A DNA stretch of 64,000 nt from Gammaproteobacteria bacterium (GTDB lineage: Bacteria; Pseudomonadota; Gammaproteobacteria; JBCCGL01): NCBI GenBank assembly GCA_965277715.1, contig OZ255836.1:2400001-2464000 (forward strand). Reading direction: 5' to 3'. The notes beneath the pieces were generated by a model that had not been told where the DNA came from, did no database searches, and was given only the letters and a program-made list of their open reading frames with translations. Positions 1 through 64,000 of this stretch are shown here, piece by piece (the first letter of the stretch is position 1; the number at the start of each line of letters is the position of its first letter). The translations under genes and the position numbers were made by a program.

Positions 1-819
1 TAGCGTCAGCTTGTAAAAATCATAGAGCGACTGCGAGCGGTGCTCCGGGGAAATAAACTGTGTAATCGTATTGGCGCAGCTTTCAATGGAAGCATCGTAT
101 TTTTGCCGTGTGCCCTTCCCCTGCAGTACACAAAAATCCTCAAAGCCTAAGCGCCCGTCGTCGTCGGCAATATCAAAGCGCTTGCTGACCAACAACCGCG
201 CATTATCACTCAAGTGAAATTTGGCCACGTTCAAACCGGCGCTTTTGGCAATACTGAGGCAAACAAATTCGTTACACGCTAGGTGGGGATATTCCGGCCC
301 CCAGCTTTTAACCAAATAGTGTTGCGTCGGCAGGCTGATATGGGTTTTCAGTTCCAGTAAAATCTTGGGTTGCACACCGGCCACTCCGGAGTTTTTCGCG
401 TATTGTGCCAACAATGTATCGAATAAATTGGCATCCAGCTCAGACAACAGCCCGCCCAGCGTTAGCGGGGCCACACTGCGGGCATCCAGACCCTGCCCTG
501 TCAACGTATAGGCCAACCGACCGATTTGGTGCGCCCCTAAAATAGCCAGCAAAGACAAGTCATCACTACCGTAACGCTTGGTGGTCATCCGTTCCAGCGC
601 CTCCCGCAACGCGCCTTCTGGCAGGTTCATTTGAAATACGGGGTGTAAATCATCATAGGTATAACTTTCAACACGCAGCGGCATGGTCAGAGACAAAGCC
701 TCATTTGCCTGATGTTGATAACTCAAAATGTGCCGACCGGCTTCCCGGCTTAATCGGCTATTTAAAGCATATTCCTGCTGCTTTGGCCCCTGCCTGAGGT
801 ATACGTCTAAAGTGGACAT
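1..819 (-). CDS. hipA: HipA-family toxin kinase (runs off window edge)
   Basis: Own translation from ATG at 819: MSTLDVYL...LSLTMPLR...LHPVFQMNLPEGALRE...SGVAGVQPK...YLVKSWG...NEFVCL...SKRFDI...EDFC, i.e. HipA N-terminal and kinase motifs; directly downstream of an HTH gene. Confidence 0.9.
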   Translation of the reverse strand, partial: MSTLDVYLRQGPKQQEYALNSRLSREAGRHILSYQHQANEALSLTMPLRVESYTYDDLHPVFQMNLPEGALREALERMTTKRYGSDDLSLLAILGAHQIGRLAYTLTGQGLDARSVAPLTLGGLLSELDANLFDTLLAQYAKNSGVAGVQPKILLELKTHISLPTQHYLVKSWGPEYPHLACNEFVCLSIAKSAGLNVAKFHLSDNARLLVSKRFDIADDDGRLGFEDFCVLQGKGTRQKYDASIESCANTITQFISPEHRSQSLYDFYKLTL

Positions 820-827
820 AGCGGGGG

Positions 828-1061
828 CTAACGCTGTTCCCGCAAGTCATCCAATGTCGGCAGCCCGGCGTTTACAACCGTCAGGCGCTTACCCAGCAGG
901 GATAAAATGCGCTCCACCTTGCGAATACCGATATCGGCATAGTCATTCCGTTCCAGAGCGCCAACCGTGGTGCGATCCAAGTTGGCAAACCCGGCAAGCT
1001 GCCGCTGCGTCCAGCCCTTTTGTTTACGCAGCTGTCTTACGGTTTCACTGATATTTTGCAT
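828..1061 (-). CDS. hipB: XRE/HTH antitoxin (HipB-like)
   Basis: 77 aa cro/C1 HTH (VRQLRKQKGWTQRQLA...TVGALE), 8 bp upstream of hipA. Confidence 0.85.
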   Translation of the reverse strand: MQNISETVRQLRKQKGWTQRQLAGFANLDRTTVGALERNDYADIGIRKVERILSLLGKRLTVVNAGLPTLDDLREQR

Positions 1062-1098
1062 AAAAAGATAGATATATTCATCTAAAATAAATACTCAG

Positions 1099-1240
1099 GA
1101 GTCTATCGGGTTTAGGCGCTCGTAGCGAGGGAAAGACTGGTTCGAGTCATTTTTTACGCACTATTGAGGAGAATAGTGGTTCTATTTGCGGACATTGCTC
1201 CGCAATAATACGGGTGAAAATAACTCGGACTTTGGCCCAT
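1099..1240. repeat. Degenerate MITE-like repeat (end GAGTCTATCGGGTTTAGGCGCTC)
   Basis: 23-bp end matches 3022-3044 in inverted orientation (2 mismatches); related end near 31335; shares CGTAGCGAGGG with the repeat at 2332; internal hairpin GAATAG-TGGTT-CTATTT. Confidence 0.5.
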
Positions 1241-1351
1241 CGTGGCAAATTTTCATATCTTACCCATGCTTTATTCTCTTTAACGCAAATGGCACTATCT
1301 GCATGGTTTGAGTAGCTGGTACATATTTGACCCATCGCGTACTATCGCACC

Positions 1352-2269
1352 ATGCAAATCGCCAACCCAATCTACGATGTCGTCTTCAAGTACCTGATGG
1401 CCGACGAGCGCGCCGCCAAGCTGATTATTGGTGAAATCATCGGTATGGACGTCACCGACATTGCCCTGCAACCGCAAGAGCACCTGGCCAACCTGCCTGA
1501 AAAAAACCTCACCGTCTACCGGCTCGATTTTTCTGCCAGGGTTAAAACCCGCGATGGACAGTTCAAACAAGTCATTATTGAAATCCAGAAAGCCAAATAC
1601 ACCAGCGATATTATGCGTTTCCGGCGCTACCTGGGGCAGCAGTACAGCGATGAAAAAAATGTCCACGCGACTGTTTCGGCCACGGGGCACAGCACATATC
1701 AGGCGCTGCCGATTATTACCATCTACTTTTTGGGCCATACGCTCAACCACTGCACAGCATCCGTTATCAAAGTAGGCCGAATCTATACCGATGCCATTAC
1801 CGGCGAAACACTGGTCGACAAAGAAGCCTTTATCGAAAGCCTGACCCACGACAGCTATGTGGTACAAATTCCCTACCTGAAAGCCCAACGCCGCAACGAC
1901 CTGGAGAAACTACTGGAAATATTCGACCAGGACCTACAGGTGGAGAACAGACACAGGCTGGTGATTGATGAGACGCTGTTTCCAAAGAAATACCACGTAT
2001 TGATTAGGCGTCTGCAGGCGGCGATTAGCGAACCAGAGATAATTGACACCATGCAAATAGAAGACGAGATATTGCTGGAACTGCAAAACAAGGAACGCGA
2101 GATCGAGGCAAAAGAACAACTGGTTGAAGAACAAAGCAAAGCCCTTGAGGAGAAAGACCAGGCACTTGAGAGGAAAGACCAGATCGTCAGGGAACAAGGG
2201 GAAGCACTTGAAGAAAAAGACAAATTAATCGACGAACTAAAAAGCCAACTCAACCGATTATCTGAATAA
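1352..2269 (+). CDS. PD-(D/E)XK nuclease family (Rpn/transposase-like) protein with C-terminal coiled-coil repeats
   Basis: IANPIYDVVFKYLM...RLDF...IIEIQK motifs; C-terminal heptads (EEKDQAL, ERKDQIV). Confidence 0.8.
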   Translation: MQIANPIYDVVFKYLMADERAAKLIIGEIIGMDVTDIALQPQEHLANLPEKNLTVYRLDFSARVKTRDGQFKQVIIEIQKAKYTSDIMRFRRYLGQQYSDEKNVHATVSATGHSTYQALPIITIYFLGHTLNHCTASVIKVGRIYTDAITGETLVDKEAFIESLTHDSYVVQIPYLKAQRRNDLEKLLEIFDQDLQVENRHRLVIDETLFPKKYHVLIRRLQAAISEPEIIDTMQIEDEILLELQNKEREIEAKEQLVEEQSKALEEKDQALERKDQIVREQGEALEEKDKLIDELKSQLNRLSE

Positions 2270-2311
2270 ATTGCAGAGAAAAAGCAAGCAAATATCATCT
2301 TGAGCGTTTAA

Positions 2312-2375
2312 CCTAAATTCCGCAGTTGAATCGTAGCGAGGGCGTCTAAGGTGCTGAAGATGAAGTGTTTTTACC
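2312..2375 (+). repeat. Left inverted repeat (CCTAAATTCCGCAGTTGAATC...)
   Basis: 2310-2332 is the exact reverse complement of 11804-11826; similarity extends about 65 bp; preceded by TTAA. Confidence 0.75.
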
Positions 2376-2411
2376 AGAGTTTTAGCAATCCTGATTGGTG
2401 ATGAGCAATTT

Positions 2412-2754
2412 TTACACTCCTCCAGGTGCGCCAAGGGCTTGTGCAGACTTTCGTGAGGCAACTGCGTTTTCTAGAATGATACAGGGTTGACCGGCAGCAG
2501 CGCGAAACACATGTGCAACAGGAATCTCGCGCCCGCGCATCATCGCGCTGTCAGGCGGCGCCCAGCGGCGAAACAAATAAGGATAGTCACATTGGTGTAG
2601 CAATAGACAAGTCTGGCACTCGGTTTGCGGTGCAACGCATACGCGCTCACACAGCGCACGCGCAAACACGCTGTACCACAAAACCCCAGGAAATACAGGG
2701 TATTCGATGGGGTCCAGCGAAGCGGAATCGGTACTCGGCTAAAGTAAGGTGCAT
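2412..2754 (-). pseudogene. cas6: cas6 remnant (frameshifted, 3'-truncated)
   Basis: ATG at 2754 (MHLTLAEYRFRF), then a frame change into PVFPGVLWYSVFARALCERVC..C..CLL..QCDYPYLF, the Cys-rich N-terminus of type III-associated Cas6; breaks off near the left repeat. Confidence 0.7.
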
Positions 2755-3165
2755 GTTTTGATGGTATACATAAAGCTGGTATGGGTCGGCAATAAAAAAA
2801 TAAGACAAAAATAAAATTTAAGCTATAGTTATATAGTTATAGGTAAAATTACATTATTGGTATCTACTAACTAGATCTAAAAATACCCTTATTGCCAATA
2901 CGTTACGGGCTATTGTCAAAATTTATAAAAAATTTAATGCCTGGTGAGAAAGTTATGCTGTGGCTGCGTTAACACAGAAAAATATATTCATCACCTTATT
3001 AGCAATAATAAATGTCTTACTGAGCGCCTAAACCCGACAGGCTCATAGCCCCAAGATGCATCATTGTTGAAATAGGAAAATAATTGAACGAAATAAATGC
3101 GGTAATATGGTCATTCACTAAAAATCATTCGCAATACTAACAACAGATTTTAAAAGGAGATTGCC

Positions 3166-4455
3166 GTGCAAAAAATATCGGCCACCTACGAAATAGTTAC
3201 ACCTATGTTTATAGGCGATGCCAATCAGGAAGCGACAGGTATTTCTGCCGCTGCCGTTAAGGGTGCGCTGCGGTTTTGGTGGCGTGCTTTGAATTGGGGG
3301 AGCATTAGGAATAACTGTAACTCAGATGAAGAAGCCCTTTGTAAGCTGCACAAACGAGAGGGAGTGCTTTTTGGTAGAAGCTCGAAAATACCAGAAGAGA
3401 ATGGAAAGGAGATAGGTGGGCAGGGGAAGTTCATACTCAGAGTAAAGAGTCAGAATCAAAAGGGTTATATTGAATTAAGCACAGAGAAACTAAATAGTCA
3501 CTTTCCCCTAAGTAAAACACCCTGGATAACTTACCTTCTCGGCATGGGACTAATGGAATATAACAAGAAAGATAGAGACAACCGCTATACCAGAAGCGCC
3601 CTTTCACCAGAGAAAGAGAGTGGTTTATCAGAATTCACGGTTGAGCTGATTGGAAAAGAATTGGATTCTCTCAAACCCGCACTCGAAGCATGGGGCATGC
3701 TGGGCGGGCTTGGCAGCCGTAATAGACATGGACTCGGCTCAGTCACCTTAAAAAAACTGGACGGTGTAGACGCACCCAATACTAGAGAGCAATATATAGG
3801 TAAACTTAAAAAAATAGTCTCTGAAACAAAAAAAACAATTAAAGACCCTCCCTTTACTGCATTTAGCGGAGGTATGAGGCTAAGTGTCTCACCTACAGAA
3901 GGTCGCGACTGGTTATCGTTAAACAACCTGGCTAAAATTATGCAGTTGTACAGAGGCTGGGGGTATAAAGGAAATAATACAATCCATAAAATTAATAATA
4001 CTAAAGTTGATCCAGATGCTCATACTCTAAAAAATAGCGATCACTGTTTATTGATGCGCATGGAGCGCAGCCCTCACTCTGTGTCTTCGCTACCAGCAAG
4101 TGCTGTTTTTGGCTTGCCTAGAAGCTATGTAATCTCTTCACGTAGCGCGAAAATAAAACTGGAACCTTCTGCACGCACCTCCAAAGGAAAAGAGGATACA
4201 ACCAACAAACGCTCTCGTAGAGCCTCACCATTATTTATTCATGCACACAAATTGGGAGATGGAAGTTTCGTTGTAACGCAATTATTTCTGCCATCTCTGT
4301 TTTTGCCCACAGGCGATGAAGTGAAACTAGAACATGAAATAAACAAGCACTTCATTAATAAAGCTACTCTATCGCCTCTTGATTCTACGCAATGGCAAGT
4401 CATTACAGAATATTTAGATCTTAACGATTTCAATGCGTGGGATAACGTTATATGA
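3166..4455 (+). CDS. cmr1: Type III-B CRISPR RAMP Cmr1
   Basis: YEIVTPMFIG, VKGALRFWWRA, GGLGSRNRHGLG G-rich loop, RRASPL. Confidence 0.92.
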   Translation: MQKISATYEIVTPMFIGDANQEATGISAAAVKGALRFWWRALNWGSIRNNCNSDEEALCKLHKREGVLFGRSSKIPEENGKEIGGQGKFILRVKSQNQKGYIELSTEKLNSHFPLSKTPWITYLLGMGLMEYNKKDRDNRYTRSALSPEKESGLSEFTVELIGKELDSLKPALEAWGMLGGLGSRNRHGLGSVTLKKLDGVDAPNTREQYIGKLKKIVSETKKTIKDPPFTAFSGGMRLSVSPTEGRDWLSLNNLAKIMQLYRGWGYKGNNTIHKINNTKVDPDAHTLKNSDHCLLMRMERSPHSVSSLPASAVFGLPRSYVISSRSAKIKLEPSARTSKGKEDTTNKRSRRASPLFIHAHKLGDGSFVVTQLFLPSLFLPTGDEVKLEHEINKHFINKATLSPLDSTQWQVITEYLDLNDFNAWDNVI

Positions 4456-6422
4456 ATAATGAAGCGTATTTCCACTTCACCCTAGGCCCCGTCCAAAGCT
4501 TCATATCCCAGGCGCGTCGCGCACGCGATTTTTGGGCCGGTTCATTCTTACTTTCCTGGCTGTCCGGCGTCGCTATGCAGGAAGTCATTGCTCAGAATCA
4601 CGGCAAAATCGACACCATTCTGTATCCATTGGCAAACCAGAATTTCCTCGATTACTTACAAGGCAAAGACCAGGGCGAAAAGCCCCAACAGGGTTGCATT
4701 CCCAATCGATTTAAAGCCCGCGTCGGACAGGGTTTTCGTCCTGAGGCGGTCGCCGATGCAGTCAATACCGCCTGGCACGGACTCGCAGAAAAAATCTTTA
4801 GTGAAGATATCGCCAACATATCTGTGGAAAATATAAAGCGCTCGAAAAAAATATGGGATAGACAGGTTGAGCATTTTTGGGAGGTCAATTGGGCGATAAC
4901 CGCTTCACCCGAAGGTGACGACCCTTTGAGTCAGCGCAAATATTGGCGCTCACACTACCCCTCAGCAGAAGGTGGGGTGAAATGCATGATGATCGATGGC
5001 TTACAGGAACTCTCCGGGGAGCCACGTCCGATAAAGGAACGCCAAGACAAATTCTGGAACGCCGTTTTGCAAAACGGTAAGCCAGGCATAAAAACCGATA
5101 TACGCACCGGGGAACGTTTGTGCGCCATCGCGTTTATCAAGCGGCGGTTTTCCCGATGCTGTCACTTTCAAAAGCTGGAAGTGCCCATGTCTATATCGAT
5201 GCAATCCAGTTGGTCCTTGCAAGGGTGGGAACTGGATTCGCCTCGACCTTCTGTCTCGTATATGGCAGCGGTGCATTGGCTAGAGCATCTTGTCGAGCAG
5301 GCCGGTAAAAGTAGTGACATCGCAAACTTGCTTACCGATTTTTACAATGCTACCGGCAAGCTGACCAATCAACATAACGAATACGACAATAACATTCACT
5401 GTATTCAGACAGCGCTGGAAAAGAATCCACATATCGACGAAGAATGGTTCGCACGAGACGGTAATATGTTTTTTTCCAGCACGCTGGAAAGCGACTATGT
5501 ACTCGATGATACAAAACAAAATCACGCCATAGCCGCCAGCGAGAAACTGAGGGTATTGCAGCGCAAACTTAACCGCAAAGCCAGCCCGTTTTACGCTGTG
5601 CTGGTAATGGACGGTGATAACCTTGGCGTGCAGCTACGCGATAGCCATAACGCCCAAATTATCGCAAAGGCGCTGGATACATTCACCCAGAACGTACAAA
5701 AAGTAGTAAAGGCATCCAATGGATTTTTAATCTACGCGGGTGGCGACGATGTGCTGGCTATTCTCCCTCTGGAGGATGCCATTCCCTGTGCGTTAGAGCT
5801 GCGAAAGTGTTATATGGGTGCCTTCGATGCCACATCATTAAGCCAGAAGCAATCAATTTCCGCTGCGATCTGCTACCCCTATATCAAAACCCCTCTAACC
5901 AGTGCACTCGCGCAGGCACACACACTTTTGGATGACATCGCCAAGGAGCGCACCGGGCGTAACGCCATCGCTATACAAGTCATCAAGCCAGGCGGTAAGG
6001 GCCCATGCTGGTCGATGCCCTGGCAACGCGCAGTGACCGAAGCGAACGATACACTCGTGTTGGATGCGCTCGCTCAAGATCTCGCCAGCAACGACATTGA
6101 ACGCCGACAATTCAGTGGACGTTTTTTGCACAAGCTCAGTACGTACTTTAACGTACTCACCTCGGAGGATGACGGCAAAGAAGCGTTTACCAGGGAATCC
6201 ATCAACAATTTATTAATCGCTGAATATCTGTCATCCGGTGCTTGCGAACATATCCCCAAGGCAGACAGGCAAACACACGCCAAAAAAGTGGTGGCCCACC
6301 TACTCACGCAGTGCTACCCGATGCGTTCCAAACCAAATGGCGGGGGCTTTGAAGCGGCGGGGCCGCCTTCATCTGACGCCGCGCTGCTGCTGCGTTTTCT
6401 CGCCCAAAAAGGAGTCGAATAA
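4452..6422 (+). CDS. cmr2: Cas10/Cmr2 (no HD domain, intact palm GGDD)
   Basis: FTLGPVQSFISQARRARDFWAGS N-terminus, YAVLVMDGDNLG, IYAGGDDVLA. Confidence 0.95.
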   Translation: MNNEAYFHFTLGPVQSFISQARRARDFWAGSFLLSWLSGVAMQEVIAQNHGKIDTILYPLANQNFLDYLQGKDQGEKPQQGCIPNRFKARVGQGFRPEAVADAVNTAWHGLAEKIFSEDIANISVENIKRSKKIWDRQVEHFWEVNWAITASPEGDDPLSQRKYWRSHYPSAEGGVKCMMIDGLQELSGEPRPIKERQDKFWNAVLQNGKPGIKTDIRTGERLCAIAFIKRRFSRCCHFQKLEVPMSISMQSSWSLQGWELDSPRPSVSYMAAVHWLEHLVEQAGKSSDIANLLTDFYNATGKLTNQHNEYDNNIHCIQTALEKNPHIDEEWFARDGNMFFSSTLESDYVLDDTKQNHAIAASEKLRVLQRKLNRKASPFYAVLVMDGDNLGVQLRDSHNAQIIAKALDTFTQNVQKVVKASNGFLIYAGGDDVLAILPLEDAIPCALELRKCYMGAFDATSLSQKQSISAAICYPYIKTPLTSALAQAHTLLDDIAKERTGRNAIAIQVIKPGGKGPCWSMPWQRAVTEANDTLVLDALAQDLASNDIERRQFSGRFLHKLSTYFNVLTSEDDGKEAFTRESINNLLIAEYLSSGACEHIPKADRQTHAKKVVAHLLTQCYPMRSKPNGGGFEAAGPPSSDAALLLRFLAQKGVE

Positions 6423-7609
6423 TGGCATTCACCTGTCGCTTTACCCCTATCGATACCTGGTTTTTTAAAGAATCACGACCAATGGAAAGTATCGGCGACG
6501 CCGAGCTTAGCAGTGTTTTTCCGCCACCTGCGCGTACTTTGATCGGTGCAATTCGCGCCGCTATCGGTGCGCATAACGGTATCGACTGGCACGACAAAAA
6601 ACACAAACTTATCGACCAAATTGGCGACAACCTGTCATTTGGGCAAATTCGCCTGGAAGGGCCATGGGTCAACTATCCAGGTGACAACAAACGCCCGCCG
6701 CAACGTCTGTTCGCCGCACCTTACAACCTGCTCCGCCATACACCGGAGGGCTCTGTCTCCCGCCTGACTATCGGCACGCCAGTACACTGTGACCTTGGCA
6801 AGGTACGTTTGCCTCGCGCACCAAGCGGCGCTAAGCCCGTACGTGAACGCTGGATTACTCAAGAGGGATTGCAAACTGTATTGAATGGCAATACCCCGCG
6901 ATCAGAGGATCTTATCGACTGCACCCACCTCTATCACCAAGAATCACGGCTAGGCATAGCGCGTGACAATTACAAACGCACCGTCGAGCGCAACCTGCTC
7001 TACCAAACCCGTCATTTGCGCCTCAAGCCCAGTGTTTCGATTGATCTCGATATTAACGGCATCGATCAGTCCCTATTGCCTGACTCTGAAAACAGGCTGC
7101 TACGGCTGGGAGGAGAAGGCCGCATGGCAGCCTACGAATGCCCAAACACAACGAACGCACGCCTCAGCTCACCCACCCCACCTAACGATGCAAAAGGTGT
7201 AATCCTGGTGTTGCTCAGCAACGCTAATGCTCCTGTCGATGGCAATACGCCCACGCCACTACCCGGCTTCACATGCACCAAAGAAAACCACTGTACCGTT
7301 TGGCGCGGTTCGATAAACGGTGTGGAACTAACCCTGCATACCGCCGCTTGTGCCCACTCAGTACGCGAGGGTGGCTGGGATCTCGTCGAAAACGCCCCCC
7401 GGCCCGCAGAGAGTCTTATCCCTGCGGGCAGTGTGTTTTACTGCACTGTCGATAACGGCGATATCCCCTACGCTATAAAAAAACTGCATAACGCTCAATT
7501 ACTGGACAGTGATGCCTCTACTCCCACTGATGCCACCAACCTCACCCTGGGTCGCGGCTTACTGGCCGCTGGCATTTGGCCCGCTAACGAATTTACCGAA
7601 GGAGACTAA
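6422..7609 (+). CDS. cmr3: Type III-B Cmr3 (Cas5-like)
   Basis: PIDTWFFKESRP, FPPPARTLIGAIR, RLGGEGR, GGWD, PAGSV. Confidence 0.92.
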   Translation: MAFTCRFTPIDTWFFKESRPMESIGDAELSSVFPPPARTLIGAIRAAIGAHNGIDWHDKKHKLIDQIGDNLSFGQIRLEGPWVNYPGDNKRPPQRLFAAPYNLLRHTPEGSVSRLTIGTPVHCDLGKVRLPRAPSGAKPVRERWITQEGLQTVLNGNTPRSEDLIDCTHLYHQESRLGIARDNYKRTVERNLLYQTRHLRLKPSVSIDLDINGIDQSLLPDSENRLLRLGGEGRMAAYECPNTTNARLSSPTPPNDAKGVILVLLSNANAPVDGNTPTPLPGFTCTKENHCTVWRGSINGVELTLHTAACAHSVREGGWDLVENAPRPAESLIPAGSVFYCTVDNGDIPYAIKKLHNAQLLDSDASTPTDATNLTLGRGLLAAGIWPANEFTEGD

Positions 7610-7612
7610 CCC

Positions 7613-8620
7613 ATGTATCAAGCCCGCACCCTGCTGGGACTCCATGCACAAACCTCTATTCACGCCGGTAGCGGCTGGCAAACCGGCGCTATCGACCTGC
7701 CGATTCAACGCGAAGGCCACAATGGCTGGCCATGTGTCTTCGGCTCTTCGGTCAAGGGCGCACTGCGCAATCGCGCCGAACAAGAGAAGATGCAAAATTC
7801 ACTCGCAAATAACGAACTCACCCCTGAAAAAGCCCACCAACAGGCACGGGAAGCGCCAGATATAGTAGCGGTCTTTGGCCCACCGACTAATAGGGCATCC
7901 GACCACGCCGGTGCGCTTATCGTTAGCGATGCGCGCTTATTGTTGTTTCCGGTACGCTCGCTGACCTCACAGTTCAAATGGGTTACCTGCCCCAGCGCAT
8001 TACAGCGTTTTAAAGAGGATCACAAACGCCTATTCGGAAAAGACATCGAACTAAAAATACCAGAGTGTGAAGGGGAGGAACAAGCGATTGCGCACTGTAT
8101 AAACCCTTCCGATCAAACATCAACGAAAAAGGAAAAACTGTTTCTGGAAGAGTATTTATTTAATCTGGAATACACGGACATTGAAAAAACACTCATCGAA
8201 CAATTAGCCGCGCTTATGTGCCAACCAGAAGCTAAAAAGGCACTACGCAGGCAACTGGTTATCATCAGTGATGATAACTTCACCCATCTGGTAAACCATG
8301 CCACCCCGGTAAATGCGCATATCGCCATAGCGTCCGACACCAAAACGGCAAAGGATGGCGCACTGTGGTACGAGGAGACTCTGCCACCAGAAGCACTGCT
8401 TTATACCTGCCTAGCGGCCAGCAATGCCCGTACCCCAAAATCGCAAAACACAGAAAACACTGTAAGCCAGTCCGCCCAATGCATTATGAACACAGTCCTT
8501 GGCTGGTTTGGCGATGGTAAGCATTGGCTTCAAATTGGCGCTAATGAAACTGTTGGCATGGGGTGGTGTGCAGTGCAGCCATTACGAGACGTTGCAGACG
8601 ATACAAAGGAGGATGGCTAA
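7613..8620 (+). CDS. cmr4: Type III-B Cmr4 (Cas7 nuclease)
   Basis: HAGSG...IDLPIQRE, GSSVKGALR, DARLLLFPVRS, GALWYEETLP, QIGANETVGMG. Confidence 0.95.
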   Translation: MYQARTLLGLHAQTSIHAGSGWQTGAIDLPIQREGHNGWPCVFGSSVKGALRNRAEQEKMQNSLANNELTPEKAHQQAREAPDIVAVFGPPTNRASDHAGALIVSDARLLLFPVRSLTSQFKWVTCPSALQRFKEDHKRLFGKDIELKIPECEGEEQAIAHCINPSDQTSTKKEKLFLEEYLFNLEYTDIEKTLIEQLAALMCQPEAKKALRRQLVIISDDNFTHLVNHATPVNAHIAIASDTKTAKDGALWYEETLPPEALLYTCLAASNARTPKSQNTENTVSQSAQCIMNTVLGWFGDGKHWLQIGANETVGMGWCAVQPLRDVADDTKEDG

Positions 8621-8621
8621 T

Positions 8622-9029
8622 ATGCAAACCATTCAACAACGACGGGCAAAATACGCGCTAGACCAGGTGCAGAACGCCAAATCAAACAGTGGTATTGATA
8701 ACAAAGAATACAAAAGCTACGCCAATGCGCTACCGGCGATGATACACACTAACGGATTGGGACAAGCCACTGCATTTTACAAGTCAAAGGGAGGCACCCA
8801 TAAAGCACTCTATAATTTACTGTCTGGTTGGTTGTGTAAAGACGCACAAATTTACAGCGAATGCAGTGACCTGATGGAAGGCATTACCGGCGGTAATATG
8901 CGCGATTACCGCCTGGCTCAGGCCGAAGCAGTAGCTTTAATGGACTGGGCAAAGAAATTCGCCAACGCTTATATGAGCGAGCAAGAGCAAGAAGATAAAC
9001 AGGAGAGCGCAGATGTTGCCCCTGTATAG
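8622..9029 (+). CDS. cmr5: Type III-B Cmr5 small subunit
   Basis: MQTIQQRRA..YKSYANALPAMIHTNGLGQA; SD AGGAGG upstream of ATG 8622. Confidence 0.9.
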   Translation: MQTIQQRRAKYALDQVQNAKSNSGIDNKEYKSYANALPAMIHTNGLGQATAFYKSKGGTHKALYNLLSGWLCKDAQIYSECSDLMEGITGGNMRDYRLAQAEAVALMDWAKKFANAYMSEQEQEDKQESADVAPV

Positions 9030-10167
9030 CGAGGCGCAACCCCATGGGCAAGAGCTGGATCGCGATACTTCGGCGAATATGGGGCTGTGGTTTGATCGAT
9101 TCTTTAATGGCTATAACCACAACTTCAGTGAAATTAGCAAACCCACAGATCTCAAAGAGGTAAAAAAACAATGGATCCACACTCTGGATCGACATGCAGG
9201 CAAAGAAGAACAACTAGAGAGTTTTGCTAAAAACCAATGTCGCCTCATTCACTCACTGGGCGGTCTTTGTCAAGAATATCGAACCGAAGGGCGCTTCATT
9301 ACTGGCATGGGCAATTCGCACCCGATAGAAAATGGCCTAAGTTGGCACTTCACCCTGGGCGTGCCCTACCTGCCTGGTTCAGCCGTCAAAGGGTTAGTGC
9401 GAGCTTGGGTTGAGCAATGGCAAGATGAAATCGAAGAGAGTAAAAAACGGCAACTGCTCACATGGTTTGGCAGTGAAGATAAAGAACCAGGCCCTGAGCA
9501 AAACCAACAAGCCGGTGAAATTATTTTTTACGATGCGATTCCCATAAATCCGGTAAAACTGCATATCGACATAATGACGCCACATATGGGGAAATGGTAT
9601 GAAAAAGGCGGTGATATCACGAACGTTGATGATTCACCCGAAGCCGTCCCTGCCGATTGGCACGACCCGGTTCCGATTAAGTTTTTATCGATGGACAAAG
9701 GGGCGGAATTTTTATTTAGCATTGCACCAAGGCAACCTAAGAGTTGGTCGGTAGATTCGTTAACCGAAGTTATACAAGTGCTCAATATGGCATTGGAATG
9801 GCTCGGAGCTGGGGCGAAAACAGCCCTTGGCTATGGGCAAATGGTACAGACTGGGAAAAGCAGTATAGAAGACAAGGTCAAAAACGAAGATGAGAAAGAA
9901 CACACAAGAAAGTTATCGCCCGAAGGGTTGGTTTTACATGGCCTCAAAAAAGAACTGGAGCGAACAAAGAAATTAAACGATGCTAGAGCTAACACTTCGC
10001 TTCGCCAAAGGACATTGGATATTGCATCAAAAGCCAAGAGTTGGCCTCAAGTGCCAGAGAGACAAGAATTAGCCAATCTAATCGTGGAAGTATACGAATT
10101 CATAGGTTGGGGGAAGACTAAAAAAAAGAGAAAAGTACATTGCATAATTAAGGAGTTAAGAAATTAA
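9013..10167 (+). CDS. cmr6: Type III-B Cmr6
   Basis: GMGNSHPIENG, GVPYLPGSAVKG, DIMTPH, DPVPIKFL, GAGAKTALGYG. Confidence 0.93.
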   Translation: MLPLYSEAQPHGQELDRDTSANMGLWFDRFFNGYNHNFSEISKPTDLKEVKKQWIHTLDRHAGKEEQLESFAKNQCRLIHSLGGLCQEYRTEGRFITGMGNSHPIENGLSWHFTLGVPYLPGSAVKGLVRAWVEQWQDEIEESKKRQLLTWFGSEDKEPGPEQNQQAGEIIFYDAIPINPVKLHIDIMTPHMGKWYEKGGDITNVDDSPEAVPADWHDPVPIKFLSMDKGAEFLFSIAPRQPKSWSVDSLTEVIQVLNMALEWLGAGAKTALGYGQMVQTGKSSIEDKVKNEDEKEHTRKLSPEGLVLHGLKKELERTKKLNDARANTSLRQRTLDIASKAKSWPQVPERQELANLIVEVYEFIGWGKTKKKRKVHCIIKELRN

Positions 10168-10402
10168 TTATGCAAACAATATCCTCTTTTTTCAGTACAT
10201 CTGCTTTTGTAATTATAGGATGAATAAGCACACTATTACTGTTAATACGCCCGATAAAACTATTAATAATAATTTCAGGCTTATTACTATTCATTTATAA
10301 AATGGGATTGAGTTACCGGAAAAAAATATAGCGATAAACGTTTACCCGTGACTGCATTTCTTCTTAACGGGACAGCAGTGTTAATAACTACATAATTTTA
10401 TC

Positions 10403-11410
10403 TTACATAATTAAACCGGCGTGTAATACAGAAATTCCACTCCCTGATAGTGCAATGTATACCATATCTCCACTAGACAGATTTCGTTTTACCTCAGCTA
10501 AGGATAGGTTAACAGGTAACGTAGCTGAAGTAATATTTCCCAATCTCGGGTATGTGCATGTCATTTTCTTATCAACAATGTCAAATTGCTCAGACAGGAT
10601 TTTAAATGCCTTGCTACCAACTTGGTGTGTCACCATACAATCGATACTTTCACTTTCCCAATCAAGGCTGCTGATAGTTTGCTTATAAAGCTTTTTATGT
10701 AGATCAATAGTCAAGGAGCAAATGCGATTCATTATCATTTGCCCATCAACACCACTTTCGCACATTTTGTAGTAACAGAGATCAGCGTGTCTTCCCAAGG
10801 ATGTGGAACTAAATTTTATAAACCCTGCGCCATTGAATTTAGACCCCATCAACACCGCACCTCCAGCATCTCCGACACTTAGCATACCAACTTTGCGTTT
10901 GAAGGTATATTTACAGCGACACTCCCGCATTTGCCTAATAACTGCCTTACTAACCACACTCGGACGCTCTCCCGTGCATACCAAAGCATATCGCACCGAG
11001 CCGTTGGCGATCATATCATTAGCTATCTGCATCCCTGTAGCAAAGCCCAGGCAAGCGTTCGAGACATCGAAGCATATCCCCTTCAACCCAAGTTTGTGTT
11101 GAATGTAGTGAGCGGTTGACGGTTCTGCGTAGTCTCCCTCGATCCCACAGAATATTATCAGATCGATATAATCAGGGTTGACTCCTGAGTCGTGCAGCGC
11201 CATTTCGCTGGCAGCGATCGCCAGATCGCTCGGTTTTTCATCACTGGCTGAATGGCGCATTTCCAAAATGCCCATTGTGTTCTCTACTATATTGTTTTCC
11301 AGGCCGAAACGGTGAGCGCCGATCTCCTCCACCATCTCTTTCGGTCTAACGCGGGTTTCAGGCAGATATTTGCCGACAGATACGATTCTTGATGACCCAA
11401 GTTGTTGCAT
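10403..11410 (-). CDS. 3-oxoacyl-ACP synthase III / OleA-like thiolase-fold condensing enzyme
   Basis: EPSTA, FDVSNACLGF (catalytic Cys), THQVG, GNITSAT; start taken at MQQLGSS. Confidence 0.85.
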   Translation of the reverse strand: MQQLGSSRIVSVGKYLPETRVRPKEMVEEIGAHRFGLENNIVENTMGILEMRHSASDEKPSDLAIAASEMALHDSGVNPDYIDLIIFCGIEGDYAEPSTAHYIQHKLGLKGICFDVSNACLGFATGMQIANDMIANGSVRYALVCTGERPSVVSKAVIRQMRECRCKYTFKRKVGMLSVGDAGGAVLMGSKFNGAGFIKFSSTSLGRHADLCYYKMCESGVDGQMIMNRICSLTIDLHKKLYKQTISSLDWESESIDCMVTHQVGSKAFKILSEQFDIVDKKMTCTYPRLGNITSATLPVNLSLAEVKRNLSSGDMVYIALSGSGISVLHAGLIM

Positions 11411-11761
11411 TTTTACACCTCTTTCACTTTTGCAATTGATATGAAATACCGATTGCACTCCTGAAATTTGGTAAACACCAGTCATTTCGTCTCTGAAATC
11501 GCTACTAACAGGGTAAGGATGATCAGTGCATGCGTGCGAGAATAAAAATAGCAAGAGGAGAAAGGGCATCTGCCCTTTTAGGTCTTAAGCCGTTGCCTTT
11601 CGTTGGAAGGAAAAGCCGACTCAAAAACGGGGTTATACGATTTTCTACCGATGCCTATCCGGTGGCACATCGGCGTTATATCGGTATTGGAGGATGGGTG
11701 GGGCCGGTATTTCCGCCCATCCAGGGGCCTTGGAGCCTGCTACAGGTGAAGCTGAAATGCG

Positions 11762-11824
11762 GGTAAAAGCGCTTTAGATTCAGCGCATTAGGTGGTCGCA
11801 GTAGATTCAACTGCGGAATTTAGG
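11762..11824 (-). repeat. Right inverted repeat (...CGCAGTAGATTCAACTGCGGAATTTAGG)
   Basis: Reverse complement of 2312-2375; followed by TTCA. Confidence 0.75.
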
Positions 11825-11940
11825 TTCAATATAGGTATGGCCTACCTCATTTCTCCGCTCTGGCAGGTAGGAGAATACCGCGAGCTATAGTTCCAGTTGA
11901 TAAATATTGCCTTCGCTATCGCGTGCTTTTATATCGACGA

Positions 11941-13062
11941 TTAAGTGATGTGTTCAAGCTGTTTAACAAGGTACTGGGCAAAGTCGTAGTTGGGTCGCTC
12001 AAGGTGGCAGAGGTGGCCAGGCCGGGCCAGTGGGGCATTGGCACCGCGAAATACCGCCTCGGTGCCACGCCGGTCTTCACGGTTTACTTCATCGAGCAGG
12101 GTTTTTAATGCGACGATGGACTGCTGCGCCGCCGGGTCGTCGACAAATTCTGGGGATAAACCACCGGCAAAGGTCATGTGTACCTGGCCGGTGCCCCGTG
12201 GTTGCAGGCATAGATACCAAAAATACCCCGGTGTCAGTGTGATTAGGTGGCTGGGATAGAGCGCGATCAACGCGGTGGTTTGCCGCCACTCACCCTGTAG
12301 CCGCCGGTTATCCGGGTGGGCATTGCCAATGGTCAGTGAGGCTTCTTTTTTTATCCAATGGATGTTGTAGTGTGGTTCGCCAGGCGGGCAGTCCATATCG
12401 TCGATGTGCGAGTGCCCGCCCACGGTAGCTTTGTGCAGTACCGGCAGGTGGTAGCTCTCCATAAAATTCTCGGCGAGGATTTTCCAGTTGGTGTGCCACA
12501 CGTGTTCTTCACGAAAGGTTTCTGTGTAGTGCTGAACGGCATAGGGACGGATTTTTTCCTCCAGTGTCGCCAGTTGCTCAGCAACCGGCCTGGCGTGCTG
12601 GTTTAGCGTTAGGTAGATCCACCCCTGCCAAACCTCGATACGCAGCTCAGGCAATGTGTAGTCACACGGCTTAAAGGCCGGGCTGTGTTTCATTTGTGGC
12701 CCACCCAGCAATTGCCCTTGCAGGTTGTAGTGCCAGCCGTGGTACGGGCAGACTATTTTTTCACAGTGGCCAACACCCTCCAGCAATACCGACAAGCGGT
12801 GCAAGCACACATTGGAATAGGCGCGTAGGGTGTTGGTGGTGTCGCGCAGCACGACAACCGGCTGATTGGCTATTTGTGCCGTCAGGTAATCACCGGTATT
12901 TGGCACGGTGGATTCACGGCCAACGCACAGCCATTCCCGGGAAAAGATATGTTGTTGTTCGAGTGCGAGAAAGTCCTCGCAGGTATAGACCTCTGGCGGC
13001 ATGGTGCGCGCCTGCTCGAAAGGCAGGGCGCAGCTCGCACGCAGTGTGTGTAAGGCCGACAC
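11941..13062 (-). CDS. Rieske non-heme iron oxygenase alpha subunit
   Basis: NVCLHR...CPYHGW Rieske motif; NWK..ENFMESYHLPVLH iron site; start at GTG 13062 inferred. Confidence 0.9.
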   Translation of the reverse strand: MSALHTLRASCALPFEQARTMPPEVYTCEDFLALEQQHIFSREWLCVGRESTVPNTGDYLTAQIANQPVVVLRDTTNTLRAYSNVCLHRLSVLLEGVGHCEKIVCPYHGWHYNLQGQLLGGPQMKHSPAFKPCDYTLPELRIEVWQGWIYLTLNQHARPVAEQLATLEEKIRPYAVQHYTETFREEHVWHTNWKILAENFMESYHLPVLHKATVGGHSHIDDMDCPPGEPHYNIHWIKKEASLTIGNAHPDNRRLQGEWRQTTALIALYPSHLITLTPGYFWYLCLQPRGTGQVHMTFAGGLSPEFVDDPAAQQSIVALKTLLDEVNREDRRGTEAVFRGANAPLARPGHLCHLERPNYDFAQYLVKQLEHIT

Positions 13063-13076
13063 GGGCGGGGTGCCAA

Positions 13077-13499
13077 CTACCGGGCGGCGTCTGGAATCAT
13101 CGCCGTGGCGTCGACTTCCACCAGCCACTCCGGGCGTGCCAGTTTGGAAATCACCACGCCGGTCGACACCGGAAACACGCCTTTTAACCATTTGCCAATC
13201 ACCCGGTACACCGGTTCACGGTAGATGGGGTCGACGATGTAGATCACCAGCTTGCAGATATGGTTCAGCTCACTGCCCGCCTCTTCCAGCAACAGGGCGA
13301 TATTGGCCATGGCTTTTTCGGTTTGCGCTTCGATATCCCCCACGCCAATATTTTCCCGGGTGTCCAGATCCTGGCCAATCTGCCCGCGCAAGAACACCAT
13401 CGTGCCCCTGGCGACGACTGCCTGGCACAGATCATTGTCCAGATTTTGCTCGGGGTAGGTTTCTTTGGTATTGAATTTTCTGATGCGTTGGTGTGCCAT
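13077..13499 (-). CDS. RidA/YjgF family protein
   Basis: VFLRGQIGQD, QTEKAMANI, PVSTGVV..LARPEWLVEVDA. Confidence 0.88.
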   Translation of the reverse strand: MAHQRIRKFNTKETYPEQNLDNDLCQAVVARGTMVFLRGQIGQDLDTRENIGVGDIEAQTEKAMANIALLLEEAGSELNHICKLVIYIVDPIYREPVYRVIGKWLKGVFPVSTGVVISKLARPEWLVEVDATAMIPDAAR

Positions 13500-13501
13500 G
13501 T

Positions 13502-14953
13502 TTATTTCTGCCCGTACACACTGTCCGATAAATCGGCGGCATTTTTAACAAAATCCAGCGGGCCATCCCAACCAAAATTGCGGTACACCGCTGCCAGGTG
13601 CGCAAACGGGGGCGACTGGGCAAACAGATGGAAGGTCAGGCGGTGCCCGGCGTAGCCGGAGTTGAGCAGGTCGCGGGCAAACGCCAGCAGTTTGCGCCGG
13701 TCTGCGGATTGCCAGCTTTCGTTGATTGAATAGTATTTATCCAGCCATTTACCGGATTCCTCTCCTTCAAAGGAGGCGATGTCCGGGGTGACACAAATTT
13801 GCCCACCGCACAATTCACGGGCCAGGTGCATCATCGCGGGCAGGTTGGAGACGGCGTGCACACGGCCAGTCATCAGCATCGATTGATTCGGCATAAAAAA
13901 CCCACCGGGGCTGGTTTCACCAAGTGCTACAGCAGCGGTTAAGTGTGCATTGATGCCTTCGCGGTAGACGGCGAGCTGGGCGAGCTTTTCCTGCACGGCG
14001 GGTTGTTTTTCCAGGCCGGTTTGTTTGACGTTCCACAAGGCCGCGCCAATCATCATGTCGGCGTAGGTGATTAATCGCTGTACAAAGGGCATCGCCGAAT
14101 AGCGGTGCAGGGTGGTGCGGATAAAGGCGGCGGCGCGGGTGTGTTGGTAAAACAGCACGTCTTCCCACGGAACCAACACATCGTCGAGAATCATAATGGT
14201 GTCTACTTCGTCAAATTTGTTCGACAGCGGGTAATCCGCAGGTGAATTGACGCCGGCAAAACCGCCACGACAAATATGCTTAACGCCGGGGGCATTCATT
14301 TTGACGATACAGCCGAGCGCGTAATCAGAGATTGATGCATCCCCCCAATTGGCAATCGTCGGTTTTAAAAAGCCCTGATTGGAATAGGCGGCGGCTGTTT
14401 CGTATTTGGCACCACGGATAATAATGCCCGCACCGGTTTCCCGCACCACATGGGTGAGCATGTCGGGGTCTTGATCCTGCGGGCGCAGCGAGCGGTCACC
14501 TTTTGGGTCTGTATTGGCCGAGACATGAAACGGGTCATTTTCCACAGCCAGCTTAATGTGTTGGTTGATGTTTTTGGCAAAGCGCGGGTCGATCTCGTTG
14601 AGGATATCGGCACCGTCTGCCAGTGACCACATCTCACCCACGGTTTCATCACCGACACGCGTCACCACGCCGCCAATATCTTTCATCACGGTATCGACGG
14701 ATACGCGCTTATCGTGCCAGTGTTGTTGATTGCGCGGGATGCGGTTGCCGGTGGGAAAGCGCTCTCCCCCCTCTTCAAAGGTCATCACTGCCTGGGTTGC
14801 CGGGTCGTGTTGCATATCGTAGATACGCGCCCGCACGTCAATCAGTGGTTTGAATTTGGGGTGGGTGGTCACGTCATCGACGCGCTGACCATCCATATAC
14901 ACCTCGCGTCCGTCACGTAGGGACTCGCGGTATTCATCGCCGGTTCTAATCAT
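13502..14953 (-). CDS. 4-hydroxyphenylacetate 3-hydroxylase (HpaB/PvcC) family flavin monooxygenase
   Basis: RTGDEYRESLRDGREVY, TDPKGDRS, GIIIRGAK, PLSNKFDEVD, DDVLVPWE. Confidence 0.9.
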   Translation of the reverse strand: MIRTGDEYRESLRDGREVYMDGQRVDDVTTHPKFKPLIDVRARIYDMQHDPATQAVMTFEEGGERFPTGNRIPRNQQHWHDKRVSVDTVMKDIGGVVTRVGDETVGEMWSLADGADILNEIDPRFAKNINQHIKLAVENDPFHVSANTDPKGDRSLRPQDQDPDMLTHVVRETGAGIIIRGAKYETAAAYSNQGFLKPTIANWGDASISDYALGCIVKMNAPGVKHICRGGFAGVNSPADYPLSNKFDEVDTIMILDDVLVPWEDVLFYQHTRAAAFIRTTLHRYSAMPFVQRLITYADMMIGAALWNVKQTGLEKQPAVQEKLAQLAVYREGINAHLTAAVALGETSPGGFFMPNQSMLMTGRVHAVSNLPAMMHLARELCGGQICVTPDIASFEGEESGKWLDKYYSINESWQSADRRKLLAFARDLLNSGYAGHRLTFHLFAQSPPFAHLAAVYRNFGWDGPLDFVKNAADLSDSVYGQK

Positions 14954-15085
14954 ATTGACCTCTATTTTGTTGTTAAAACCCTATTCATTTGGAAGGGTCG
15001 TTCATCGACTGGCAAACCGGGATTTTTCGCTTTCCCAATAGATATGTAAAATAGTATTTTTTGTAATAGTAGATAGATTTTTATT

Positions 15086-15985
15086 ATGTTGTATACATTG
15101 CGTCAATTACAACACCTGGTGGCGATTGCCGACAGTGGCCGTATCTCGGCGGCCGCCAGAGAATTGCACCTTTCCCAACCGGCCCTGTCTGCCTCTTTGC
15201 AACAACTGGAAAGCGCCTGTGGCACCGATCTGTTTGTACGCCACAAGGCACGCGGGGTCAGCCTGACGAACAGCGGTCGCAATCTGGTTGTCGAGGCGCG
15301 TAAATTAATCACGCATGCACTGGAACTGGAAAATTATATCAGCCACCTGGATGACACTATCGATGGGCGTATCGAAATCGGTTGTTTCACCACCCTGGCC
15401 CCCTTGTGGATACCGCGTATGCTGGTGGCGTTGCGCAGCCGCTACCCCACGCTGGAAGTGGGTATTCACGAGGGTGACATCAGAGAATTGCAAGCGGCTA
15501 TCCTGGATGGGCGGATTGAAACGGCCTTGAGTTATGACATTGATATACCCGACAGCCTGCAATCGACGCCGCTGGAAAAAATGGAAACCTATGCGCTGTT
15601 GAGTAAACACCACCCACTGGCCGGGCACAGCCAACTCTCGCTGGCGCAACTGCGCAATGACCCGTTGGTGTTATTGGATTTACCGCATAGCCGCGAGTAT
15701 TTCCAATCGGTATTTGATGCAGTGGGGTTTTCGCCGCTGGTCGCCCATCGTACAGCCAGCTTTGAAATGGTACGGTGTATGGTTGCCAATGGGCATGGGT
15801 ATTCGGTGTTGAACCAAAAACTGGCTACGCCGATCAGTTATGACGGTGGGCAGTTGGTGATGAAGCCACTGACCGATAAATTACCGGCGCTCAATGTGGT
15901 TTTATTGTTTTTGCGTGAGACGCGTTTAACGCGGCGCACGCAGGCGGTGATTACATTTTGTCAGGCGTTTTATTGTGGGCAGTAA
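15086..15985 (+). CDS. LysR family transcriptional regulator
   Basis: TLRQLQHL..ISAAARELHLSQPALS HTH; divergent from the hpaB-like operon. Confidence 0.95.
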   Translation: MLYTLRQLQHLVAIADSGRISAAARELHLSQPALSASLQQLESACGTDLFVRHKARGVSLTNSGRNLVVEARKLITHALELENYISHLDDTIDGRIEIGCFTTLAPLWIPRMLVALRSRYPTLEVGIHEGDIRELQAAILDGRIETALSYDIDIPDSLQSTPLEKMETYALLSKHHPLAGHSQLSLAQLRNDPLVLLDLPHSREYFQSVFDAVGFSPLVAHRTASFEMVRCMVANGHGYSVLNQKLATPISYDGGQLVMKPLTDKLPALNVVLLFLRETRLTRRTQAVITFCQAFYCGQ

Positions 15986-15995
15986 AAATTTCTCA

Positions 15996-16883
15996 TCACA
16001 ACCAATTCACACCAAAAACTCTATTTCTATACTTCCAGGGTGGGGTATCTCGCAACTGCTTTTCTGTATACACCTTTAATAAGGTATCTCCAAATGTTGA
16101 AATGCCTTTCTGAAGCCCTTTTTCATATTGGAAGTGCCACCATTCAGCTCCTAGCCACGTACCACCAGTCAAAAATGATCGTCTTGCGCGAATCCTCTTG
16201 AACCCCTCACGTTCGAACAACCCGGTAACATCAACAAACTTCCCAGTAACTGATTTGGGGGATTTTCTAGAACCGTAGGTAATAGCATCTAATTCCATTT
16301 CTGTTCCACCCTCGGCTTTTACAAATACCCGCCAATAACGATCACCCTCGGAAACGATAATAAATGGATTACTTCTTGTATTCTCCATGCCACTTCCAAC
16401 AAACAAATCTAATGCTAGCCCTGTATAGTGAAATGACGTGGCACTTCTCGACGAGCTAACGTGGGCATTTAACGACCTCCTTGCCCCCGAGCTTGTCAAT
16501 ACGCCTCCTGCCTCGCTCAGCTTTTCACGAACATTTAGATATGCTTTAGCGGCATCTTCCCGTAGAAAGAATCGATCATATCCATCACGGTATTTATCAG
16601 CGGGAACACGCGTCCACTCCATCAACTTGTCATCAGCATTATGAGTGGAAAAGGGAAGTATTTGCTCATCAAGTTCAACTTCCAGCGCTTTTCTCAATGC
16701 CCTTTCGGTGTTTTCACCAACAACGCCATCTGCATATAAGTTGTGATCCTCTTGGAACTCTACCACTGCCTTTTCAGATTTATTACCAAAAATACCGTCT
16801 ATTTTTCCTACCTTATAACCCAACTTGTCAAGTGCTTCTTGTAAACTTTTTACCCGCTCACCTTTACTTCCACTCTTAATCAT
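15996..16883 (-). CDS. Peptidoglycan-binding domain plus M15-type metallopeptidase
   Basis: LQEAL..DGIFG..VVEFQ..DGVVG binding domain; SFHYTGLALD and EWWHFQY zinc motifs. Confidence 0.8.
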   Translation of the reverse strand: MIKSGSKGERVKSLQEALDKLGYKVGKIDGIFGNKSEKAVVEFQEDHNLYADGVVGENTERALRKALEVELDEQILPFSTHNADDKLMEWTRVPADKYRDGYDRFFLREDAAKAYLNVREKLSEAGGVLTSSGARRSLNAHVSSSRSATSFHYTGLALDLFVGSGMENTRSNPFIIVSEGDRYWRVFVKAEGGTEMELDAITYGSRKSPKSVTGKFVDVTGLFEREGFKRIRARRSFLTGGTWLGAEWWHFQYEKGLQKGISTFGDTLLKVYTEKQLRDTPPWKYRNRVFGVNWL

Positions 16884-17708
16884 TACTCATCTCTTGTTTG
16901 ATTTTTGTGTTTGCTAACACCTTTGGAAATGGCACAGCTTTATCGCGCCCACTCACCAAATTTTTTATGAAAACAACCCTACAAAATATTAACTTGCTGT
17001 TAAAACAGCCTTGATTCCGAGAATGTCTTTTTCCTAGGCACTACTTATTCATAACAATTAATATCAGGCCAATTTGCCCTGATAAGTTGATATTATCTGG
17101 AAAATCAGGCAAGCCAAAATTATAAAACTTACCCACACTTATAGGAAAACAGGACAAATCTGTCAACTTCAACAAAGGATAAAAAAACTGCTTAAAAAAA
17201 TTCGTGATCCCATCAAACATTTCCATTACTCTATTTATACCGAGCGTACTCACTGAGGGGTTTCTGCAGCATTTAGCCATAAAAGCCAATGTGGCTGTGG
17301 CCACGCCAAGCCAAGCCAGGCCAGGCATTTAATGCCTCAATTTTTTATATACCCATGTATGGGGCTAAAATCAAAGGCTTAGGCCATCAGGATATTGGTG
17401 AACTGGCCAGCATCAGCTCGACCACATTGATGCGGTTCGTTGTTCACCGCATCCTATGTGCTGCTTAAGGTTATCTTTCCAGGTTTATCTTCCCAGGTTT
17501 ATCTTCCTTGGGTTATTTATTCTATCTGCTTGCCCTACGGTAAAATCGTTCTTACCACTCACATCCCTGCCGCGTATCTGGAAAAATGGCCGCTTGCCGT
17601 AGTCGTGCACTGCGTGTGCCTGTCCCATCGCCTGCCGATCTGCTGTTCGCTTAGGTGATGAGAAGGGCTAGGCATGCGGATTTACTCTTGCAGTTGGATG
17701 TGAAGGAA

Positions 17709-19589
17709 CTAATTATCCTCCAGCTCCCCCCAGCGGGAATACAATAACGGCAGCTGAGCCTCCAGCTCGCTATAACGCTGCTGCACCTTGGCCACTGCCT
17801 CCGCACCCTGTTTATAAAAATCCGCCTGGCTCATTGCCGATTCGAGCATGGACTGCTCATTTTCCAGTTGTTCAATTTTTTCCGGAAGTGCATCCAATTC
17901 ACATTGGTGTTTGTAGCTTCGTTTTTTAGTGGCGGTTTTTTGCTTTGATATTTGCTGTGGCCTTTGTCGTGTTTGGGCCGGTTTAGCCTGGGCAGCAGGT
18001 GCGGCTGTTTTTGCGGCTTGTTGGCGCAGCCAATCGTTATACCCACCCACATAATCCCCCACACAACCGCCACCTTCGAGCACCAGTGTGCTGGTAACAA
18101 TGTTATCGATAAATTCACGGTCGTGGCTAACCAACAACAATGTGCCCTGGTAGTTGAGCAGTTGTTCTTCAAGCAGTTCCAGGGTTTCGATGTCGAGGTC
18201 GTTGGTTGGCTCATCCATCACCAATACATTCGAGGACTGGGTAAATAATTTTGCCAATAACAGCCGGTTTCTCTCCCCACCCGATAACGCTTTAATCGGT
18301 GAGCGCGCCCGCTTTGGTGAGAACAGAAAATCTTGCATATAACTGATAATGTGTTTGGGCTTGCCGTTGATGGTGATGGTTTCAGCGCCACCACCCACAT
18401 TATCCTGCGCTGTTTGATTGGGGTCGAGCTGCGCACGCATTTGATCAAAGTAAGCAAATTCGATGTTGGTACCCAGCTTGACACTGCCCGCATCGGCATC
18501 CAGTTGACCCAATAACAGGTTAATCAGTGTGGTCTTGCCCGCACCGTTTGGCCCGACTATCCCCACTTTATCGCCGCGCAGGATGGTCGTACTAAAATTA
18601 TCGACCAGTGTTTTGCCCGCAATGGCGTAGCAGAGATCGTGTGTTTCGATCACGATTTTGCCGGATTTATTGCCCTGCTGGGCCGTAATAGTTGCAGTGC
18701 CGGTGCGGTCGCGGCGCGCGGCGCGCTGTGCACGCAGTTTTTTCAGGTCACGCACACGGCCTTCGTTGCGGGTGCGGCGCGCTTTAATGCCCTGGCGAAT
18801 CCAGACTTCTTCACGCGCCAGCTTTTTGTCAAACTCGGCCTGGTGTTTTTCTTCAGCGTCGAGTGCGGCTTGTTTTTTAACCAAGAAATTATCGTAATCA
18901 CCGGGCCAACTGGTGACCTTGCCCCGGTCGATTTCCAGAATGCGCGTCGCCAGACGGCGCAGAAAAGCGCGATCATGGGTAATAAACAGCAGAGTGCCAT
19001 TGAAGTCGTGGAGAAATTTCTCCAGCCAATCGATGGCGTCAATATCCAGGTGGTTGGTCGGCTCATCGAGTAACAAAATATCGGGCTGGCCGACCAGCGC
19101 ACGCGCCAACAGCGCACGGCGTTTTAAGCCACCAGAGAGCGTTTCAAAGAGAGTGTTACCATCCAGTTGCAGCCGGGAGAGCACCGTTTCGACCCGCTGT
19201 TCAGCCCCCCAGCCATCCAGCGCATCGATGCGTGATTGCAGCTTATCGAGCTTATCGAGCGATTCGCCGGCTTCGATAACCTGGTAATACGCTTCGAGTA
19301 AATCACCGATTTCACCCAGCGCCGACATGACGATGGCCTTGATTGTGCCGGTCAAATCAGTGGGTACTTCCTGTTCTAACTGCGCCACTTTCAAGCCCTG
19401 GCGCCGACTGATTTCGCCGCTATCTGCTGTGATCGTGCCATTGATCACTCGCAGCAAAGTCGATTTACCCTCGCCATTGCGACCCACCAAGCACACGCGC
19501 TCAGCACTGTCGAGATTTAAACTGACACCATCAAGCAGTGGCGGGCCACCAAAACCAATACCGATATTGTGCAAACGGATGAGTGACAT
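17709..19589 (-). CDS. uup: ABC-F ATPase Uup
   Basis: Two ABC domains (GRNGEGKST, GPNGAGKTT), WIRQGIKARRTRNEGRV linker, C-terminal coiled coil. Confidence 0.95.
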   Translation of the reverse strand: MSLIRLHNIGIGFGGPPLLDGVSLNLDSAERVCLVGRNGEGKSTLLRVINGTITADSGEISRRQGLKVAQLEQEVPTDLTGTIKAIVMSALGEIGDLLEAYYQVIEAGESLDKLDKLQSRIDALDGWGAEQRVETVLSRLQLDGNTLFETLSGGLKRRALLARALVGQPDILLLDEPTNHLDIDAIDWLEKFLHDFNGTLLFITHDRAFLRRLATRILEIDRGKVTSWPGDYDNFLVKKQAALDAEEKHQAEFDKKLAREEVWIRQGIKARRTRNEGRVRDLKKLRAQRAARRDRTGTATITAQQGNKSGKIVIETHDLCYAIAGKTLVDNFSTTILRGDKVGIVGPNGAGKTTLINLLLGQLDADAGSVKLGTNIEFAYFDQMRAQLDPNQTAQDNVGGGAETITINGKPKHIISYMQDFLFSPKRARSPIKALSGGERNRLLLAKLFTQSSNVLVMDEPTNDLDIETLELLEEQLLNYQGTLLLVSHDREFIDNIVTSTLVLEGGGCVGDYVGGYNDWLRQQAAKTAAPAAQAKPAQTRQRPQQISKQKTATKKRSYKHQCELDALPEKIEQLENEQSMLESAMSQADFYKQGAEAVAKVQQRYSELEAQLPLLYSRWGELEDN

Positions 19590-19810
19590 TATCTAACCGT
19601 GGGTAAAAAGGGGCGCTACTGTAGCGGTTGGTATGGCTATTTGTCCACATCACAAATAACGGTTCTAGAACTCATGTATTGACTTGTGTGCAAGTCAATA
19701 CATGAGGCCTGGCAAATAACATCTTGGGCAAATAACCGCCTGGGCTTGCAAAACCTGATTTGCATCACCAATTAGAAGCATCACCGCACAATAACTCTGG
19801 AGTCACTATC

Positions 19811-20509
19811 GTGATCACCCTGCGAAAAAGCAATGAGCGTGGCCAGGCCGACCACGGCTGGCTGCAGGCACAACACACATTTTCATTTTCCGGCTACCAG
19901 GATCCGGCGCATACACACTTCCGGCACTTGCGCGTTATCAACGAAGACCGCATCGCTCCTGGCCAGGGTTTTCCGATGCACTCGCACGAAGACATGGAAA
20001 TTATTACCTACATCATCGACGGCGCCTTGGCACACAAAGACGATATGGGCAATGGAGAAGTATTGCGCCCCGGTGAGATCCAACGAATGAGCGCGGGCAC
20101 GGGTATTAGCCACAGCGAATTCAACCCATCGCAAAAAGATCCTACGCACTTATTACAAATGTGGGTTTTTACCGAAGAAAAAGGCATTGCACCGAGTTAC
20201 CAACAGCAGTCTTTTATCGACCGCCACCAACCCAATACGCTGTGCCTGATCGCTAAAAAAGGCGGACAGGACGGTGTAGTACACATCAATCAGGATATCG
20301 CACTGTACTGCGCTGTGCTCGAAGCGGGTCACACGATTGAACACCCTGTTATGGTAGATAGGCATAGTTGGGTGCAAATAGTGCGAGGGTCGTTAGTACT
20401 GAACGGTGTCACCTTGCAGGCAGGGGATGGTGCGGCGGTGAGTGAAGAACCATTGTTGTCATTTAGCGCTGGTGATGACAGTGAGTTTTTGTTGTTTGAT
20501 TTGGCTTAA
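19811..20509 (+). CDS. Pirin family protein (YhhW-like)
   Basis: RGQADHGWL..HTFSF, LRVINED, HSHEDMEI, MSAGTGISHSEFN. Confidence 0.95.
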   Translation: MITLRKSNERGQADHGWLQAQHTFSFSGYQDPAHTHFRHLRVINEDRIAPGQGFPMHSHEDMEIITYIIDGALAHKDDMGNGEVLRPGEIQRMSAGTGISHSEFNPSQKDPTHLLQMWVFTEEKGIAPSYQQQSFIDRHQPNTLCLIAKKGGQDGVVHINQDIALYCAVLEAGHTIEHPVMVDRHSWVQIVRGSLVLNGVTLQAGDGAAVSEEPLLSFSAGDDSEFLLFDLA

Positions 20510-20576
20510 TGCCATGTGATATCACATATCATTAGCTTATTAAGATCGTATTTACCATCAACTCACCTCCCTTTCC

Positions 20577-20695
20577 ATTCAGATCAAAAAAACAACAGCT
20601 TGTTATTACCATTCTATAAGCCAATAAAAAAACCTCCGGTATACGAGGCTTTAACAAAAAATACTTTGTTTATACTAAATAACTAGCCTGACCCC
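20577..20695. repeat. 119-bp element ending in RAYT-type end motif (copy 1)
   Basis: ATTCAGATC...AAATAACTAGCCTGACCCC; near-identical at 25217, 45867, 48111 and partial at 40149. Confidence 0.85.
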
Positions 20696-20707
20696 TTTTC
20701 TCCGCAG

Positions 20708-20869
20708 TTGTTGAAAAAGGCGTATGTTGATGCCCGTTATTCTGAGCACTATGAAATTACGGCGGAAGAGCTTGAGTGGTTGGCCGAGCGCGTGGTGTGC
20801 TTGCAGGGGATGGTGGAAAGGCTTTGTTTGAGGAAGATTGAGAGTCTCAGCAGTGACCATTTAATTTAG
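20708..20869 (+). pseudogene. C-terminal fragment of a HEPN-domain gene
   Basis: LLKKAYVDARYSEHYEITAEELEWLAERV, homologous to the 28320-28550 ORF; starts right after a TGACCCC linker. Confidence 0.75.
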
Positions 20870-20909
20870 GTAAAAGAATTCGTATAGTGGCCAGGTAGTG
20901 TAGTGGTCA

Positions 20910-21562
20910 TATATGGACCCGCAGTTAAATTCAACAATTTTTTAATCGTTCAGAGCAGACACAGTAAATAAGGTTAGCAGTCATATATCCGGCTTCTCAA
21001 TAGGACGGATTGTATTTGTTTATCCGTCCAGAGCCATAATGGGAACCGTGCTCAGACACCTCATCAAGCAATCGGTCTGTGAAGACCATGACCCCTCCAG
21101 GTTCTGTCTGAGCCGGTTTAACCTGTTATACCCTTTACTGCTCTTTCGCTACCTCGTGGTAAGAAATCTTCAACGACGCTATTAAGCCGTTTTATGCACG
21201 TAAGTTGTATTATTAGCCGCTACCGCCCAGCTAATTCTGGCGAGCTTATTGGCCAATGCCACCGCCGCCACACAATGGCCCCGACGTGCTTTGACACGAC
21301 AGGCCCAACGACTTAGCCCATTATCGTGTTTAGGCATTCGACTTAATGCCGCTTGCGCCCCCTGTATCAACAAAGTGCGCACGTGTTCGCCCCCGCGTTT
21401 ACTGATACCTTTTAGTTGCGTTTTGCCCCCCGAATTATATTGACGAGGAACGAGACCCAAAAAGGCGGAAAACTCACACCCATTTTTATAAAAACCCGGA
21501 TCGCCCATTGCTGTAAACAAGGCAGTGGCGACCAGAGGCCCTACACCCGGCAGTGTTTTTAA
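20910..21562 (-). mobile_element. IS110/IS1111 remnant: transposase 3' part plus ~270-bp downstream non-coding region
   Basis: AFLGLVPRQYNSGGK..GISKRG..VALANKLARI; non-coding region ending GCGGGTCCATATA; near-identical to 53192-53840. Confidence 0.85.
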
Positions 21563-21734
21563 TAGTACTCATTGCCAGGAAATATACGCTGTCTTCCCCT
21601 ACCTCGGTTCATTACGTGGTAGTAGGCGTTTTCATACTCTATGCGTAGAGATCTTGGCATTTAAGGAGTATAGCAGCACACCAAAATCATGCAATAGTAT
21701 ACTTGACCCTTTTGCATATAGTATACTTGACCCC
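21563..21734 (-). pseudogene. RAYT-like transposase 5' fragment with duplicated end motif
   Basis: MPRSLRIEYENAYYHVMNRG from ATG 21660; AGTATACTTGACCC twice (21704, 21728). Confidence 0.8.
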
Positions 21735-21787
21735 TTTATTTTTTTATTTTTTATCTCCTTTATTTCTTCTGACAACCCCAACGAGGC

Positions 21788-22474
21788 CTATGGGGCTTGC
21801 ACATTCAATTGAATAACACTGGCAACAAACGACTCCAGCTTTTTTCTATCATTGCCGTAAACAGTCATCGTGTACGTGTCACCGCCTATGTTAATTTTTA
21901 ACTCGATTGAAAGCTCCCCGTCACTAAACTTAAAAACCACATAGTAGTAACCATCAGCAAAATTATGGGCCAATAAAGGTGTTTTTAAGCTGCGAGAAGG
22001 GCCTTTGGCAGGAAACAATACTTCCAATGAGATTGTATGAAAAACGACAAGATCAAGCTTGCCTTGCTCATCTAGTGAGCTACAATCAAAACCAGAATAG
22101 CCATCCAAACGCCTAATAAAATAAACGATAGAGTCCCAATAAGTAAACGGCGTCTTATTGAGATCAAGCCCCAAATACTCAGCTAAATCTACTATGCTTT
22201 TTTCTTCAAAGTCAGATTTTATCTTTGCGATCCTTAACCCTGTATAAATGCCATCCTGTTTCGGATACTTGAGCATCCCGTAATTTTTTACTTCCGCGCG
22301 CTCATCAAGTATAAAGCCTTGCGAAAATACGCCATCTAACTCCAAAATGACTTCCGGGTAAGACACCTGATCAATAGCAATTAATAGCTTTTGACAGTCT
22401 GATTCATTGAAATTCCCCGAAGCCACACAATAGGACGAAATTAACAGCAAAAAAACAGAGATAATGTACTTCAT
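21788..22474 (-). CDS. Exported hypothetical protein (orphan immunity-like)
   Basis: Signal peptide MKYIISVFLLLISSYCVASG; AT-rich; lies between two RAYT end motifs. Confidence 0.6.
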   Translation of the reverse strand: MKYIISVFLLLISSYCVASGNFNESDCQKLLIAIDQVSYPEVILELDGVFSQGFILDERAEVKNYGMLKYPKQDGIYTGLRIAKIKSDFEEKSIVDLAEYLGLDLNKTPFTYWDSIVYFIRRLDGYSGFDCSSLDEQGKLDLVVFHTISLEVLFPAKGPSRSLKTPLLAHNFADGYYYVVFKFSDGELSIELKINIGGDTYTMTVYGNDRKKLESFVASVIQLNVQAP

Positions 22475-22599
22475 TAGATGGGCCACTCTCCAAACAACGT
22501 ATAACTCTGCGGGTAATCTGCCCTGATCATATTCAACCGCCCCGCAGTGACTGTCGCACCACGGACGAGCGAATTCCATAGCAATAAAGGGGTAAAGTA

Positions 22600-23335
22600 T
22601 CATATGAGTTTTTTAAGTAATTTTTGCAACGTTAAATCACCTGCCAATTGAGTTTCAAAGCGCCTAATAGCTATTGATACACTACCGTATCGCTTGAAAC
22701 CGAAGACTTCGGCAATATCTACCAACTTATGCCCACCCTCTTCCCGACACAGGTACATACATAAATCTCTCGCTACTTTCGCTTTCAACCCTCCCCTTGA
22801 TGGTCGGAGGATATCTTCACGCTCAATCTTCAACGATTTCGACACCCGAATAATCCATTCATCTACCGTAGGTCTAAACTGCTGTAAGTCACTACGGTTA
22901 ACTGCACTATCTATAGTTTCACGTTGCTCGTAGGCCCAACTGCGGAAATCCTCACTGCCCAAATAAGGCATTTGATTTCCCCGTCCGTAGAATCGCCTGA
23001 TTTCTTCATCAATGCCTTGCTCCACATAAGCCCGGTATCGTTGCGCAAAATACCGCTGATGAGGCACACCGAGCTGAGCCTGGATATCTCCCTGGTAAAG
23101 CCACTCCTGTGATGAACGACCATTTGCATAATCGTTGTAACTGGACCAGGGGTAATCCGCCAAATTCTTTACTAACCTAGCTTCCAGCGGGTTTCGGTGA
23201 ATATAGCGAGAGAGTTGAAGCTGATAACTATCTTCTTCAATGCAGATCGCTTTGTAACGCCTCTGAAATAACGGTGCATCGGTACGTTACGTGGTAGTAG
23301 GCGTTTTCATACTCTATGCGTAGAGGTCTTGGCAT
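22600..23335 (-). pseudogene. RAYT-like transposase, internally deleted copy
   Basis: Nearly identical to 23848-24807 but joins YHV to RTD near 23287, losing the HUH motif. Confidence 0.85.
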
Positions 23336-23418
23336 TTAAGGAGTATAGCAGTACACCAAAATTATTCAATAGTATACTTGACCCCTTTATCTCTTCTTTA
23401 CCCCCATACCCCTTATCA

Positions 23419-23673
23419 TCACCTAATAAATGTATTTGAAAACCCTGTAAATAGCGCCTTACAAACCAGACTCACCGATATTACGAAACTCAATATATCG
23501 CTTTCTATATATCCGTTTTCAATTAATAGAAACGGTAAACCAAAAGCAATAAGAATAAACACATCAAATATTAATCTGATATGTGCGCTTGTAATTCTTC
23601 TAATATACTTTTTTGAAAAAATTTCTAACAACAATAAAATTATTGTATAGGCAATAAAAACTAATGGAGTCAT
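23419..23673 (-). CDS. Small membrane protein (orphan immunity-like)
   Basis: 84 aa, three hydrophobic segments, very AT-rich, between RAYT end motifs. Confidence 0.5.
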   Translation of the reverse strand: MTPLVFIAYTIILLLLEIFSKKYIRRITSAHIRLIFDVFILIAFGLPFLLIENGYIESDILSFVISVSLVCKALFTGFSNTFIR

Positions 23674-23847
23674 ACTTAATTTTCAATATCTATAAACATA
23701 TAAATTTCATTTTTATGAAAACACTTTATTAAAAAATACACAAATAAATATAGTTACATTTCTCTTGTTTTTCATCGTTATATCTAACAGAATTATTCTA
23801 TTTATTAATCACACTAAATAAACAGTAAAGGGTAAAGAGATCAAGTA

Positions 23848-24807
23848 TCATATGAATTTTTTAAGTAATTTTTGCAACGTTAAATCACCTGCCAATTGAG
23901 TTTCAAAGTGCCTAATAGCTGTTGATACACTACCGTATCGCTTGAAACCGAAGACTTCGGCAATATCTACCAACTTATGCCCACCCTCTTCCCGACACAG
24001 GTACATACATAAATCTCTCGCTACTTTCGCTTTCAACCCTCCCCTTGACGGTCGGAGGATATCTTCACGCTCAATCTTCAACGATTTCGACACCCGAATA
24101 ATCCATTCATCTACCGTAGGTCTAAACTGCTGTAAGTCACTACGGTTAACTGCACTATCTATAGTTTCGCGTTGCTCGTAGGCCCAACTGCGGAAATCCT
24201 CACTACCCAAATAAGGCATTTGATTTCCCCGTCCGTAGAATCGCCTGATTTCTTCATCAATGCCTTGCTCCACATAAACCCGGTATCGTTGCGCAAAATA
24301 CCGCTGATGAGGCACACCGAGCTGAGCCTGGATATCTCCCTGGTAAAGCCACTCCTGTGATGAACGACCATTTGCATAGTCGTTGTAGCTGGACCAAGGG
24401 TAATCCGCCAAATTCTTTACTAACCTAGCTTCCAGCGGGTTTCGGTGAATATAGCAAGAGAGTTGAAGCTGATAACTATCTGCTTCAACGCAGATCGCTT
24501 TGTAACGCCCCCGAAATAACGGCCCATCGGTACGTTTCTGTTTATTGTACCGCTGTGTATAAAGCCCATTGATGTGCCGCATACACCGTCCCAGATTACC
24601 TTCCGGTGTCTTCACCAATAAGTGATAGTGGTTGCTCATCAAGCAATAGCAAAGAACCTGTAGGCCAAAACGTCTATGAGCCTGCGCAAGGAGTTCAAGA
24701 AAAAGCGAGTAGTACTCATCGTCAGGAAATATACGCTGTCTTCCCCTACCTCGGTTCATTACGTGGTAGTAGGCATTTTCGTACTCTATGCGTAGCGGTC
24801 TTGGCAT
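23848..24807 (-). CDS. REP-associated-type Y1 HUH transposase (RAYT-like) with C-terminal DnaA-like HTH, intact
   Basis: YHVMNRG, CLMSNHYHLL (HUH), GPLFRGRYKA, YIHRNP (catalytic Tyr), YPWSSY, ARDLCMYL..LVDIAEVFG. Confidence 0.9.
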   Translation of the reverse strand: MPRPLRIEYENAYYHVMNRGRGRQRIFPDDEYYSLFLELLAQAHRRFGLQVLCYCLMSNHYHLLVKTPEGNLGRCMRHINGLYTQRYNKQKRTDGPLFRGRYKAICVEADSYQLQLSCYIHRNPLEARLVKNLADYPWSSYNDYANGRSSQEWLYQGDIQAQLGVPHQRYFAQRYRVYVEQGIDEEIRRFYGRGNQMPYLGSEDFRSWAYEQRETIDSAVNRSDLQQFRPTVDEWIIRVSKSLKIEREDILRPSRGGLKAKVARDLCMYLCREEGGHKLVDIAEVFGFKRYGSVSTAIRHFETQLAGDLTLQKLLKKFI

Positions 24808-24866
24808 TTAAGGAGTATAGCAGTACACCAAAATTATGCAATAGTATACTTGACCCCTTTATCCTT

Positions 24867-25340
24867 CCAACCCAATACGCTGTGCCTGATCGCTAAAAAA
24901 GGCGGACAGGACGGTGTAGTACACATCAATCAGGATATCGCACTGTACTGCGCTGTGCTCGAAGCGGGTCACACGATTGAACACCCTGTTATGGTAGATA
25001 GGCATAGTTGGGTGCAAATAGTGCGAGGGTCGTTAGTACTGAACGGTGTCACCTTGCAGGCAGGGGATGGTGCGGCGGTGAGTGAAGAACCATTGTTGTC
25101 ATTTAGCGCTGGTGATGACAGTGAGTTTTTGTTGTTTGATTTGGCTTAATGCCATGTGATATCACATATCATTAGCTTATTAAGATCGTATTTACCATCA
25201 ACTCACCTCCCTTTCCATTCAGATCAAAAAAACAACAGCTTGTTATTACCATTCTATAAGCCAATAAAAAAACCTCCGGTATACGAGGCTTTAACAAAAA
25301 ATACTTTGTTTATACTAAATAACTAGCCTGACCCCTTTTC
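24867..25340 (+). repeat. Direct duplicate of pirin 3' end plus 119-bp element
   Basis: Matches 20227-20700 as far as I can read by eye. Confidence 0.92.
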
Positions 25341-25441
25341 TTTTCTCTTTTCCCTCGTAAAAGTTATAACGCCCCAATAACCGGCGCGCGCTTTTTGCGC
25401 GTCCGGCGTCGCAGGCGCGTAGTTAATTGACTTGTTATGCA

Positions 25442-25813
25442 TTAGTGCCGGACTACCGCGTCGTTTTTAAGGAAGTCACACCAAGCCTTTAAAGACCATT
25501 TGGAAAATATATTATTTTCTTTGAGATCATTCTCGGCACTTAGCTTTAACATATAACCCTCAATTGAGATAAGGTTGTTACGTACAGCCGACTCAAAGTC
25601 TATGCCGACATTTTGAGCAAAGAACTCATCTGATTTGTCTGCGTTATTTAGTAAGAACTTCAGATCGTCTGCGGCTTTAATTGCTGCCACTTTAGTAAAG
25701 GCTTCTTCTGGAATAGGCCAGTGGCCCTCTCCAGAGCTTTTTACTGGATCACATAAATTTTCAGCAGTTGCTGAACCTGAAATTAGTGCAAGTAGGATCA
25801 AATATTTCTTCAT
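25442..25813 (-). CDS. Cassette: exported hypothetical protein
   Basis: Signal peptide MKKYLILLALISGSATA; fills one cassette. Confidence 0.7.
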   Translation of the reverse strand: MKKYLILLALISGSATAENLCDPVKSSGEGHWPIPEEAFTKVAAIKAADDLKFLLNNADKSDEFFAQNVGIDFESAVRNNLISIEGYMLKLSAENDLKENNIFSKWSLKAWCDFLKNDAVVRH

Positions 25814-25890
25814 AGCTTTAAGATGCATAACACCGCGCTCGGCGGCAAATTTGGAGCGCAGCGGAAAATTTGTCCGGCAGCAGCACTTTG

Positions 25891-26486
25891 TTAGGAGCTG
25901 ACTTCAAGAGCATGCCTAAGTAAGCTTTGCCAGTTACCGAAAATGTACCCATCATAAGCAGAATAAAAACTTCTCTCTATTGCTTGGTGCCCTTCATTTG
26001 ACAAGGCAGCATTAAATCTGTTGAGCTTAACTTTTTTTGCTGCATCGAAGCAGTGGTCATGAAATGCATCATCCAAGTAACCTGATCGTCGGGCATGATA
26101 CGCACCAATCCAATACCATGATTTCTAGCGTAAGAAATTGCTCCGCTTTGGAATGAGTTCTTAGTAGCAATAACGCCTTTTACATTTTTTCCCGCAATTT
26201 GGTCTAGCTTCGCTTTAAACTCCTCAACATCATCTACTGGAACTTTGTGCCCGTAATTCTTGCATTCACATACCCAAAGCAAGGAGTGATTTTTAGCGCC
26301 AGGAGGCCACACTTCAATAGATATATCGACAATGATGTCTTTCTCGCGATCTTTGGAATAGTAGCCCTTCTTCTTGAATATTTTTCCAGAAGCAGCATCA
26401 ATTCCTAAGCGCCCTTTGCTCAATTCTTCTTTGAGGAGATCAAACGTCCTATCTTCCAGCGCATCTCCTTTTGCCACGGTATTCAT
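25891..26486 (-). pseudogene. Cassette: Mrr-like restriction endonuclease, frameshifted
   Basis: KGDALE..VDI..ECKNY..VPVDDVEEF..FQSGA; C-terminus continues in another frame (25891-26076) near an A-run at ~26035. Confidence 0.7.
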
Positions 26487-26552
26487 GTGCCTCCTAACGC
26501 TGGCCTAAATCGCCGAGCGGTAGCTTGGTCGATTTGAGGCCCTGGTTATGTT

Positions 26553-26867
26553 TCATTTGTCTAATGCCTTTCTGATAGCCTGTAGTTTTTGTTGACTAGC
26601 TTTTAAACTTTCATAAAGATGCCAAACCAAATCATCGACTTCTTCAATGATGGCTTGACGTTCATGTTTTTTCCCTGTGCTTGCTAGGGTAGACAGGCGA
26701 TTGGCTATAGTTCGTTTTGCGCCAAGTGCACTTTTGCCGCCACCATCATGGACTGCCCAATAAATTTCCCAGTAATCATATTCAGGGTAGTCCTGTTCCA
26801 TAATCTTTGATATCTGCTTGCCTTCCTGCGCGAGTGTTTGTATTCCAGTTCTATCTTTTTTATTCAT
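26553..26867 (-). CDS. Cassette: hypothetical protein
   Basis: 104 aa ORF filling a cassette. Confidence 0.65.
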   Translation of the reverse strand: MNKKDRTGIQTLAQEGKQISKIMEQDYPEYDYWEIYWAVHDGGGKSALGAKRTIANRLSTLASTGKKHERQAIIEEVDDLVWHLYESLKASQQKLQAIRKALDK

Positions 26868-26984
26868 TGCTGATTCCTCTTAAAGTGAAATTTTCAGTAC
26901 TACTTGAGAACATAACGCCGTGCTCTGCGGCAAATTTGGAGCGCAGCGGAAAATTTGTCCGGCAGCAGCGCCTCGTTAACTGTG

Positions 26985-27613
26985 ATCACATCGAGTCAAT
27001 TTTAGCGATGATTTCTTTATGTTTTTGAATCTCTTCATTTTGCCACTTACTATTTCAATGCCAGTCGCTAGGCCTTGGATTTTTATGTTCACAGCTTCTG
27101 CAATACTGATTTTCGAAACCGAATTCTTCAATAGGCGACTTGTAAATATTATCCAAATCCCAGCCTCCCGTAGCATGCCCCATTTTTATGCAATGCACCC
27201 ACTTCATTGCTGCGGATGGTAATCCTAGCATTCGAGCAGGGATTCCTTGCGCTCTAGAAGGAAATACTATTAGATTCTCACAATCCTTGATGACTCTCTC
27301 AGGGTTATAATCTTTAAGCCCTTGTTTTATTATCTGGCCCATTTCATCTTTAGGGTCGTCGTAGTTGAATCCTAAAGCTTTTGCCCTTTCACGAAAAAAC
27401 TTTAATTCATCTTCTGGGGTTGCATCTTCATTGCTTTTCTTAATATCAGCTTTTATCTTAGCAATCGTATCAGTAACACTAGTCCTTAGCAAGTTCAATT
27501 TCACCATCTATACCGTAATCCTCTTGATCTTCTTGTGATCTAAATATCCAGTGATCAGGTAAATGGAATTCGAGTATCCTGCCTGCTTTACGTCCAATTT
27601 CTTTCGCGTTCAT
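26985..27613 (-). pseudogene. Cassette: DUF4365-like nuclease-domain gene, disrupted
   Basis: Own translation MNAKEIGRKA..WIFRSQEDQEDYGIDGEIELAKD*; remainder in another frame with a further stop at 27055. Confidence 0.55.
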
Positions 27614-27722
27614 TGATTCTCCATTCGTAGGCAGTTAACGTCGCACTAAAGGGCGCGCGTTAGCGCGTCCCAGCCCACGTTTTTTGTGGGCGATTTTGAG
27701 CGCCTTGTTAGCACTATTGCTT

Positions 27723-28238
27723 TTATTCATCCCATGCATTTTTTAACTCTATATCTTGGCTCTTGCTGCGAATTTGAAAATGAAGGTATGCAAACGGGCC
27801 ATACGAACCTTGACACCGAAGCACGTAGTAAGTATCTGCTGATTCTAACGAAAACTCGCCGGGAGCGCCAAGCTGACTATTGGAAACGGGTGAACTCTTA
27901 TAGTTAGGAAATGCTTGACTGATTAGCAGCGATGCCTTCTCTTTCAGGCTCTCACATTCTTCCCAATTTTTAACTGCCTTTTCTGCTGTTACTATTACCA
28001 CGTGACCTGTTGCATTTAAATAGGCAATTGAATACTCAGAAAAAATAGATGAAATATTACCATGATTTGGCACTCGGAATTGAGTTGTAGGCCTACCTTT
28101 ATCTTTGTTTTGCATCCCTTGAGGGTGGGAAAATCTTTCGCCTACCGGAATTTTGAGTAGTGACGGATACTCAGCGGCAGATAAAACAAGAGGAACAAGC
28201 ATTAATACTAAGGTGAGAATTTTCTTCATTTCTTTCAT
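27723..28238 (-). CDS. Cassette: exported hypothetical protein
   Basis: MKKILTLVLMLVPLVLSA signal peptide. Confidence 0.65.
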   Translation of the reverse strand: MKEMKKILTLVLMLVPLVLSAAEYPSLLKIPVGERFSHPQGMQNKDKGRPTTQFRVPNHGNISSIFSEYSIAYLNATGHVVIVTAEKAVKNWEECESLKEKASLLISQAFPNYKSSPVSNSQLGAPGEFSLESADTYYVLRCQGSYGPFAYLHFQIRSKSQDIELKNAWDE

Positions 28239-28319
28239 CGTGCTAACGTTTGCTTGTGCGGCGCGCAGCAACGCGGAGCGTCCCACATGAAACTATTGTT
28301 ATGCCTATTTGCTTCATAA

Positions 28320-29177
28320 CTATATAAAGCTTGCAATTTTTTCTTTGCACAGATTTTCTGTTAAAACTTGTAATTTTTGTACCCGCTCTGCTAACCATTT
28401 TAGCTCCTCTTTTGTAATTATGTAGCTGGGTTTATAGCGAGCATCAACATATGCCTTGCGTAAAAGTTTAAAGCGGTTTTTTTCTTCTTCTGTACTTTGT
28501 GGAAATACAGTAAGAAACTGTGGTTCAATGCTGCTTACACGTTGACCCAATTTTACTAAATCATGTGTGCTAGGTTTATAACGGGTAAAAACTAAAAGAA
28601 TTGTGCCGTAAAGGCGCTCTGTGACTTGGTGGAGTAAAAATTCAGCATTATTATAGTTACCCCTATCAAGTGGTGCGTTAAAATCGAGAAAATATTATTT
28701 AGCACTTATAAACCAATATTCAAAATCCTCTTCTGCCAGTTTTTTTCGCTCACTTGGCGATATTTCCTTTGGCTCGACTAACTCAAATGCTCCTGAGTTA
28801 TACAACACAATTCCTTCACGCTTGATATCAATATAAAAGTACTGGCTCTTTCTTAAGCGTCGGTTAATAAATTGGATATCTTCCGCGATCAGGCTGATTG
28901 GAGTTCGGTGGATGGTTTTTATCAAACGCTGATTGAGTTGATTATTTTGCTCAATTTTACTAGCTTCTTTCCGGGTTTCTGTAACAACCAATAGATCAAA
29001 GTCACTTTGATAACGGTAGTGCAGGGTTTCCAGGTCTATATCCTCCACCCAATCACCACGCGCATAACTACCAAACAAAATGAGCATATCGGGATTGATC
29101 TCTTCACGGATAATTTCCACAGCTCGCTGTAGTTCCTGCTGTTTCTGTTCCGGCAGGTGGTCAAGTGAAGTTTTCAT
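28320..29177 (-). pseudogene. Cassette: nucleotidyltransferase-HEPN fusion with internal nonsense codon
   Basis: ILFGSYARGD..SDFDLLV; in-frame TAA at 28695-28697, then HQVTE..THDL..AYVDARY. Confidence 0.85.
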
Positions 29178-29547
29178 AGGTGAATAATATCAGTTTCCTT
29201 TCAACAGCACAGACTTAAAGTTTGGGAAGCATACGCCTCGCATCAGCGGCTGACAAAGCGCGTAGCGGTTTGGCAGTCCGTTGCATGCGCTTGTTATGTG
29301 TATTTCTGGATCGCCCATTTGAATGCTTCAACACTTGCACTTTGAATTTTTTCATTTCTTTCTTTCGCAGAAATCCAATTAGAAATACCATTTACTGAAA
29401 ACCCATTGCTTTCACCTTGGGCCAGCTCACGAATAGCTTGATAAACTCTATGTTGAATTTCATTTGCGTCCCTAAGCAAAAAGGAAAAGGGGTCAATCGT
29501 ATTTAGTATTTTTCAAACGATTGTAAACCTGCTCAAACACGCCCTTC

Positions 29548-30215
29548 GTAAGCGCCCTTAAATCAGCCTCTATTCCAAGGTAATGTCCAAAACGACATGC
29601 CAAGGTAGCAAGGCCTCTCTCTTTTCAAGAGTATCGGCACTGCCGATATGATTAAGGGCGTGCAGTATGTACGCATAGGGTTCAAGCCCATTAGCTTTGG
29701 CCGTTTCGATCAATGAGTAACATGTGGCACTGGCATGGGCGCCACGGGTTGAATCGGCAAACAACCAGGCTTTTCTACCCACGGCAAAAGGCCTAATGGC
29801 ATTTTCAGCCAGCACGTTGCTGATGTGTAACCGTCCATCATCACAGTAGCCTGTGAGGGTATGCCATTGATTCAGTGCATAGTCCATGGCGTTACGAGTA
29901 AGGGACTTTTTAGCCACCTGGGTAATATGCTTATCCAGCCATTGTTTGAAGTCTTCCAACACCGGTTGGCTAAGTGCTTGGCGAAACCTTTGTTTTTCTG
30001 CGGGTTCAAGCGCTTGTGAGGTAATGCCAGAAATGGCACAGCCATTGGCCAGCGTAAAACACAAACCCGGATCACCCCTTTGCCTATCAGCCACCATCAC
30101 TTGGGTAAAGCCTGCTACAGGCATGTTACTCTGCACTGCTTGAATAGTTTTACGCGAACATTTACGGCTCCAATAGTAAAACTGCTTCAAGTGGATGCCG
30201 TTATCCTTAAACTCC
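29548..30215 (-). mobile_element. IS66 remnant (tnpA piece fused to tnpC 3' end)
   Basis: End GTAAGCGCC at 29548; ISNVLAENAIRPFAVGRKAWLF, YSLIETAKANGLEP, LLPW. Confidence 0.8.
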
Positions 30216-30219
30216 ATCG

Positions 30220-30434
30220 ACATGCTGCATGATGCGACTGAGGTTAACATCCGGTGTTTCCAGCAGTAGGTGGTAGTGGTTGCCCGTTAGGCAGTAAACT
30301 TCGCCATGAAAAATCGCCTTACGCTCCCGACCACGGTTCATTATGTGGTAGAAGGCGTTTTCGTATTCTATGCGCTGAGGCCTTGGCATCGGTTGGTATT
30401 GGTACAATCTACACTAAATAACTAGCCTGCCCCC
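30220..30434 (-). pseudogene. Third RAYT-like type, 5' fragment plus upstream end motif
   Basis: MPRPQRIEYENAFYHIMNRG..NHYHLL; upstream AAATAACTAGCCTGCCCCC matches the end of the 119-bp element. Confidence 0.8.
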
Positions 30435-30440
30435 TTTTCC

Positions 30441-30640
30441 GCTATTCCAGCAACGACTAACCGTAACTTCGGCTTGTCATAAATGCTTTCCTTGAGCATG
30501 ATACTCCGTAGCTTCGACCAATACTCATCGTTGAGCAATAATCGGGGCATGGCAAACTCGTATTTGTTGTTTTTATCACATCCAATGATACGAGTTTGCC
30601 TTTTGTTTCAAAAGCTTATAGCCAAACGTCAACAGGCCCT
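30441..30640 (-). mobile_element. IS5-family left-end fragment
   Basis: End AGGGCCTGTTGACGTTT; ORF start MPRLLLNDEYWSKLRSIM at 30550. Confidence 0.6.
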
Positions 30641-31579
30641 AGCAAAATAATAAATTAAGGTTAAAGGCAATTTCTTCGCCTGAAAAATAGCCCCTGCTGT
30701 AATGAGTGTTTGATGGTGGCAACGATGGCATTGTTGGAGCTTGCGCTCGGTCAGTTGATAGCCCTTATTGTGACCACAAACTGGACAGATAAACCCATTG
30801 GGCCAGCGCCACTAGTAGAGGGCTAAAAAACACTGTTCCTCTGTACCGTAGGCTTGGATAAAATCACTTAAACTCAGATCTGCTTGGGATTGTACTGTAT
30901 TGCGTGATGCGTGATATGAGAAATACCAATAAATTCAAATGGTTGTATTTTATCCTGGCATAGACTTATATTTGCTTCCTTTATTTTATTCGTCTTTCGA
31001 TTAATCGGCGAGTAATACGATAAATACATCTGCTTGGTTGGCACGCTCTACGCAGGTAGGTGTTTTTTTTGAAAAAAAACAACGACAAGCATAAAAATCT
31101 GCTATAAGATTTTTAACAAAATAATAACGCTTAAAAGGCAAAACCACTCAGCACCCAATACCGCGATTGCTTCATTTAAGCATATTGTGCGTCGTAAATA
31201 TCCAGACAAACCCGCTAGGTGTGATGTATAGACGTTGTCTTTAAGCGATAAAAATCACCAAAGCTGAAATAAATTGTATGGTAGGTACTGTAAAAAAGCG
31301 CACCCTATTGCGCTGCAATGGTTTAATAGACCTAAGAGCCTGTCGGGCTCAGGATGGCTTTACTGCGGAAAAGCAGACTTGGCCTTTTTTCGTGCTCCCT
31401 TTTTTGCACACCATTTCATCAAAGAGAACTACTGTCGTCAGGTATATCCCTATACCTAACCCTTTCAGGGCTAATGCGGAAGAACATTCCATACGTTCTT
31501 TTTGTCCTCATGAACAGCTAAACCCGTCAGGTTCTTAGCTTCTCCCTGCCCACCTCACCCCACTTATCATAATACGCTA

Positions 31580-32542
31580 ATGACAATGCTAAAAAATTTA
31601 ACCAGCGGAGAGTGGGCTGTTTTAAGGGATCGGTATGTGGTTGGGCGCAATCGGACGGATGTCCATCTGTATATCGGCGATAACGATATTTCCCGTCATC
31701 ATGCCTATCTATTTTGGCAAGATAGCACTTGGCTTTTGCGTGATGTGAGCCGCAACGGTGTCTGGGTAAATAACCAACGGATCAACCCGGTGCAAGCGGT
31801 GGAGCTCAATCCACGTGACGAAATCCGCTTCGGCCAACAAAACGTCAATACCTGGGCACTGCTGGACACAAACGCACCACGGAGCGCTTTGGTGCCGATA
31901 TCACAGGATTGTGCCGTGATCACATTAGATGCATACAATGCCATACCAGCCGGGAATTCGACCCTGGAGATCATACAAGAGTCTTCAAACCGTTGGCTCC
32001 TGTGCAAGGATGGACAACTCACCGAACTGGCTGATGGCCAGTTCGTCGAGATTAACGGTGCCACTTGGCAGGCGCATCTGGTGCCTGATAATGCCAATAA
32101 TCGCGCTACGGAAAAAGTGCCACTTGAGGGTATTGACTGTATGCAGTTGCAGTTTCAGGTAAGCCATGATGAGGAGCACGTCACCCTACATGCGCAATTG
32201 GATGGCGGTTCACAAATCGACTTCGGCGAACGCACTCATCACTATTTGTTATTGATTCTGGCAAGAAAACGTTACCAAGATTGGGGGCAGGGTTTTGACG
32301 AAGCGGCCCAGGGTTGGCTAGACATGGACACGCTATGCAATATGCTCGGCATGGAAGCATCCCACGTTAATATCCAGATCCATCGGGCTCGCAAACAACT
32401 CAAAGAGGCGCTGCTCAGCATCGTTGATATCGGTGATCTGATTGAACGCCGGGTGGGCAGCTTGCGGGTGCGCGCTCGGCGATTTCAAATATACAAGGGG
32501 TCACAGCTAGAAGCTTCACTACCTTCCCTTCCAATGCAATAA
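31580..32542 (+). CDS. FHA-domain protein with C-terminal DNA-binding-like region
   Basis: VVGR..ISRHHA..DVSRNGVWVN FHA motifs; HVNIQIHRARKQL. Confidence 0.85.
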   Translation: MTMLKNLTSGEWAVLRDRYVVGRNRTDVHLYIGDNDISRHHAYLFWQDSTWLLRDVSRNGVWVNNQRINPVQAVELNPRDEIRFGQQNVNTWALLDTNAPRSALVPISQDCAVITLDAYNAIPAGNSTLEIIQESSNRWLLCKDGQLTELADGQFVEINGATWQAHLVPDNANNRATEKVPLEGIDCMQLQFQVSHDEEHVTLHAQLDGGSQIDFGERTHHYLLLILARKRYQDWGQGFDEAAQGWLDMDTLCNMLGMEASHVNIQIHRARKQLKEALLSIVDIGDLIERRVGSLRVRARRFQIYKGSQLEASLPSLPMQ

Positions 32543-32557
32543 GGGGTTTGAATACCT

Positions 32558-35500
32558 ATGGTTGAAATTCCAGGCTATCAAGATATGCATCTCATCGGCC
32601 AGGGCGCCACCGCCCAGGTGTACCGGGCGGTACAGGTGTCCACCGGCCAACTCGTCGCCATCAAGATGTTGAAATCTGAACTACAGACCCGAGGTGTCGA
32701 TCAGAGTGAACATCGTTTATCGCACGAATTACGCCTGTGCGCACAATTGCATAATCCTTACATTGTGCGGCTGATGGATCAGGGTATCTGTGCCGACGGC
32801 TCCCCCTATGTCGTTTTCGAATATATCCCCGGCCATTCCCTGGCACGTCACATCGTCCAGAGAGGCCCGCTGGGGCCATCCCAAGCCAAAGAGTTGATGC
32901 TACAAGCCTTGGACGCGCTGGCCTACGCCCATACCAGTGGCATCATCCACCGTGATCTGAAGCCACAAAATCTGATGGTCACACAAACAGGGCCACGCCT
33001 GACATTGAAGGTGCTGGATTTTGGTATCGGCATTTGGCTGAATCCACTACAGGTGAATGGCTCTGAGCGCCTGTCCCTGGCGCACGAAAACCAGGGGACA
33101 CCCGCCTATTGTGCCCCTGAACAGCTCAAGGGTGAAACGCCTGGTGTTCAATCCGATTTGTATGCCTGGGGATTGATTTTTATCGAATGCCTGACCGGCA
33201 AGCCCGTAGTAACGGGTGCGACTACCGCCGAGATCATCCGTCGCCAATTGTCTGCTGAAGAGGTTGTTTTGCCGTCGTTCATCGCCCAGCACCCAGTTGC
33301 CCACCTACTCAGAGGCGTTTTGAATAAAGATCCCGTGCGGCGCACGACCGACGCAGCGGTACTCTACGAGGCGTTGGCCGGGTTGAATTTTGCTGACATG
33401 CTGCCACCGACACACTCCATGGAGTACCCGCGTGAGGATCAGGACACCCAGACAATCCCTAACCCTGAAGCCATTCATCACACGGAGCTACGCCCACTCA
33501 CACTGCTTTGTTGCAAACTGAAAATACTGACAATCGGCGACATCCAGCCACCCAATCCGGCAGCTCTGGAGCAATTACTGGCCGACAAATTGGCAACCAG
33601 CCAAGCACTATTGAGTCGCTTTGGTGGTTATCCCGCCAACGCCCTCGGCGGGGGGGTGATGGCGTATTTCGGCTACCCTTACCACACTGATCAGGGTGCG
33701 CGCCTGGCCGCCCGCACCAGCTTGGAATTGCGCCGCACCATACAATCCTGGAACTGGGAGCTGGCACCACAGGGCCTGCGCTGTGTCATCCAGCAGGCTA
33801 TCCATAGCGGCGTAGCTCCGCTCATCAAGGACAAGCCCTTGATCAGTGAGTTGTCCAATGTTGTCCTAGGCATGCTGTTTATGCCTGCCACTGACCAGAT
33901 TCTGGTCAGCACCACCAGCCATCGTTTGCTGCAAGACTACGCCAAATTCACGCTTTCTCCGAACCCCTTGCAGCTGGAGACGGATGAGCAGATTGCGATT
34001 TACCTGTTAAAGGACGAGCAAGCCGTAGATCAACCACTTTATCAAGACATGGAACTGTTCGGCAGGTGTAAAGAGTTGGAAGTATTGCAGCAATGGTGGA
34101 ACGACTCCACAGAAAGCAGTCAGGCAGTGGTCGTGCTGGGGGACGCCGGTATGGGCAAATCAACTCTGGTCAAGTCTTTCACAGAACAGATCAGGGCCAC
34201 AGGTAATCCTTGCCTTTTTTTGCGCTGTCTACCCGAGTACCACCAAAGCGCCTTGCACCCCATCCTGAAAGGATTGGAGCAGGCCCTGGGTTTGACCCGC
34301 TCAGAAAGTGTTGAGGCACGTCGCACACGGTTGCACCAGTCCTTGACAGATGCCGGGGTGGACGATGCCAGCACTTTCGAGGTGCTCTGTTATTGGCTGA
34401 ATGTGCCCAGCGCCAATCCCGAACAACGTCAGCATTTCTCTCCAGAAAGGCAGAAGCAATTGCTTTACATGGCGCTGTATCCGTTAATTCTTACACTTGG
34501 TCGACAAAGAGAACAACAAGACATCCTATTGCTGGTCATCGAAGATATCCATTGGTTGGATTCCGTCAGCCTGGAATTCATCAAGACGCTACAGCAACAG
34601 ACCGACGGTGGACGAATGCTACTTTTGATGACATCCAGACCCCGGGAGAATCTGGATGAATTACTGCAGTGGATACCGCATCAACTGCCATTGCCGCCTT
34701 TGGCCGAACCTGCCAGCCTAACTCTGGCACAGTGGTTTCTTGGCGAACGGGCCAATGATCTGGCGCTGGTGCGCAAGCTAGTGGAGCGCAGTGGGGGCGT
34801 TCCGCTGTTCATTCGGGAACTGGCGCACATGGCCGATAGCAGCCAGTTAGATACAGAGTTGCCACTGTCCCTGACAGATATTCTGGGTAGCCGTATCAAC
34901 GCCCTGAGGGACGCCAAGGCCACGGCGCAATGGGCCGCCGTGCTCGGCGACAACCTCCAGACAGACTGGCTGGCGGATTTGATGAGCGCGACGTCGGCCC
35001 AGGTGCAAACCCAATTGCACAGCCTGTGCGAGACCGGCCTGCTGTACCGGGAACAGGACAGCCCGGAGCACGGCTATGGCTTTACCCACGCTCTGTATCG
35101 GGACGCCGCCTACCAGCAGATCACCGCTCACCAACGGTGCGAGATGCACAATCGAGTAGCCCGACTGTGCGAAAACCGGCTTAGCCGGGACGAACACCTC
35201 GATGCCGCCCTCATTGCGCGCCACTATGCCAAGGGGCGCAGTTTTTTAAAAGCCGCACGTTTCGCCCTCCAGGCAGTGCGTGACAATCTGGGCATGGCTT
35301 TATCTCAGCAGGCACTGGAAATGATCTCGGAGCTGTTGAAATGGTCCGAGAACTTGCCGGACTCCGAGCGGCACAACGTGCAATTGCAAGCCTATGAGCT
35401 ACGCGGGCAGGCATCGACCCACCAGCTGGGCTGGGCACATCCCACCGTGTTGGACAATGTGCAAAAGACGCAAGAATTTATGCAGCAAAAGGCGCTGCTA

Positions 35501-36451
35501 TCAACCCACAAGGTAAAGGCGGCAACCCTGTGGTCGCTGGGCACCTTCTATCATGTATCCAGTCAACGCGCCATGGTCCATCAGGTTGCTGGCCAACTGG
35601 TTGATATGGCGGACAACTTGCTGGACGATGGCCTCGCCATTCTGGGGGAGTGCCTGCATGGTCAAGGGCACTGGATCGATGGTCACTACGACCAAGCGGA
35701 GGAAAACCTGTGCAAGGTTCGCACTCTGTATGACCCGGCGCAGCATCAGATTCTGGCGCGAGACTATACGCTGGATGCCCATGTCTGGGCGACTTCGTCC
35801 CTAGGGCTGGTGCGCTGGTTTCAGGGGAAAGCGGATGACGCGCATCAATATACCCGACAAGCCACCGAACGAGCCAGGGCGATGGGGCATATGCCATCTC
35901 TGGGTATTGCTATGATGTACCGGGCTTATGTCCATCAGTACGAGCAGGATCGTAGTAAAACCAATGAAGTTGCCACTGAATTACTGTCTCTGGCAAACAC
36001 CTACGGCCTTTCGGCGGTTATGGGATACGCCTCGGCATTAGTGGGGTGGGCGACCGATGACCTGGAGCGAATTACCGCCACCTTGGGGCAACTCAAGGGG
36101 CTCGGTTGTCTACTCGGCGTAACCTATCTGCAATCCATGGCGGCAGAAGTTAGCCTGCGACAGGGCGACACAACGCAGGCACTAGACCTGCTCAACGAAG
36201 GCCTACAGATAGCGCAGGAAACTGGTGAACAGTATTTTTTGACCATTCTTTATCAACAAAAGGCCCATTGTCTTTTGTCTGCCGGCCTTCCCGCCCAAAG
36301 CGTGCTGCAATGCTTGGATCGCGCTCGCCAGCTGAGCCAAGTGCAAGCCATCAGGCCGGACAGCTACCAGTACCTGTTTGAGGATTACCGGGACGATCAG
36401 CGGTTGGCGCCATATTGGTCGCCGTCGCGGCACCAAAAAACAGTAGTGTAA
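32558..36451 (+). CDS. TOMM-system kinase/cyclase fusion (Ser/Thr kinase, cyclase-like, STAND ATPase, helical repeats)
   Basis: IGQGATAQVY, VAIK, HRDLKPQN, DFG, GTPAYCAPE; GDAGMGKST; LLVIEDIHW. Confidence 0.88.
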   Translation: MVEIPGYQDMHLIGQGATAQVYRAVQVSTGQLVAIKMLKSELQTRGVDQSEHRLSHELRLCAQLHNPYIVRLMDQGICADGSPYVVFEYIPGHSLARHIVQRGPLGPSQAKELMLQALDALAYAHTSGIIHRDLKPQNLMVTQTGPRLTLKVLDFGIGIWLNPLQVNGSERLSLAHENQGTPAYCAPEQLKGETPGVQSDLYAWGLIFIECLTGKPVVTGATTAEIIRRQLSAEEVVLPSFIAQHPVAHLLRGVLNKDPVRRTTDAAVLYEALAGLNFADMLPPTHSMEYPREDQDTQTIPNPEAIHHTELRPLTLLCCKLKILTIGDIQPPNPAALEQLLADKLATSQALLSRFGGYPANALGGGVMAYFGYPYHTDQGARLAARTSLELRRTIQSWNWELAPQGLRCVIQQAIHSGVAPLIKDKPLISELSNVVLGMLFMPATDQILVSTTSHRLLQDYAKFTLSPNPLQLETDEQIAIYLLKDEQAVDQPLYQDMELFGRCKELEVLQQWWNDSTESSQAVVVLGDAGMGKSTLVKSFTEQIRATGNPCLFLRCLPEYHQSALHPILKGLEQALGLTRSESVEARRTRLHQSLTDAGVDDASTFEVLCYWLNVPSANPEQRQHFSPERQKQLLYMALYPLILTLGRQREQQDILLLVIEDIHWLDSVSLEFIKTLQQQTDGGRMLLLMTSRPRENLDELLQWIPHQLPLPPLAEPASLTLAQWFLGERANDLALVRKLVERSGGVPLFIRELAHMADSSQLDTELPLSLTDILGSRINALRDAKATAQWAAVLGDNLQTDWLADLMSATSAQVQTQLHSLCETGLLYREQDSPEHGYGFTHALYRDAAYQQITAHQRCEMHNRVARLCENRLSRDEHLDAALIARHYAKGRSFLKAARFALQAVRDNLGMALSQQALEMISELLKWSENLPDSERHNVQLQAYELRGQASTHQLGWAHPTVLDNVQKTQEFMQQKALLSTHKVKAATLWSLGTFYHVSSQRAMVHQVAGQLVDMADNLLDDGLAILGECLHGQGHWIDGHYDQAEENLCKVRTLYDPAQHQILARDYTLDAHVWATSSLGLVRWFQGKADDAHQYTRQATERARAMGHMPSLGIAMMYRAYVHQYEQDRSKTNEVATELLSLANTYGLSAVMGYASALVGWATDDLERITATLGQLKGLGCLLGVTYLQSMAAEVSLRQGDTTQALDLLNEGLQIAQETGEQYFLTILYQQKAHCLLSAGLPAQSVLQCLDRARQLSQVQAIRPDSYQYLFEDYRDDQRLAPYWSPSRHQKTVV

Positions 36452-36612
36452 TGGCGTGTAATAGGCACACAGGAAGTGATTCGATAAGCTGATCTCAGGT
36501 TTCTGCTGTACGACAGTAGTTTCCCTGCTAATGAGAAGTCAAACAACCACCATCGAATTTGACACCATTGGTTTATCTATCTCCTTTATTAATAAAACCT
36601 AGAGTATCTGAA

Positions 36613-36954
36613 ATGAACGACGAACAATCTGTCTATGATAAATTTCTAAAATTTCGGGCAGTCATTATTCAAGCCATTGCGCTGGCATGGAAAGATGACA
36701 AGTTCAATAATTTGCTAAAAGAAAATCCAAAAGTCGCACTTAAAGAGGCTTTCAATTATACCTGTCCTTTCGATATCAATATTGGAACCAATCCGAACAA
36801 TGCCTCATGGAAGACTACCATTCAGGGAAGCTGGATGGTCAGCACACAAAATGAGCTACAACTGGTGTTGCCGCCCAAGCCAGAAAATAAGTGCGATGAA
36901 ACCTGTGCACTCGTCAATTACAACGTTAATCATCTCACTTTTTTAAACAACTAA
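36613..36954 (+). CDS. BMA_0021/BMA_0022-like NHLP-related precursor
   Basis: FRAVIIQAIALAWKDDKF..NPKVALKEAFNY..LVLPPKP. Confidence 0.8.
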   Translation: MNDEQSVYDKFLKFRAVIIQAIALAWKDDKFNNLLKENPKVALKEAFNYTCPFDINIGTNPNNASWKTTIQGSWMVSTQNELQLVLPPKPENKCDETCALVNYNVNHLTFLNN

Positions 36955-36985
36955 TACCACCAACCTTATTTAGGGAGTGTCTCTG

Positions 36986-37342
36986 ATGCCACGCAATAAC
37001 GAATTACCCTCTTACCAAACCCTGATTGAGTTTCAGGAAATTTATCTCCGCGCCATCGCCTTGGCTTGGAGTGATGATACGTTCAAAAAACAACTTCTGA
37101 ACAATGCCGAGACAGCTTTTCGAGATTATTTCGGTTACGTCTGCCCATGGAATGTAGCGCTGTCAGTAGTTGAGCCTTACCCAACTGATGACTATAAATG
37201 GAATAGTGATCTGATGTACTGGAACCTGCCAAAAAACTCCATCAAGATCGGTATACCGACAAAACCTGATGAAGATAATCAGCCTATAGCACTGGCCGCC
37301 TATAATGACGCAGGGCCAACCTACTTGTTTACCTGCTGTTAA
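36986..37342 (+). CDS. BMA_0021/BMA_0022-like TOMM precursor ending YLFTCC
   Basis: EFQEIYLRAIALAWSDDTF..YFGYVCPW..ALAAYNDAGPTYLFTCC. Confidence 0.85.
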   Translation: MPRNNELPSYQTLIEFQEIYLRAIALAWSDDTFKKQLLNNAETAFRDYFGYVCPWNVALSVVEPYPTDDYKWNSDLMYWNLPKNSIKIGIPTKPDEDNQPIALAAYNDAGPTYLFTCC

Positions 37343-37547
37343 CCCTTCCCTCTACACCCCATTCATTGCCTGGGTAACCAGGCAATGGGCCTTAGTCCGT
37401 TATCAGATCGTTGACGCTCTACTTATGTGGCGCGATATGACGTTAAATAGCGTCAAAAATACTCATTTACGCCCAGTAAAGCGGTCATTTTTACCTTATT
37501 TCGCACTTGTCTGAGCGAATTTCAACCACCTGCTGACGTTTCTACTT

Positions 37548-39641
37548 ATGCTGTCACTGAATCATAAACCACGTTTCGCTTCTGACCGTAAAGTCATCCT
37601 GCTTGATCAGAAAGTTTACATCATCGCCCCTCGCCAAACCACGGTACACAGGGCACCAGCCACCATCGCTTTATGCCAACACATAGACGGAAAGAGCAAG
37701 GTGACCGAACTGCTGGACAAACTGGCCTCAAAGCACGCTGAGCCAGAGCTTTTATACCGATTGCAGCAACTGCTTGAACACGGTCACATCGAGCTGCAGC
37801 AGACAGCGCCACCGGTCGGTGCGAACGATATCCTCGATCATTGGCGGCAAGACCTGCAAATGCAATTTACACAAACCGCTGGCCAAGCCATTTCTCTGTT
37901 TTTTCTCTCCGATCCGTTCAACCAAGATGCCATCATCCATCTGCGCGAAAGTTGGAAGGCCGGGGAAAGATTAATCCTGGCCCATCCTTATGGAGAAACA
38001 CCTTGGCTGAGTACACCACTGGGGCAAGGCGGGCCATGTCCTTTCTGCCTGCTGTTCTGGTTGCGCCACAATCGGCCAATGCAGCGTTTCCTGGGGCGAC
38101 AACGCCAAGCCGTGACGCTACATCCGGGCCACCCCAAACCGGCTAACCAGCAGGTATTGAACACCCTGTTAGAACAACTGCTGACCCGGTTGCAACAAGA
38201 CATGTCCAATGGCTGGGCCAAACTTATCGCCTGGGATGCGAGTCATGAGGGCGCACAATCCCACACGTTGCAGCAGCGGCCCCAATGCGGACTATGTGGT
38301 AACCCCGGCTGGCTGGCAGAGCAGGCTAGCCAATCACTCCAACTCCGCCAGGGGGCCATTGCCACCCAAAGCGCCGGGCTGCGTAGCGAAAAACCCGGTC
38401 AAACCTACCAGCGTCTTAGCCATCTGATCAGCCCATTGTGTGGCCCGGTGGCCTACTTGCACCCCATGCCGGGTCGCCATGCCGATTCACGCTACGTGTA
38501 TGCCGCTGGCTACCTCAACTGCCCGAAGCAATTGAGTGGAGCGAATGACTTCGACAAACTATGTGCTGGCAAGGGCGACCACTCCGAACAGGCTCGCACC
38601 AGCGCATTGTGTGAAACCATCGAGCGATTCAGCGGGCAGTATCAGGGCGACGAACCTCGCAAGCGTAGCCGTCAGGCCGATCTGACGGAGCCCAGCTATG
38701 GGTTTGACGCCTTGCAACTTTTCAGCGCTCGGCAAAAGGCTAGGCGCAGTCAAATCAATCAAACCACCAGCGACCCGCGCAAACAAATCCCCCTGGGTTT
38801 TGATCCTTACAGTCTAATCGATTGGACCCCGGCCTGGTCTCTCAGCAACAAACAGCACGTTTGGGTACCGCTCGGTTACTGCTATGCTGAGGCCCCGCTG
38901 CAAAGCGGCATCGCCTTTGGTATTCACAATCCAAATGGCAGTGCCGCAGGCAGCCATCTGGATGAGGCCATCTTGCAGGGATTGCTGGAATTGATCGAAC
39001 GGGATGCAGTGGCTATCTGGTGGTACAACCGCCTGCTTCGGCCTAAGGTAGATCTCGCTGATTTCGCCATTCCATACTGGAATACCCTGGCAGCAGAGTA
39101 TGCCGATCAGGATTACGATTTTTGGGTGCTGGACCTGACCCACGACCTGGCGACACCTTGCTTCACAGCCATCGCCCAACACCGCCAGCAGGCGCATTAC
39201 GCCATCGGCTTTGGCTGCCACCTGGATCATCGCATTGCCATCAACCGCGCCATCACCGAGCTGAACCAATTGTTCGACCCTGGTGCCAATCGGATTAACC
39301 CTTGGAATCAAGACCTCCTGGTCAATAGCGACTTTCTGCACCCTGATCCTGCGCAAACTCCCCGCCGCCGCACTGACTACGTAGAGCCAACCATCCGTTC
39401 AACGACCGAAGTGCTTGAGTTTTGTACCCGGCGCATAGAACAACAGAGCATGGAAGTGTTGGTGGTCAACAAAAGCCGACCGGATCTTGGCCTCAAGGTC
39501 GCTCAGGTGGTCATACCGGGATTGCGCCACTTCTGGCCCAGATTCGGGCCGGGGCGCTTGTATGATGTGCCAATGAAGCTGGGGTGGCGGCAGACTGCGC
39601 TCGCCGAAGGTGAGCTCAATCCAGCGTTGTTGTTTTTGTAG
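37548..39641 (+). CDS. Fused TOMM cyclodehydratase (leader-binding/E1-like plus YcaO)
   Basis: CPFC, QRPQCGLCG, AGKG..SALCETIERFS, NGSAAG..GLLELIERDA, PGLRHFWPRFGPGRLYDVP. Confidence 0.9.
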   Translation: MLSLNHKPRFASDRKVILLDQKVYIIAPRQTTVHRAPATIALCQHIDGKSKVTELLDKLASKHAEPELLYRLQQLLEHGHIELQQTAPPVGANDILDHWRQDLQMQFTQTAGQAISLFFLSDPFNQDAIIHLRESWKAGERLILAHPYGETPWLSTPLGQGGPCPFCLLFWLRHNRPMQRFLGRQRQAVTLHPGHPKPANQQVLNTLLEQLLTRLQQDMSNGWAKLIAWDASHEGAQSHTLQQRPQCGLCGNPGWLAEQASQSLQLRQGAIATQSAGLRSEKPGQTYQRLSHLISPLCGPVAYLHPMPGRHADSRYVYAAGYLNCPKQLSGANDFDKLCAGKGDHSEQARTSALCETIERFSGQYQGDEPRKRSRQADLTEPSYGFDALQLFSARQKARRSQINQTTSDPRKQIPLGFDPYSLIDWTPAWSLSNKQHVWVPLGYCYAEAPLQSGIAFGIHNPNGSAAGSHLDEAILQGLLELIERDAVAIWWYNRLLRPKVDLADFAIPYWNTLAAEYADQDYDFWVLDLTHDLATPCFTAIAQHRQQAHYAIGFGCHLDHRIAINRAITELNQLFDPGANRINPWNQDLLVNSDFLHPDPAQTPRRRTDYVEPTIRSTTEVLEFCTRRIEQQSMEVLVVNKSRPDLGLKVAQVVIPGLRHFWPRFGPGRLYDVPMKLGWRQTALAEGELNPALLFL

Positions 39642-40148
39642 AAAGGATATGAATGTAATGGGCATATAAAAGGACTGTCGATATCGTTTATTCCACAGCA
39701 TGTGAATAAAGAGTTCAATCTCATTTTATAATCCTGTAAATGCTAAACGCTGATCAGCGATGAAGCGGTATTTTAAGATTACTGTGTAGCTAAATTTTTC
39801 TGGAGCCGTGGCAATCGATTGCTGTACGATCATTAGAGGATGAATCAATCGACACCCTTGATTAGGTTTTTCGCTCTTCAGACGTTGAGCTAATATTTAC
39901 TTGTATCTCACGAGCTTTTTTGACCAATTCTTCTATTTCTTTTCTGCCACTTATTCCTCCACACCGTTAGGTAGTTTGTCTTCGGCACTTAGTTCGGCGA
40001 GTTTCTATTCTAGAGCCAGCCACAAAATTTCAAAAGCATGGGAGAGTAGTACTTGATTAAGAAGCGAGGCACCACCTACATTGTTTAATGACCGAATTAA
40101 TTTAAAGATGCAGTAAACGCCTGGTGAAGCGAAGAGAAACGAATTTTA

Positions 40149-40245
40149 ACCGTTCTATAAGCCAATAAAAAAGCCTCCGGTATACGAGGCTTTAACAAAA
40201 AATACTTTGTTTATACTAAATAACTAGCCTGATCCGAATGGCACT
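40149..40245. repeat. Partial 119-bp element followed by a MITE tip (GAATGGCACT)
   Basis: Matches the right ~85 bp of the 20577-20695 element. Confidence 0.75.
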
Positions 40246-40426
40246 CAGGACGCTGAACAATAACTACTACTAACCCAGAACGGCAAAGCCCCATACCAAA
40301 CGGGGCTATATTCACACAAAACTCTATTTGATTGATATTAAATTGCATTGACCCCTTTTTCGGGTTGGGTTATTTAAGAGCGAAAACCTTCGAGTGATCG
40401 GGTTTAATCGCTCTCAAATGAAAGAA

Positions 40427-40711
40427 TCAACTATAAACTTGCATATCAATAATTGTCCCTGGTCTTGCACCATCTGAGGATGTAAGAACCCAGAACTTGT
40501 TCTGTTGAGCAAATTGCGCAGACTCGAACTGCTCCTTTGTAACTCCTAAATTCGAGCGAAATTTACCACTGTTGTCAAGTATAGAAATCATATACTGTGG
40601 GTATCCAGGTGACGACATGTTGCACGTTATCGTTACGTGCCCCCAAAATAATTCGTTGCTGCTAACGGTTTCGGCTGCTTCAGCAGGTGTTGGTGTATTT
40701 TGATTAGCCAT
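40427..40711 (-). CDS. Hypothetical protein captured between end motifs
   Basis: 94 aa, SD AGAGGA; TGACCCC at 40349 and purine tract/GGGGTCA at 41012-42411. Confidence 0.55.
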   Translation of the reverse strand: MANQNTPTPAEAAETVSSNELFWGHVTITCNMSSPGYPQYMISILDNSGKFRSNLGVTKEQFESAQFAQQNKFWVLTSSDGARPGTIIDMQVYS

Positions 40712-41075
40712 TTCTAAATCCTCTGTTTTTAAAAAAATGTGTAAATTACATTCAGGAATTTATTCTTTTGTTAGATTAAAATCCTGTTACAGATAATAGC
40801 CTATTGGTCTCTATTTACTATTACACTCTATTACACTATTAAAACTAGAAGATTAATGTTTTTCATTGGTCAGAAAGACGCATTTTTGTCATAACAGCCT
40901 GTTATCGAGGAACGAATCCTCGATAACAATATTATGTGGAATCGCGATAATTTCGCGAGACTGAGCTCACAAAGACACACTAAAATATTGATTAATATGA
41001 CAAAACCCTACGAAGGAAGGAAAAGAGGAAAAAGGATCAGAAAAGGAAAAGAAGAAAAGGAGAGAAAAGAAGGAA

Positions 41076-42394
41076 GGTTCTTCCCCGATTATTGTGAAGC
41101 CACTGGTTCCCTATCCAGCTTTCCGCAGTAAAACAAAATACTCCGCCGGTAGCTTTCAAACGAACGAAACCCTCTTGCATTCGATTTGACTGTCTGAATT
41201 TTTGAATTCAAACCCTCTGACACGGCATTACTTATTGTGTGCTTAAACCATGTCAATATGTTCGGCATGTGCGTTTTTATCATCTTGGCCACTTTCTTTA
41301 TGCTGTCCAATCGGCACCGAATTGCCCACGCATACCATGCGCTAAAGAAACGCTTTGCCCAACCCGCTGTCTTATACGTCCAAAAATCACGAAACAGTTC
41401 TTTTATCGCCCAGGCTCGGGCTGTCAATAACTGATCATGCTTGAGTGACTCAAAGTGCTCGGCTGCTTTGTTAGACAAATTTTCTTCATTTTTTAACCAG
41501 TGATAACGACTCTTTTTCAACCGGCTATCGCCCTGTGACAAAAGGTCTCTATGTTCATCACGACGGACCTGATCCACCGCCTTATTCAGGTGTTGGCTAA
41601 TATGAAAACGGTCGTGAACAATCGCACTGTCTGACAGTTTTACCTCAACAGCATTAATGAACGCAGGCCACCTATCAATCGCGACAGCTTTCACCTGTTC
41701 TCGCTGGTTATCCGTCAGCGCAACCTCCAACGCCTCCTCACAGGTTGCCTGGGTGCGATCTTTCACTCCATCCAATACTCGCCCTCCATCGATATCATTG
41801 ATGAGCGTCACATAGTCATGCCCTTTACGGTGGGACTTCTCATCAATACCCAGGTACTCAATTGTCACCAATTCCCGACGCGAAAGTCCCCGCTCGACAG
41901 CGCGGGCTTTGATGGCTTCCACTGCGTTCCAGCTAAGCCCCAGTAACTTACGCGCCTCTTCGACGCTACGTGAGGCTTGCAACACCCTGATGGAAAATAA
42001 TTCAAACAACAACGTAAAACGACTGCGCTTGCTTGCCCAGGGTAACACCATACTTTTAACACCATGCTCCAGACAATTTACTCGGGGAATGCGACTGTGT
42101 AGGCGCGTTTCAAACTGCATAGTATCCAGGTGTCTCCAGGATCGCTCTTGTGAACGGTGATCATAGAACGGACTCACTTCGCCACAGTGCGAACAAGGGC
42201 CGTGGTTGCCGCTAAATGCCAACGAAATGGATACTTTTAACCCTGAAGGGTCTAAATCAACTGATGTCACTGACCAGTCATCTGTCAGGCCCAGGAGCTG
42301 GCTGTAGTGTTCTTCAAGGCTCGATAGCACCGGAGTCTCTCAATAGCAAAGGGGGGATGAAATACTATAACCTCACACAAACCGGGGAAGAACC
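41076..42394 (-). mobile_element. ISL3-family insertion sequence (transposase 41089-42330)
   Basis: IRs GGTTCTTCCCCG / CGGGGAAGAACC; 8-bp target duplication AGAAGGAA; GIDE, DRFH, SEGLNSKI motifs. Confidence 0.93.
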
Positions 42395-42404
42395 AGAAGG
42401 AAAA

Positions 42405-43411
42405 GGGGTCAATCGTATTTAATATTTTTCAAACGGTTGCAAACCTGCTCAAACACGCCCTTCAAGCTGCCGTCTGACAGCCCACTCTTTACATAATCAA
42501 TTGCAGGAGAAAGGCTACTCAACCAGCGTTTTTAACGGCATATCCCCCAATTGCTGACAACAATATATCGCTACTTTACGAGGCAGATTCGCCCGTTGTC
42601 TCCCCCGCTGTCGCGTAAGTACATCACTCGCGTTAACGCCAAACACCGCTGCCACTGCATCGACTATAGCTGCACCGTTTGGCTTGCCCGTCACAATACG
42701 GGACAAGTCCCCCGATATGTGCATCGACTCCCGGTTTTCGGCAATATACGTCTTGAAGGATTTGTCACCCAGTATCGTCGTCACATTGCCTTTGTTATAA
42801 AAACGGCTAATGTCCTCATCAATACCTTGACCAACATATGTCTTATAAGCAACGTAACGTTGTTTAGCGCCGAGTGCACTATAGGTTGCCTCTCGATACA
42901 ACCATTCCGGTGCTTTGGCTTGGTTGATGTAAGCGTGGTAACTCGACCAGGAATAGCTATCGAGCTTATCCGCTGTTACACCCTTTACTTCTATTGGGTT
43001 ACGATGAATGTAACGGCTTAAGGGTAATAAATAGTCGTCTGCATCCACAATAATCGCTTTATAACGACCGCGAAAAAGAGGCCCATCCGTGCGTCTAAGC
43101 CGGTTGTAGCGTTGTGTGTAGATACCATTGATATGCCGCATGATGCGATCCAGGTTAGCACGAGGGGTTTCGATCAATAGATGATAATGATTACCCATCA
43201 AACAGTAAGCGTGGATGCAGGCATCAAAGCGTTTATGTGCTTCATTGAGCGTTTGTAGAAATGCCTGGTAGTAAACTTCGCCATGAAAGATGGTCTGTCT
43301 GGCTTTGCCACGATTCATAACGTGGTAGTAGGCATTTTCGTATTGTATTCGAGTAGGTCTAGGCATCGTTTAAATTTATACTATTTTGAAAATATTAAAT
43401 AGGATTGACCC
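42405..43411 (-). mobile_element. RAYT-like element type B with terminal inverted repeats; small deletion near 42516 truncates the ORF
   Basis: ORF 42515-43366 with NHYHLL, YIHRNP; ends GGGGTCAATCGTATTTAATATTTT and AAAATATTAAATAGGATTGACCC. Confidence 0.85.
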
Positions 43412-43606
43412 GAATGGCACTTCCTTAAGGCGTAAGCAACTGATAGTAAAGAGTTTATTTATTCTTTCTAAGAAACAAAAATGATATTTTGAAAGTTGCC
43501 GCCAATGATAACCGGGATAGTTTTACAAATATTGCTTTCAAAAACCATATGCCAAGTTATCTTAACCAAACACGTAATACCAATACTTTCAAATACTTAC
43601 AGCTTA
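43412..43606. mobile_element. IS4-type MITE, right end truncated
   Basis: Starts GAATGGCACTTCCTTAAG; same body as 57125-57333. Confidence 0.8.
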
Positions 43607-43613
43607 CGAAAAA

Positions 43614-44493
43614 GGGGTCAATCGTATTTAATATTTTTCAAACGGTTGCAAACCTGCTCAAACACGCCCTTCAAGCTGCCGTCTGACAGCCCACTCTTTA
43701 CATAATCAATTGCAGGAGAAAGGCTACTAACACGACTATATCCAAACATATCAACCAGCGTTTTTAACGGCATATCTCCCAATTGCTGACAACAATATAT
43801 CGCTACTTTACGAGGCAGATTCACCCGTTGTCTCCCCCGCTGTCGCGTAAGTACATCACTCGCGTTAACGCCAAACACCGCTGCCACTGCATCGACTATA
43901 GCTGCACCGTTTGGCTTGTCCGTCACAATAAGGGACAAGTCCCCCGATATGTGCATCGACTCCCGGTTTTCGGCAATATACGTCTTGAAAGATTCGTCAC
44001 CCAGTATCGTCGTCACATTGCCTTTGTTATAAAAACGGCTAATGTCCTCATCAATACCTTGACCAACATATGTCTTATAAGCAACGTAACGTTGTTTAGC
44101 GCCGAGTGCACTATAGGTTGCCTCTCGATACAACCATTCCGGTGCTTTGGCTTGGTTGATGTAAGCGTGGTAACTCGACCAGGAATAGCTATCGAGCTTA
44201 TCCGCTGTTACACTCTTTGACTTCTATTGGGTTACGATGAATGTAACGACTTAAGGGTAATAAGTAGTCGTCTGCATCCACAATAATCGCTTTATAACGA
44301 CCGCGAAAAAGAGGCCCATCCGTGCGTCTAAGCCGGTTGTAGCGTTGTGTGTAGATACCATTGATATGCCGCATGATGCGATCCAGATTAGCACGAGGGG
44401 TTTCGATCAATAGATGATAATGATTACCCATCAAACAGTAAGCGTGGATGCAGGCATCAAAGCGTTTATGTGCTTCATTGAGCGTTTGTAGAA
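43614..44493 (-). pseudogene. RAYT-like type B, 5'-truncated and frameshifted
   Basis: ORF pieces 43618-44133 and 44198-44434; stop codon lies in the TGACCCC end. Confidence 0.85.
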
Positions 44494-44555
44494 CTGAACG
44501 CTAAAAATTGAATGAACGATTAAAAAATTGTTGAATTTAACTGCGGGTCCATATA
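44494..44555 (+). mobile_element. IS1111-type right-end tip
   Basis: Matches ~53779-53840 and abuts TGACCCC at 44556. Confidence 0.7.
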
Positions 44556-44615
44556 TGACCCCTTTGACCTTTCCCCTTTGACCTTTTTTTGTGTTCTGGC
44601 ATTGCCAATGGAGTG

Positions 44616-45020
44616 CTATTTGAATTGTTTTTTTAAATCAGAAAAAAATGCCAACGCAATTATCGCCCCATCGCTCATTAAGAAAATAGTTTTTGTGATT
44701 CGCTCTATCGGCGCAGATATCTCAATACCACTAAATGGCGCCAAGAAAATCAAGATAGAAATATCAATAAAAAGTAATAGCCATATCGCCCAACGGTTCA
44801 AAGATACAAGCCCTGTATAACAAATAAAACTTACGGCCAAAACTGCCCAAAATAGATATTCTGCTCCAGGAACTATCGAGCCGTATCCATCAATACGCAG
44901 AAGACTCTGGGTATTTTCATCAAAACTCTCCCAATAGACATCTCTGAAGAATGTCCACACCATGTTCGCGCTAAATGAGGTCAGCACTAAACATCGAAAG
45001 ACGGTTCTTGTTTCAACCAT
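44616..45020 (-). CDS. Membrane protein, putative Rhs immunity
   Basis: Four hydrophobic segments; directly downstream of the Rhs tip. Confidence 0.6.
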   Translation of the reverse strand: MVETRTVFRCLVLTSFSANMVWTFFRDVYWESFDENTQSLLRIDGYGSIVPGAEYLFWAVLAVSFICYTGLVSLNRWAIWLLLFIDISILIFLAPFSGIEISAPIERITKTIFLMSDGAIIALAFFSDLKKQFK

Positions 45021-45037
45021 GACTAATCAACTTTCGG

Positions 45038-45866
45038 TTACTTGCAGGAACACAGACTAGGCCCTCCAGAAGAATTACCACCATAATACGGATCATTTCC
45101 CTGACAAAATGAGCCGGGGACAGGCTGAGACGGAGGCGGCTGAACTGGGCATGAGCAACTAGGTTGTTTTCTGCGCGATGGCGGCCGCTTCGAATGTGGT
45201 ACCCTTGGATCATTCAAATTCTCAAGCAGTTCATGAAGAGGCCTGTTAAATCCAGGCGTCCGATATATCTCTCCATCAGGGTCGAAATAGATAAGCGGGT
45301 TCGCAAGCACATACAAAAACAAATTAGCATCTCCTGCTTTAAAGTTCTGTATACCAAATTGTTCTATAACTCCGTGAATACCTAACGGATCAACTGATAT
45401 ATATCGCCCAATGCTTGGATCGTAATACCGGAAGTAGTTGTAATGCAGTTGTGATTCACTGTCGTAATACTGCCCAACAAACCGCAAATTCACAACAACA
45501 TCTTTACCGTTGCCATCTGGATCACTTTTACTCAGCGTATCACCAAATGCTTCACCCTCCCAACGCCATACAATATTCCCACCTGAATCCATCGCAAAAC
45601 GGGGCGTCATCAGGTGATCAGTGTGAAGGTAGTAGATTGTATCGCTATCTGCAATAGCATCATATTCAATTTGTGCTATAGGCGCATAATCCAGTCAGAT
45701 ATAATCCTTTATAGGTTCTCCTCGCTCATTCGTTTCACTTATCAGCATTCCCTGAAAATCATAATATTAGACGGTGGTGCTAATAGTATTATCCGTATTA
45801 ACCACCACTTTACGCGTGCGCTGCCCCATCGCGTTATGGATGTAAGTCGCCTTTAGTGCGCCTTCG
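45038..45866 (-). pseudogene. Orphan Rhs core fragment plus variable tip
   Basis: Core nearly identical to 58040-58484 with a nonsense change; YNYFRYYDP..DPLG..NPL..DPDG then a Pro/Cys-rich tip. Confidence 0.85.
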
Positions 45867-45985
45867 ATTCAGATCAAAAAAACAATAGCTTGTTATTACC
45901 ATTCTATAAGCCAATAAAAAAGCCTCCGGTATACGAGGCTTTAACAAAAAATACTTTGTTTATACTAAATAACTAGCCTGACCCC
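45867..45985. repeat. 119-bp element (copy 3)
   Basis: Matches 20577-20695. Confidence 0.85.
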
Positions 45986-46085
45986 TTTTCTTAGAGAGCT
46001 TAAGGAAGTGCCATTCGGGTCAGGTGTTGAATTGCTAGTTTTAATGGTTCCTCCCCGGTTTGTGGGGAAAAAAGGGGTCAAGGCA

Positions 46086-46293
46086 GAATGGCACTTCCTT
46101 AAGCTGTAAGTATTTGAAAGTATTGGTATTACGTACTTGGTTCAGATAACTTAGCATATGGTTCTTGAAAGCAATATTTGTAAAACTATCCCGGTTATCA
46201 TTGGCGGCAACTTTCAAAATATCATTTTTTTTCTTAGAAAGAATAAATAAACTCTTTACTATCAGTTGCTTACGTCTTAAGGAAGTGCCATTC
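46086..46293. mobile_element. IS4-type MITE (opposite orientation)
   Basis: 18-bp TIRs GAATGGCACTTCCTTAAG / CTTAAGGAAGTGCCATTC. Confidence 0.85.
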
Positions 46294-46327
46294 TAGCCTG
46301 ACCCCTTTTTCTTTGTTTTCATTTTTC

Positions 46328-47104
46328 TCACGTGAGTATAACATCAACAGCTTTACCTCCTTCTAATTCAATTTGATCAAAACTAGCTAAGCATTTTTTT
46401 AGTTTTTTTTGCAAATGGGGTTTCAAATAAGGATAGACATTTTTTTCAGGTATGCGTTTTAGTCGCAGAAAAATGCATAGAGAGTATGCAAATTCGATTT
46501 CACTCAAGTAACCAATACATTGAGATTGCCAACCTATAGATTCAATATCTGAATCTTGGCTAAAAGTAAATGCAGAGTTTAATGAAAAAACCCCAAAACC
46601 TATAAAAACATCGATCATATCTATTGCAAACTCCCAATTTTCTTCTCCCCCAGGCGGATAACTATTTATTGTAGAACTTAAACAACAAGCTAGCTGGTGA
46701 GAAAGTATGGCTATAAGTTTCATAGGGCTATGCAACAAAGAAGGGGCATATGAAATTATAGTTTTATGATTATCTTCATATATATCGCCCAATGGATATC
46801 TGGGGCTATTTGATATAAGAATACCTGGAGAAACACAATCATCTGGCTCAGAATTTTGCTCACGTAACTCAAAATCCCACTCTTCCATCCCAGCGTGTTT
46901 TTTCACAAATGAAAAAATTTGTTCCGGAAAGTCCTCCGATTCATTTACTAAAATAGGAAAAAAATCATCTGTTGGCAAGATTAATTCTGTCTTCTCTAAA
47001 AAATAATCTTTTCCTAATTCAGATAGAAGCCACTTATAAGTTTCTATTTGAAAATAAATATCTTCATCTGAAAGAATTTTATTCTCTTTAAATAAACTAA
47101 ACAT
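46328..47104 (-). CDS. Hypothetical protein downstream of an Rhs tip (degenerate zincin-like SHQLA motif)
   Basis: 258 aa AT-rich ORF; LPTDDFFP, IAILSHQLA, PPGGEENWE, GYLSE. Confidence 0.65.
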   Translation of the reverse strand: MFSLFKENKILSDEDIYFQIETYKWLLSELGKDYFLEKTELILPTDDFFPILVNESEDFPEQIFSFVKKHAGMEEWDFELREQNSEPDDCVSPGILISNSPRYPLGDIYEDNHKTIISYAPSLLHSPMKLIAILSHQLACCLSSTINSYPPGGEENWEFAIDMIDVFIGFGVFSLNSAFTFSQDSDIESIGWQSQCIGYLSEIEFAYSLCIFLRLKRIPEKNVYPYLKPHLQKKLKKCLASFDQIELEGGKAVDVILT

Positions 47105-47209
47105 TACTAATACTACTCTTAATATTTAACTAACGTTATTAAATCAACCCAAGCTTTCTGCCTATTAATTTCTAAGAGATTAAAAACGCTTACAACGACC
47201 TAAAACCAT

Positions 47210-48110
47210 TTAAGAACAATACCCAGTCTCATCGGCGGGGAATCTAGGTGGCCAGGTCTGAGGTGGCCAGGTGTTCTTTGGATCTGGAAACTCTGGTAAT
47301 TTTGGCCATACTTGATCTGGGTCTGGAAGGTTTTGCCGAGTTCGCTCTCTATACTCACCTTCTCTCACTTTTTGCTCCTGCTCTCGCTGAGCTTTTCGAG
47401 CTTCTCTATTAGATGGTGTACGTACTGGTATATTCCGCAGAGAAGTATAATTCTCTCCCATACTTGGATAAAATCTGCCACGATGCCAAGTACCAGAACG
47501 CCCTCCATAGGAACCAGATGTCCGAGGATTGCTTGTGGTTCTTCCTCTCGACAAACCATAATAGTCACTCCAGTAAAGTGGATTTCCCTCAACATACCCG
47601 TAAGTATTAATCCCACCATATAGTCCAATCGGATCGTGGGTTATATACCTTCCAGTAGTAGGGTCATAGTATCGGAAGTAGTTATAGTGAAGTTGTGATT
47701 CACTGTCATAATACTGCCCAGCAAACCGCAAATTCACAACAACATCTTTACCGTTGCCATCTGGATCACTTTTACTCAGCGTATCACCAAATGCTTCACC
47801 CTCCCAACGCCATACAATATTCCCACCTGAATCCGTCGCAAAACGGGGCGTCATCAGGTGATCGGTGTGAAGATAGTAGATTGTATCGCTATCTGCAATA
47901 GCATCATATTCAATTTGTGCTATAGGCGCATAATCCAGCCAGATATAATCCTTTATAGGTTCTCCTCGCTCATTCGTTTCACTTATCAGCATTCCCTGAA
48001 AATCATAATGGTAGACGGTGGTGCTAATAGTATTATCCGTATTAACCACCACTTTACGCGTGCGCTGCCCCATCGCGTTATGGATGTAAGTCGCCTTTAG
48101 TGCGCCTTCG
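47210..48110 (-). CDS. Orphan Rhs core fragment plus Arg/Pro-rich tip
   Basis: ORF 47210-48073; DPIGLYGGINTYGYVEGNPL..DYYGL. Confidence 0.85.
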
Positions 48111-48228
48111 ATTCAGATCAAAAAAACAATAGCTTGTTATTACCATTCTATAAGCCAATAAAAAAGCCTCCGGTATACGAGGCTTTAACAAAAAATACTT
48201 TGTTTATACTAAATAACTAGCCTGACCC
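48111..48228. repeat. 119-bp element (copy 4)
   Basis: Same Rhs junction as copy 3. Confidence 0.85.
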
Positions 48229-48436
48229 GAATGGCACTTCCTTAAGACGTAAGCAACTGATAGTAAAGAGTTTATTTATTCTTTCTAAGAAAAAAAATGA
48301 TATTTTGAAAGTTGCCGCCAATGATAACCGGGATAGTTTTACAAATATTGCTTTCAAGAACCATATGCCAAGTTATCTGAACCAAGCACGTAATACCAAT
48401 ACTTTCAAATACTTACAGCTTAAGGAAGTGCCATTC
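48229..48436. mobile_element. IS4-type MITE with 11-bp target duplication
   Basis: TAGCCTGACCC at 48218-48228 and 48437-48447. Confidence 0.9.
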
Positions 48437-48562
48437 TAGCCTGACCCCTTTTATTCTTAAAAAAAAGCCAAGAGATTCACGCCCGAAATCAGACGAAGCA
48501 TGGACTCGCGAACTGTCTGACTTCTTATTGGGTGTGAATAAACTTATCGAACAGGATGATTT

Positions 48563-48868
48563 TTAATCTTCAAATGGGGTGAGAATACTCTCAGCTTCAC
48601 TTTGCCTTAGAAAGCGCGTAAATAATTCCACCCCATCTTCGATGCTATCTTCGATAGGAAATACACGTTCGACCTGATGAAATTTCCACGCAACTTTAAC
48701 TGAATCTGAAGTAGTAAATTCAGATTCGTGTTTCCCAGCAACTTTTTTTGCTTTTTCTTCGGCTTCAGCTTCATCAAGGGCTGAAACCAATAAAATGCGT
48801 TCTTCCCATAGCGGCGGCTCTGAATCACTTCGTTTGCTTTTATACATAAGGCTAACTGAGTAATACAT
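48563..48868 (-). CDS. Putative immunity protein (DUF4288-like)
   Basis: MYYSVSLMYKS..LWEERILLVSALDEAEAEEKA; 8 bp after the Rhs tip stop. Confidence 0.65.
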   Translation of the reverse strand: MYYSVSLMYKSKRSDSEPPLWEERILLVSALDEAEAEEKAKKVAGKHESEFTTSDSVKVAWKFHQVERVFPIEDSIEDGVELFTRFLRQSEAESILTPFED

Positions 48869-48876
48869 ATTAAGTC

Positions 48877-49768
48877 CTATTTTTGGAATCGTTTATCGTT
48901 CAATAATTTCCATGCCTTTTTGTATTCCTTGCTGTTACCCCGTCTTATTTCTTCAAGTGTTTTGCCTCTAAGGTTTTCGGGGAATTCGCGATTGATACTG
49001 CCCTTACAGTTTTTTCCAATCCAGTCATCAGCTTTGCTACCAAACTTATCAAGTGCATCTTGTGCAGCTTTTCTCAGTTTCGGATCAGACAGCGCGTCCA
49101 TTATGTTTCTTATCTGACGGGTATTACCACGCGCTATAGCTTGCATCAATGCTGCACGAAGTGAATCAAGACCGGTTGGGTCAATAAAGTTAACGGGATT
49201 CTGTTCAGCATAGCCATACAAATGGTTTAGCGAACCATACAGCCCTTCCGGCGAGATAAGCCCCATTTGGACAGCGATTTGCAACTGTGGGTCACTGTAG
49301 TCGCGTAGGATACCAATTGGGTCAGCAGTTAAATACCTTCCGAGACTGGGGTCATAGTATCGGAAGTAGTTATAGTGAAGTTGTGATTCACTGTCATAAT
49401 ACTGCCCAGCAAACCGCAAATTCACAACAACATCTTTACCGTTGCCATCTGGATCACTTTTACTCAGCGTATCACCAAATGCTTCACCCTCCCAACGCCA
49501 TACAATATTCCCACCTGAATCCGTCGCAAAACGGGGCGTCATCAGGTGATCAGTGTGAAGGTAGTAGATTGTATCGCTATCTGCAATAGCATCATATTCA
49601 ATTTGTGCTATAGGCGCATAATCCAGCCAGATATAATCCTTTATAGGTTCTCCTCGCTCATTCGTTTCACTTATCAGCACTCCCTGAAAATCATAATGGT
49701 AGACGGTGGTGCTAATAGTATTATCCGTATTAACCACCACTTTACGCATGCGCTGCCCCATCGCGTTA
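48877..49768 (-). CDS. Orphan Rhs core fragment plus basic helical toxin tip
   Basis: NPVNFIDPTGL then ..CKGSINREFP..KTLEEI..WKLLNDKRFQK. Confidence 0.85.
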
Positions 49769-50181
49769 CTGCGCACCTGTCCATGGCTTACGCCGCTATC
49801 GCGCTTCAGCCCTGGCCAGTTTGTTGGTCGCTCCTGCGCGTCCTGCGCTCGCGACATTAGTGCATCCCTGCACGTCGCCCACCCACCCGTGTCAGGAACA
49901 GGGTGGCTCCAGCCAGCCCAAAAAGCGTGCTGTCTTCCACTCCCCCTGTCCCTGGCACTCCCCATTTTTTAGTCGCTAATGTGGCTGGGGCTTCGATTAG
50001 CCAAGGTGGCGTCGGGTAGAGCGGCCTTCCTGTGTCTCCCTTTACCTTAGCACCGTGCTCGGGTCGTCAAGGCCAAACCCTACGGGTGCTCCGCTGTGCT
50101 GCGCAGCCTTGACAACCCTGCGCTCGATGCACGGAAAAGGCAGCCCCAGGAATCCCTCCGGGGCATTAGCAGGAGAAACAA

Positions 50182-50394
50182 ATGAAACATCATCTAATTC
50201 TTACACCGCCTCAAGCCTTTATAGATCGTTGTGAACAAGACGGGGTTAAACCCGAACGGGTATTGAAAGGGTTTATTGCCGATCTGTGTGAGTTGTATGA
50301 AGGGGATTATCTGAGCAATGGCAGTGATGAGCGAATGAAAGCAGAGGAGTACTACAACCGGGTAGGGTATCAGTACTGGAAGGAGTGCAAATAA
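50182..50394 (+). CDS. Small hypothetical protein
   Basis: SD AGGAGA; degenerate inverted copy at ~55183-55365. Confidence 0.6.
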   Translation: MKHHLILTPPQAFIDRCEQDGVKPERVLKGFIADLCELYEGDYLSNGSDERMKAEEYYNRVGYQYWKECK

Positions 50395-50486
50395 TCATCG
50401 TCCAAGGGCCGGGGTTTATCCTCGGCTCTTTCCCGGCGTTGGTATTGGGGACTGGCGGCTAAAGAAAAAAAGCACTTGCAAAGCGG

Positions 50487-51161
50487 ATGAATTTAGTGGA
50501 AAAGGTGTGTCTAGGTAAAATTTTTAGAGGTATAGGGTTGTATCAGGGGAATTGTGCGTTAAGTGATTGTCCTTACTGGGAAAAACCGGCGGCGAACGAT
50601 GAGTGGGCATCGGAGCAAGTACTTGCTGGGCAGTATTTTGATCAAGAAACCAAACTGCACTATAACTACTTCCGGTATTACGATCCAAGTACAGGGCGAT
50701 ATGTAACTCATGATCCGATTGGGTTATACGGTGGATTTAATACTTATGGATATGCCTATCAAAATCCACTTTATTGGATAGATTTATTCGGCTTGGATGT
50801 TATTTGTGAAGATGGTGTAGTAAAGCCAACTGATCCAACTCTTCTTGATATTTTGAAAAAAATAGATGAAAAATACCCAAATAAAGATGTCAATGTTACA
50901 AGTGGCACTAGAACACCGGAGCATCAAGAACGGCTTAGGCCTGGTACTGGGTACGGTACTAACGGTACAAAAGTAAGTGATCATGTCAAAGATCGTGCTG
51001 CAGATGTTAAAGTTGATGGTGTTTCATCATCTGATGTTGCAGATCTTGCAAGGGAATTAGGAGCGTCTGGAACTATACCATATAAAAACCACACACATGT
51101 TGATACAAATCCTAATAGGCAATATCATCCTAGGCCATCAGCTTTGCCATCATCACAATGA
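50487..51161 (+). CDS. Rhs tip with M15-type peptidase domain
   Basis: Rhs similarity starts at AGQYFD (~50624); tip VTSGTRTPEHQ..SDH..AADV..HTHVD. Confidence 0.75.
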   Translation: MNLVEKVCLGKIFRGIGLYQGNCALSDCPYWEKPAANDEWASEQVLAGQYFDQETKLHYNYFRYYDPSTGRYVTHDPIGLYGGFNTYGYAYQNPLYWIDLFGLDVICEDGVVKPTDPTLLDILKKIDEKYPNKDVNVTSGTRTPEHQERLRPGTGYGTNGTKVSDHVKDRAADVKVDGVSSSDVADLARELGASGTIPYKNHTHVDTNPNRQYHPRPSALPSSQ

Positions 51162-51604
51162 AATTAATTAAATTTTTATTTTTAATAATTAATTTATTTT
51201 CTTTCCATGCTAATGCTGATGAGGTGTTTCCTTTAGAGCTAGAGAAGGTTGATAGGCTTCAGTGGTATGGCAATATTTTTAAAATGGAGATGGGCCCATT
51301 GGATATGAGTAACAATATTCGCTATAGGATTTTATATATGAAGGAGGAAGCTTATCTTGTATATTTTGAAAAGCTATACGAGGATGATGAGGGTTTGATT
51401 CGACTTCGTGATAGTTATTTCGTTAATTTTTTTGATGTATTAAAGAATATAGATAGATCATACGATTTTGTAACCATAGATTTTTTTTATTGGATTTCAG
51501 AGTCAGTGATCAAAGTTAAGACTAATAAGGGGTTTTTTATTATTTATTCTGAAAATGATAAATGGTTCGTAACTGCTCACCCCCGAAATTCCCAGTTAGA
51601 ATAA
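51158..51604 (+). CDS. Exported putative immunity protein
   Basis: Signal peptide ending ANA-D; overlaps the toxin stop by 4 bp. Confidence 0.7.
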   Translation: MKLIKFLFLIINLFSFHANADEVFPLELEKVDRLQWYGNIFKMEMGPLDMSNNIRYRILYMKEEAYLVYFEKLYEDDEGLIRLRDSYFVNFFDVLKNIDRSYDFVTIDFFYWISESVIKVKTNKGFFIIYSENDKWFVTAHPRNSQLE

Positions 51605-51631
51605 TAAATACAAATGAAAGGGATCATATAT

Positions 51632-53191
51632 CAATGGCACTAAGTTAAGCGGTTTTAGCGGGTAAAATAAACGAAAAAATAACTGTAATAAACCCAATAA
51701 AAAAGGCTGAAATGTTATAATTTTGTATGAAAAATACAACCTTATTTCTACCCGGATTCAACATCCAAACACTCCGCAAAACACCCCGTTCAGCCATTCA
51801 AATCTTGCACGATAAGATAGCAAAAATACGTCACAAATCACTGAGTGAACTACCTGTTTTTCTTGGCGATATTATACCCACGAATATTCTTAAACCGAAT
51901 GATTTTGGTGTGAATAGTCGTCGACGTATTTTCAGTAAAGAAAATACTTTCTGGTTGTTTTTTTCACAAATAATGAACGCCGATGGTGGCTGTAAAGAAG
52001 TCGTTAGACAACTGCAAAATGTCGCCCACAACCAAGGCATTCCCATACCTTCATCATCCACCTCCGCCTATTGCCAAGCACGTAAAAAACTACCCATGGA
52101 CGATCTTAAAAACGTATTTTCAGGGACGTGTCGATTATCGCCACCTCAACCCAAAGCGCTCCAAGGTCGACCGGTTATCGTTGCCGATGGGACAGGCCTA
52201 TCCATGCCCGATACGCCCGCGAATCAACAAACTTACCCACAACCGAAATCACAAAAACAGGGATGCGGATTTCCTCAAGCACGGCTTTTAGCTTGTTTTA
52301 ATCTTTATAGCGGTTTAATTCTGAGCTATGCACTAGGAAATAAAAAAAGTCATGAGCTAAGACTTTTAGAAGAACAATGGGATACCTTCAATGAAGGTGA
52401 CATTTTCTTAGGTGATAAAGGTTTTTGCAGCTTCTACGATATTGACTGCCTCTCTCGACGAACGGTTGACAGTGTCGTTACATTGGCGCGGAGAACGCCC
52501 AGCACTGCCTCCCAGGCCAAAAAGAAGATAGCCGATAATGACCTTCATATTGAATGGCAAAAACCTAAACACACAAAAGCGACCCGTTACACAAAAGAGC
52601 AGCATAGCGACCTTCCAAAGACCTTAACTTTACGACAAATACACGTCAGTATTGTACGAAAAGGATTTAGGACGAACCATTTTTATATCATCACGACACT
52701 ACTTGATGCTCAGCAATATCCCGCTATAGAAATTATCGACCTCTATGCACAGCGCTGGAATGTGGAACTGTATTTTCGCAATATTAAAACCACCATGGGT
52801 ATGGATATATTACGCTGTAAAACACCTGATATGGTTCGTAAGGAAATCATCATGCACATGATTGTTTACAACACGATCAGGCACATCATGTGTGTCGCTT
52901 CATACCGACATGACACACCGGTTGATCGGCTAAGTCTTAAAGGTGTTTTGCAAACACTCCGACAAAGCACTTCATCACTTGGTAGTGGGCAGAGTCCAGC
53001 ACAAAAAAGACGGCAATATCTTGATTATTTATATGCAGCGATTGCGGATGATCGTGTGCTTCATCGACCTTTTAGATTTGAACCAAGAGTGGTAAAAAGG
53101 CGACCTAAACCACGGGCATTAATGACTCGACCAAGGAACGTTTTAAAAACTGAATATTGGCAAGCTAAAGCGGCTTAACTTAGTGCCATTG
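51632..53191 (+). mobile_element. IS4-family insertion sequence (transposase 51727-53178)
   Basis: TIRs CAATGGCACTAAGTTAAGC / GCTTAACTTAGTGCCATTG; ADGT, GDKGF, YAQRWNVELYFRNIK. Confidence 0.92.
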
Positions 53192-53840
53192 GCCTCTGAT
53201 CACCACTGCCTTGTTTACAGCAATGGGCGATCCGGGTTTTTATAAAAACGGGCGTGAGTTTTCCGCCTTTTTGGGTCTCGTTCCTCGTCAATATAGTTCG
53301 GGGAGCAAAACGCAACTCAAAGGTATCAGTAAACGCGGGGACGAACACGTGCGCACTTTGTTGATACAGGGGGCGCAAGCGGCATTAAGTCGAATGCCTA
53401 AACACGATGATGGGCTAAGTCGTTGGGCCTGTCGTGTCAAAGCACGTCGGGGCCATTGTGTGGCGGCGGTGGCATTGGCCAATAAGCTCGCCAGAATTAA
53501 CTGGGCGGTAGCGGCTAATAATACAACTTACGTGTATAAAACAGCTTAATAACGTCGTTGAAGATTTCTTACCACGAGGTAGCGAAAGAGCAGTAAATGG
53601 TATAACAGGTTAAACCGGCTCAGACAGAACCTGGAGGGGGTCATGGTCTTCACAGACCGATTGCTTGATGAGGTGTCTGAGCACGGTTCCCATTATGGCT
53701 CTGGACGGATAAACAAATACAATCCGTCCTATTGAGAAGCCGAATATATGACTGCTAACCTTATTTACTGTGGCTGCTCTGAACGCTAAAAAATGAATGA
53801 ACGATTAAAAAATTGTTGAATTTAACTGCGGGTCCATATA
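53192..53840 (+). mobile_element. IS110/IS1111 remnant with downstream non-coding (bridge/seek RNA) region
   Basis: ORF piece 53211-53549; non-coding 53550-53840; abuts TGACCCC at 53841. Confidence 0.85.
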
Positions 53841-53882
53841 TGACCCCTTTTACTGATCCCTTTTCTCTTTTCTCTCTCATTT

Positions 53883-54449
53883 TTAATCTTTAAGTCTTTC
53901 ACTATAAGGATCTTTAGCTGCCACAGATATTGTTAGCCCTATACATTGAACAAAAATCAATATTCCTAACATACGAAACAAAAACCCTTTGTGGCCTTTC
54001 ATCAATAAAATTGCTAAATACTTTTTTGCAAATATATGCCCTAAATTCGATGCACGTTCATAATATTGCAACGCCCTTTCTTTATCTGATGTTACACCAC
54101 GCCCTATATCGTATATCCAACCAAGCCGAAACAAAGCAGGTGAATATTTATTTTCTGCTGCTTTAAGATACCAAATTTTAGTTTCTTCAAAATCACCTTG
54201 CTTCGCATAGAGTTTAGCTAAATAAAATTGCGCCTCTGAAGATCCAAGTTTCGCCGCATGCTTATAATAGAAAAAAGATTTTTCAAAGTCTTTTTCAACC
54301 CCTAATCCCTTCTGATACATCCAACCAAGAAAAACTTGACTAGGGACAGAACCTTCTGCAGCTAGTTTTTTGTATATTAAAAAGGCTTTTTTGTATTCTT
54401 CATCATAGTAATGCTGCTCAGCAATTGTATATTGATCTTTATTTGACAT
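53883..54449 (-). CDS. Sel1-like repeat protein, putative immunity
   Basis: LGWMYQKGLGVEKD, AQFYLAKLY, LGWIYDIGRGV. Confidence 0.85.
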   Translation of the reverse strand: MSNKDQYTIAEQHYYDEEYKKAFLIYKKLAAEGSVPSQVFLGWMYQKGLGVEKDFEKSFFYYKHAAKLGSSEAQFYLAKLYAKQGDFEETKIWYLKAAENKYSPALFRLGWIYDIGRGVTSDKERALQYYERASNLGHIFAKKYLAILLMKGHKGFLFRMLGILIFVQCIGLTISVAAKDPYSERLKD

Positions 54450-54468
54450 AAGTTTAAATGCTCATAGT

Positions 54469-54953
54469 AATTAAACACTACTAGGCGGTTTAGGAGGTAA
54501 AGTTGGATTACTAGGATCAACCGGCGATGCTGGTGGATCATAAGGCTGTTCAGCAGGAGGAGGATTTCGATTAGGAAGTCTGGGTGGTCTAGGCGAACCA
54601 GCCCCCCCCCATCTTGTGCATCATCAACCTGTTTAGAAAGAAGCCTACATAAAAGATATGCGATCATTGCGCCTTTGCTTGGCCTCTTTGGAGGTTTGCA
54701 CTTATCTTTTTCTTTTGGTTTCTTATTATCACTGGTAGAACACTGCTGAGCTGCTAAACCAAATAAATCAAAAAAACCAAATAAATTAAAAAAATTAAAA
54801 AAAGATTAGTGGATTACTCCCAACATAAGCATAAGTATTAATTCCTCCATAAAGACCTATAGGATCACTATTTATATATCTCCCTGTCGTGGGACCGTAA
54901 GTGCGGAAGTAGTTGTAATGTAAGTTGGTTTCACGATCAAAATACTGCCCAGC
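54469..54953 (-). pseudogene. Rhs tip, frameshifted
   Basis: Starts AGQYFDRETNLHYNYFRTY..DPIGL; frame change near the C-run at ~54602 into a Pro-rich tail. Confidence 0.7.
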
Positions 54954-55556
54954 AAGTACTTGCTCCGACGACCACCTACACCAACAAAACCATTTTCACC
55001 TGACACAACAATCACTTAACACACAATTTCCCAGGGACAACAACACACCTCTAAAAGTTTTACCTAGACACACCTTTTCCGCTAAATCACCCCATTTTGC
55101 AAGTACTTTTTTCTTTTAGCCGCCAGTCCCCGATACCAACACCAGGAAACAGCCGGGGATAAACCCCGGCCCTTGGGCGGTGGTTATTTGCATTCCCTCC
55201 AGTACGGATACCCTACTCGGTTGTAGTATTCCTCTGCTTTCATTCGCTCATCACTGCCATTGCTCAGATAATCCCCTTCATACAGTTCGCAAAGATCTGC
55301 GATAAACCCTTTTAACACCCGTTCGGGTTTAACCCCTTCTTGTTCACAACGATCTATAAAAGCTTTATGGTATAGATGGGTAAAATATCAGATTTTAATA
55401 GGGTAAAAATATTTTTTGTTATGATCAGAGCGTGGCAAAAACATCGGAAAAATGAACAATATTATGATCGATAATTTGGGAATTTATACGATCAGAAAGC
55501 GGTACGCTACAAGAAAGTCGCACGCTACAATATTTTTATGAATCTGCGTTCTTATT

Positions 55557-55973
55557 TTAAATATCAAACCCCAAAGAAATTTTTAATTTTGAAAGACGAT
55601 CAAGTAGTTGCCAGTCAAATATATCAGCATAACTAATATATTTATCTTTCTCGCCAAAAATAACTAAGGAAAACCTCCCTCCAGACAAGAACAATCCAGA
55701 CCAATATTGATCGTCTTTTTCAAACTCTTCTAAAATCCCCGCTATTAAATCAGTTCCACATAACCCCTTTTCGTTTTCCAGTCTTAAACAGCAATATGAA
55801 TGGTCATATTTTCCATCAAGCCTTTTGCCTTTAGGTGTTTTTCGCTGACTATTTGCTTTCCATATGCGAAACGGATTAATACCAAGCTTTTTTGCTGCAA
55901 ACTCAAGATTTTCTTCAGGATGTTTAATTTGAAATGAAATTTTAAATTTGTGATTTACCATACCCAAACTCAT
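55557..55973 (-). CDS. Putative immunity protein (DUF4279-like)
   Basis: FQIKHP..LGINPFRIWKA..RKTPKG..G.Y..SY..LSKLKISLGFDI; preceded by a toxin-like tail. Confidence 0.65.
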   Translation of the reverse strand: MSLGMVNHKFKISFQIKHPEENLEFAAKKLGINPFRIWKANSQRKTPKGKRLDGKYDHSYCCLRLENEKGLCGTDLIAGILEEFEKDDQYWSGLFLSGGRFSLVIFGEKDKYISYADIFDWQLLDRLSKLKISLGFDI

Positions 55974-56098
55974 AAATTATTCACACAGGCCTGTAGGTCT
56001 ATTCGTATAATCATCCGCTGGGCCATGATTTACAGAAGGTCCATCGGGATTGCTAGTTATTACATCGTCATTAGAGCAGAAAAAAGAAAAGAAAAAAA

Positions 56099-57124
56099 GG
56101 GGTCAATCGTATTTAATATTTTTCAAACGGTTGCAAACCTGCTCAAACACGCCCTTCAAGCTGCCGTCTGACAGCCCACTCTTTACATAATCAATTGCAG
56201 GAGAAAGGCTACTAACACGACTATATCCAAACATATCAACCAGCGTTTTTAACGGCATATCCCCCAATTGCTGACAACAATATATCGCTACTTTACGAGG
56301 CAGATTCGCCCGTTGTCTCCCCCGCTGTCGCGTAAGTACATCACTCGCGTTAACGCCAAACACCGCTGCCACTACATCGAATATAGCTGCACCGTTTGGC
56401 TTGTCCGTCACAATAAGGGACAAGTCCCCCGATATGTGCATCGACGGTTTTCGGCAATATACGTCTTGAAGGATTTGTCACCCAGTATCGTCGCCACATT
56501 GCCTTTGTTATAAAAACGGCTAATGTCCTCATCAATACCTCGACCAACATATGTCTTATAAGCAACGTAACGTTGTTTAGCACCGAGTGCACTATAGGCT
56601 GCCTCTCGATACAACCATTCTGGTGCTTTGGCTTGGTTGATGTAAGCGTGGTAACTCGACCAGGAATAGCTATCGAGCTTATCCGCTGTTACACCTTTTA
56701 CTTCTATTGGGTTACGATGAATGTAACGGCTTAAGGGTAATAAGTAGTCATCTGCATCCACAATAATCGCTGTATAACGACCGCGAAAAAGAGGCCCATC
56801 CGTGCGTCTAAGCCGGTTGTAGCGTTGTGTGTAGATACCATTGATATGCCGCATGATGCGATCCAGGTTAGCACGAGGGGTTTCGATCAATAGATGATAA
56901 TGATTACCCATCAAACAGTAAGCGTGGATGCAGGCATCAAAGCGTTTATGTGCTTCATTGAGCGTTTGTAGAAATGCCTGGTAGTAAACTTCGCCATGAA
57001 AGATGGTCTGTCTGGCTTTGCCACGATTCATAACGTGGTAGTAGGCATTTTCGTATTGTATTCGAGTAGGTCTAGGCATCGTTTAAATTTATACTATTTT
57101 GAAAATATTAAATAGGATTGACCC
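56099..57124 (-). mobile_element. RAYT-like element type B, full length with both TIRs, frameshift near 56444
   Basis: ORF pieces 56408-57079 and 56103-56441; ~23-bp inverted ends. Confidence 0.88.
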
Positions 57125-57333
57125 GAATGGCACTTCCTTAAGGCGTAAGCAACTGATAGTAAAGAGTTTATTTATTCTTTCTAAGAAACAAAAATGATAT
57201 TTTGAAAGTTGCCGCCAATGATAACCGGGATAGTTTTACAAATATTGCTTTCAAAAACCATATGCCAAGTTATCTTAACCAAACACGTAATACCAATACT
57301 TTCAAATACTTACAGCTTAAGGAAGTGCCATTC
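57125..57333. mobile_element. IS4-type MITE
   Basis: Both TIRs present; inserted after AGGATTGACCC. Confidence 0.85.
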
Positions 57334-57399
57334 AGGGTTGATTCCTTTTACTATTTGATTGATATTAAATTGCATTGACCCCTTTTATGCAGAGCGCTA

Positions 57400-57570
57400 T
57401 CACCTAGACAATAAACTACCCACAATAAATAGAGTGCAGCAAAAAATTAACACTAATACTGAAAAACCCACAAAACCAGATAAGTCACTATTTTCATCAT
57501 ATTGTTTCTTGAACAAATACTTTCCTAAAATATTTCCTATAAGCCTAGAAAAAAAATAAATAAATTCCAT
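57400..57570 (-). CDS. Small membrane protein, candidate cognate immunity of the large Rhs
   Basis: Own translation MEFIYFFSRLIGNILGKYLFKKQYDENSDLSGFVGFSVLVLIFCCTLFIVGSLLSR (56 aa). Confidence 0.45.
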   Translation of the reverse strand: MEFIYFFSRLIGNILGKYLFKKQYDENSDLSGFVGFSVLVLIFCCTLFIVGSLLSR

Positions 57571-57620
57571 ACCCTTACTTAAATTTAAATAGCTAAAAAA
57601 ATAGACATATAAAATATACT

Positions 57621-60600
57621 TTATTTACAATGTGGGTTACCAGAGGTTCGGTTACCTAGATACGGAATCGCTGGAAAACGGCCATCCTCATCTGGTATAG
57701 GAAAATTAGAAGCCCCTATTTTACCACTAAATTTTATTCCTGATTTTATTGGGAAAGCCACGTATACAGGACCTGCAGGTATACTAAGATATCCAAGATC
57801 GGCAGCTATATTTCTAACTAAGTTAATAGTATTAGCATGTTGTATCTGTGAATTAGTACTACCTCCATATGGATTTCTCATCATAGGCGCAGTATGTGCA
57901 GGGAAAAATGTACTTGCACCGAATAAGCCGTATATGTCACTCCAATATAGTGGATTCCCTTGAACATAGCCATAAGTATTAAACCCACCATTGAGTCCAA
58001 TCGGATCACTCTGAGTATACCGTCCAGTGGTAGGATCGTAAGTCCTAAAGTAGTTGTAATGTAAGTCGGTTTCTTGATCAAAATACTGCCCAGCAAACCG
58101 CAAATTCACAACAACATCTTTACCGTTGCCATCTGGATCACTTTTACTCAGCGTATCACCAAATGCTTCACCCTCCCAACGCCATACAATATTCCCACCT
58201 GAATCCGTCGCAAAACGGGGCGTCATCAGGTGATCGGTGTGAAGGTAGTAGATTGTATCGCTATCTGCAATAGCATCATATTCAATTTGTGCTATAGGCG
58301 CATAATCCAGCCAGATATAATCCTTTATAGGTTCTCCTCGCTCATTCGTTTCACTTATCAGCATTCCCTGAAAATCATAATGGTAGACGGTGGTGCTAAT
58401 AGTATTATCCGTATTAACCACCACTTTACGCGTGCGCTGCCCCATCGCGTTATGGATGTAAGTCGCCTTTAGTGCGCCTTCGATAAATAACTGATCCCAA
58501 CGGTTCGCGTCGTTATAGGTTCTCGTTTGACTAGGCTGTACAGGCACAACCGCGTTGTTACCCCGGAAACGTTTTTCGACGAAATTAAGCCGGTTACTGT
58601 CAGGCGAGTAGTCGTAACGGGTCATTTCCAAGTCATTTCTAACACGGCTCGTTCGGTTACCATTTAAGTCGTATCCATATGAGTCTGAAGTGCCACCTTT
58701 GATTCTGTCATCTATTAGCCTATCTAAGGCGTCATACTGATAACCACTGTCTTGAGGTGTTGTAGTGCGACTGAGGATATTGCCATTGGCATCGTAACTA
58801 TAGTTGCGTGAGTCGATAGCACCTGTGTTCTGGCTTACCAAACGCCCCTGTAGATCGTAACTACGGCTCTCTTGTAAACCATTACCTATAGTACAACTCA
58901 ATAAACGATTATCACCCCGGTAGGTAATACCGTTAGCTACTGTGTGATCCGAACCATTTATCTCCGCACCTATCGAATCTACTCTGCGCACTCCATCCCT
59001 ATTAATTGTTATCGCTCGACCACTGGGGTAAGTCATGCCAATTAAGTTATCACCGTTATCGTAACGGTAGCGCGTAACATATTCCTGACTTAATTCTACC
59101 TTAGTCATACTGACAACATTGCCATGCGCATCGTAAGCGTAACTGTAGGTGCCACTTTCATCTTCAACACCGCAAAGCCTTCCCGTGCCATAAGGACAAT
59201 TGTCATAAGTGTATGTCACATTCTCAGAACTATCCGGGAACGTTTTCGACACCAATCGCTCAAGCTCATCATAGATATAATCGACAACAATACCTCTTGC
59301 ATCTGTCATTCGGGTTAGGTTATTAACCAAGTCATAGCTATAGCGAATCTCTCCGCGATCTGAACTAGACTCTTTGGTTCTTCTAGCCAACAGATCATAT
59401 TCATAGCGGGTTGTCACACTATTTGGCGCGACAACCTCGGTAACCTGATCACGCGTATCATAGGCATAGCGAGTGGTGCCACTTAGTCTATGTACATTTG
59501 AAATTTTTCTATCAGCCCGGTCGTAACTATCACTCTCAGTATTCCCATTAGGATCAGTGACACTAATACTGTTGTTATTTTTATCCCAACCAAAACGAGT
59601 TATAGAATCCTCATCATCGGTATGCGGAACTGCTATACGCTCCAGACGATTACGGTTATCAAAGTATTGTTGGAGCGTTAAGGCAAGACTACTATCACGA
59701 TTAAGACTGTCAGTTTTAATCAAATTATTATAGGCGTCATACACCATTCGTATTTGCTGGCCCAAGTTATCAGTAACACTTGAGAGCCTCCCTTTAGCAT
59801 CATACACAAATGTCATTACAATGCCGTCCGGTGTAATAGTTTGCGTGTTTTGCCCCGCCTCGTCGTAGCTATATTGCGTAATTTTTACATTACCTGCCTC
59901 ATTCGCCGGTGGAGTCTCAACAACGCGCTCAACGAGCCCCTGGTTATTATAGAAATAAGCGGTGTCCAAACCTACCGGATCAACCATCCGGGTAACAAGG
60001 CCACGAGTATCATAACTCATTGTCGTTGTGTGCCCTAAATGGTTGGTAATAGAGGTAGCATTACCCTTTTCGTCTCTGATCCAGTTAGTCGTGTGGCCAC
60101 GGGGGTTAGTGATTTTAGTTAATAGACTGTGCTTATCGTAAGTATAATTATAAGCCGCTTGATTAAAACTTTCTTGTATACGCAGGATATTGCCTAACGC
60201 ATCAAAATCTTTCTCCATAATCGAACCATTTGGGCGCGTTGTGCTAACAGGCAAGCTATTTTCATCACGTTCAATAGTTGTGGTTCTATGTAAGAAATCT
60301 GTTACGCGAGTTGGGTAGTTTCTATCGTCCGTCTCTTGAATTACTCTGTTGCCGTTAGGGTCGATATAAATATTTTCAACATCTCGATTCAACGGCGGAC
60401 CATCAGCCAACTGTGTAGGTGAGGCAGTTTCAGCATCAGAATCCAGTAACCCTATAACGTGGCTAATTTGAAAACTCAGTGTACTGCCATCTGGCAAATG
60501 GGCACGCTTTACGCGTCCAGAAAAATCGTATTCGTATCTCTTTGTGTTACCGCGTTGATCCGTTTGTGCACTCATCAGGTGAGCTTGCCCTGATTGATAC

Positions 60601-62756
60601 TCAAAGCTTCTCCTGTCACCATTGGGCTCGATGACTGTAACAAGATTTCCGGCTGCATCATGCTCGAATTGCGTAATCCGACCCAGAGGATCCGTAATAC
60701 GATTTATTTTCTCATTGCTGTACTGCAAGCTATAAAATTTGCCAGTAGGGTCCAATATTTCAATTAGACGCTGCTGCACATCGTATCGATAACGGGTACT
60801 GTTATCATTTCTATCCAGCATTTCGACCAGTAACCCAGCGCGATCAAATCGATAGCGATCACCATTTGGCATGCGCCGCTCTAATGTACCGTCCGTTTGG
60901 CGGCTTAAAATGGAAAAGTCCGCTCCGGGAGAAGTAAATGCACCGCGCTGCCCCGAAACAGGCGTAAATACCATGCTGTTAGAGCTGCCATCAGTTAGTA
61001 GAACACGGCCACTGACATGCCCCTCATACAAACGCTGTAAACCACGTAACGCCCAACCCGCGCCAAACACGCTGTCTTGGGCGTTATTGACTATCACTTC
61101 TCCAGTAACAGTTTCCGATCTTCGTGATATAGGAAAGTAACAAGCAATATCAATTTCATAGTCATAAAGACCCGTAGAAAATGCACTGGCATCAAACTGC
61201 AAGGACTGACGTGTCGGCTCAAATTGACCCCGTATGTTGCTAGGTTCAATGCGCACTTCGCTATGCAGCGTCCGCCCCGTAATGACACCACCAACACTTA
61301 AATTCAAAGACATGCTGTCTGGCGGTGGCGCCTGATTGCCGAAACCAGTTACTAAAGGCAGGATAGGACTAGGATCTGCCGCATTTGTATTGTATTCGAG
61401 AGTCAAGGTACGCGTTCGTTGCAAACTATAGTAAGTGGGCAGTGTATGGCTTTCACTAAGATTACCAGTTTCCTTATTAATGACACACGCACCGGATTCA
61501 CCACTGCTGCCACTATCACCACTCCCTGCACCGGGGCCACCACCGCCGCTACCACAACCGCTACCTGAGCTACTATTACTGCTATCCGAACCAGGCTCGC
61601 TCATTGGGGGTTGCGGCACAACTCCATGCCAGGAATTGGCGTGTACAACGCCACCAATTGAATCAATAGTTTGGCCATCACTACTGACCAAACCCTCACC
61701 TACTTTTTCAAACTCACCCGTATCGTGGTTTAAACCAAAAAAGTCCATGCGTGAACCCGGTGGAAAATTTTCAAGATTCGGAAAACTAATCGGCACAGGC
61801 TCTGGGTAACTCACACCAAATGGCTGTATAGCAATATAAACCGAAAGACCTATATCTTCTGGCAATGGCCGTGGCCCAAGCGCTGGATCGTGTATAGCGC
61901 TAATACTGATATCCCCAACAAATGGCTGCCCGGTTTGGTCATTGATGGCCATTCCTGGCGGGATCATCAACGTAACTGGCTCCTCCACATCGGTAAATGG
62001 ACTACTCATCGGGCTACTGGTAATCATGGATATTTGTGTGGGGTTGACTGTATCGGCGCTGGCAATGTCAAGTGGTAATAGGTAAATAGGCGGGGTGAGG
62101 TGATTACGTGCTCCGGGAATCAACTCAATTTGCTCAGGTACGGTTGCAAACTGACCAAGGCTGATATCGACACTGCTACCATCCACTAACAACCTAACGC
62201 TACCAGAAGCAGGGATATTATCGAGAAGGTAGTCCCCATTTTCATCCGTTGTCACCTCGACACCTGCAATCTCTAATCTCACTCCAGGCAGTGGAGTATC
62301 AGCAGTGCTGAGCACTCGACCGTAGAGCTGTGTCACTCCGACAGGCTCTGGCACGGTAATAGTTAGCGATTGCTGAGTATGAAAACGACCATCACTAGCA
62401 GATACCACTAACCCATGTGTACCCACCTGGGTAACTGCAGGTGTAAATCGTAACGTGCCAGTGTGCGTGTCAAAAGCCATATTATTTGGCAATGGCATGG
62501 GGCTGGCATCATAGGTGATAGTTGCGCCCTCGGGGTCGGTAGCACTTAGTTGTAATACCAATGTGTCACCCAATGGCGCGTTTTGATCCTGAACAGCGGC
62601 AAATACTGGTGGCAAATTGCCTGGATCATATGCCACTTCGACGGTGAACTTCTGCGTAACCCGGTGCCCGTATCCATCCTCGACAACCGCCGTTACCGGC
62701 GCCGTTTGCACCACAACTGGTGTCCAACTAATTACACCTTGGGCATCGATATACAT
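57621..62756 (-). CDS. Large Rhs/YD-repeat protein with Ig-like N-terminal domains (probably 5'-truncated)
   Basis: Ig/cadherin-like repeats (ISWTP, LSATDPEG), many YD repeats, RHS core YLHTDHL..NLRFAGQYFD..DPIGL..DIYGL. Confidence 0.9.
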   Translation of the reverse strand: MYIDAQGVISWTPVVVQTAPVTAVVEDGYGHRVTQKFTVEVAYDPGNLPPVFAAVQDQNAPLGDTLVLQLSATDPEGATITYDASPMPLPNNMAFDTHTGTLRFTPAVTQVGTHGLVVSASDGRFHTQQSLTITVPEPVGVTQLYGRVLSTADTPLPGVRLEIAGVEVTTDENGDYLLDNIPASGSVRLLVDGSSVDISLGQFATVPEQIELIPGARNHLTPPIYLLPLDIASADTVNPTQISMITSSPMSSPFTDVEEPVTLMIPPGMAINDQTGQPFVGDISISAIHDPALGPRPLPEDIGLSVYIAIQPFGVSYPEPVPISFPNLENFPPGSRMDFFGLNHDTGEFEKVGEGLVSSDGQTIDSIGGVVHANSWHGVVPQPPMSEPGSDSSNSSSGSGCGSGGGGPGAGSGDSGSSGESGACVINKETGNLSESHTLPTYYSLQRTRTLTLEYNTNAADPSPILPLVTGFGNQAPPPDSMSLNLSVGGVITGRTLHSEVRIEPSNIRGQFEPTRQSLQFDASAFSTGLYDYEIDIACYFPISRRSETVTGEVIVNNAQDSVFGAGWALRGLQRLYEGHVSGRVLLTDGSSNSMVFTPVSGQRGAFTSPGADFSILSRQTDGTLERRMPNGDRYRFDRAGLLVEMLDRNDNSTRYRYDVQQRLIEILDPTGKFYSLQYSNEKINRITDPLGRITQFEHDAAGNLVTVIEPNGDRRSFEYQSGQAHLMSAQTDQRGNTKRYEYDFSGRVKRAHLPDGSTLSFQISHVIGLLDSDAETASPTQLADGPPLNRDVENIYIDPNGNRVIQETDDRNYPTRVTDFLHRTTTIERDENSLPVSTTRPNGSIMEKDFDALGNILRIQESFNQAAYNYTYDKHSLLTKITNPRGHTTNWIRDEKGNATSITNHLGHTTTMSYDTRGLVTRMVDPVGLDTAYFYNNQGLVERVVETPPANEAGNVKITQYSYDEAGQNTQTITPDGIVMTFVYDAKGRLSSVTDNLGQQIRMVYDAYNNLIKTDSLNRDSSLALTLQQYFDNRNRLERIAVPHTDDEDSITRFGWDKNNNSISVTDPNGNTESDSYDRADRKISNVHRLSGTTRYAYDTRDQVTEVVAPNSVTTRYEYDLLARRTKESSSDRGEIRYSYDLVNNLTRMTDARGIVVDYIYDELERLVSKTFPDSSENVTYTYDNCPYGTGRLCGVEDESGTYSYAYDAHGNVVSMTKVELSQEYVTRYRYDNGDNLIGMTYPSGRAITINRDGVRRVDSIGAEINGSDHTVANGITYRGDNRLLSCTIGNGLQESRSYDLQGRLVSQNTGAIDSRNYSYDANGNILSRTTTPQDSGYQYDALDRLIDDRIKGGTSDSYGYDLNGNRTSRVRNDLEMTRYDYSPDSNRLNFVEKRFRGNNAVVPVQPSQTRTYNDANRWDQLFIEGALKATYIHNAMGQRTRKVVVNTDNTISTTVYHYDFQGMLISETNERGEPIKDYIWLDYAPIAQIEYDAIADSDTIYYLHTDHLMTPRFATDSGGNIVWRWEGEAFGDTLSKSDPDGNGKDVVVNLRFAGQYFDQETDLHYNYFRTYDPTTGRYTQSDPIGLNGGFNTYGYVQGNPLYWSDIYGLFGASTFFPAHTAPMMRNPYGGSTNSQIQHANTINLVRNIAADLGYLSIPAGPVYVAFPIKSGIKFSGKIGASNFPIPDEDGRFPAIPYLGNRTSGNPHCK

Positions 62757-62957
62757 ACCTATACATCCGCATGCGAGAGTGCGAGACGCAGGGTTTGGTT
62801 GGTAACCATTTGAAATAGCATATAAAAAAATACTTTTTTCGTTTAACCACGGTCATTACGGAAGCATTTAAAACGCGTGTAATAGCGCCCTATCTTCAGT
62901 ACATTAGATGCCCGTAACTGACGCCATTGATTATTAAATTTAACCAGGCAAACCACT

Positions 62958-63881
62958 ATGCCAAACAGCCGTGCCCGACCCTATCTACTCATTCTGATCG
63001 CCGGTATTATCTGGGGCAGTACCTTTTCGCTGATATTAATCGCCACCCAGGATGGCACGCATCCGCTGGCGCTCGCGACCTGGCAATCACTCATCAGCGC
63101 CGTGGTGTTCGCCATTTTTTGCCTGGCAACCCGTGTAACTTTGTTCAGCATTGCACAGCTTCGCCATTACTCAGTACTCGCGGTTATCGGCATCTGTGCG
63201 CCCAATTTACTCTACTACAACGCGGCCCCCCATTTATCGGCGGGCATTCTCTCCATTACCATCGCCACAGTACCGTTGTTCACTTACGCAATTATGTGGT
63301 TGATGCGCTATGAGTCGCTACAGACAAAACGGGTACTGGGCGTGATACTCGGTATGCTGGCAATTTTATTACTGGTACTACCCGATCAGGGCTTAAACAG
63401 TGATGATGCCAGTTTCTGGATTTTGTTAGTGGTGTTATGCGCGATTTTTTATGCCACTGAAAACGTCTATATTGCTGTTGGCGTCAGCGATGATATTGAT
63501 ATACGTGAAATATTGTGTGGTTCAAATATACTTGCCGCAATTGTGTTGGTGCCCATCACTTTATGGCTGGATGTCAGCACACCGGTTAGTTGGTTGTTGA
63601 CACCTTCAGGGTGGGCGATCTCCGCCACGGCGGTTTTAAGCGTATTGGCTTACACGCTGTTTTTCTACGCAATCAGAACGTCAGGCCCGGTGTTTGCCAG
63701 CCAGTGCGCCTATGTCGTGACTCTTTCGGGTGTTATCTGGGGCATTATTATTTTTTCTGAACAACACACGGTGTGGATATGGTTATCTGTATTGGTAATG
63801 ATGGTGGGTATGGCACTTGTCACGCCCTCAAAACACGATAAAAATACATCAATTGATAACCACACGGGTGAATGCAGGTGA
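62958..63881 (+). CDS. DMT/EamA family transporter
   Basis: About ten TM segments; IIWGSTF, ATVPLFT, GPVFAS..SGVIWGIIIFSE. Confidence 0.9.
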   Translation: MPNSRARPYLLILIAGIIWGSTFSLILIATQDGTHPLALATWQSLISAVVFAIFCLATRVTLFSIAQLRHYSVLAVIGICAPNLLYYNAAPHLSAGILSITIATVPLFTYAIMWLMRYESLQTKRVLGVILGMLAILLLVLPDQGLNSDDASFWILLVVLCAIFYATENVYIAVGVSDDIDIREILCGSNILAAIVLVPITLWLDVSTPVSWLLTPSGWAISATAVLSVLAYTLFFYAIRTSGPVFASQCAYVVTLSGVIWGIIIFSEQHTVWIWLSVLVMMVGMALVTPSKHDKNTSIDNHTGECR

Positions 63882-64000
63882 GTGAATATATTGGCCAAAG
63901 CTGGCATGAAATCGAGCATTTCTCTATCCCTTTAAAAAATGGCTGCACGCTCAGCGCCCGCGCATGGATGCCCACTAGCGCCGCAACGACCCCGGCGCCC

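Follow-up and report, generated by a model that had tools for sequence, protein, structure and literature searches.

TIRYT/TIRtron terminal repeats and other insertion sequences form a mosaic beside an rhs gene of a sponge-associated bacterium

The mosaic of repeats, small genes and Rhs modules analyzed here probably consists of TIRYT/TIRtron tips and other insertion sequences that accumulated by an rhs gene, and it can be accounted for without any dedicated capture function. The 64-kb window (the whole stretch of DNA analyzed) contains 23 exact copies of TGACCCC, compared with 5.83 ± 2.5 expected from 100 dinucleotide-preserving shuffles, none of which reached 23 (maximum, 11). Seventeen copies are the outer tips of repeat families A to F, while the other six, approximately the chance number, lie in unrelated contexts (15254, 21089, 32497, 49348, 53637 and 61225), two of them within an IS110 copy. 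TTT directly follows the motif in 17/17 tips versus 0/6 background copies, and the 20 nt past the tip contain at least 80% pyrimidines in 8 of 17 tips, versus 1.4% of 20-mers drawn at random from the window. Every one of the 12 plus-strand and five exact minus-strand positions (the latter 29489, 42405, 43614, 46074 and 56099) listed by an earlier sequence-only reading was recovered, and its reverse-copy "variant" at 22589 reads GGGGTAA. That reading had placed the motif at the outer tips of RAYT-like elements with a Y1/HUH transposase, in agreement with the domains and the HYH/YIHRNP residues, and had seen it punctuate Rhs tip/immunity modules and small genes; indeed, Rhs modules stop, on their coding strand, just ahead of the tips at 44556, 46299, 48442, 53841 and 57376, and the GGGATCA variant at 51620 likewise borders a module end. 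Tips lie at boundaries because every tip is an element end. That reading also placed the motif at most segment boundaries; several boundaries are due to IS110 pieces, an IS4-type element, an ISL3 element and an IS66 piece (Table 1). The label DUF4279 was not reproduced, Pfam giving no match for 55557-55973.

Table 1. Mobile elements, repeats and Rhs modules located in the window.
Feature	Coordinates	Strand	Description
A	20573..20702	+	130-nt gene-less element; G-type left-end tip, inner end decayed; further copies 25213-25342, 45863-45992, 48107-48228, 40149-40235
B3'	21563..21740	-	left end and first ~50 codons of a B element only
B2	22578..23396	-	B1 copy with 214-bp internal deletion; tips 23379, 22589 (GGGGTAA)
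B1	23826..24867	-	intact 319-aa Y1_Tnp + Bac_DnaA_C gene 23848-24807; left-end TGACCCC 24851-24857 (+ strand); right-end tip decayed to GAGATCA
Pirin-end copy	24867..25342	+	exact second copy of 20227-20702, 476 bp
attC-like array	25343..29488	-	seven small genes; sites between them identified by eye
G remnant	29485..30434	-	third TIRYT subfamily; C-type right end 29485-29548, IS66-family piece 29549-30244, N-terminal HUH region 30245-30389; left end with A-type tip variant TGCCCCC at 30428
D	40324..40355	+	solo 32-nt C-like terminal repeat; second copy 57351-57382
ISL3-family insertion sequence	41076..42394	-	8-bp target duplication 41068-41075, 42395-42402
C1	42405..43411	-	283-aa gene, shortened by 24-nt deletion; both tips present
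C2	43609..44493	-	left end missing; right-end tip at 43614
Orphan Rhs modules	44616..49965	-	three modules (core fragment/toxin tip/immunity)
Orphan module 3	45038-45610		with 44616-45020
F	46074..46305		~212-nt core; this copy flanked by two inverted tips; further copies 48229-48436, 57125-57333, 43412-43606 (truncated)
Orphan module 2	47210-48073		with 46328-47104
Orphan module 1	48877-49965		with 48563-48868
Short Rhs core end	50182..51604	+	with Peptidase_M15 tip (50487-51161) and 148-aa downstream gene
IS4-family insertion sequence	51632..53191	+	483-aa DDE transposase
IS110-family piece (Transposase_20)	53192..53847	+	other pieces 20905-21562 (inverted), 44494-44562
Inverted relative of 50182..51604	53883-55365		with Sel1 protein
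C3	56099..57124	-	frameshifted gene: 56103-56441 and 56408-57079
Full-length rhs	57621..62756	-	1711 aa

The transposases of the window carry a Y1/HUH domain (Y1_Tnp) fused to a DnaA-C-type HTH domain (Bac_DnaA_C), with HYH at residues 60-62 and the tyrosine of YIHRNP at residue 119; they scored 72.1 and 57.3 bits against the NCBIfam RAYT model (cut-off 80), and no transposase or helicase domain besides Y1_Tnp was reported at E ≤ 0.01. Terminal repeats with GGGGWSAS and a DnaA_C tail are features of the published TIRYT/TIRtron class (Di Nocera, De Gregorio and Rocco, 2013, PMC3733652), which corresponds to TnpA-REP-like subclass 2.1.2 of Quentin et al. (2018, PMC6006769). Neither the element class nor its GGGGWSAS repeat is new: both go back to these 2013 and 2018 surveys, under the names TIRYT/TIRtron and subclass 2.1. 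Every window family fits the consensus at 7/8 positions, and the A and F tips at 8/8; these elements, which are predicted single-stranded DNA transposons, have terminal inverted repeats with TGACCCC(TTT) as their outer tip.

At least three TIRYT subfamilies (B, C and G) are present in the window, alongside derivatives without a gene, namely the 130-nt A, the 32-nt D and the tip pairs that bracket F, and all seven TIRYT gene copies lie on the minus strand, as does rhs. None of the three C genes is intact (C1 shortened, C2 lacking its left end, C3 frameshifted); C3 is located immediately downstream of the main rhs gene on the same strand, and the right-end tip of C2 abuts the interior of a truncated F copy. 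B3' carries its tip as a tandem pair (21704 and 21728). B1 and B2 each have a decayed right end, past which come a single whole small gene, encoding 84 and 228 aa, respectively, and then the next tip. The inverted ends of F resemble those of the IS4-type element, and F starts immediately past TGACCC, in one case that of an A tip and in another that of a C tip. The tips 48223/48442 and 57118/57338 are direct repeats on either side of F, and therefore each pair may represent one tip duplicated by F insertion.

Elements of the IS110, IS4-type, ISL3 and IS66 groups were found in or beside tips, and the whole assemblage is embedded in an Rhs orphan array and borders on attC-like cassettes. The IS4-family element interrupts a tip-like GGGATCATATAT at its left and the IS110 piece at its right, with no target duplication, and the ISL3 element sits within the ~80-nt purine/pyrimidine tail of the C1 right end. 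The IS110 piece at 53192..53847 ends by an 18-nt near-palindrome resembling two tips joined head to head; IS110 is also lodged within a tip MITE in genome G092 and adjoins a tip at locus L013. IS110-family elements can target repeats, an example being IS1111 in the Coxiella QMITE. The attC-like array lies between an A tip and one of the C type, and no integrase was detected among the 49 ORFs scanned.

The mosaic probably arose by three routes. Units of ~1 kb, whose gene product joins a Y1/HUH single-strand nuclease to a DNA-binding domain of the DnaA-C type, inserted or reiterated repeatedly beside existing tips; their nesting is directly visible, whereas the chemistry is inferred. IS110, ISL3, IS66 and the IS4-type element, along with F as the small relative of the latter, landed in or beside tips and tails, as their positions show. 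RecA recombination between the 0.57-kb [A + core fragment] repeats, alongside C-terminal displacement, may have driven the ordinary growth of the Rhs orphan array. The rhs flank would be a site collecting several kinds of mobile DNA.

Orphan modules 2 and 3 each start with A fused to the core at the identical base and have 568 nt in common at 97% identity, which on sequence grounds marks the two [A + core fragment] units as copies and not two separate captures. The junction of orphan 1, situated 33 nt from that of orphans 2 and 3, carries no tip, and core fragments begin where the conserved Rhs core domain begins, also in the absence of a tip. Both observations speak against the dedicated integron-like cassette system proposed by the sequence-only reading. 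In such a system TIRYT would act as a site-specific single-strand recombinase at tips, inserting and shuffling polymorphic-toxin/immunity cassettes, and the Rhs core fragment would provide homology for later activation. This proposal, which we regard as very improbable, draws on core fragments that have a tip element exactly on their 5' side, as in the window, in G092, where a tip MITE directly precedes two Rhs core fragments, and in G001 (L024), where a core fragment begins 9 nt past the tip. It also draws on local tip-MITE toxin/antitoxin arrays adjoining TIRYT genes: in G148 tip MITEs lie between toxin-antitoxin modules beside a TIRYT gene, and the MITEs are local, not dispersed (5/7 copies in the array in G148 and 3/4 full copies in G092). 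The G092 and G148 arrangements count against accumulation as the whole explanation. However, on the side away from the tip the cassettes end arbitrarily, without a second conserved site; none of the window C genes is intact; and most TIRYT genes are solitary, at least two extra repeat copies occurring nearby in only 17/144 loci, many of them end stutters.

Relatives (36-59% identity; 76 near-full-length sequences from 80 loci) carry GGGTCA upstream in 63/71 and TGACCC downstream in 53/73 cases, compared with 1/71 and 5/73 in the reversed-orientation controls. All 46 measurable relatives are compact and free of cargo (963-1100 nt from tip to tip, median 994), and tip reiteration is a family trait (upstream 11/46, downstream 9/46). 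With a small control sample, chosen by the analyst among the matches listed, an Rhs core lay within 8 kb of 4/96 TIRYT loci versus 2/100 IS3-type (rve) loci (Fisher p = 0.44; ~0.37 and ~0.41 expected from the genome average, respectively). The neighbourhood association with Rhs genes was thus not above the IS3-type control, although in the four TIRYT loci with Rhs the TIRYT gene was always downstream and co-oriented, an observation against simple accumulation. Against the notion of an enzyme joining its end motif to foreign DNA and building an integron-like store stand the cargo-free relatives, the control, the copied [A + core] junction and the tip-less junction of the third orphan; in its favour are the 476-bp pirin copy, the B units with a whole gene and the G092 and G148 arrays.

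The pirin copy comprises the last 94 codons of pirin, downstream DNA and A, and is inserted in what reads as one B1 pyrimidine tail, 4.6 kb from its 100% identical counterpart. Simple insertion or homologous recombination leave this exact duplicate unaccounted for, which weakens the preferred reading, and it suggests that DNA adjoining a tip can be copied when the enzyme processes the end. A possible, though rather unlikely, alternative is sloppy one-ended transposition with flank transduction, whereby the enzyme would cut at one good tip and, where the far end is missed or decayed, take neighbouring DNA with it and paste the piece just outside another tip, the arrays being a by-product and not a dedicated system. 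The B1 and B2 units, the starts of F right after TGACCC, the twofold occurrence of [A + core fragment + tip + immunity], right-end partial copies repeated between genes in a single orientation (L013 and L042) and tandem end duplications (L087, L008 and L020) would all fit. Conversely, cargo is absent from every measured relative, the F direct repeats could also be the usual 11-bp target duplication that an IS4-type MITE makes, the 476-bp copy, known from the assembly alone, could be a replication template switch, and no source copy of A adjoining a full-length rhs gene was seen; the literature search returned only the survey papers PMC3733652 and PMC6006769, with no biochemistry of any TIRYT. 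Gene capture by TIRYT enzymes is possible, and the pirin copy, the [tip element + Rhs core fragment] repeats and the arrays of two other genomes leave room for a capture-like mechanism. Misassembly, in which misjoined 0.1-1.2 kb repeats would create false boundaries and the 476-bp duplicate, is hardly credible: repeats of 92-100% identity are densely packed here and no contig of run X6 covers a whole repeat plus both flanks, but short-read contigs of this run, possibly the source sample itself, cross six tip/unique-DNA junctions outside 20-31 kb with 0 differences, and the same architecture occurs in independent genomes.

Among known systems, accumulation of TIRYT tips is best compared with TIRYT/TIRtron elements as presented in the consulted passages of PMC3733652 and PMC6006769, where no link of this class to Rhs arrays was found. 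The Y1/HUH domain with C-terminal DnaA_C-type HTH, the terminal inverted repeats opening with GGGGTCA, and the gene-less repeats as singles, pairs and clusters are shared; in contrast to the elements presented there, those of the window are multi-copy, with three subfamilies in a 37-kb stretch, their tips bear TTT and variable pyrimidine tails, and in some units whole genes follow a decayed far end. REP/REPIN sequences with RAYT (TnpA-REP) likewise involve a related Y1 nuclease and short repeats that cluster and serve other insertion sequences as landing sites, but the window lacks GTAG-tagged hairpins and its gene is multi-copy and decaying, whereas the RAYT gene is single and domesticated. 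Rhs orphan arrays, reportedly built by C-terminal displacement, share the full-length rhs gene followed by core-fragment/tip/immunity modules, although two window orphans open with a transposon-derived 130-nt element at the same core base. IS91/ISCR elements and Helitrons, rolling-circle elements of the HUH type, pick up flanking genes when an end is read through; their one good end, missed far end and carried flanking genes resemble one-ended transposition, but the window proteins belong to a different family and the elements have inverted terminal repeats. Repeat-targeting IS110 elements such as IS1111 are matched by the IS110 copies at the tip-derived palindrome of the window, in the G092 MITE and by the L013 tip, the window target being a TIRYT repeat and not REP or QMITE. 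Finally, integron arrays (IntI, attI, attC) similarly contain small promoter-less genes, many toxin-related, with short structured repeats between them, and an attC-like array adjoins at 25.3-29.5 kb of the window; the tips, however, differ from attC sites, and an HUH nuclease would take the place of the tyrosine recombinase.

Two proteins of the window, 319 aa (23848-24807, in B1) and 283 aa (in C1) in length, combine a Y1_Tnp (IS200-like HUH) domain (PF01797, E = 8e-12 and 3e-15, respectively) with a Bac_DnaA_C helix-turn-helix tail, and in both the HYH motif occupies residues 60-62 and YIHRNP residues 119-124. The Bac_DnaA_C match scored 31.9 bits in B1, against a cut-off of 31.5, and 35.2 bits in the C2 fragment. 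The ends of family C are inverted repeats of about 30 nt, beginning GGGTCAAT. In Di Nocera et al. (2013, PMC3733652), TIRYTs are RAYT-like genes located between terminal inverted repeats, many of which have GGGGWSAS in common and some of which are repeated as singles, dimers or clusters. The seven TIRYT gene copies or pieces of the window, listed below with the neighboring features, all lie on the same strand as the rhs gene (7/7).

TIRYT copies, rhs gene and insertion sequences of the window
Feature	Position	Strand	Description
IS110-family pieces (Transposase_20)	53192-53847, 44494-44562, 20905-21562		three pieces
B3'	21563-21740	-	left end only of TIRYT family B
B2	22578-23396	-	TIRYT family B, 214-bp internal deletion
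B1	23826-24867	-	TIRYT family B, intact
G remnant	29485-30434	-	TIRYT family G, interrupted by IS66-family piece
ISL3 element	41076-42394	-	inside ~80-nt tail of C1, clean 8-bp duplication
C1	42405-43411	-	TIRYT family C; 283-aa protein 42515-43366
C2	43609-44493	-	TIRYT family C without left end
C3	56099-57124	-	TIRYT family C, frameshifted
Full-length rhs gene	57621-62756	-	followed by three same-strand orphan modules and two short inverted modules

TGACCCC (GGGGTCA in reverse), the outer tip of these inverted repeats, occurs 23 times in the window versus 5.83 ± 2.5 times in dinucleotide-preserving shuffles, none of which (0/100) reached 23. Inspection of the flanks of all 23 copies assigned 17 to the outer ends of a few repeat families and six, about the number expected by chance, to unrelated context (15254, 21089, 32497, 49348, 53637 and 61225). 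TTT directly follows the motif in all 17 family-end copies and in none of the other six, and the next 20 nt are at least 80% pyrimidine in 8 of the 17, versus 1.4% of random window 20-mers; the enrichment and the pyrimidine tract described in the sequence-only reading are therefore both real. The positions it listed for the motif are likewise all present, its variant at 22589 being GGGGTAA. Intact tip pairs 0-14 nt apart were absent from the window, an Rfam scan of the whole window at the gathering threshold returned no match, and a metagenome scan with the 27-nt pattern of the A end detected no relative (0 matches).

Besides the gene-bearing copies, the window harbors three small gene-less elements. 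Element A (130 nt, five copies) has a tip matching the left end of G and a decayed inner end, while element D is a 32-nt solo end present in two copies. Element F has a core of ~212 nt and inverted ends resembling those of the IS4-family element (51632-53191). Of its copies, one is located between two inverted tips, while two others begin right after the TGACCC of a tip (A or C), with a direct repeat of the same tip on their far side. Such direct repeats are compatible with target duplication (11 bp) by an IS4-type MITE and also with an insertion by the Y1 enzyme 3' of the tip; a pure TIRYT MITE and an IS4-type MITE with 11-bp duplication are each compatible with one of the element F copies.

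A genome scan with B1 confirmed 559 relatives, from which 80 loci belonging to many proteobacterial and other lineages were kept (36-59% identity for full-length matches; the species of the window is not among the 80). These 80 loci provided 76 near-full-length copies, with at least 150 nt of flank in 71 cases upstream and 73 downstream. The same motif surrounds these homologues of the B1 protein: GGGTCA was found upstream in 63/71, mostly ~50 nt ahead of the start codon, and TGACCC downstream, near the stop, in 53/73, compared with 1/71 and 5/73, respectively, in a reversed-orientation control. The 46 relatives with both tips measure 963-1100 nt from tip to tip (median 994) and contain the gene without anything else; tandem reiteration of the tip was seen in 11/46 upstream and 9/46 downstream flanks. 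Purine/pyrimidine tails as a family-wide feature were rejected, since the mean fractions in these 46 were 0.62 for purine beyond the left tip and 0.43 for pyrimidine beyond the right tip, versus 0.51 in random 30-mers, which makes the tails a trait of the window lineage and a few close relatives.

The region following the full-length rhs gene is organized as an Rhs orphan array, namely core fragments ending in the conserved core domain, each with a variable toxin end and a small downstream gene, whose position suggests an immunity function. Within orphans 1, 2 and 3, PF03527 or TIGR03696 is matched at 48877-49965, 47210-48073 and 45038-45610, respectively, and 0.4-0.57 kb of sequence is common to the three orphans and the main rhs gene (93-98% identity). 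In orphans 2 and 3, element A is joined to the Rhs core at the same base, and 568 nt are shared at 97% identity, beyond which the two modules diverge into different toxin ends and downstream genes; the common junction implies that one junction was copied, rather than two captures having taken place. The junction of orphan 1 is another one, without a tip, and lies just 33 nt further into the core. In the window, at locus L024 and in genome G092, core fragments all begin no more than ~25 codons from YDxxGxR, where the conserved Rhs core domain starts, and this clustering indicates that the break position reflects the Rhs gene and not a tip-specific cut.

Several further features of the array and its surroundings were recorded. 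The core fragment of orphan 3 (45611-45868) contains two in-frame stop codons, so that this module appears to be decaying, with its toxin end and downstream gene still open. An inverted duplication (50213-50585 / 54993-55365, 87% identity) comprises a 70-aa gene that matches no known family, together with the DNA downstream of it, and heads two diverging short modules of Rhs core ends; one of these carries a Peptidase_M15 toxin end, and a Sel1-repeat protein comes after the other. Orphan 1 is separated from the plus-strand module by a GC-rich segment of 215 nt (49966-50180) with no ORF and no Rfam match. Positions 25343-29488 contain seven small genes, including those for an Mrr-like nuclease and a nucleotidyltransferase, divided by sites, read by eye, with the attC frame RYYYAAC...GTTRRRY; it may be an integrase-less cassette cluster, as no integrase occurs among the 49 ORFs scanned with Pfam. 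Finally, positions 31580-39641 encode a 320-aa FHA protein and a protein of 1297 aa in which a Ser/Thr kinase is joined to a STAND-type ATPase with TPR, followed by two small ORFs, one with a weak nitrile-hydratase-alpha-like match (E = 0.004), and a 697-aa YcaO protein, which looks like a RiPP cluster (NHLP-type precursor and YcaO) beside a signaling pair.

Other insertion sequences are placed at the tips themselves. In addition to the ISL3 element within the C1 tail, an 18-nt near-palindrome resembling two tips joined head to head adjoins the end of each of the three IS110-family pieces, and another near-palindromic tip site, at 51620, is cut by the IS4-family element. This nesting of elements in each other's ends indicates that much of the punctuation by tips consists of mobile elements. 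The simplest account fitting everything tested, which we favor with some reservation, has known element types piling up in a toxin array that is tolerant and prone to recombination, where the known displacement route would yield Rhs orphans and shared repeats of element A plus core would then multiply them. Ends of the IS110 family were also observed beside or within TIRYT tips in three unrelated genomes (the window, L128 at 4300-5500 and L013 at about 8010). Some IS110 members use REPs as target, and by analogy TIRYT repeats may serve as target for this IS110 lineage, as these observations suggest.

Part of the material hints at more than a pile-up, and would be explained by a sloppy, one-ended mode of TIRYT transposition that at times carries flanking DNA, a possibility with a real chance, to which we give about a quarter of our credence. 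Positions 20227-20702 are repeated without any change at 24867-25342 (476 bp), the repeated piece comprising the last 94 pirin codons, the downstream DNA and element A, tip included. On the left, the copy adjoins 11 nt of the B1 tail, and on the right further tail sequence follows, the two tail pieces reading as a single normal B tail interrupted by the inserted piece. The moved piece has a tip at one end and arbitrary sequence at the other. Homologous recombination is unable to create a junction of this kind, which can derive from one-ended transposition or from a replication template switch. The one-ended mode would account for this exact copy splitting the B1 tail, as well as for the B1 and B2 units, in which, beyond the decayed right tips (GAGATCA and GGGGTAA, respectively), each unit continues with one complete small gene, then a purine-rich tail and finally the next tip. 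In other genomes, it would explain the tip pairs of G092, which are 64-76 nt long, identical to the local TIRYT ends and placed immediately upstream (5') of two Rhs core fragments, the units being 99.4% alike (another copy of the pair contains an IS110), and the arrangement in G148, where rhs, its downstream gene and a TIRYT with tandem-duplicated ends precede Phd/YoeB, Fic and Phd toxin-antitoxin modules separated by ~100-nt GGGGTCA...TGACCCC elements. It would likewise explain why the small tip elements are local, and not dispersed like REPs (5/7 in a 10-kb array of G148 and 3/4 full copies in the G092 array), why at least two further repeat copies occur nearby in 17 of 144 loci with an identified left tip, several of them being end stutters, and why right-end pieces are repeated between genes in one orientation at L013 and L042. 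The duplicated TIRYT ends of G148 (locus L087) are 250 nt long on the left, where the first 65 codons are part of the duplication, and 109 nt long on the right (7696-8196 and 8887-9098).

Association of TIRYTs with Rhs genes was evaluated in other genomes. An Rhs-like gene was present at 2/80 of the kept loci (80 of 559), the TIRYT being just downstream and on the same strand in both. At L024 (Exilibacterium, genome G001), a 974-nt copy of the rhs core end begins 9 nt past the right tip, and a deleted TIRYT comes after the next module. Among 399 genomes of the class Gammaproteobacteria, TIRYT-like genes (E <= 1e-40) were detected in 71 (100 matches) and the Rhs core domain in 138 (about 400 matches). 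Regions of +/-8 kb around all TIRYT-like matches except those of the centre genome itself (96 loci, 1.15 Mb) were searched for Rhs cores by tblastn with four queries (E <= 1e-4); cores too divergent for these would be missed in test and control alike. Cores were found near 4/96 loci (L087, L128, L146 and L151), with the TIRYT downstream of rhs and co-oriented in all four; three of them lack a following core fragment, and there the distance from the stop of the gene behind rhs to the tip is 89-127 nt. The control consisted of 100 rve (IS3-type) matches (1.27 Mb), hand-picked among the matches listed (150 of 582), favoring those at least 5 kb from the contig start, taking at most three per genome and skipping genomes flagged unpublished; an Rhs core was near 2/100, with the IS downstream of rhs in both. 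The genome average predicts about 0.37 TIRYT and about 0.41 rve loci, values that use a rough mean genome size of 3.1 Mb, and the tallies include three or four genomes flagged unpublished, with no co-localisation case among them. For the Rhs neighborhood proposed for homologues of the enzyme, these numbers give no evidence of specificity to TIRYTs (4/96 versus 2/100, Fisher p = 0.44), and the link was dropped: the flank of the rhs gene collects mobile DNA in general. In Exilibacterium tricleocarpae (G001; L177, L178, L179 and L024), 4/8 TIRYT-like matches are at most about 2 kb from an Rhs core on the same strand, and at L178 three to four TIRYT left-end pieces are repeated ahead of an orphan core.

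The same results bear on the boldest version of the capture idea, a dedicated integron-like HUH system, which we regard as very improbable, since both the compactness and solitary occurrence of most family members and the IS3-type control speak against it. Another proposal, unlikely in our judgement, is that TIRYT nucleases are not only selfish, and would cut at one TGACCCC tip, paste beside another and copy neighbor genes into tip-punctuated arrays, acting as an HUH counterpart of the integron with a stock of Rhs toxin tips, toxin-antitoxin modules and immunity genes kept beside the nuclease gene in several Gammaproteobacteria. The best matches of a full-text search included no work joining Rhs orphan or immunity genes to a tyrosine transposase, the search returned nothing relevant on HUH gene capture of polymorphic-toxin cassettes, and a 2026 Stenotrophomonas Rhs preprint mentions neither transposase nor inverted repeats.

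An assembly artefact could also have generated such repeats, and is extremely improbable here, given that contigs of run X6, which may be the source sample of the window, cross six tip/unique junctions without difference. The public runs with this region are sponge metagenomes and runs of a coded 'organism A'. Contigs of four runs, which are short and break at repeats, were compared with 39900-57700; contig joints there, whose sides are 20-43 letters long, probably stem from other copies and say nothing about empty sites. The orphan bins uncovered in X1, X3 and X4 were not counted as evidence. Summed depth in X6 was 10-60 times higher in repeat bins than in unique bins, which is not a copy number. 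The ISL3 element has the highest summed depth of the stretch, and in X4 contigs its right end is rejoined to its left end with 3-4 letters between, in line with an active ISL3 that forms circles or occurs in head-to-tail copies.

The question raised by TIRYTs is that of a Y1 single-strand nuclease working on inverted-repeat ends, and a full-text literature search found no experimental work on any of them. The locus offers natural substrates, namely an intact B1 enzyme gene, good and decayed ends and solo ends, together with a 476-bp duplicate, still fresh, with the look of a reaction product. Were the capture reading true, it would represent a second cassette system, mechanistically unlike the integron, and a route for the assembly of polymorphic-toxin arsenals; otherwise, the locus still illustrates clearly how rhs flanks collect mobile DNA, with repeats as landing pads for IS110 and IS4-type elements.

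Regarding known systems, the sequence-only reading took the motif for the outer end of RAYT-like HUH elements, which holds insofar as Y1/HUH proteins lie between tips, the class being that of the published TIRYTs. The NCBIfam RAYT model NF047646 gave 72.1 and 57.3 bits, under its cut-off of 80, and, against the RAYT/REP scheme of a single-copy gene with dispersed GTAG-type REP hairpins, seven gene copies or pieces occur in the window, none with REP hairpins at the ends. Members of IS200/IS605 have a small TnpA, subterminal hairpins and no inverted repeats, and insert 3' of a 4-5-nt target; this identity was discarded because NF033573 scored 24.9 bits (cut-off 55) and inverted repeats are present, the sole hint of insertion 3' of a tip being element F starting directly after TGACCC. 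Rolling-circle elements (IS91/ISCR/Helitron) use an HUH Rep-type transposase and distinct ori and ter ends, and their one-ended transposition has been shown experimentally; the elements here do not fit this group, Pfam at E <= 0.01 giving only Y1_Tnp and Bac_DnaA_C. An integron identity of the tip system was also rejected, as 0/49 ORFs (at least 70 aa, within 19-63 kb) match an integrase in Pfam and the tips are without the attC frame. Quentin et al. (2018, PMC6006769) place this architecture in subgroup 2.1.2 of the TnpA-REP-like subclass 2.1, and treat the subclass as equivalent to the TIRYTs that Di Nocera et al. described. The elements of the window agree with TIRYTs/TIRtrons in the Y1 HUH domain with HUH motif and catalytic tyrosine, in the C-terminal HTH extension (Bac_DnaA_C, HTH_23 or HTH_28) that marks subgroup 2.1.2, in the gene located between terminal inverted repeats instead of REP hairpins, and in the gene-less repeat copies (five of A, two of D and the tip pairs around element F), and differ from GGGGWSAS at the eighth position, which is A, not S, in families B and C. 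The GGGGTCA of the window tips is the published TIRYT motif, and the element class is already in print.
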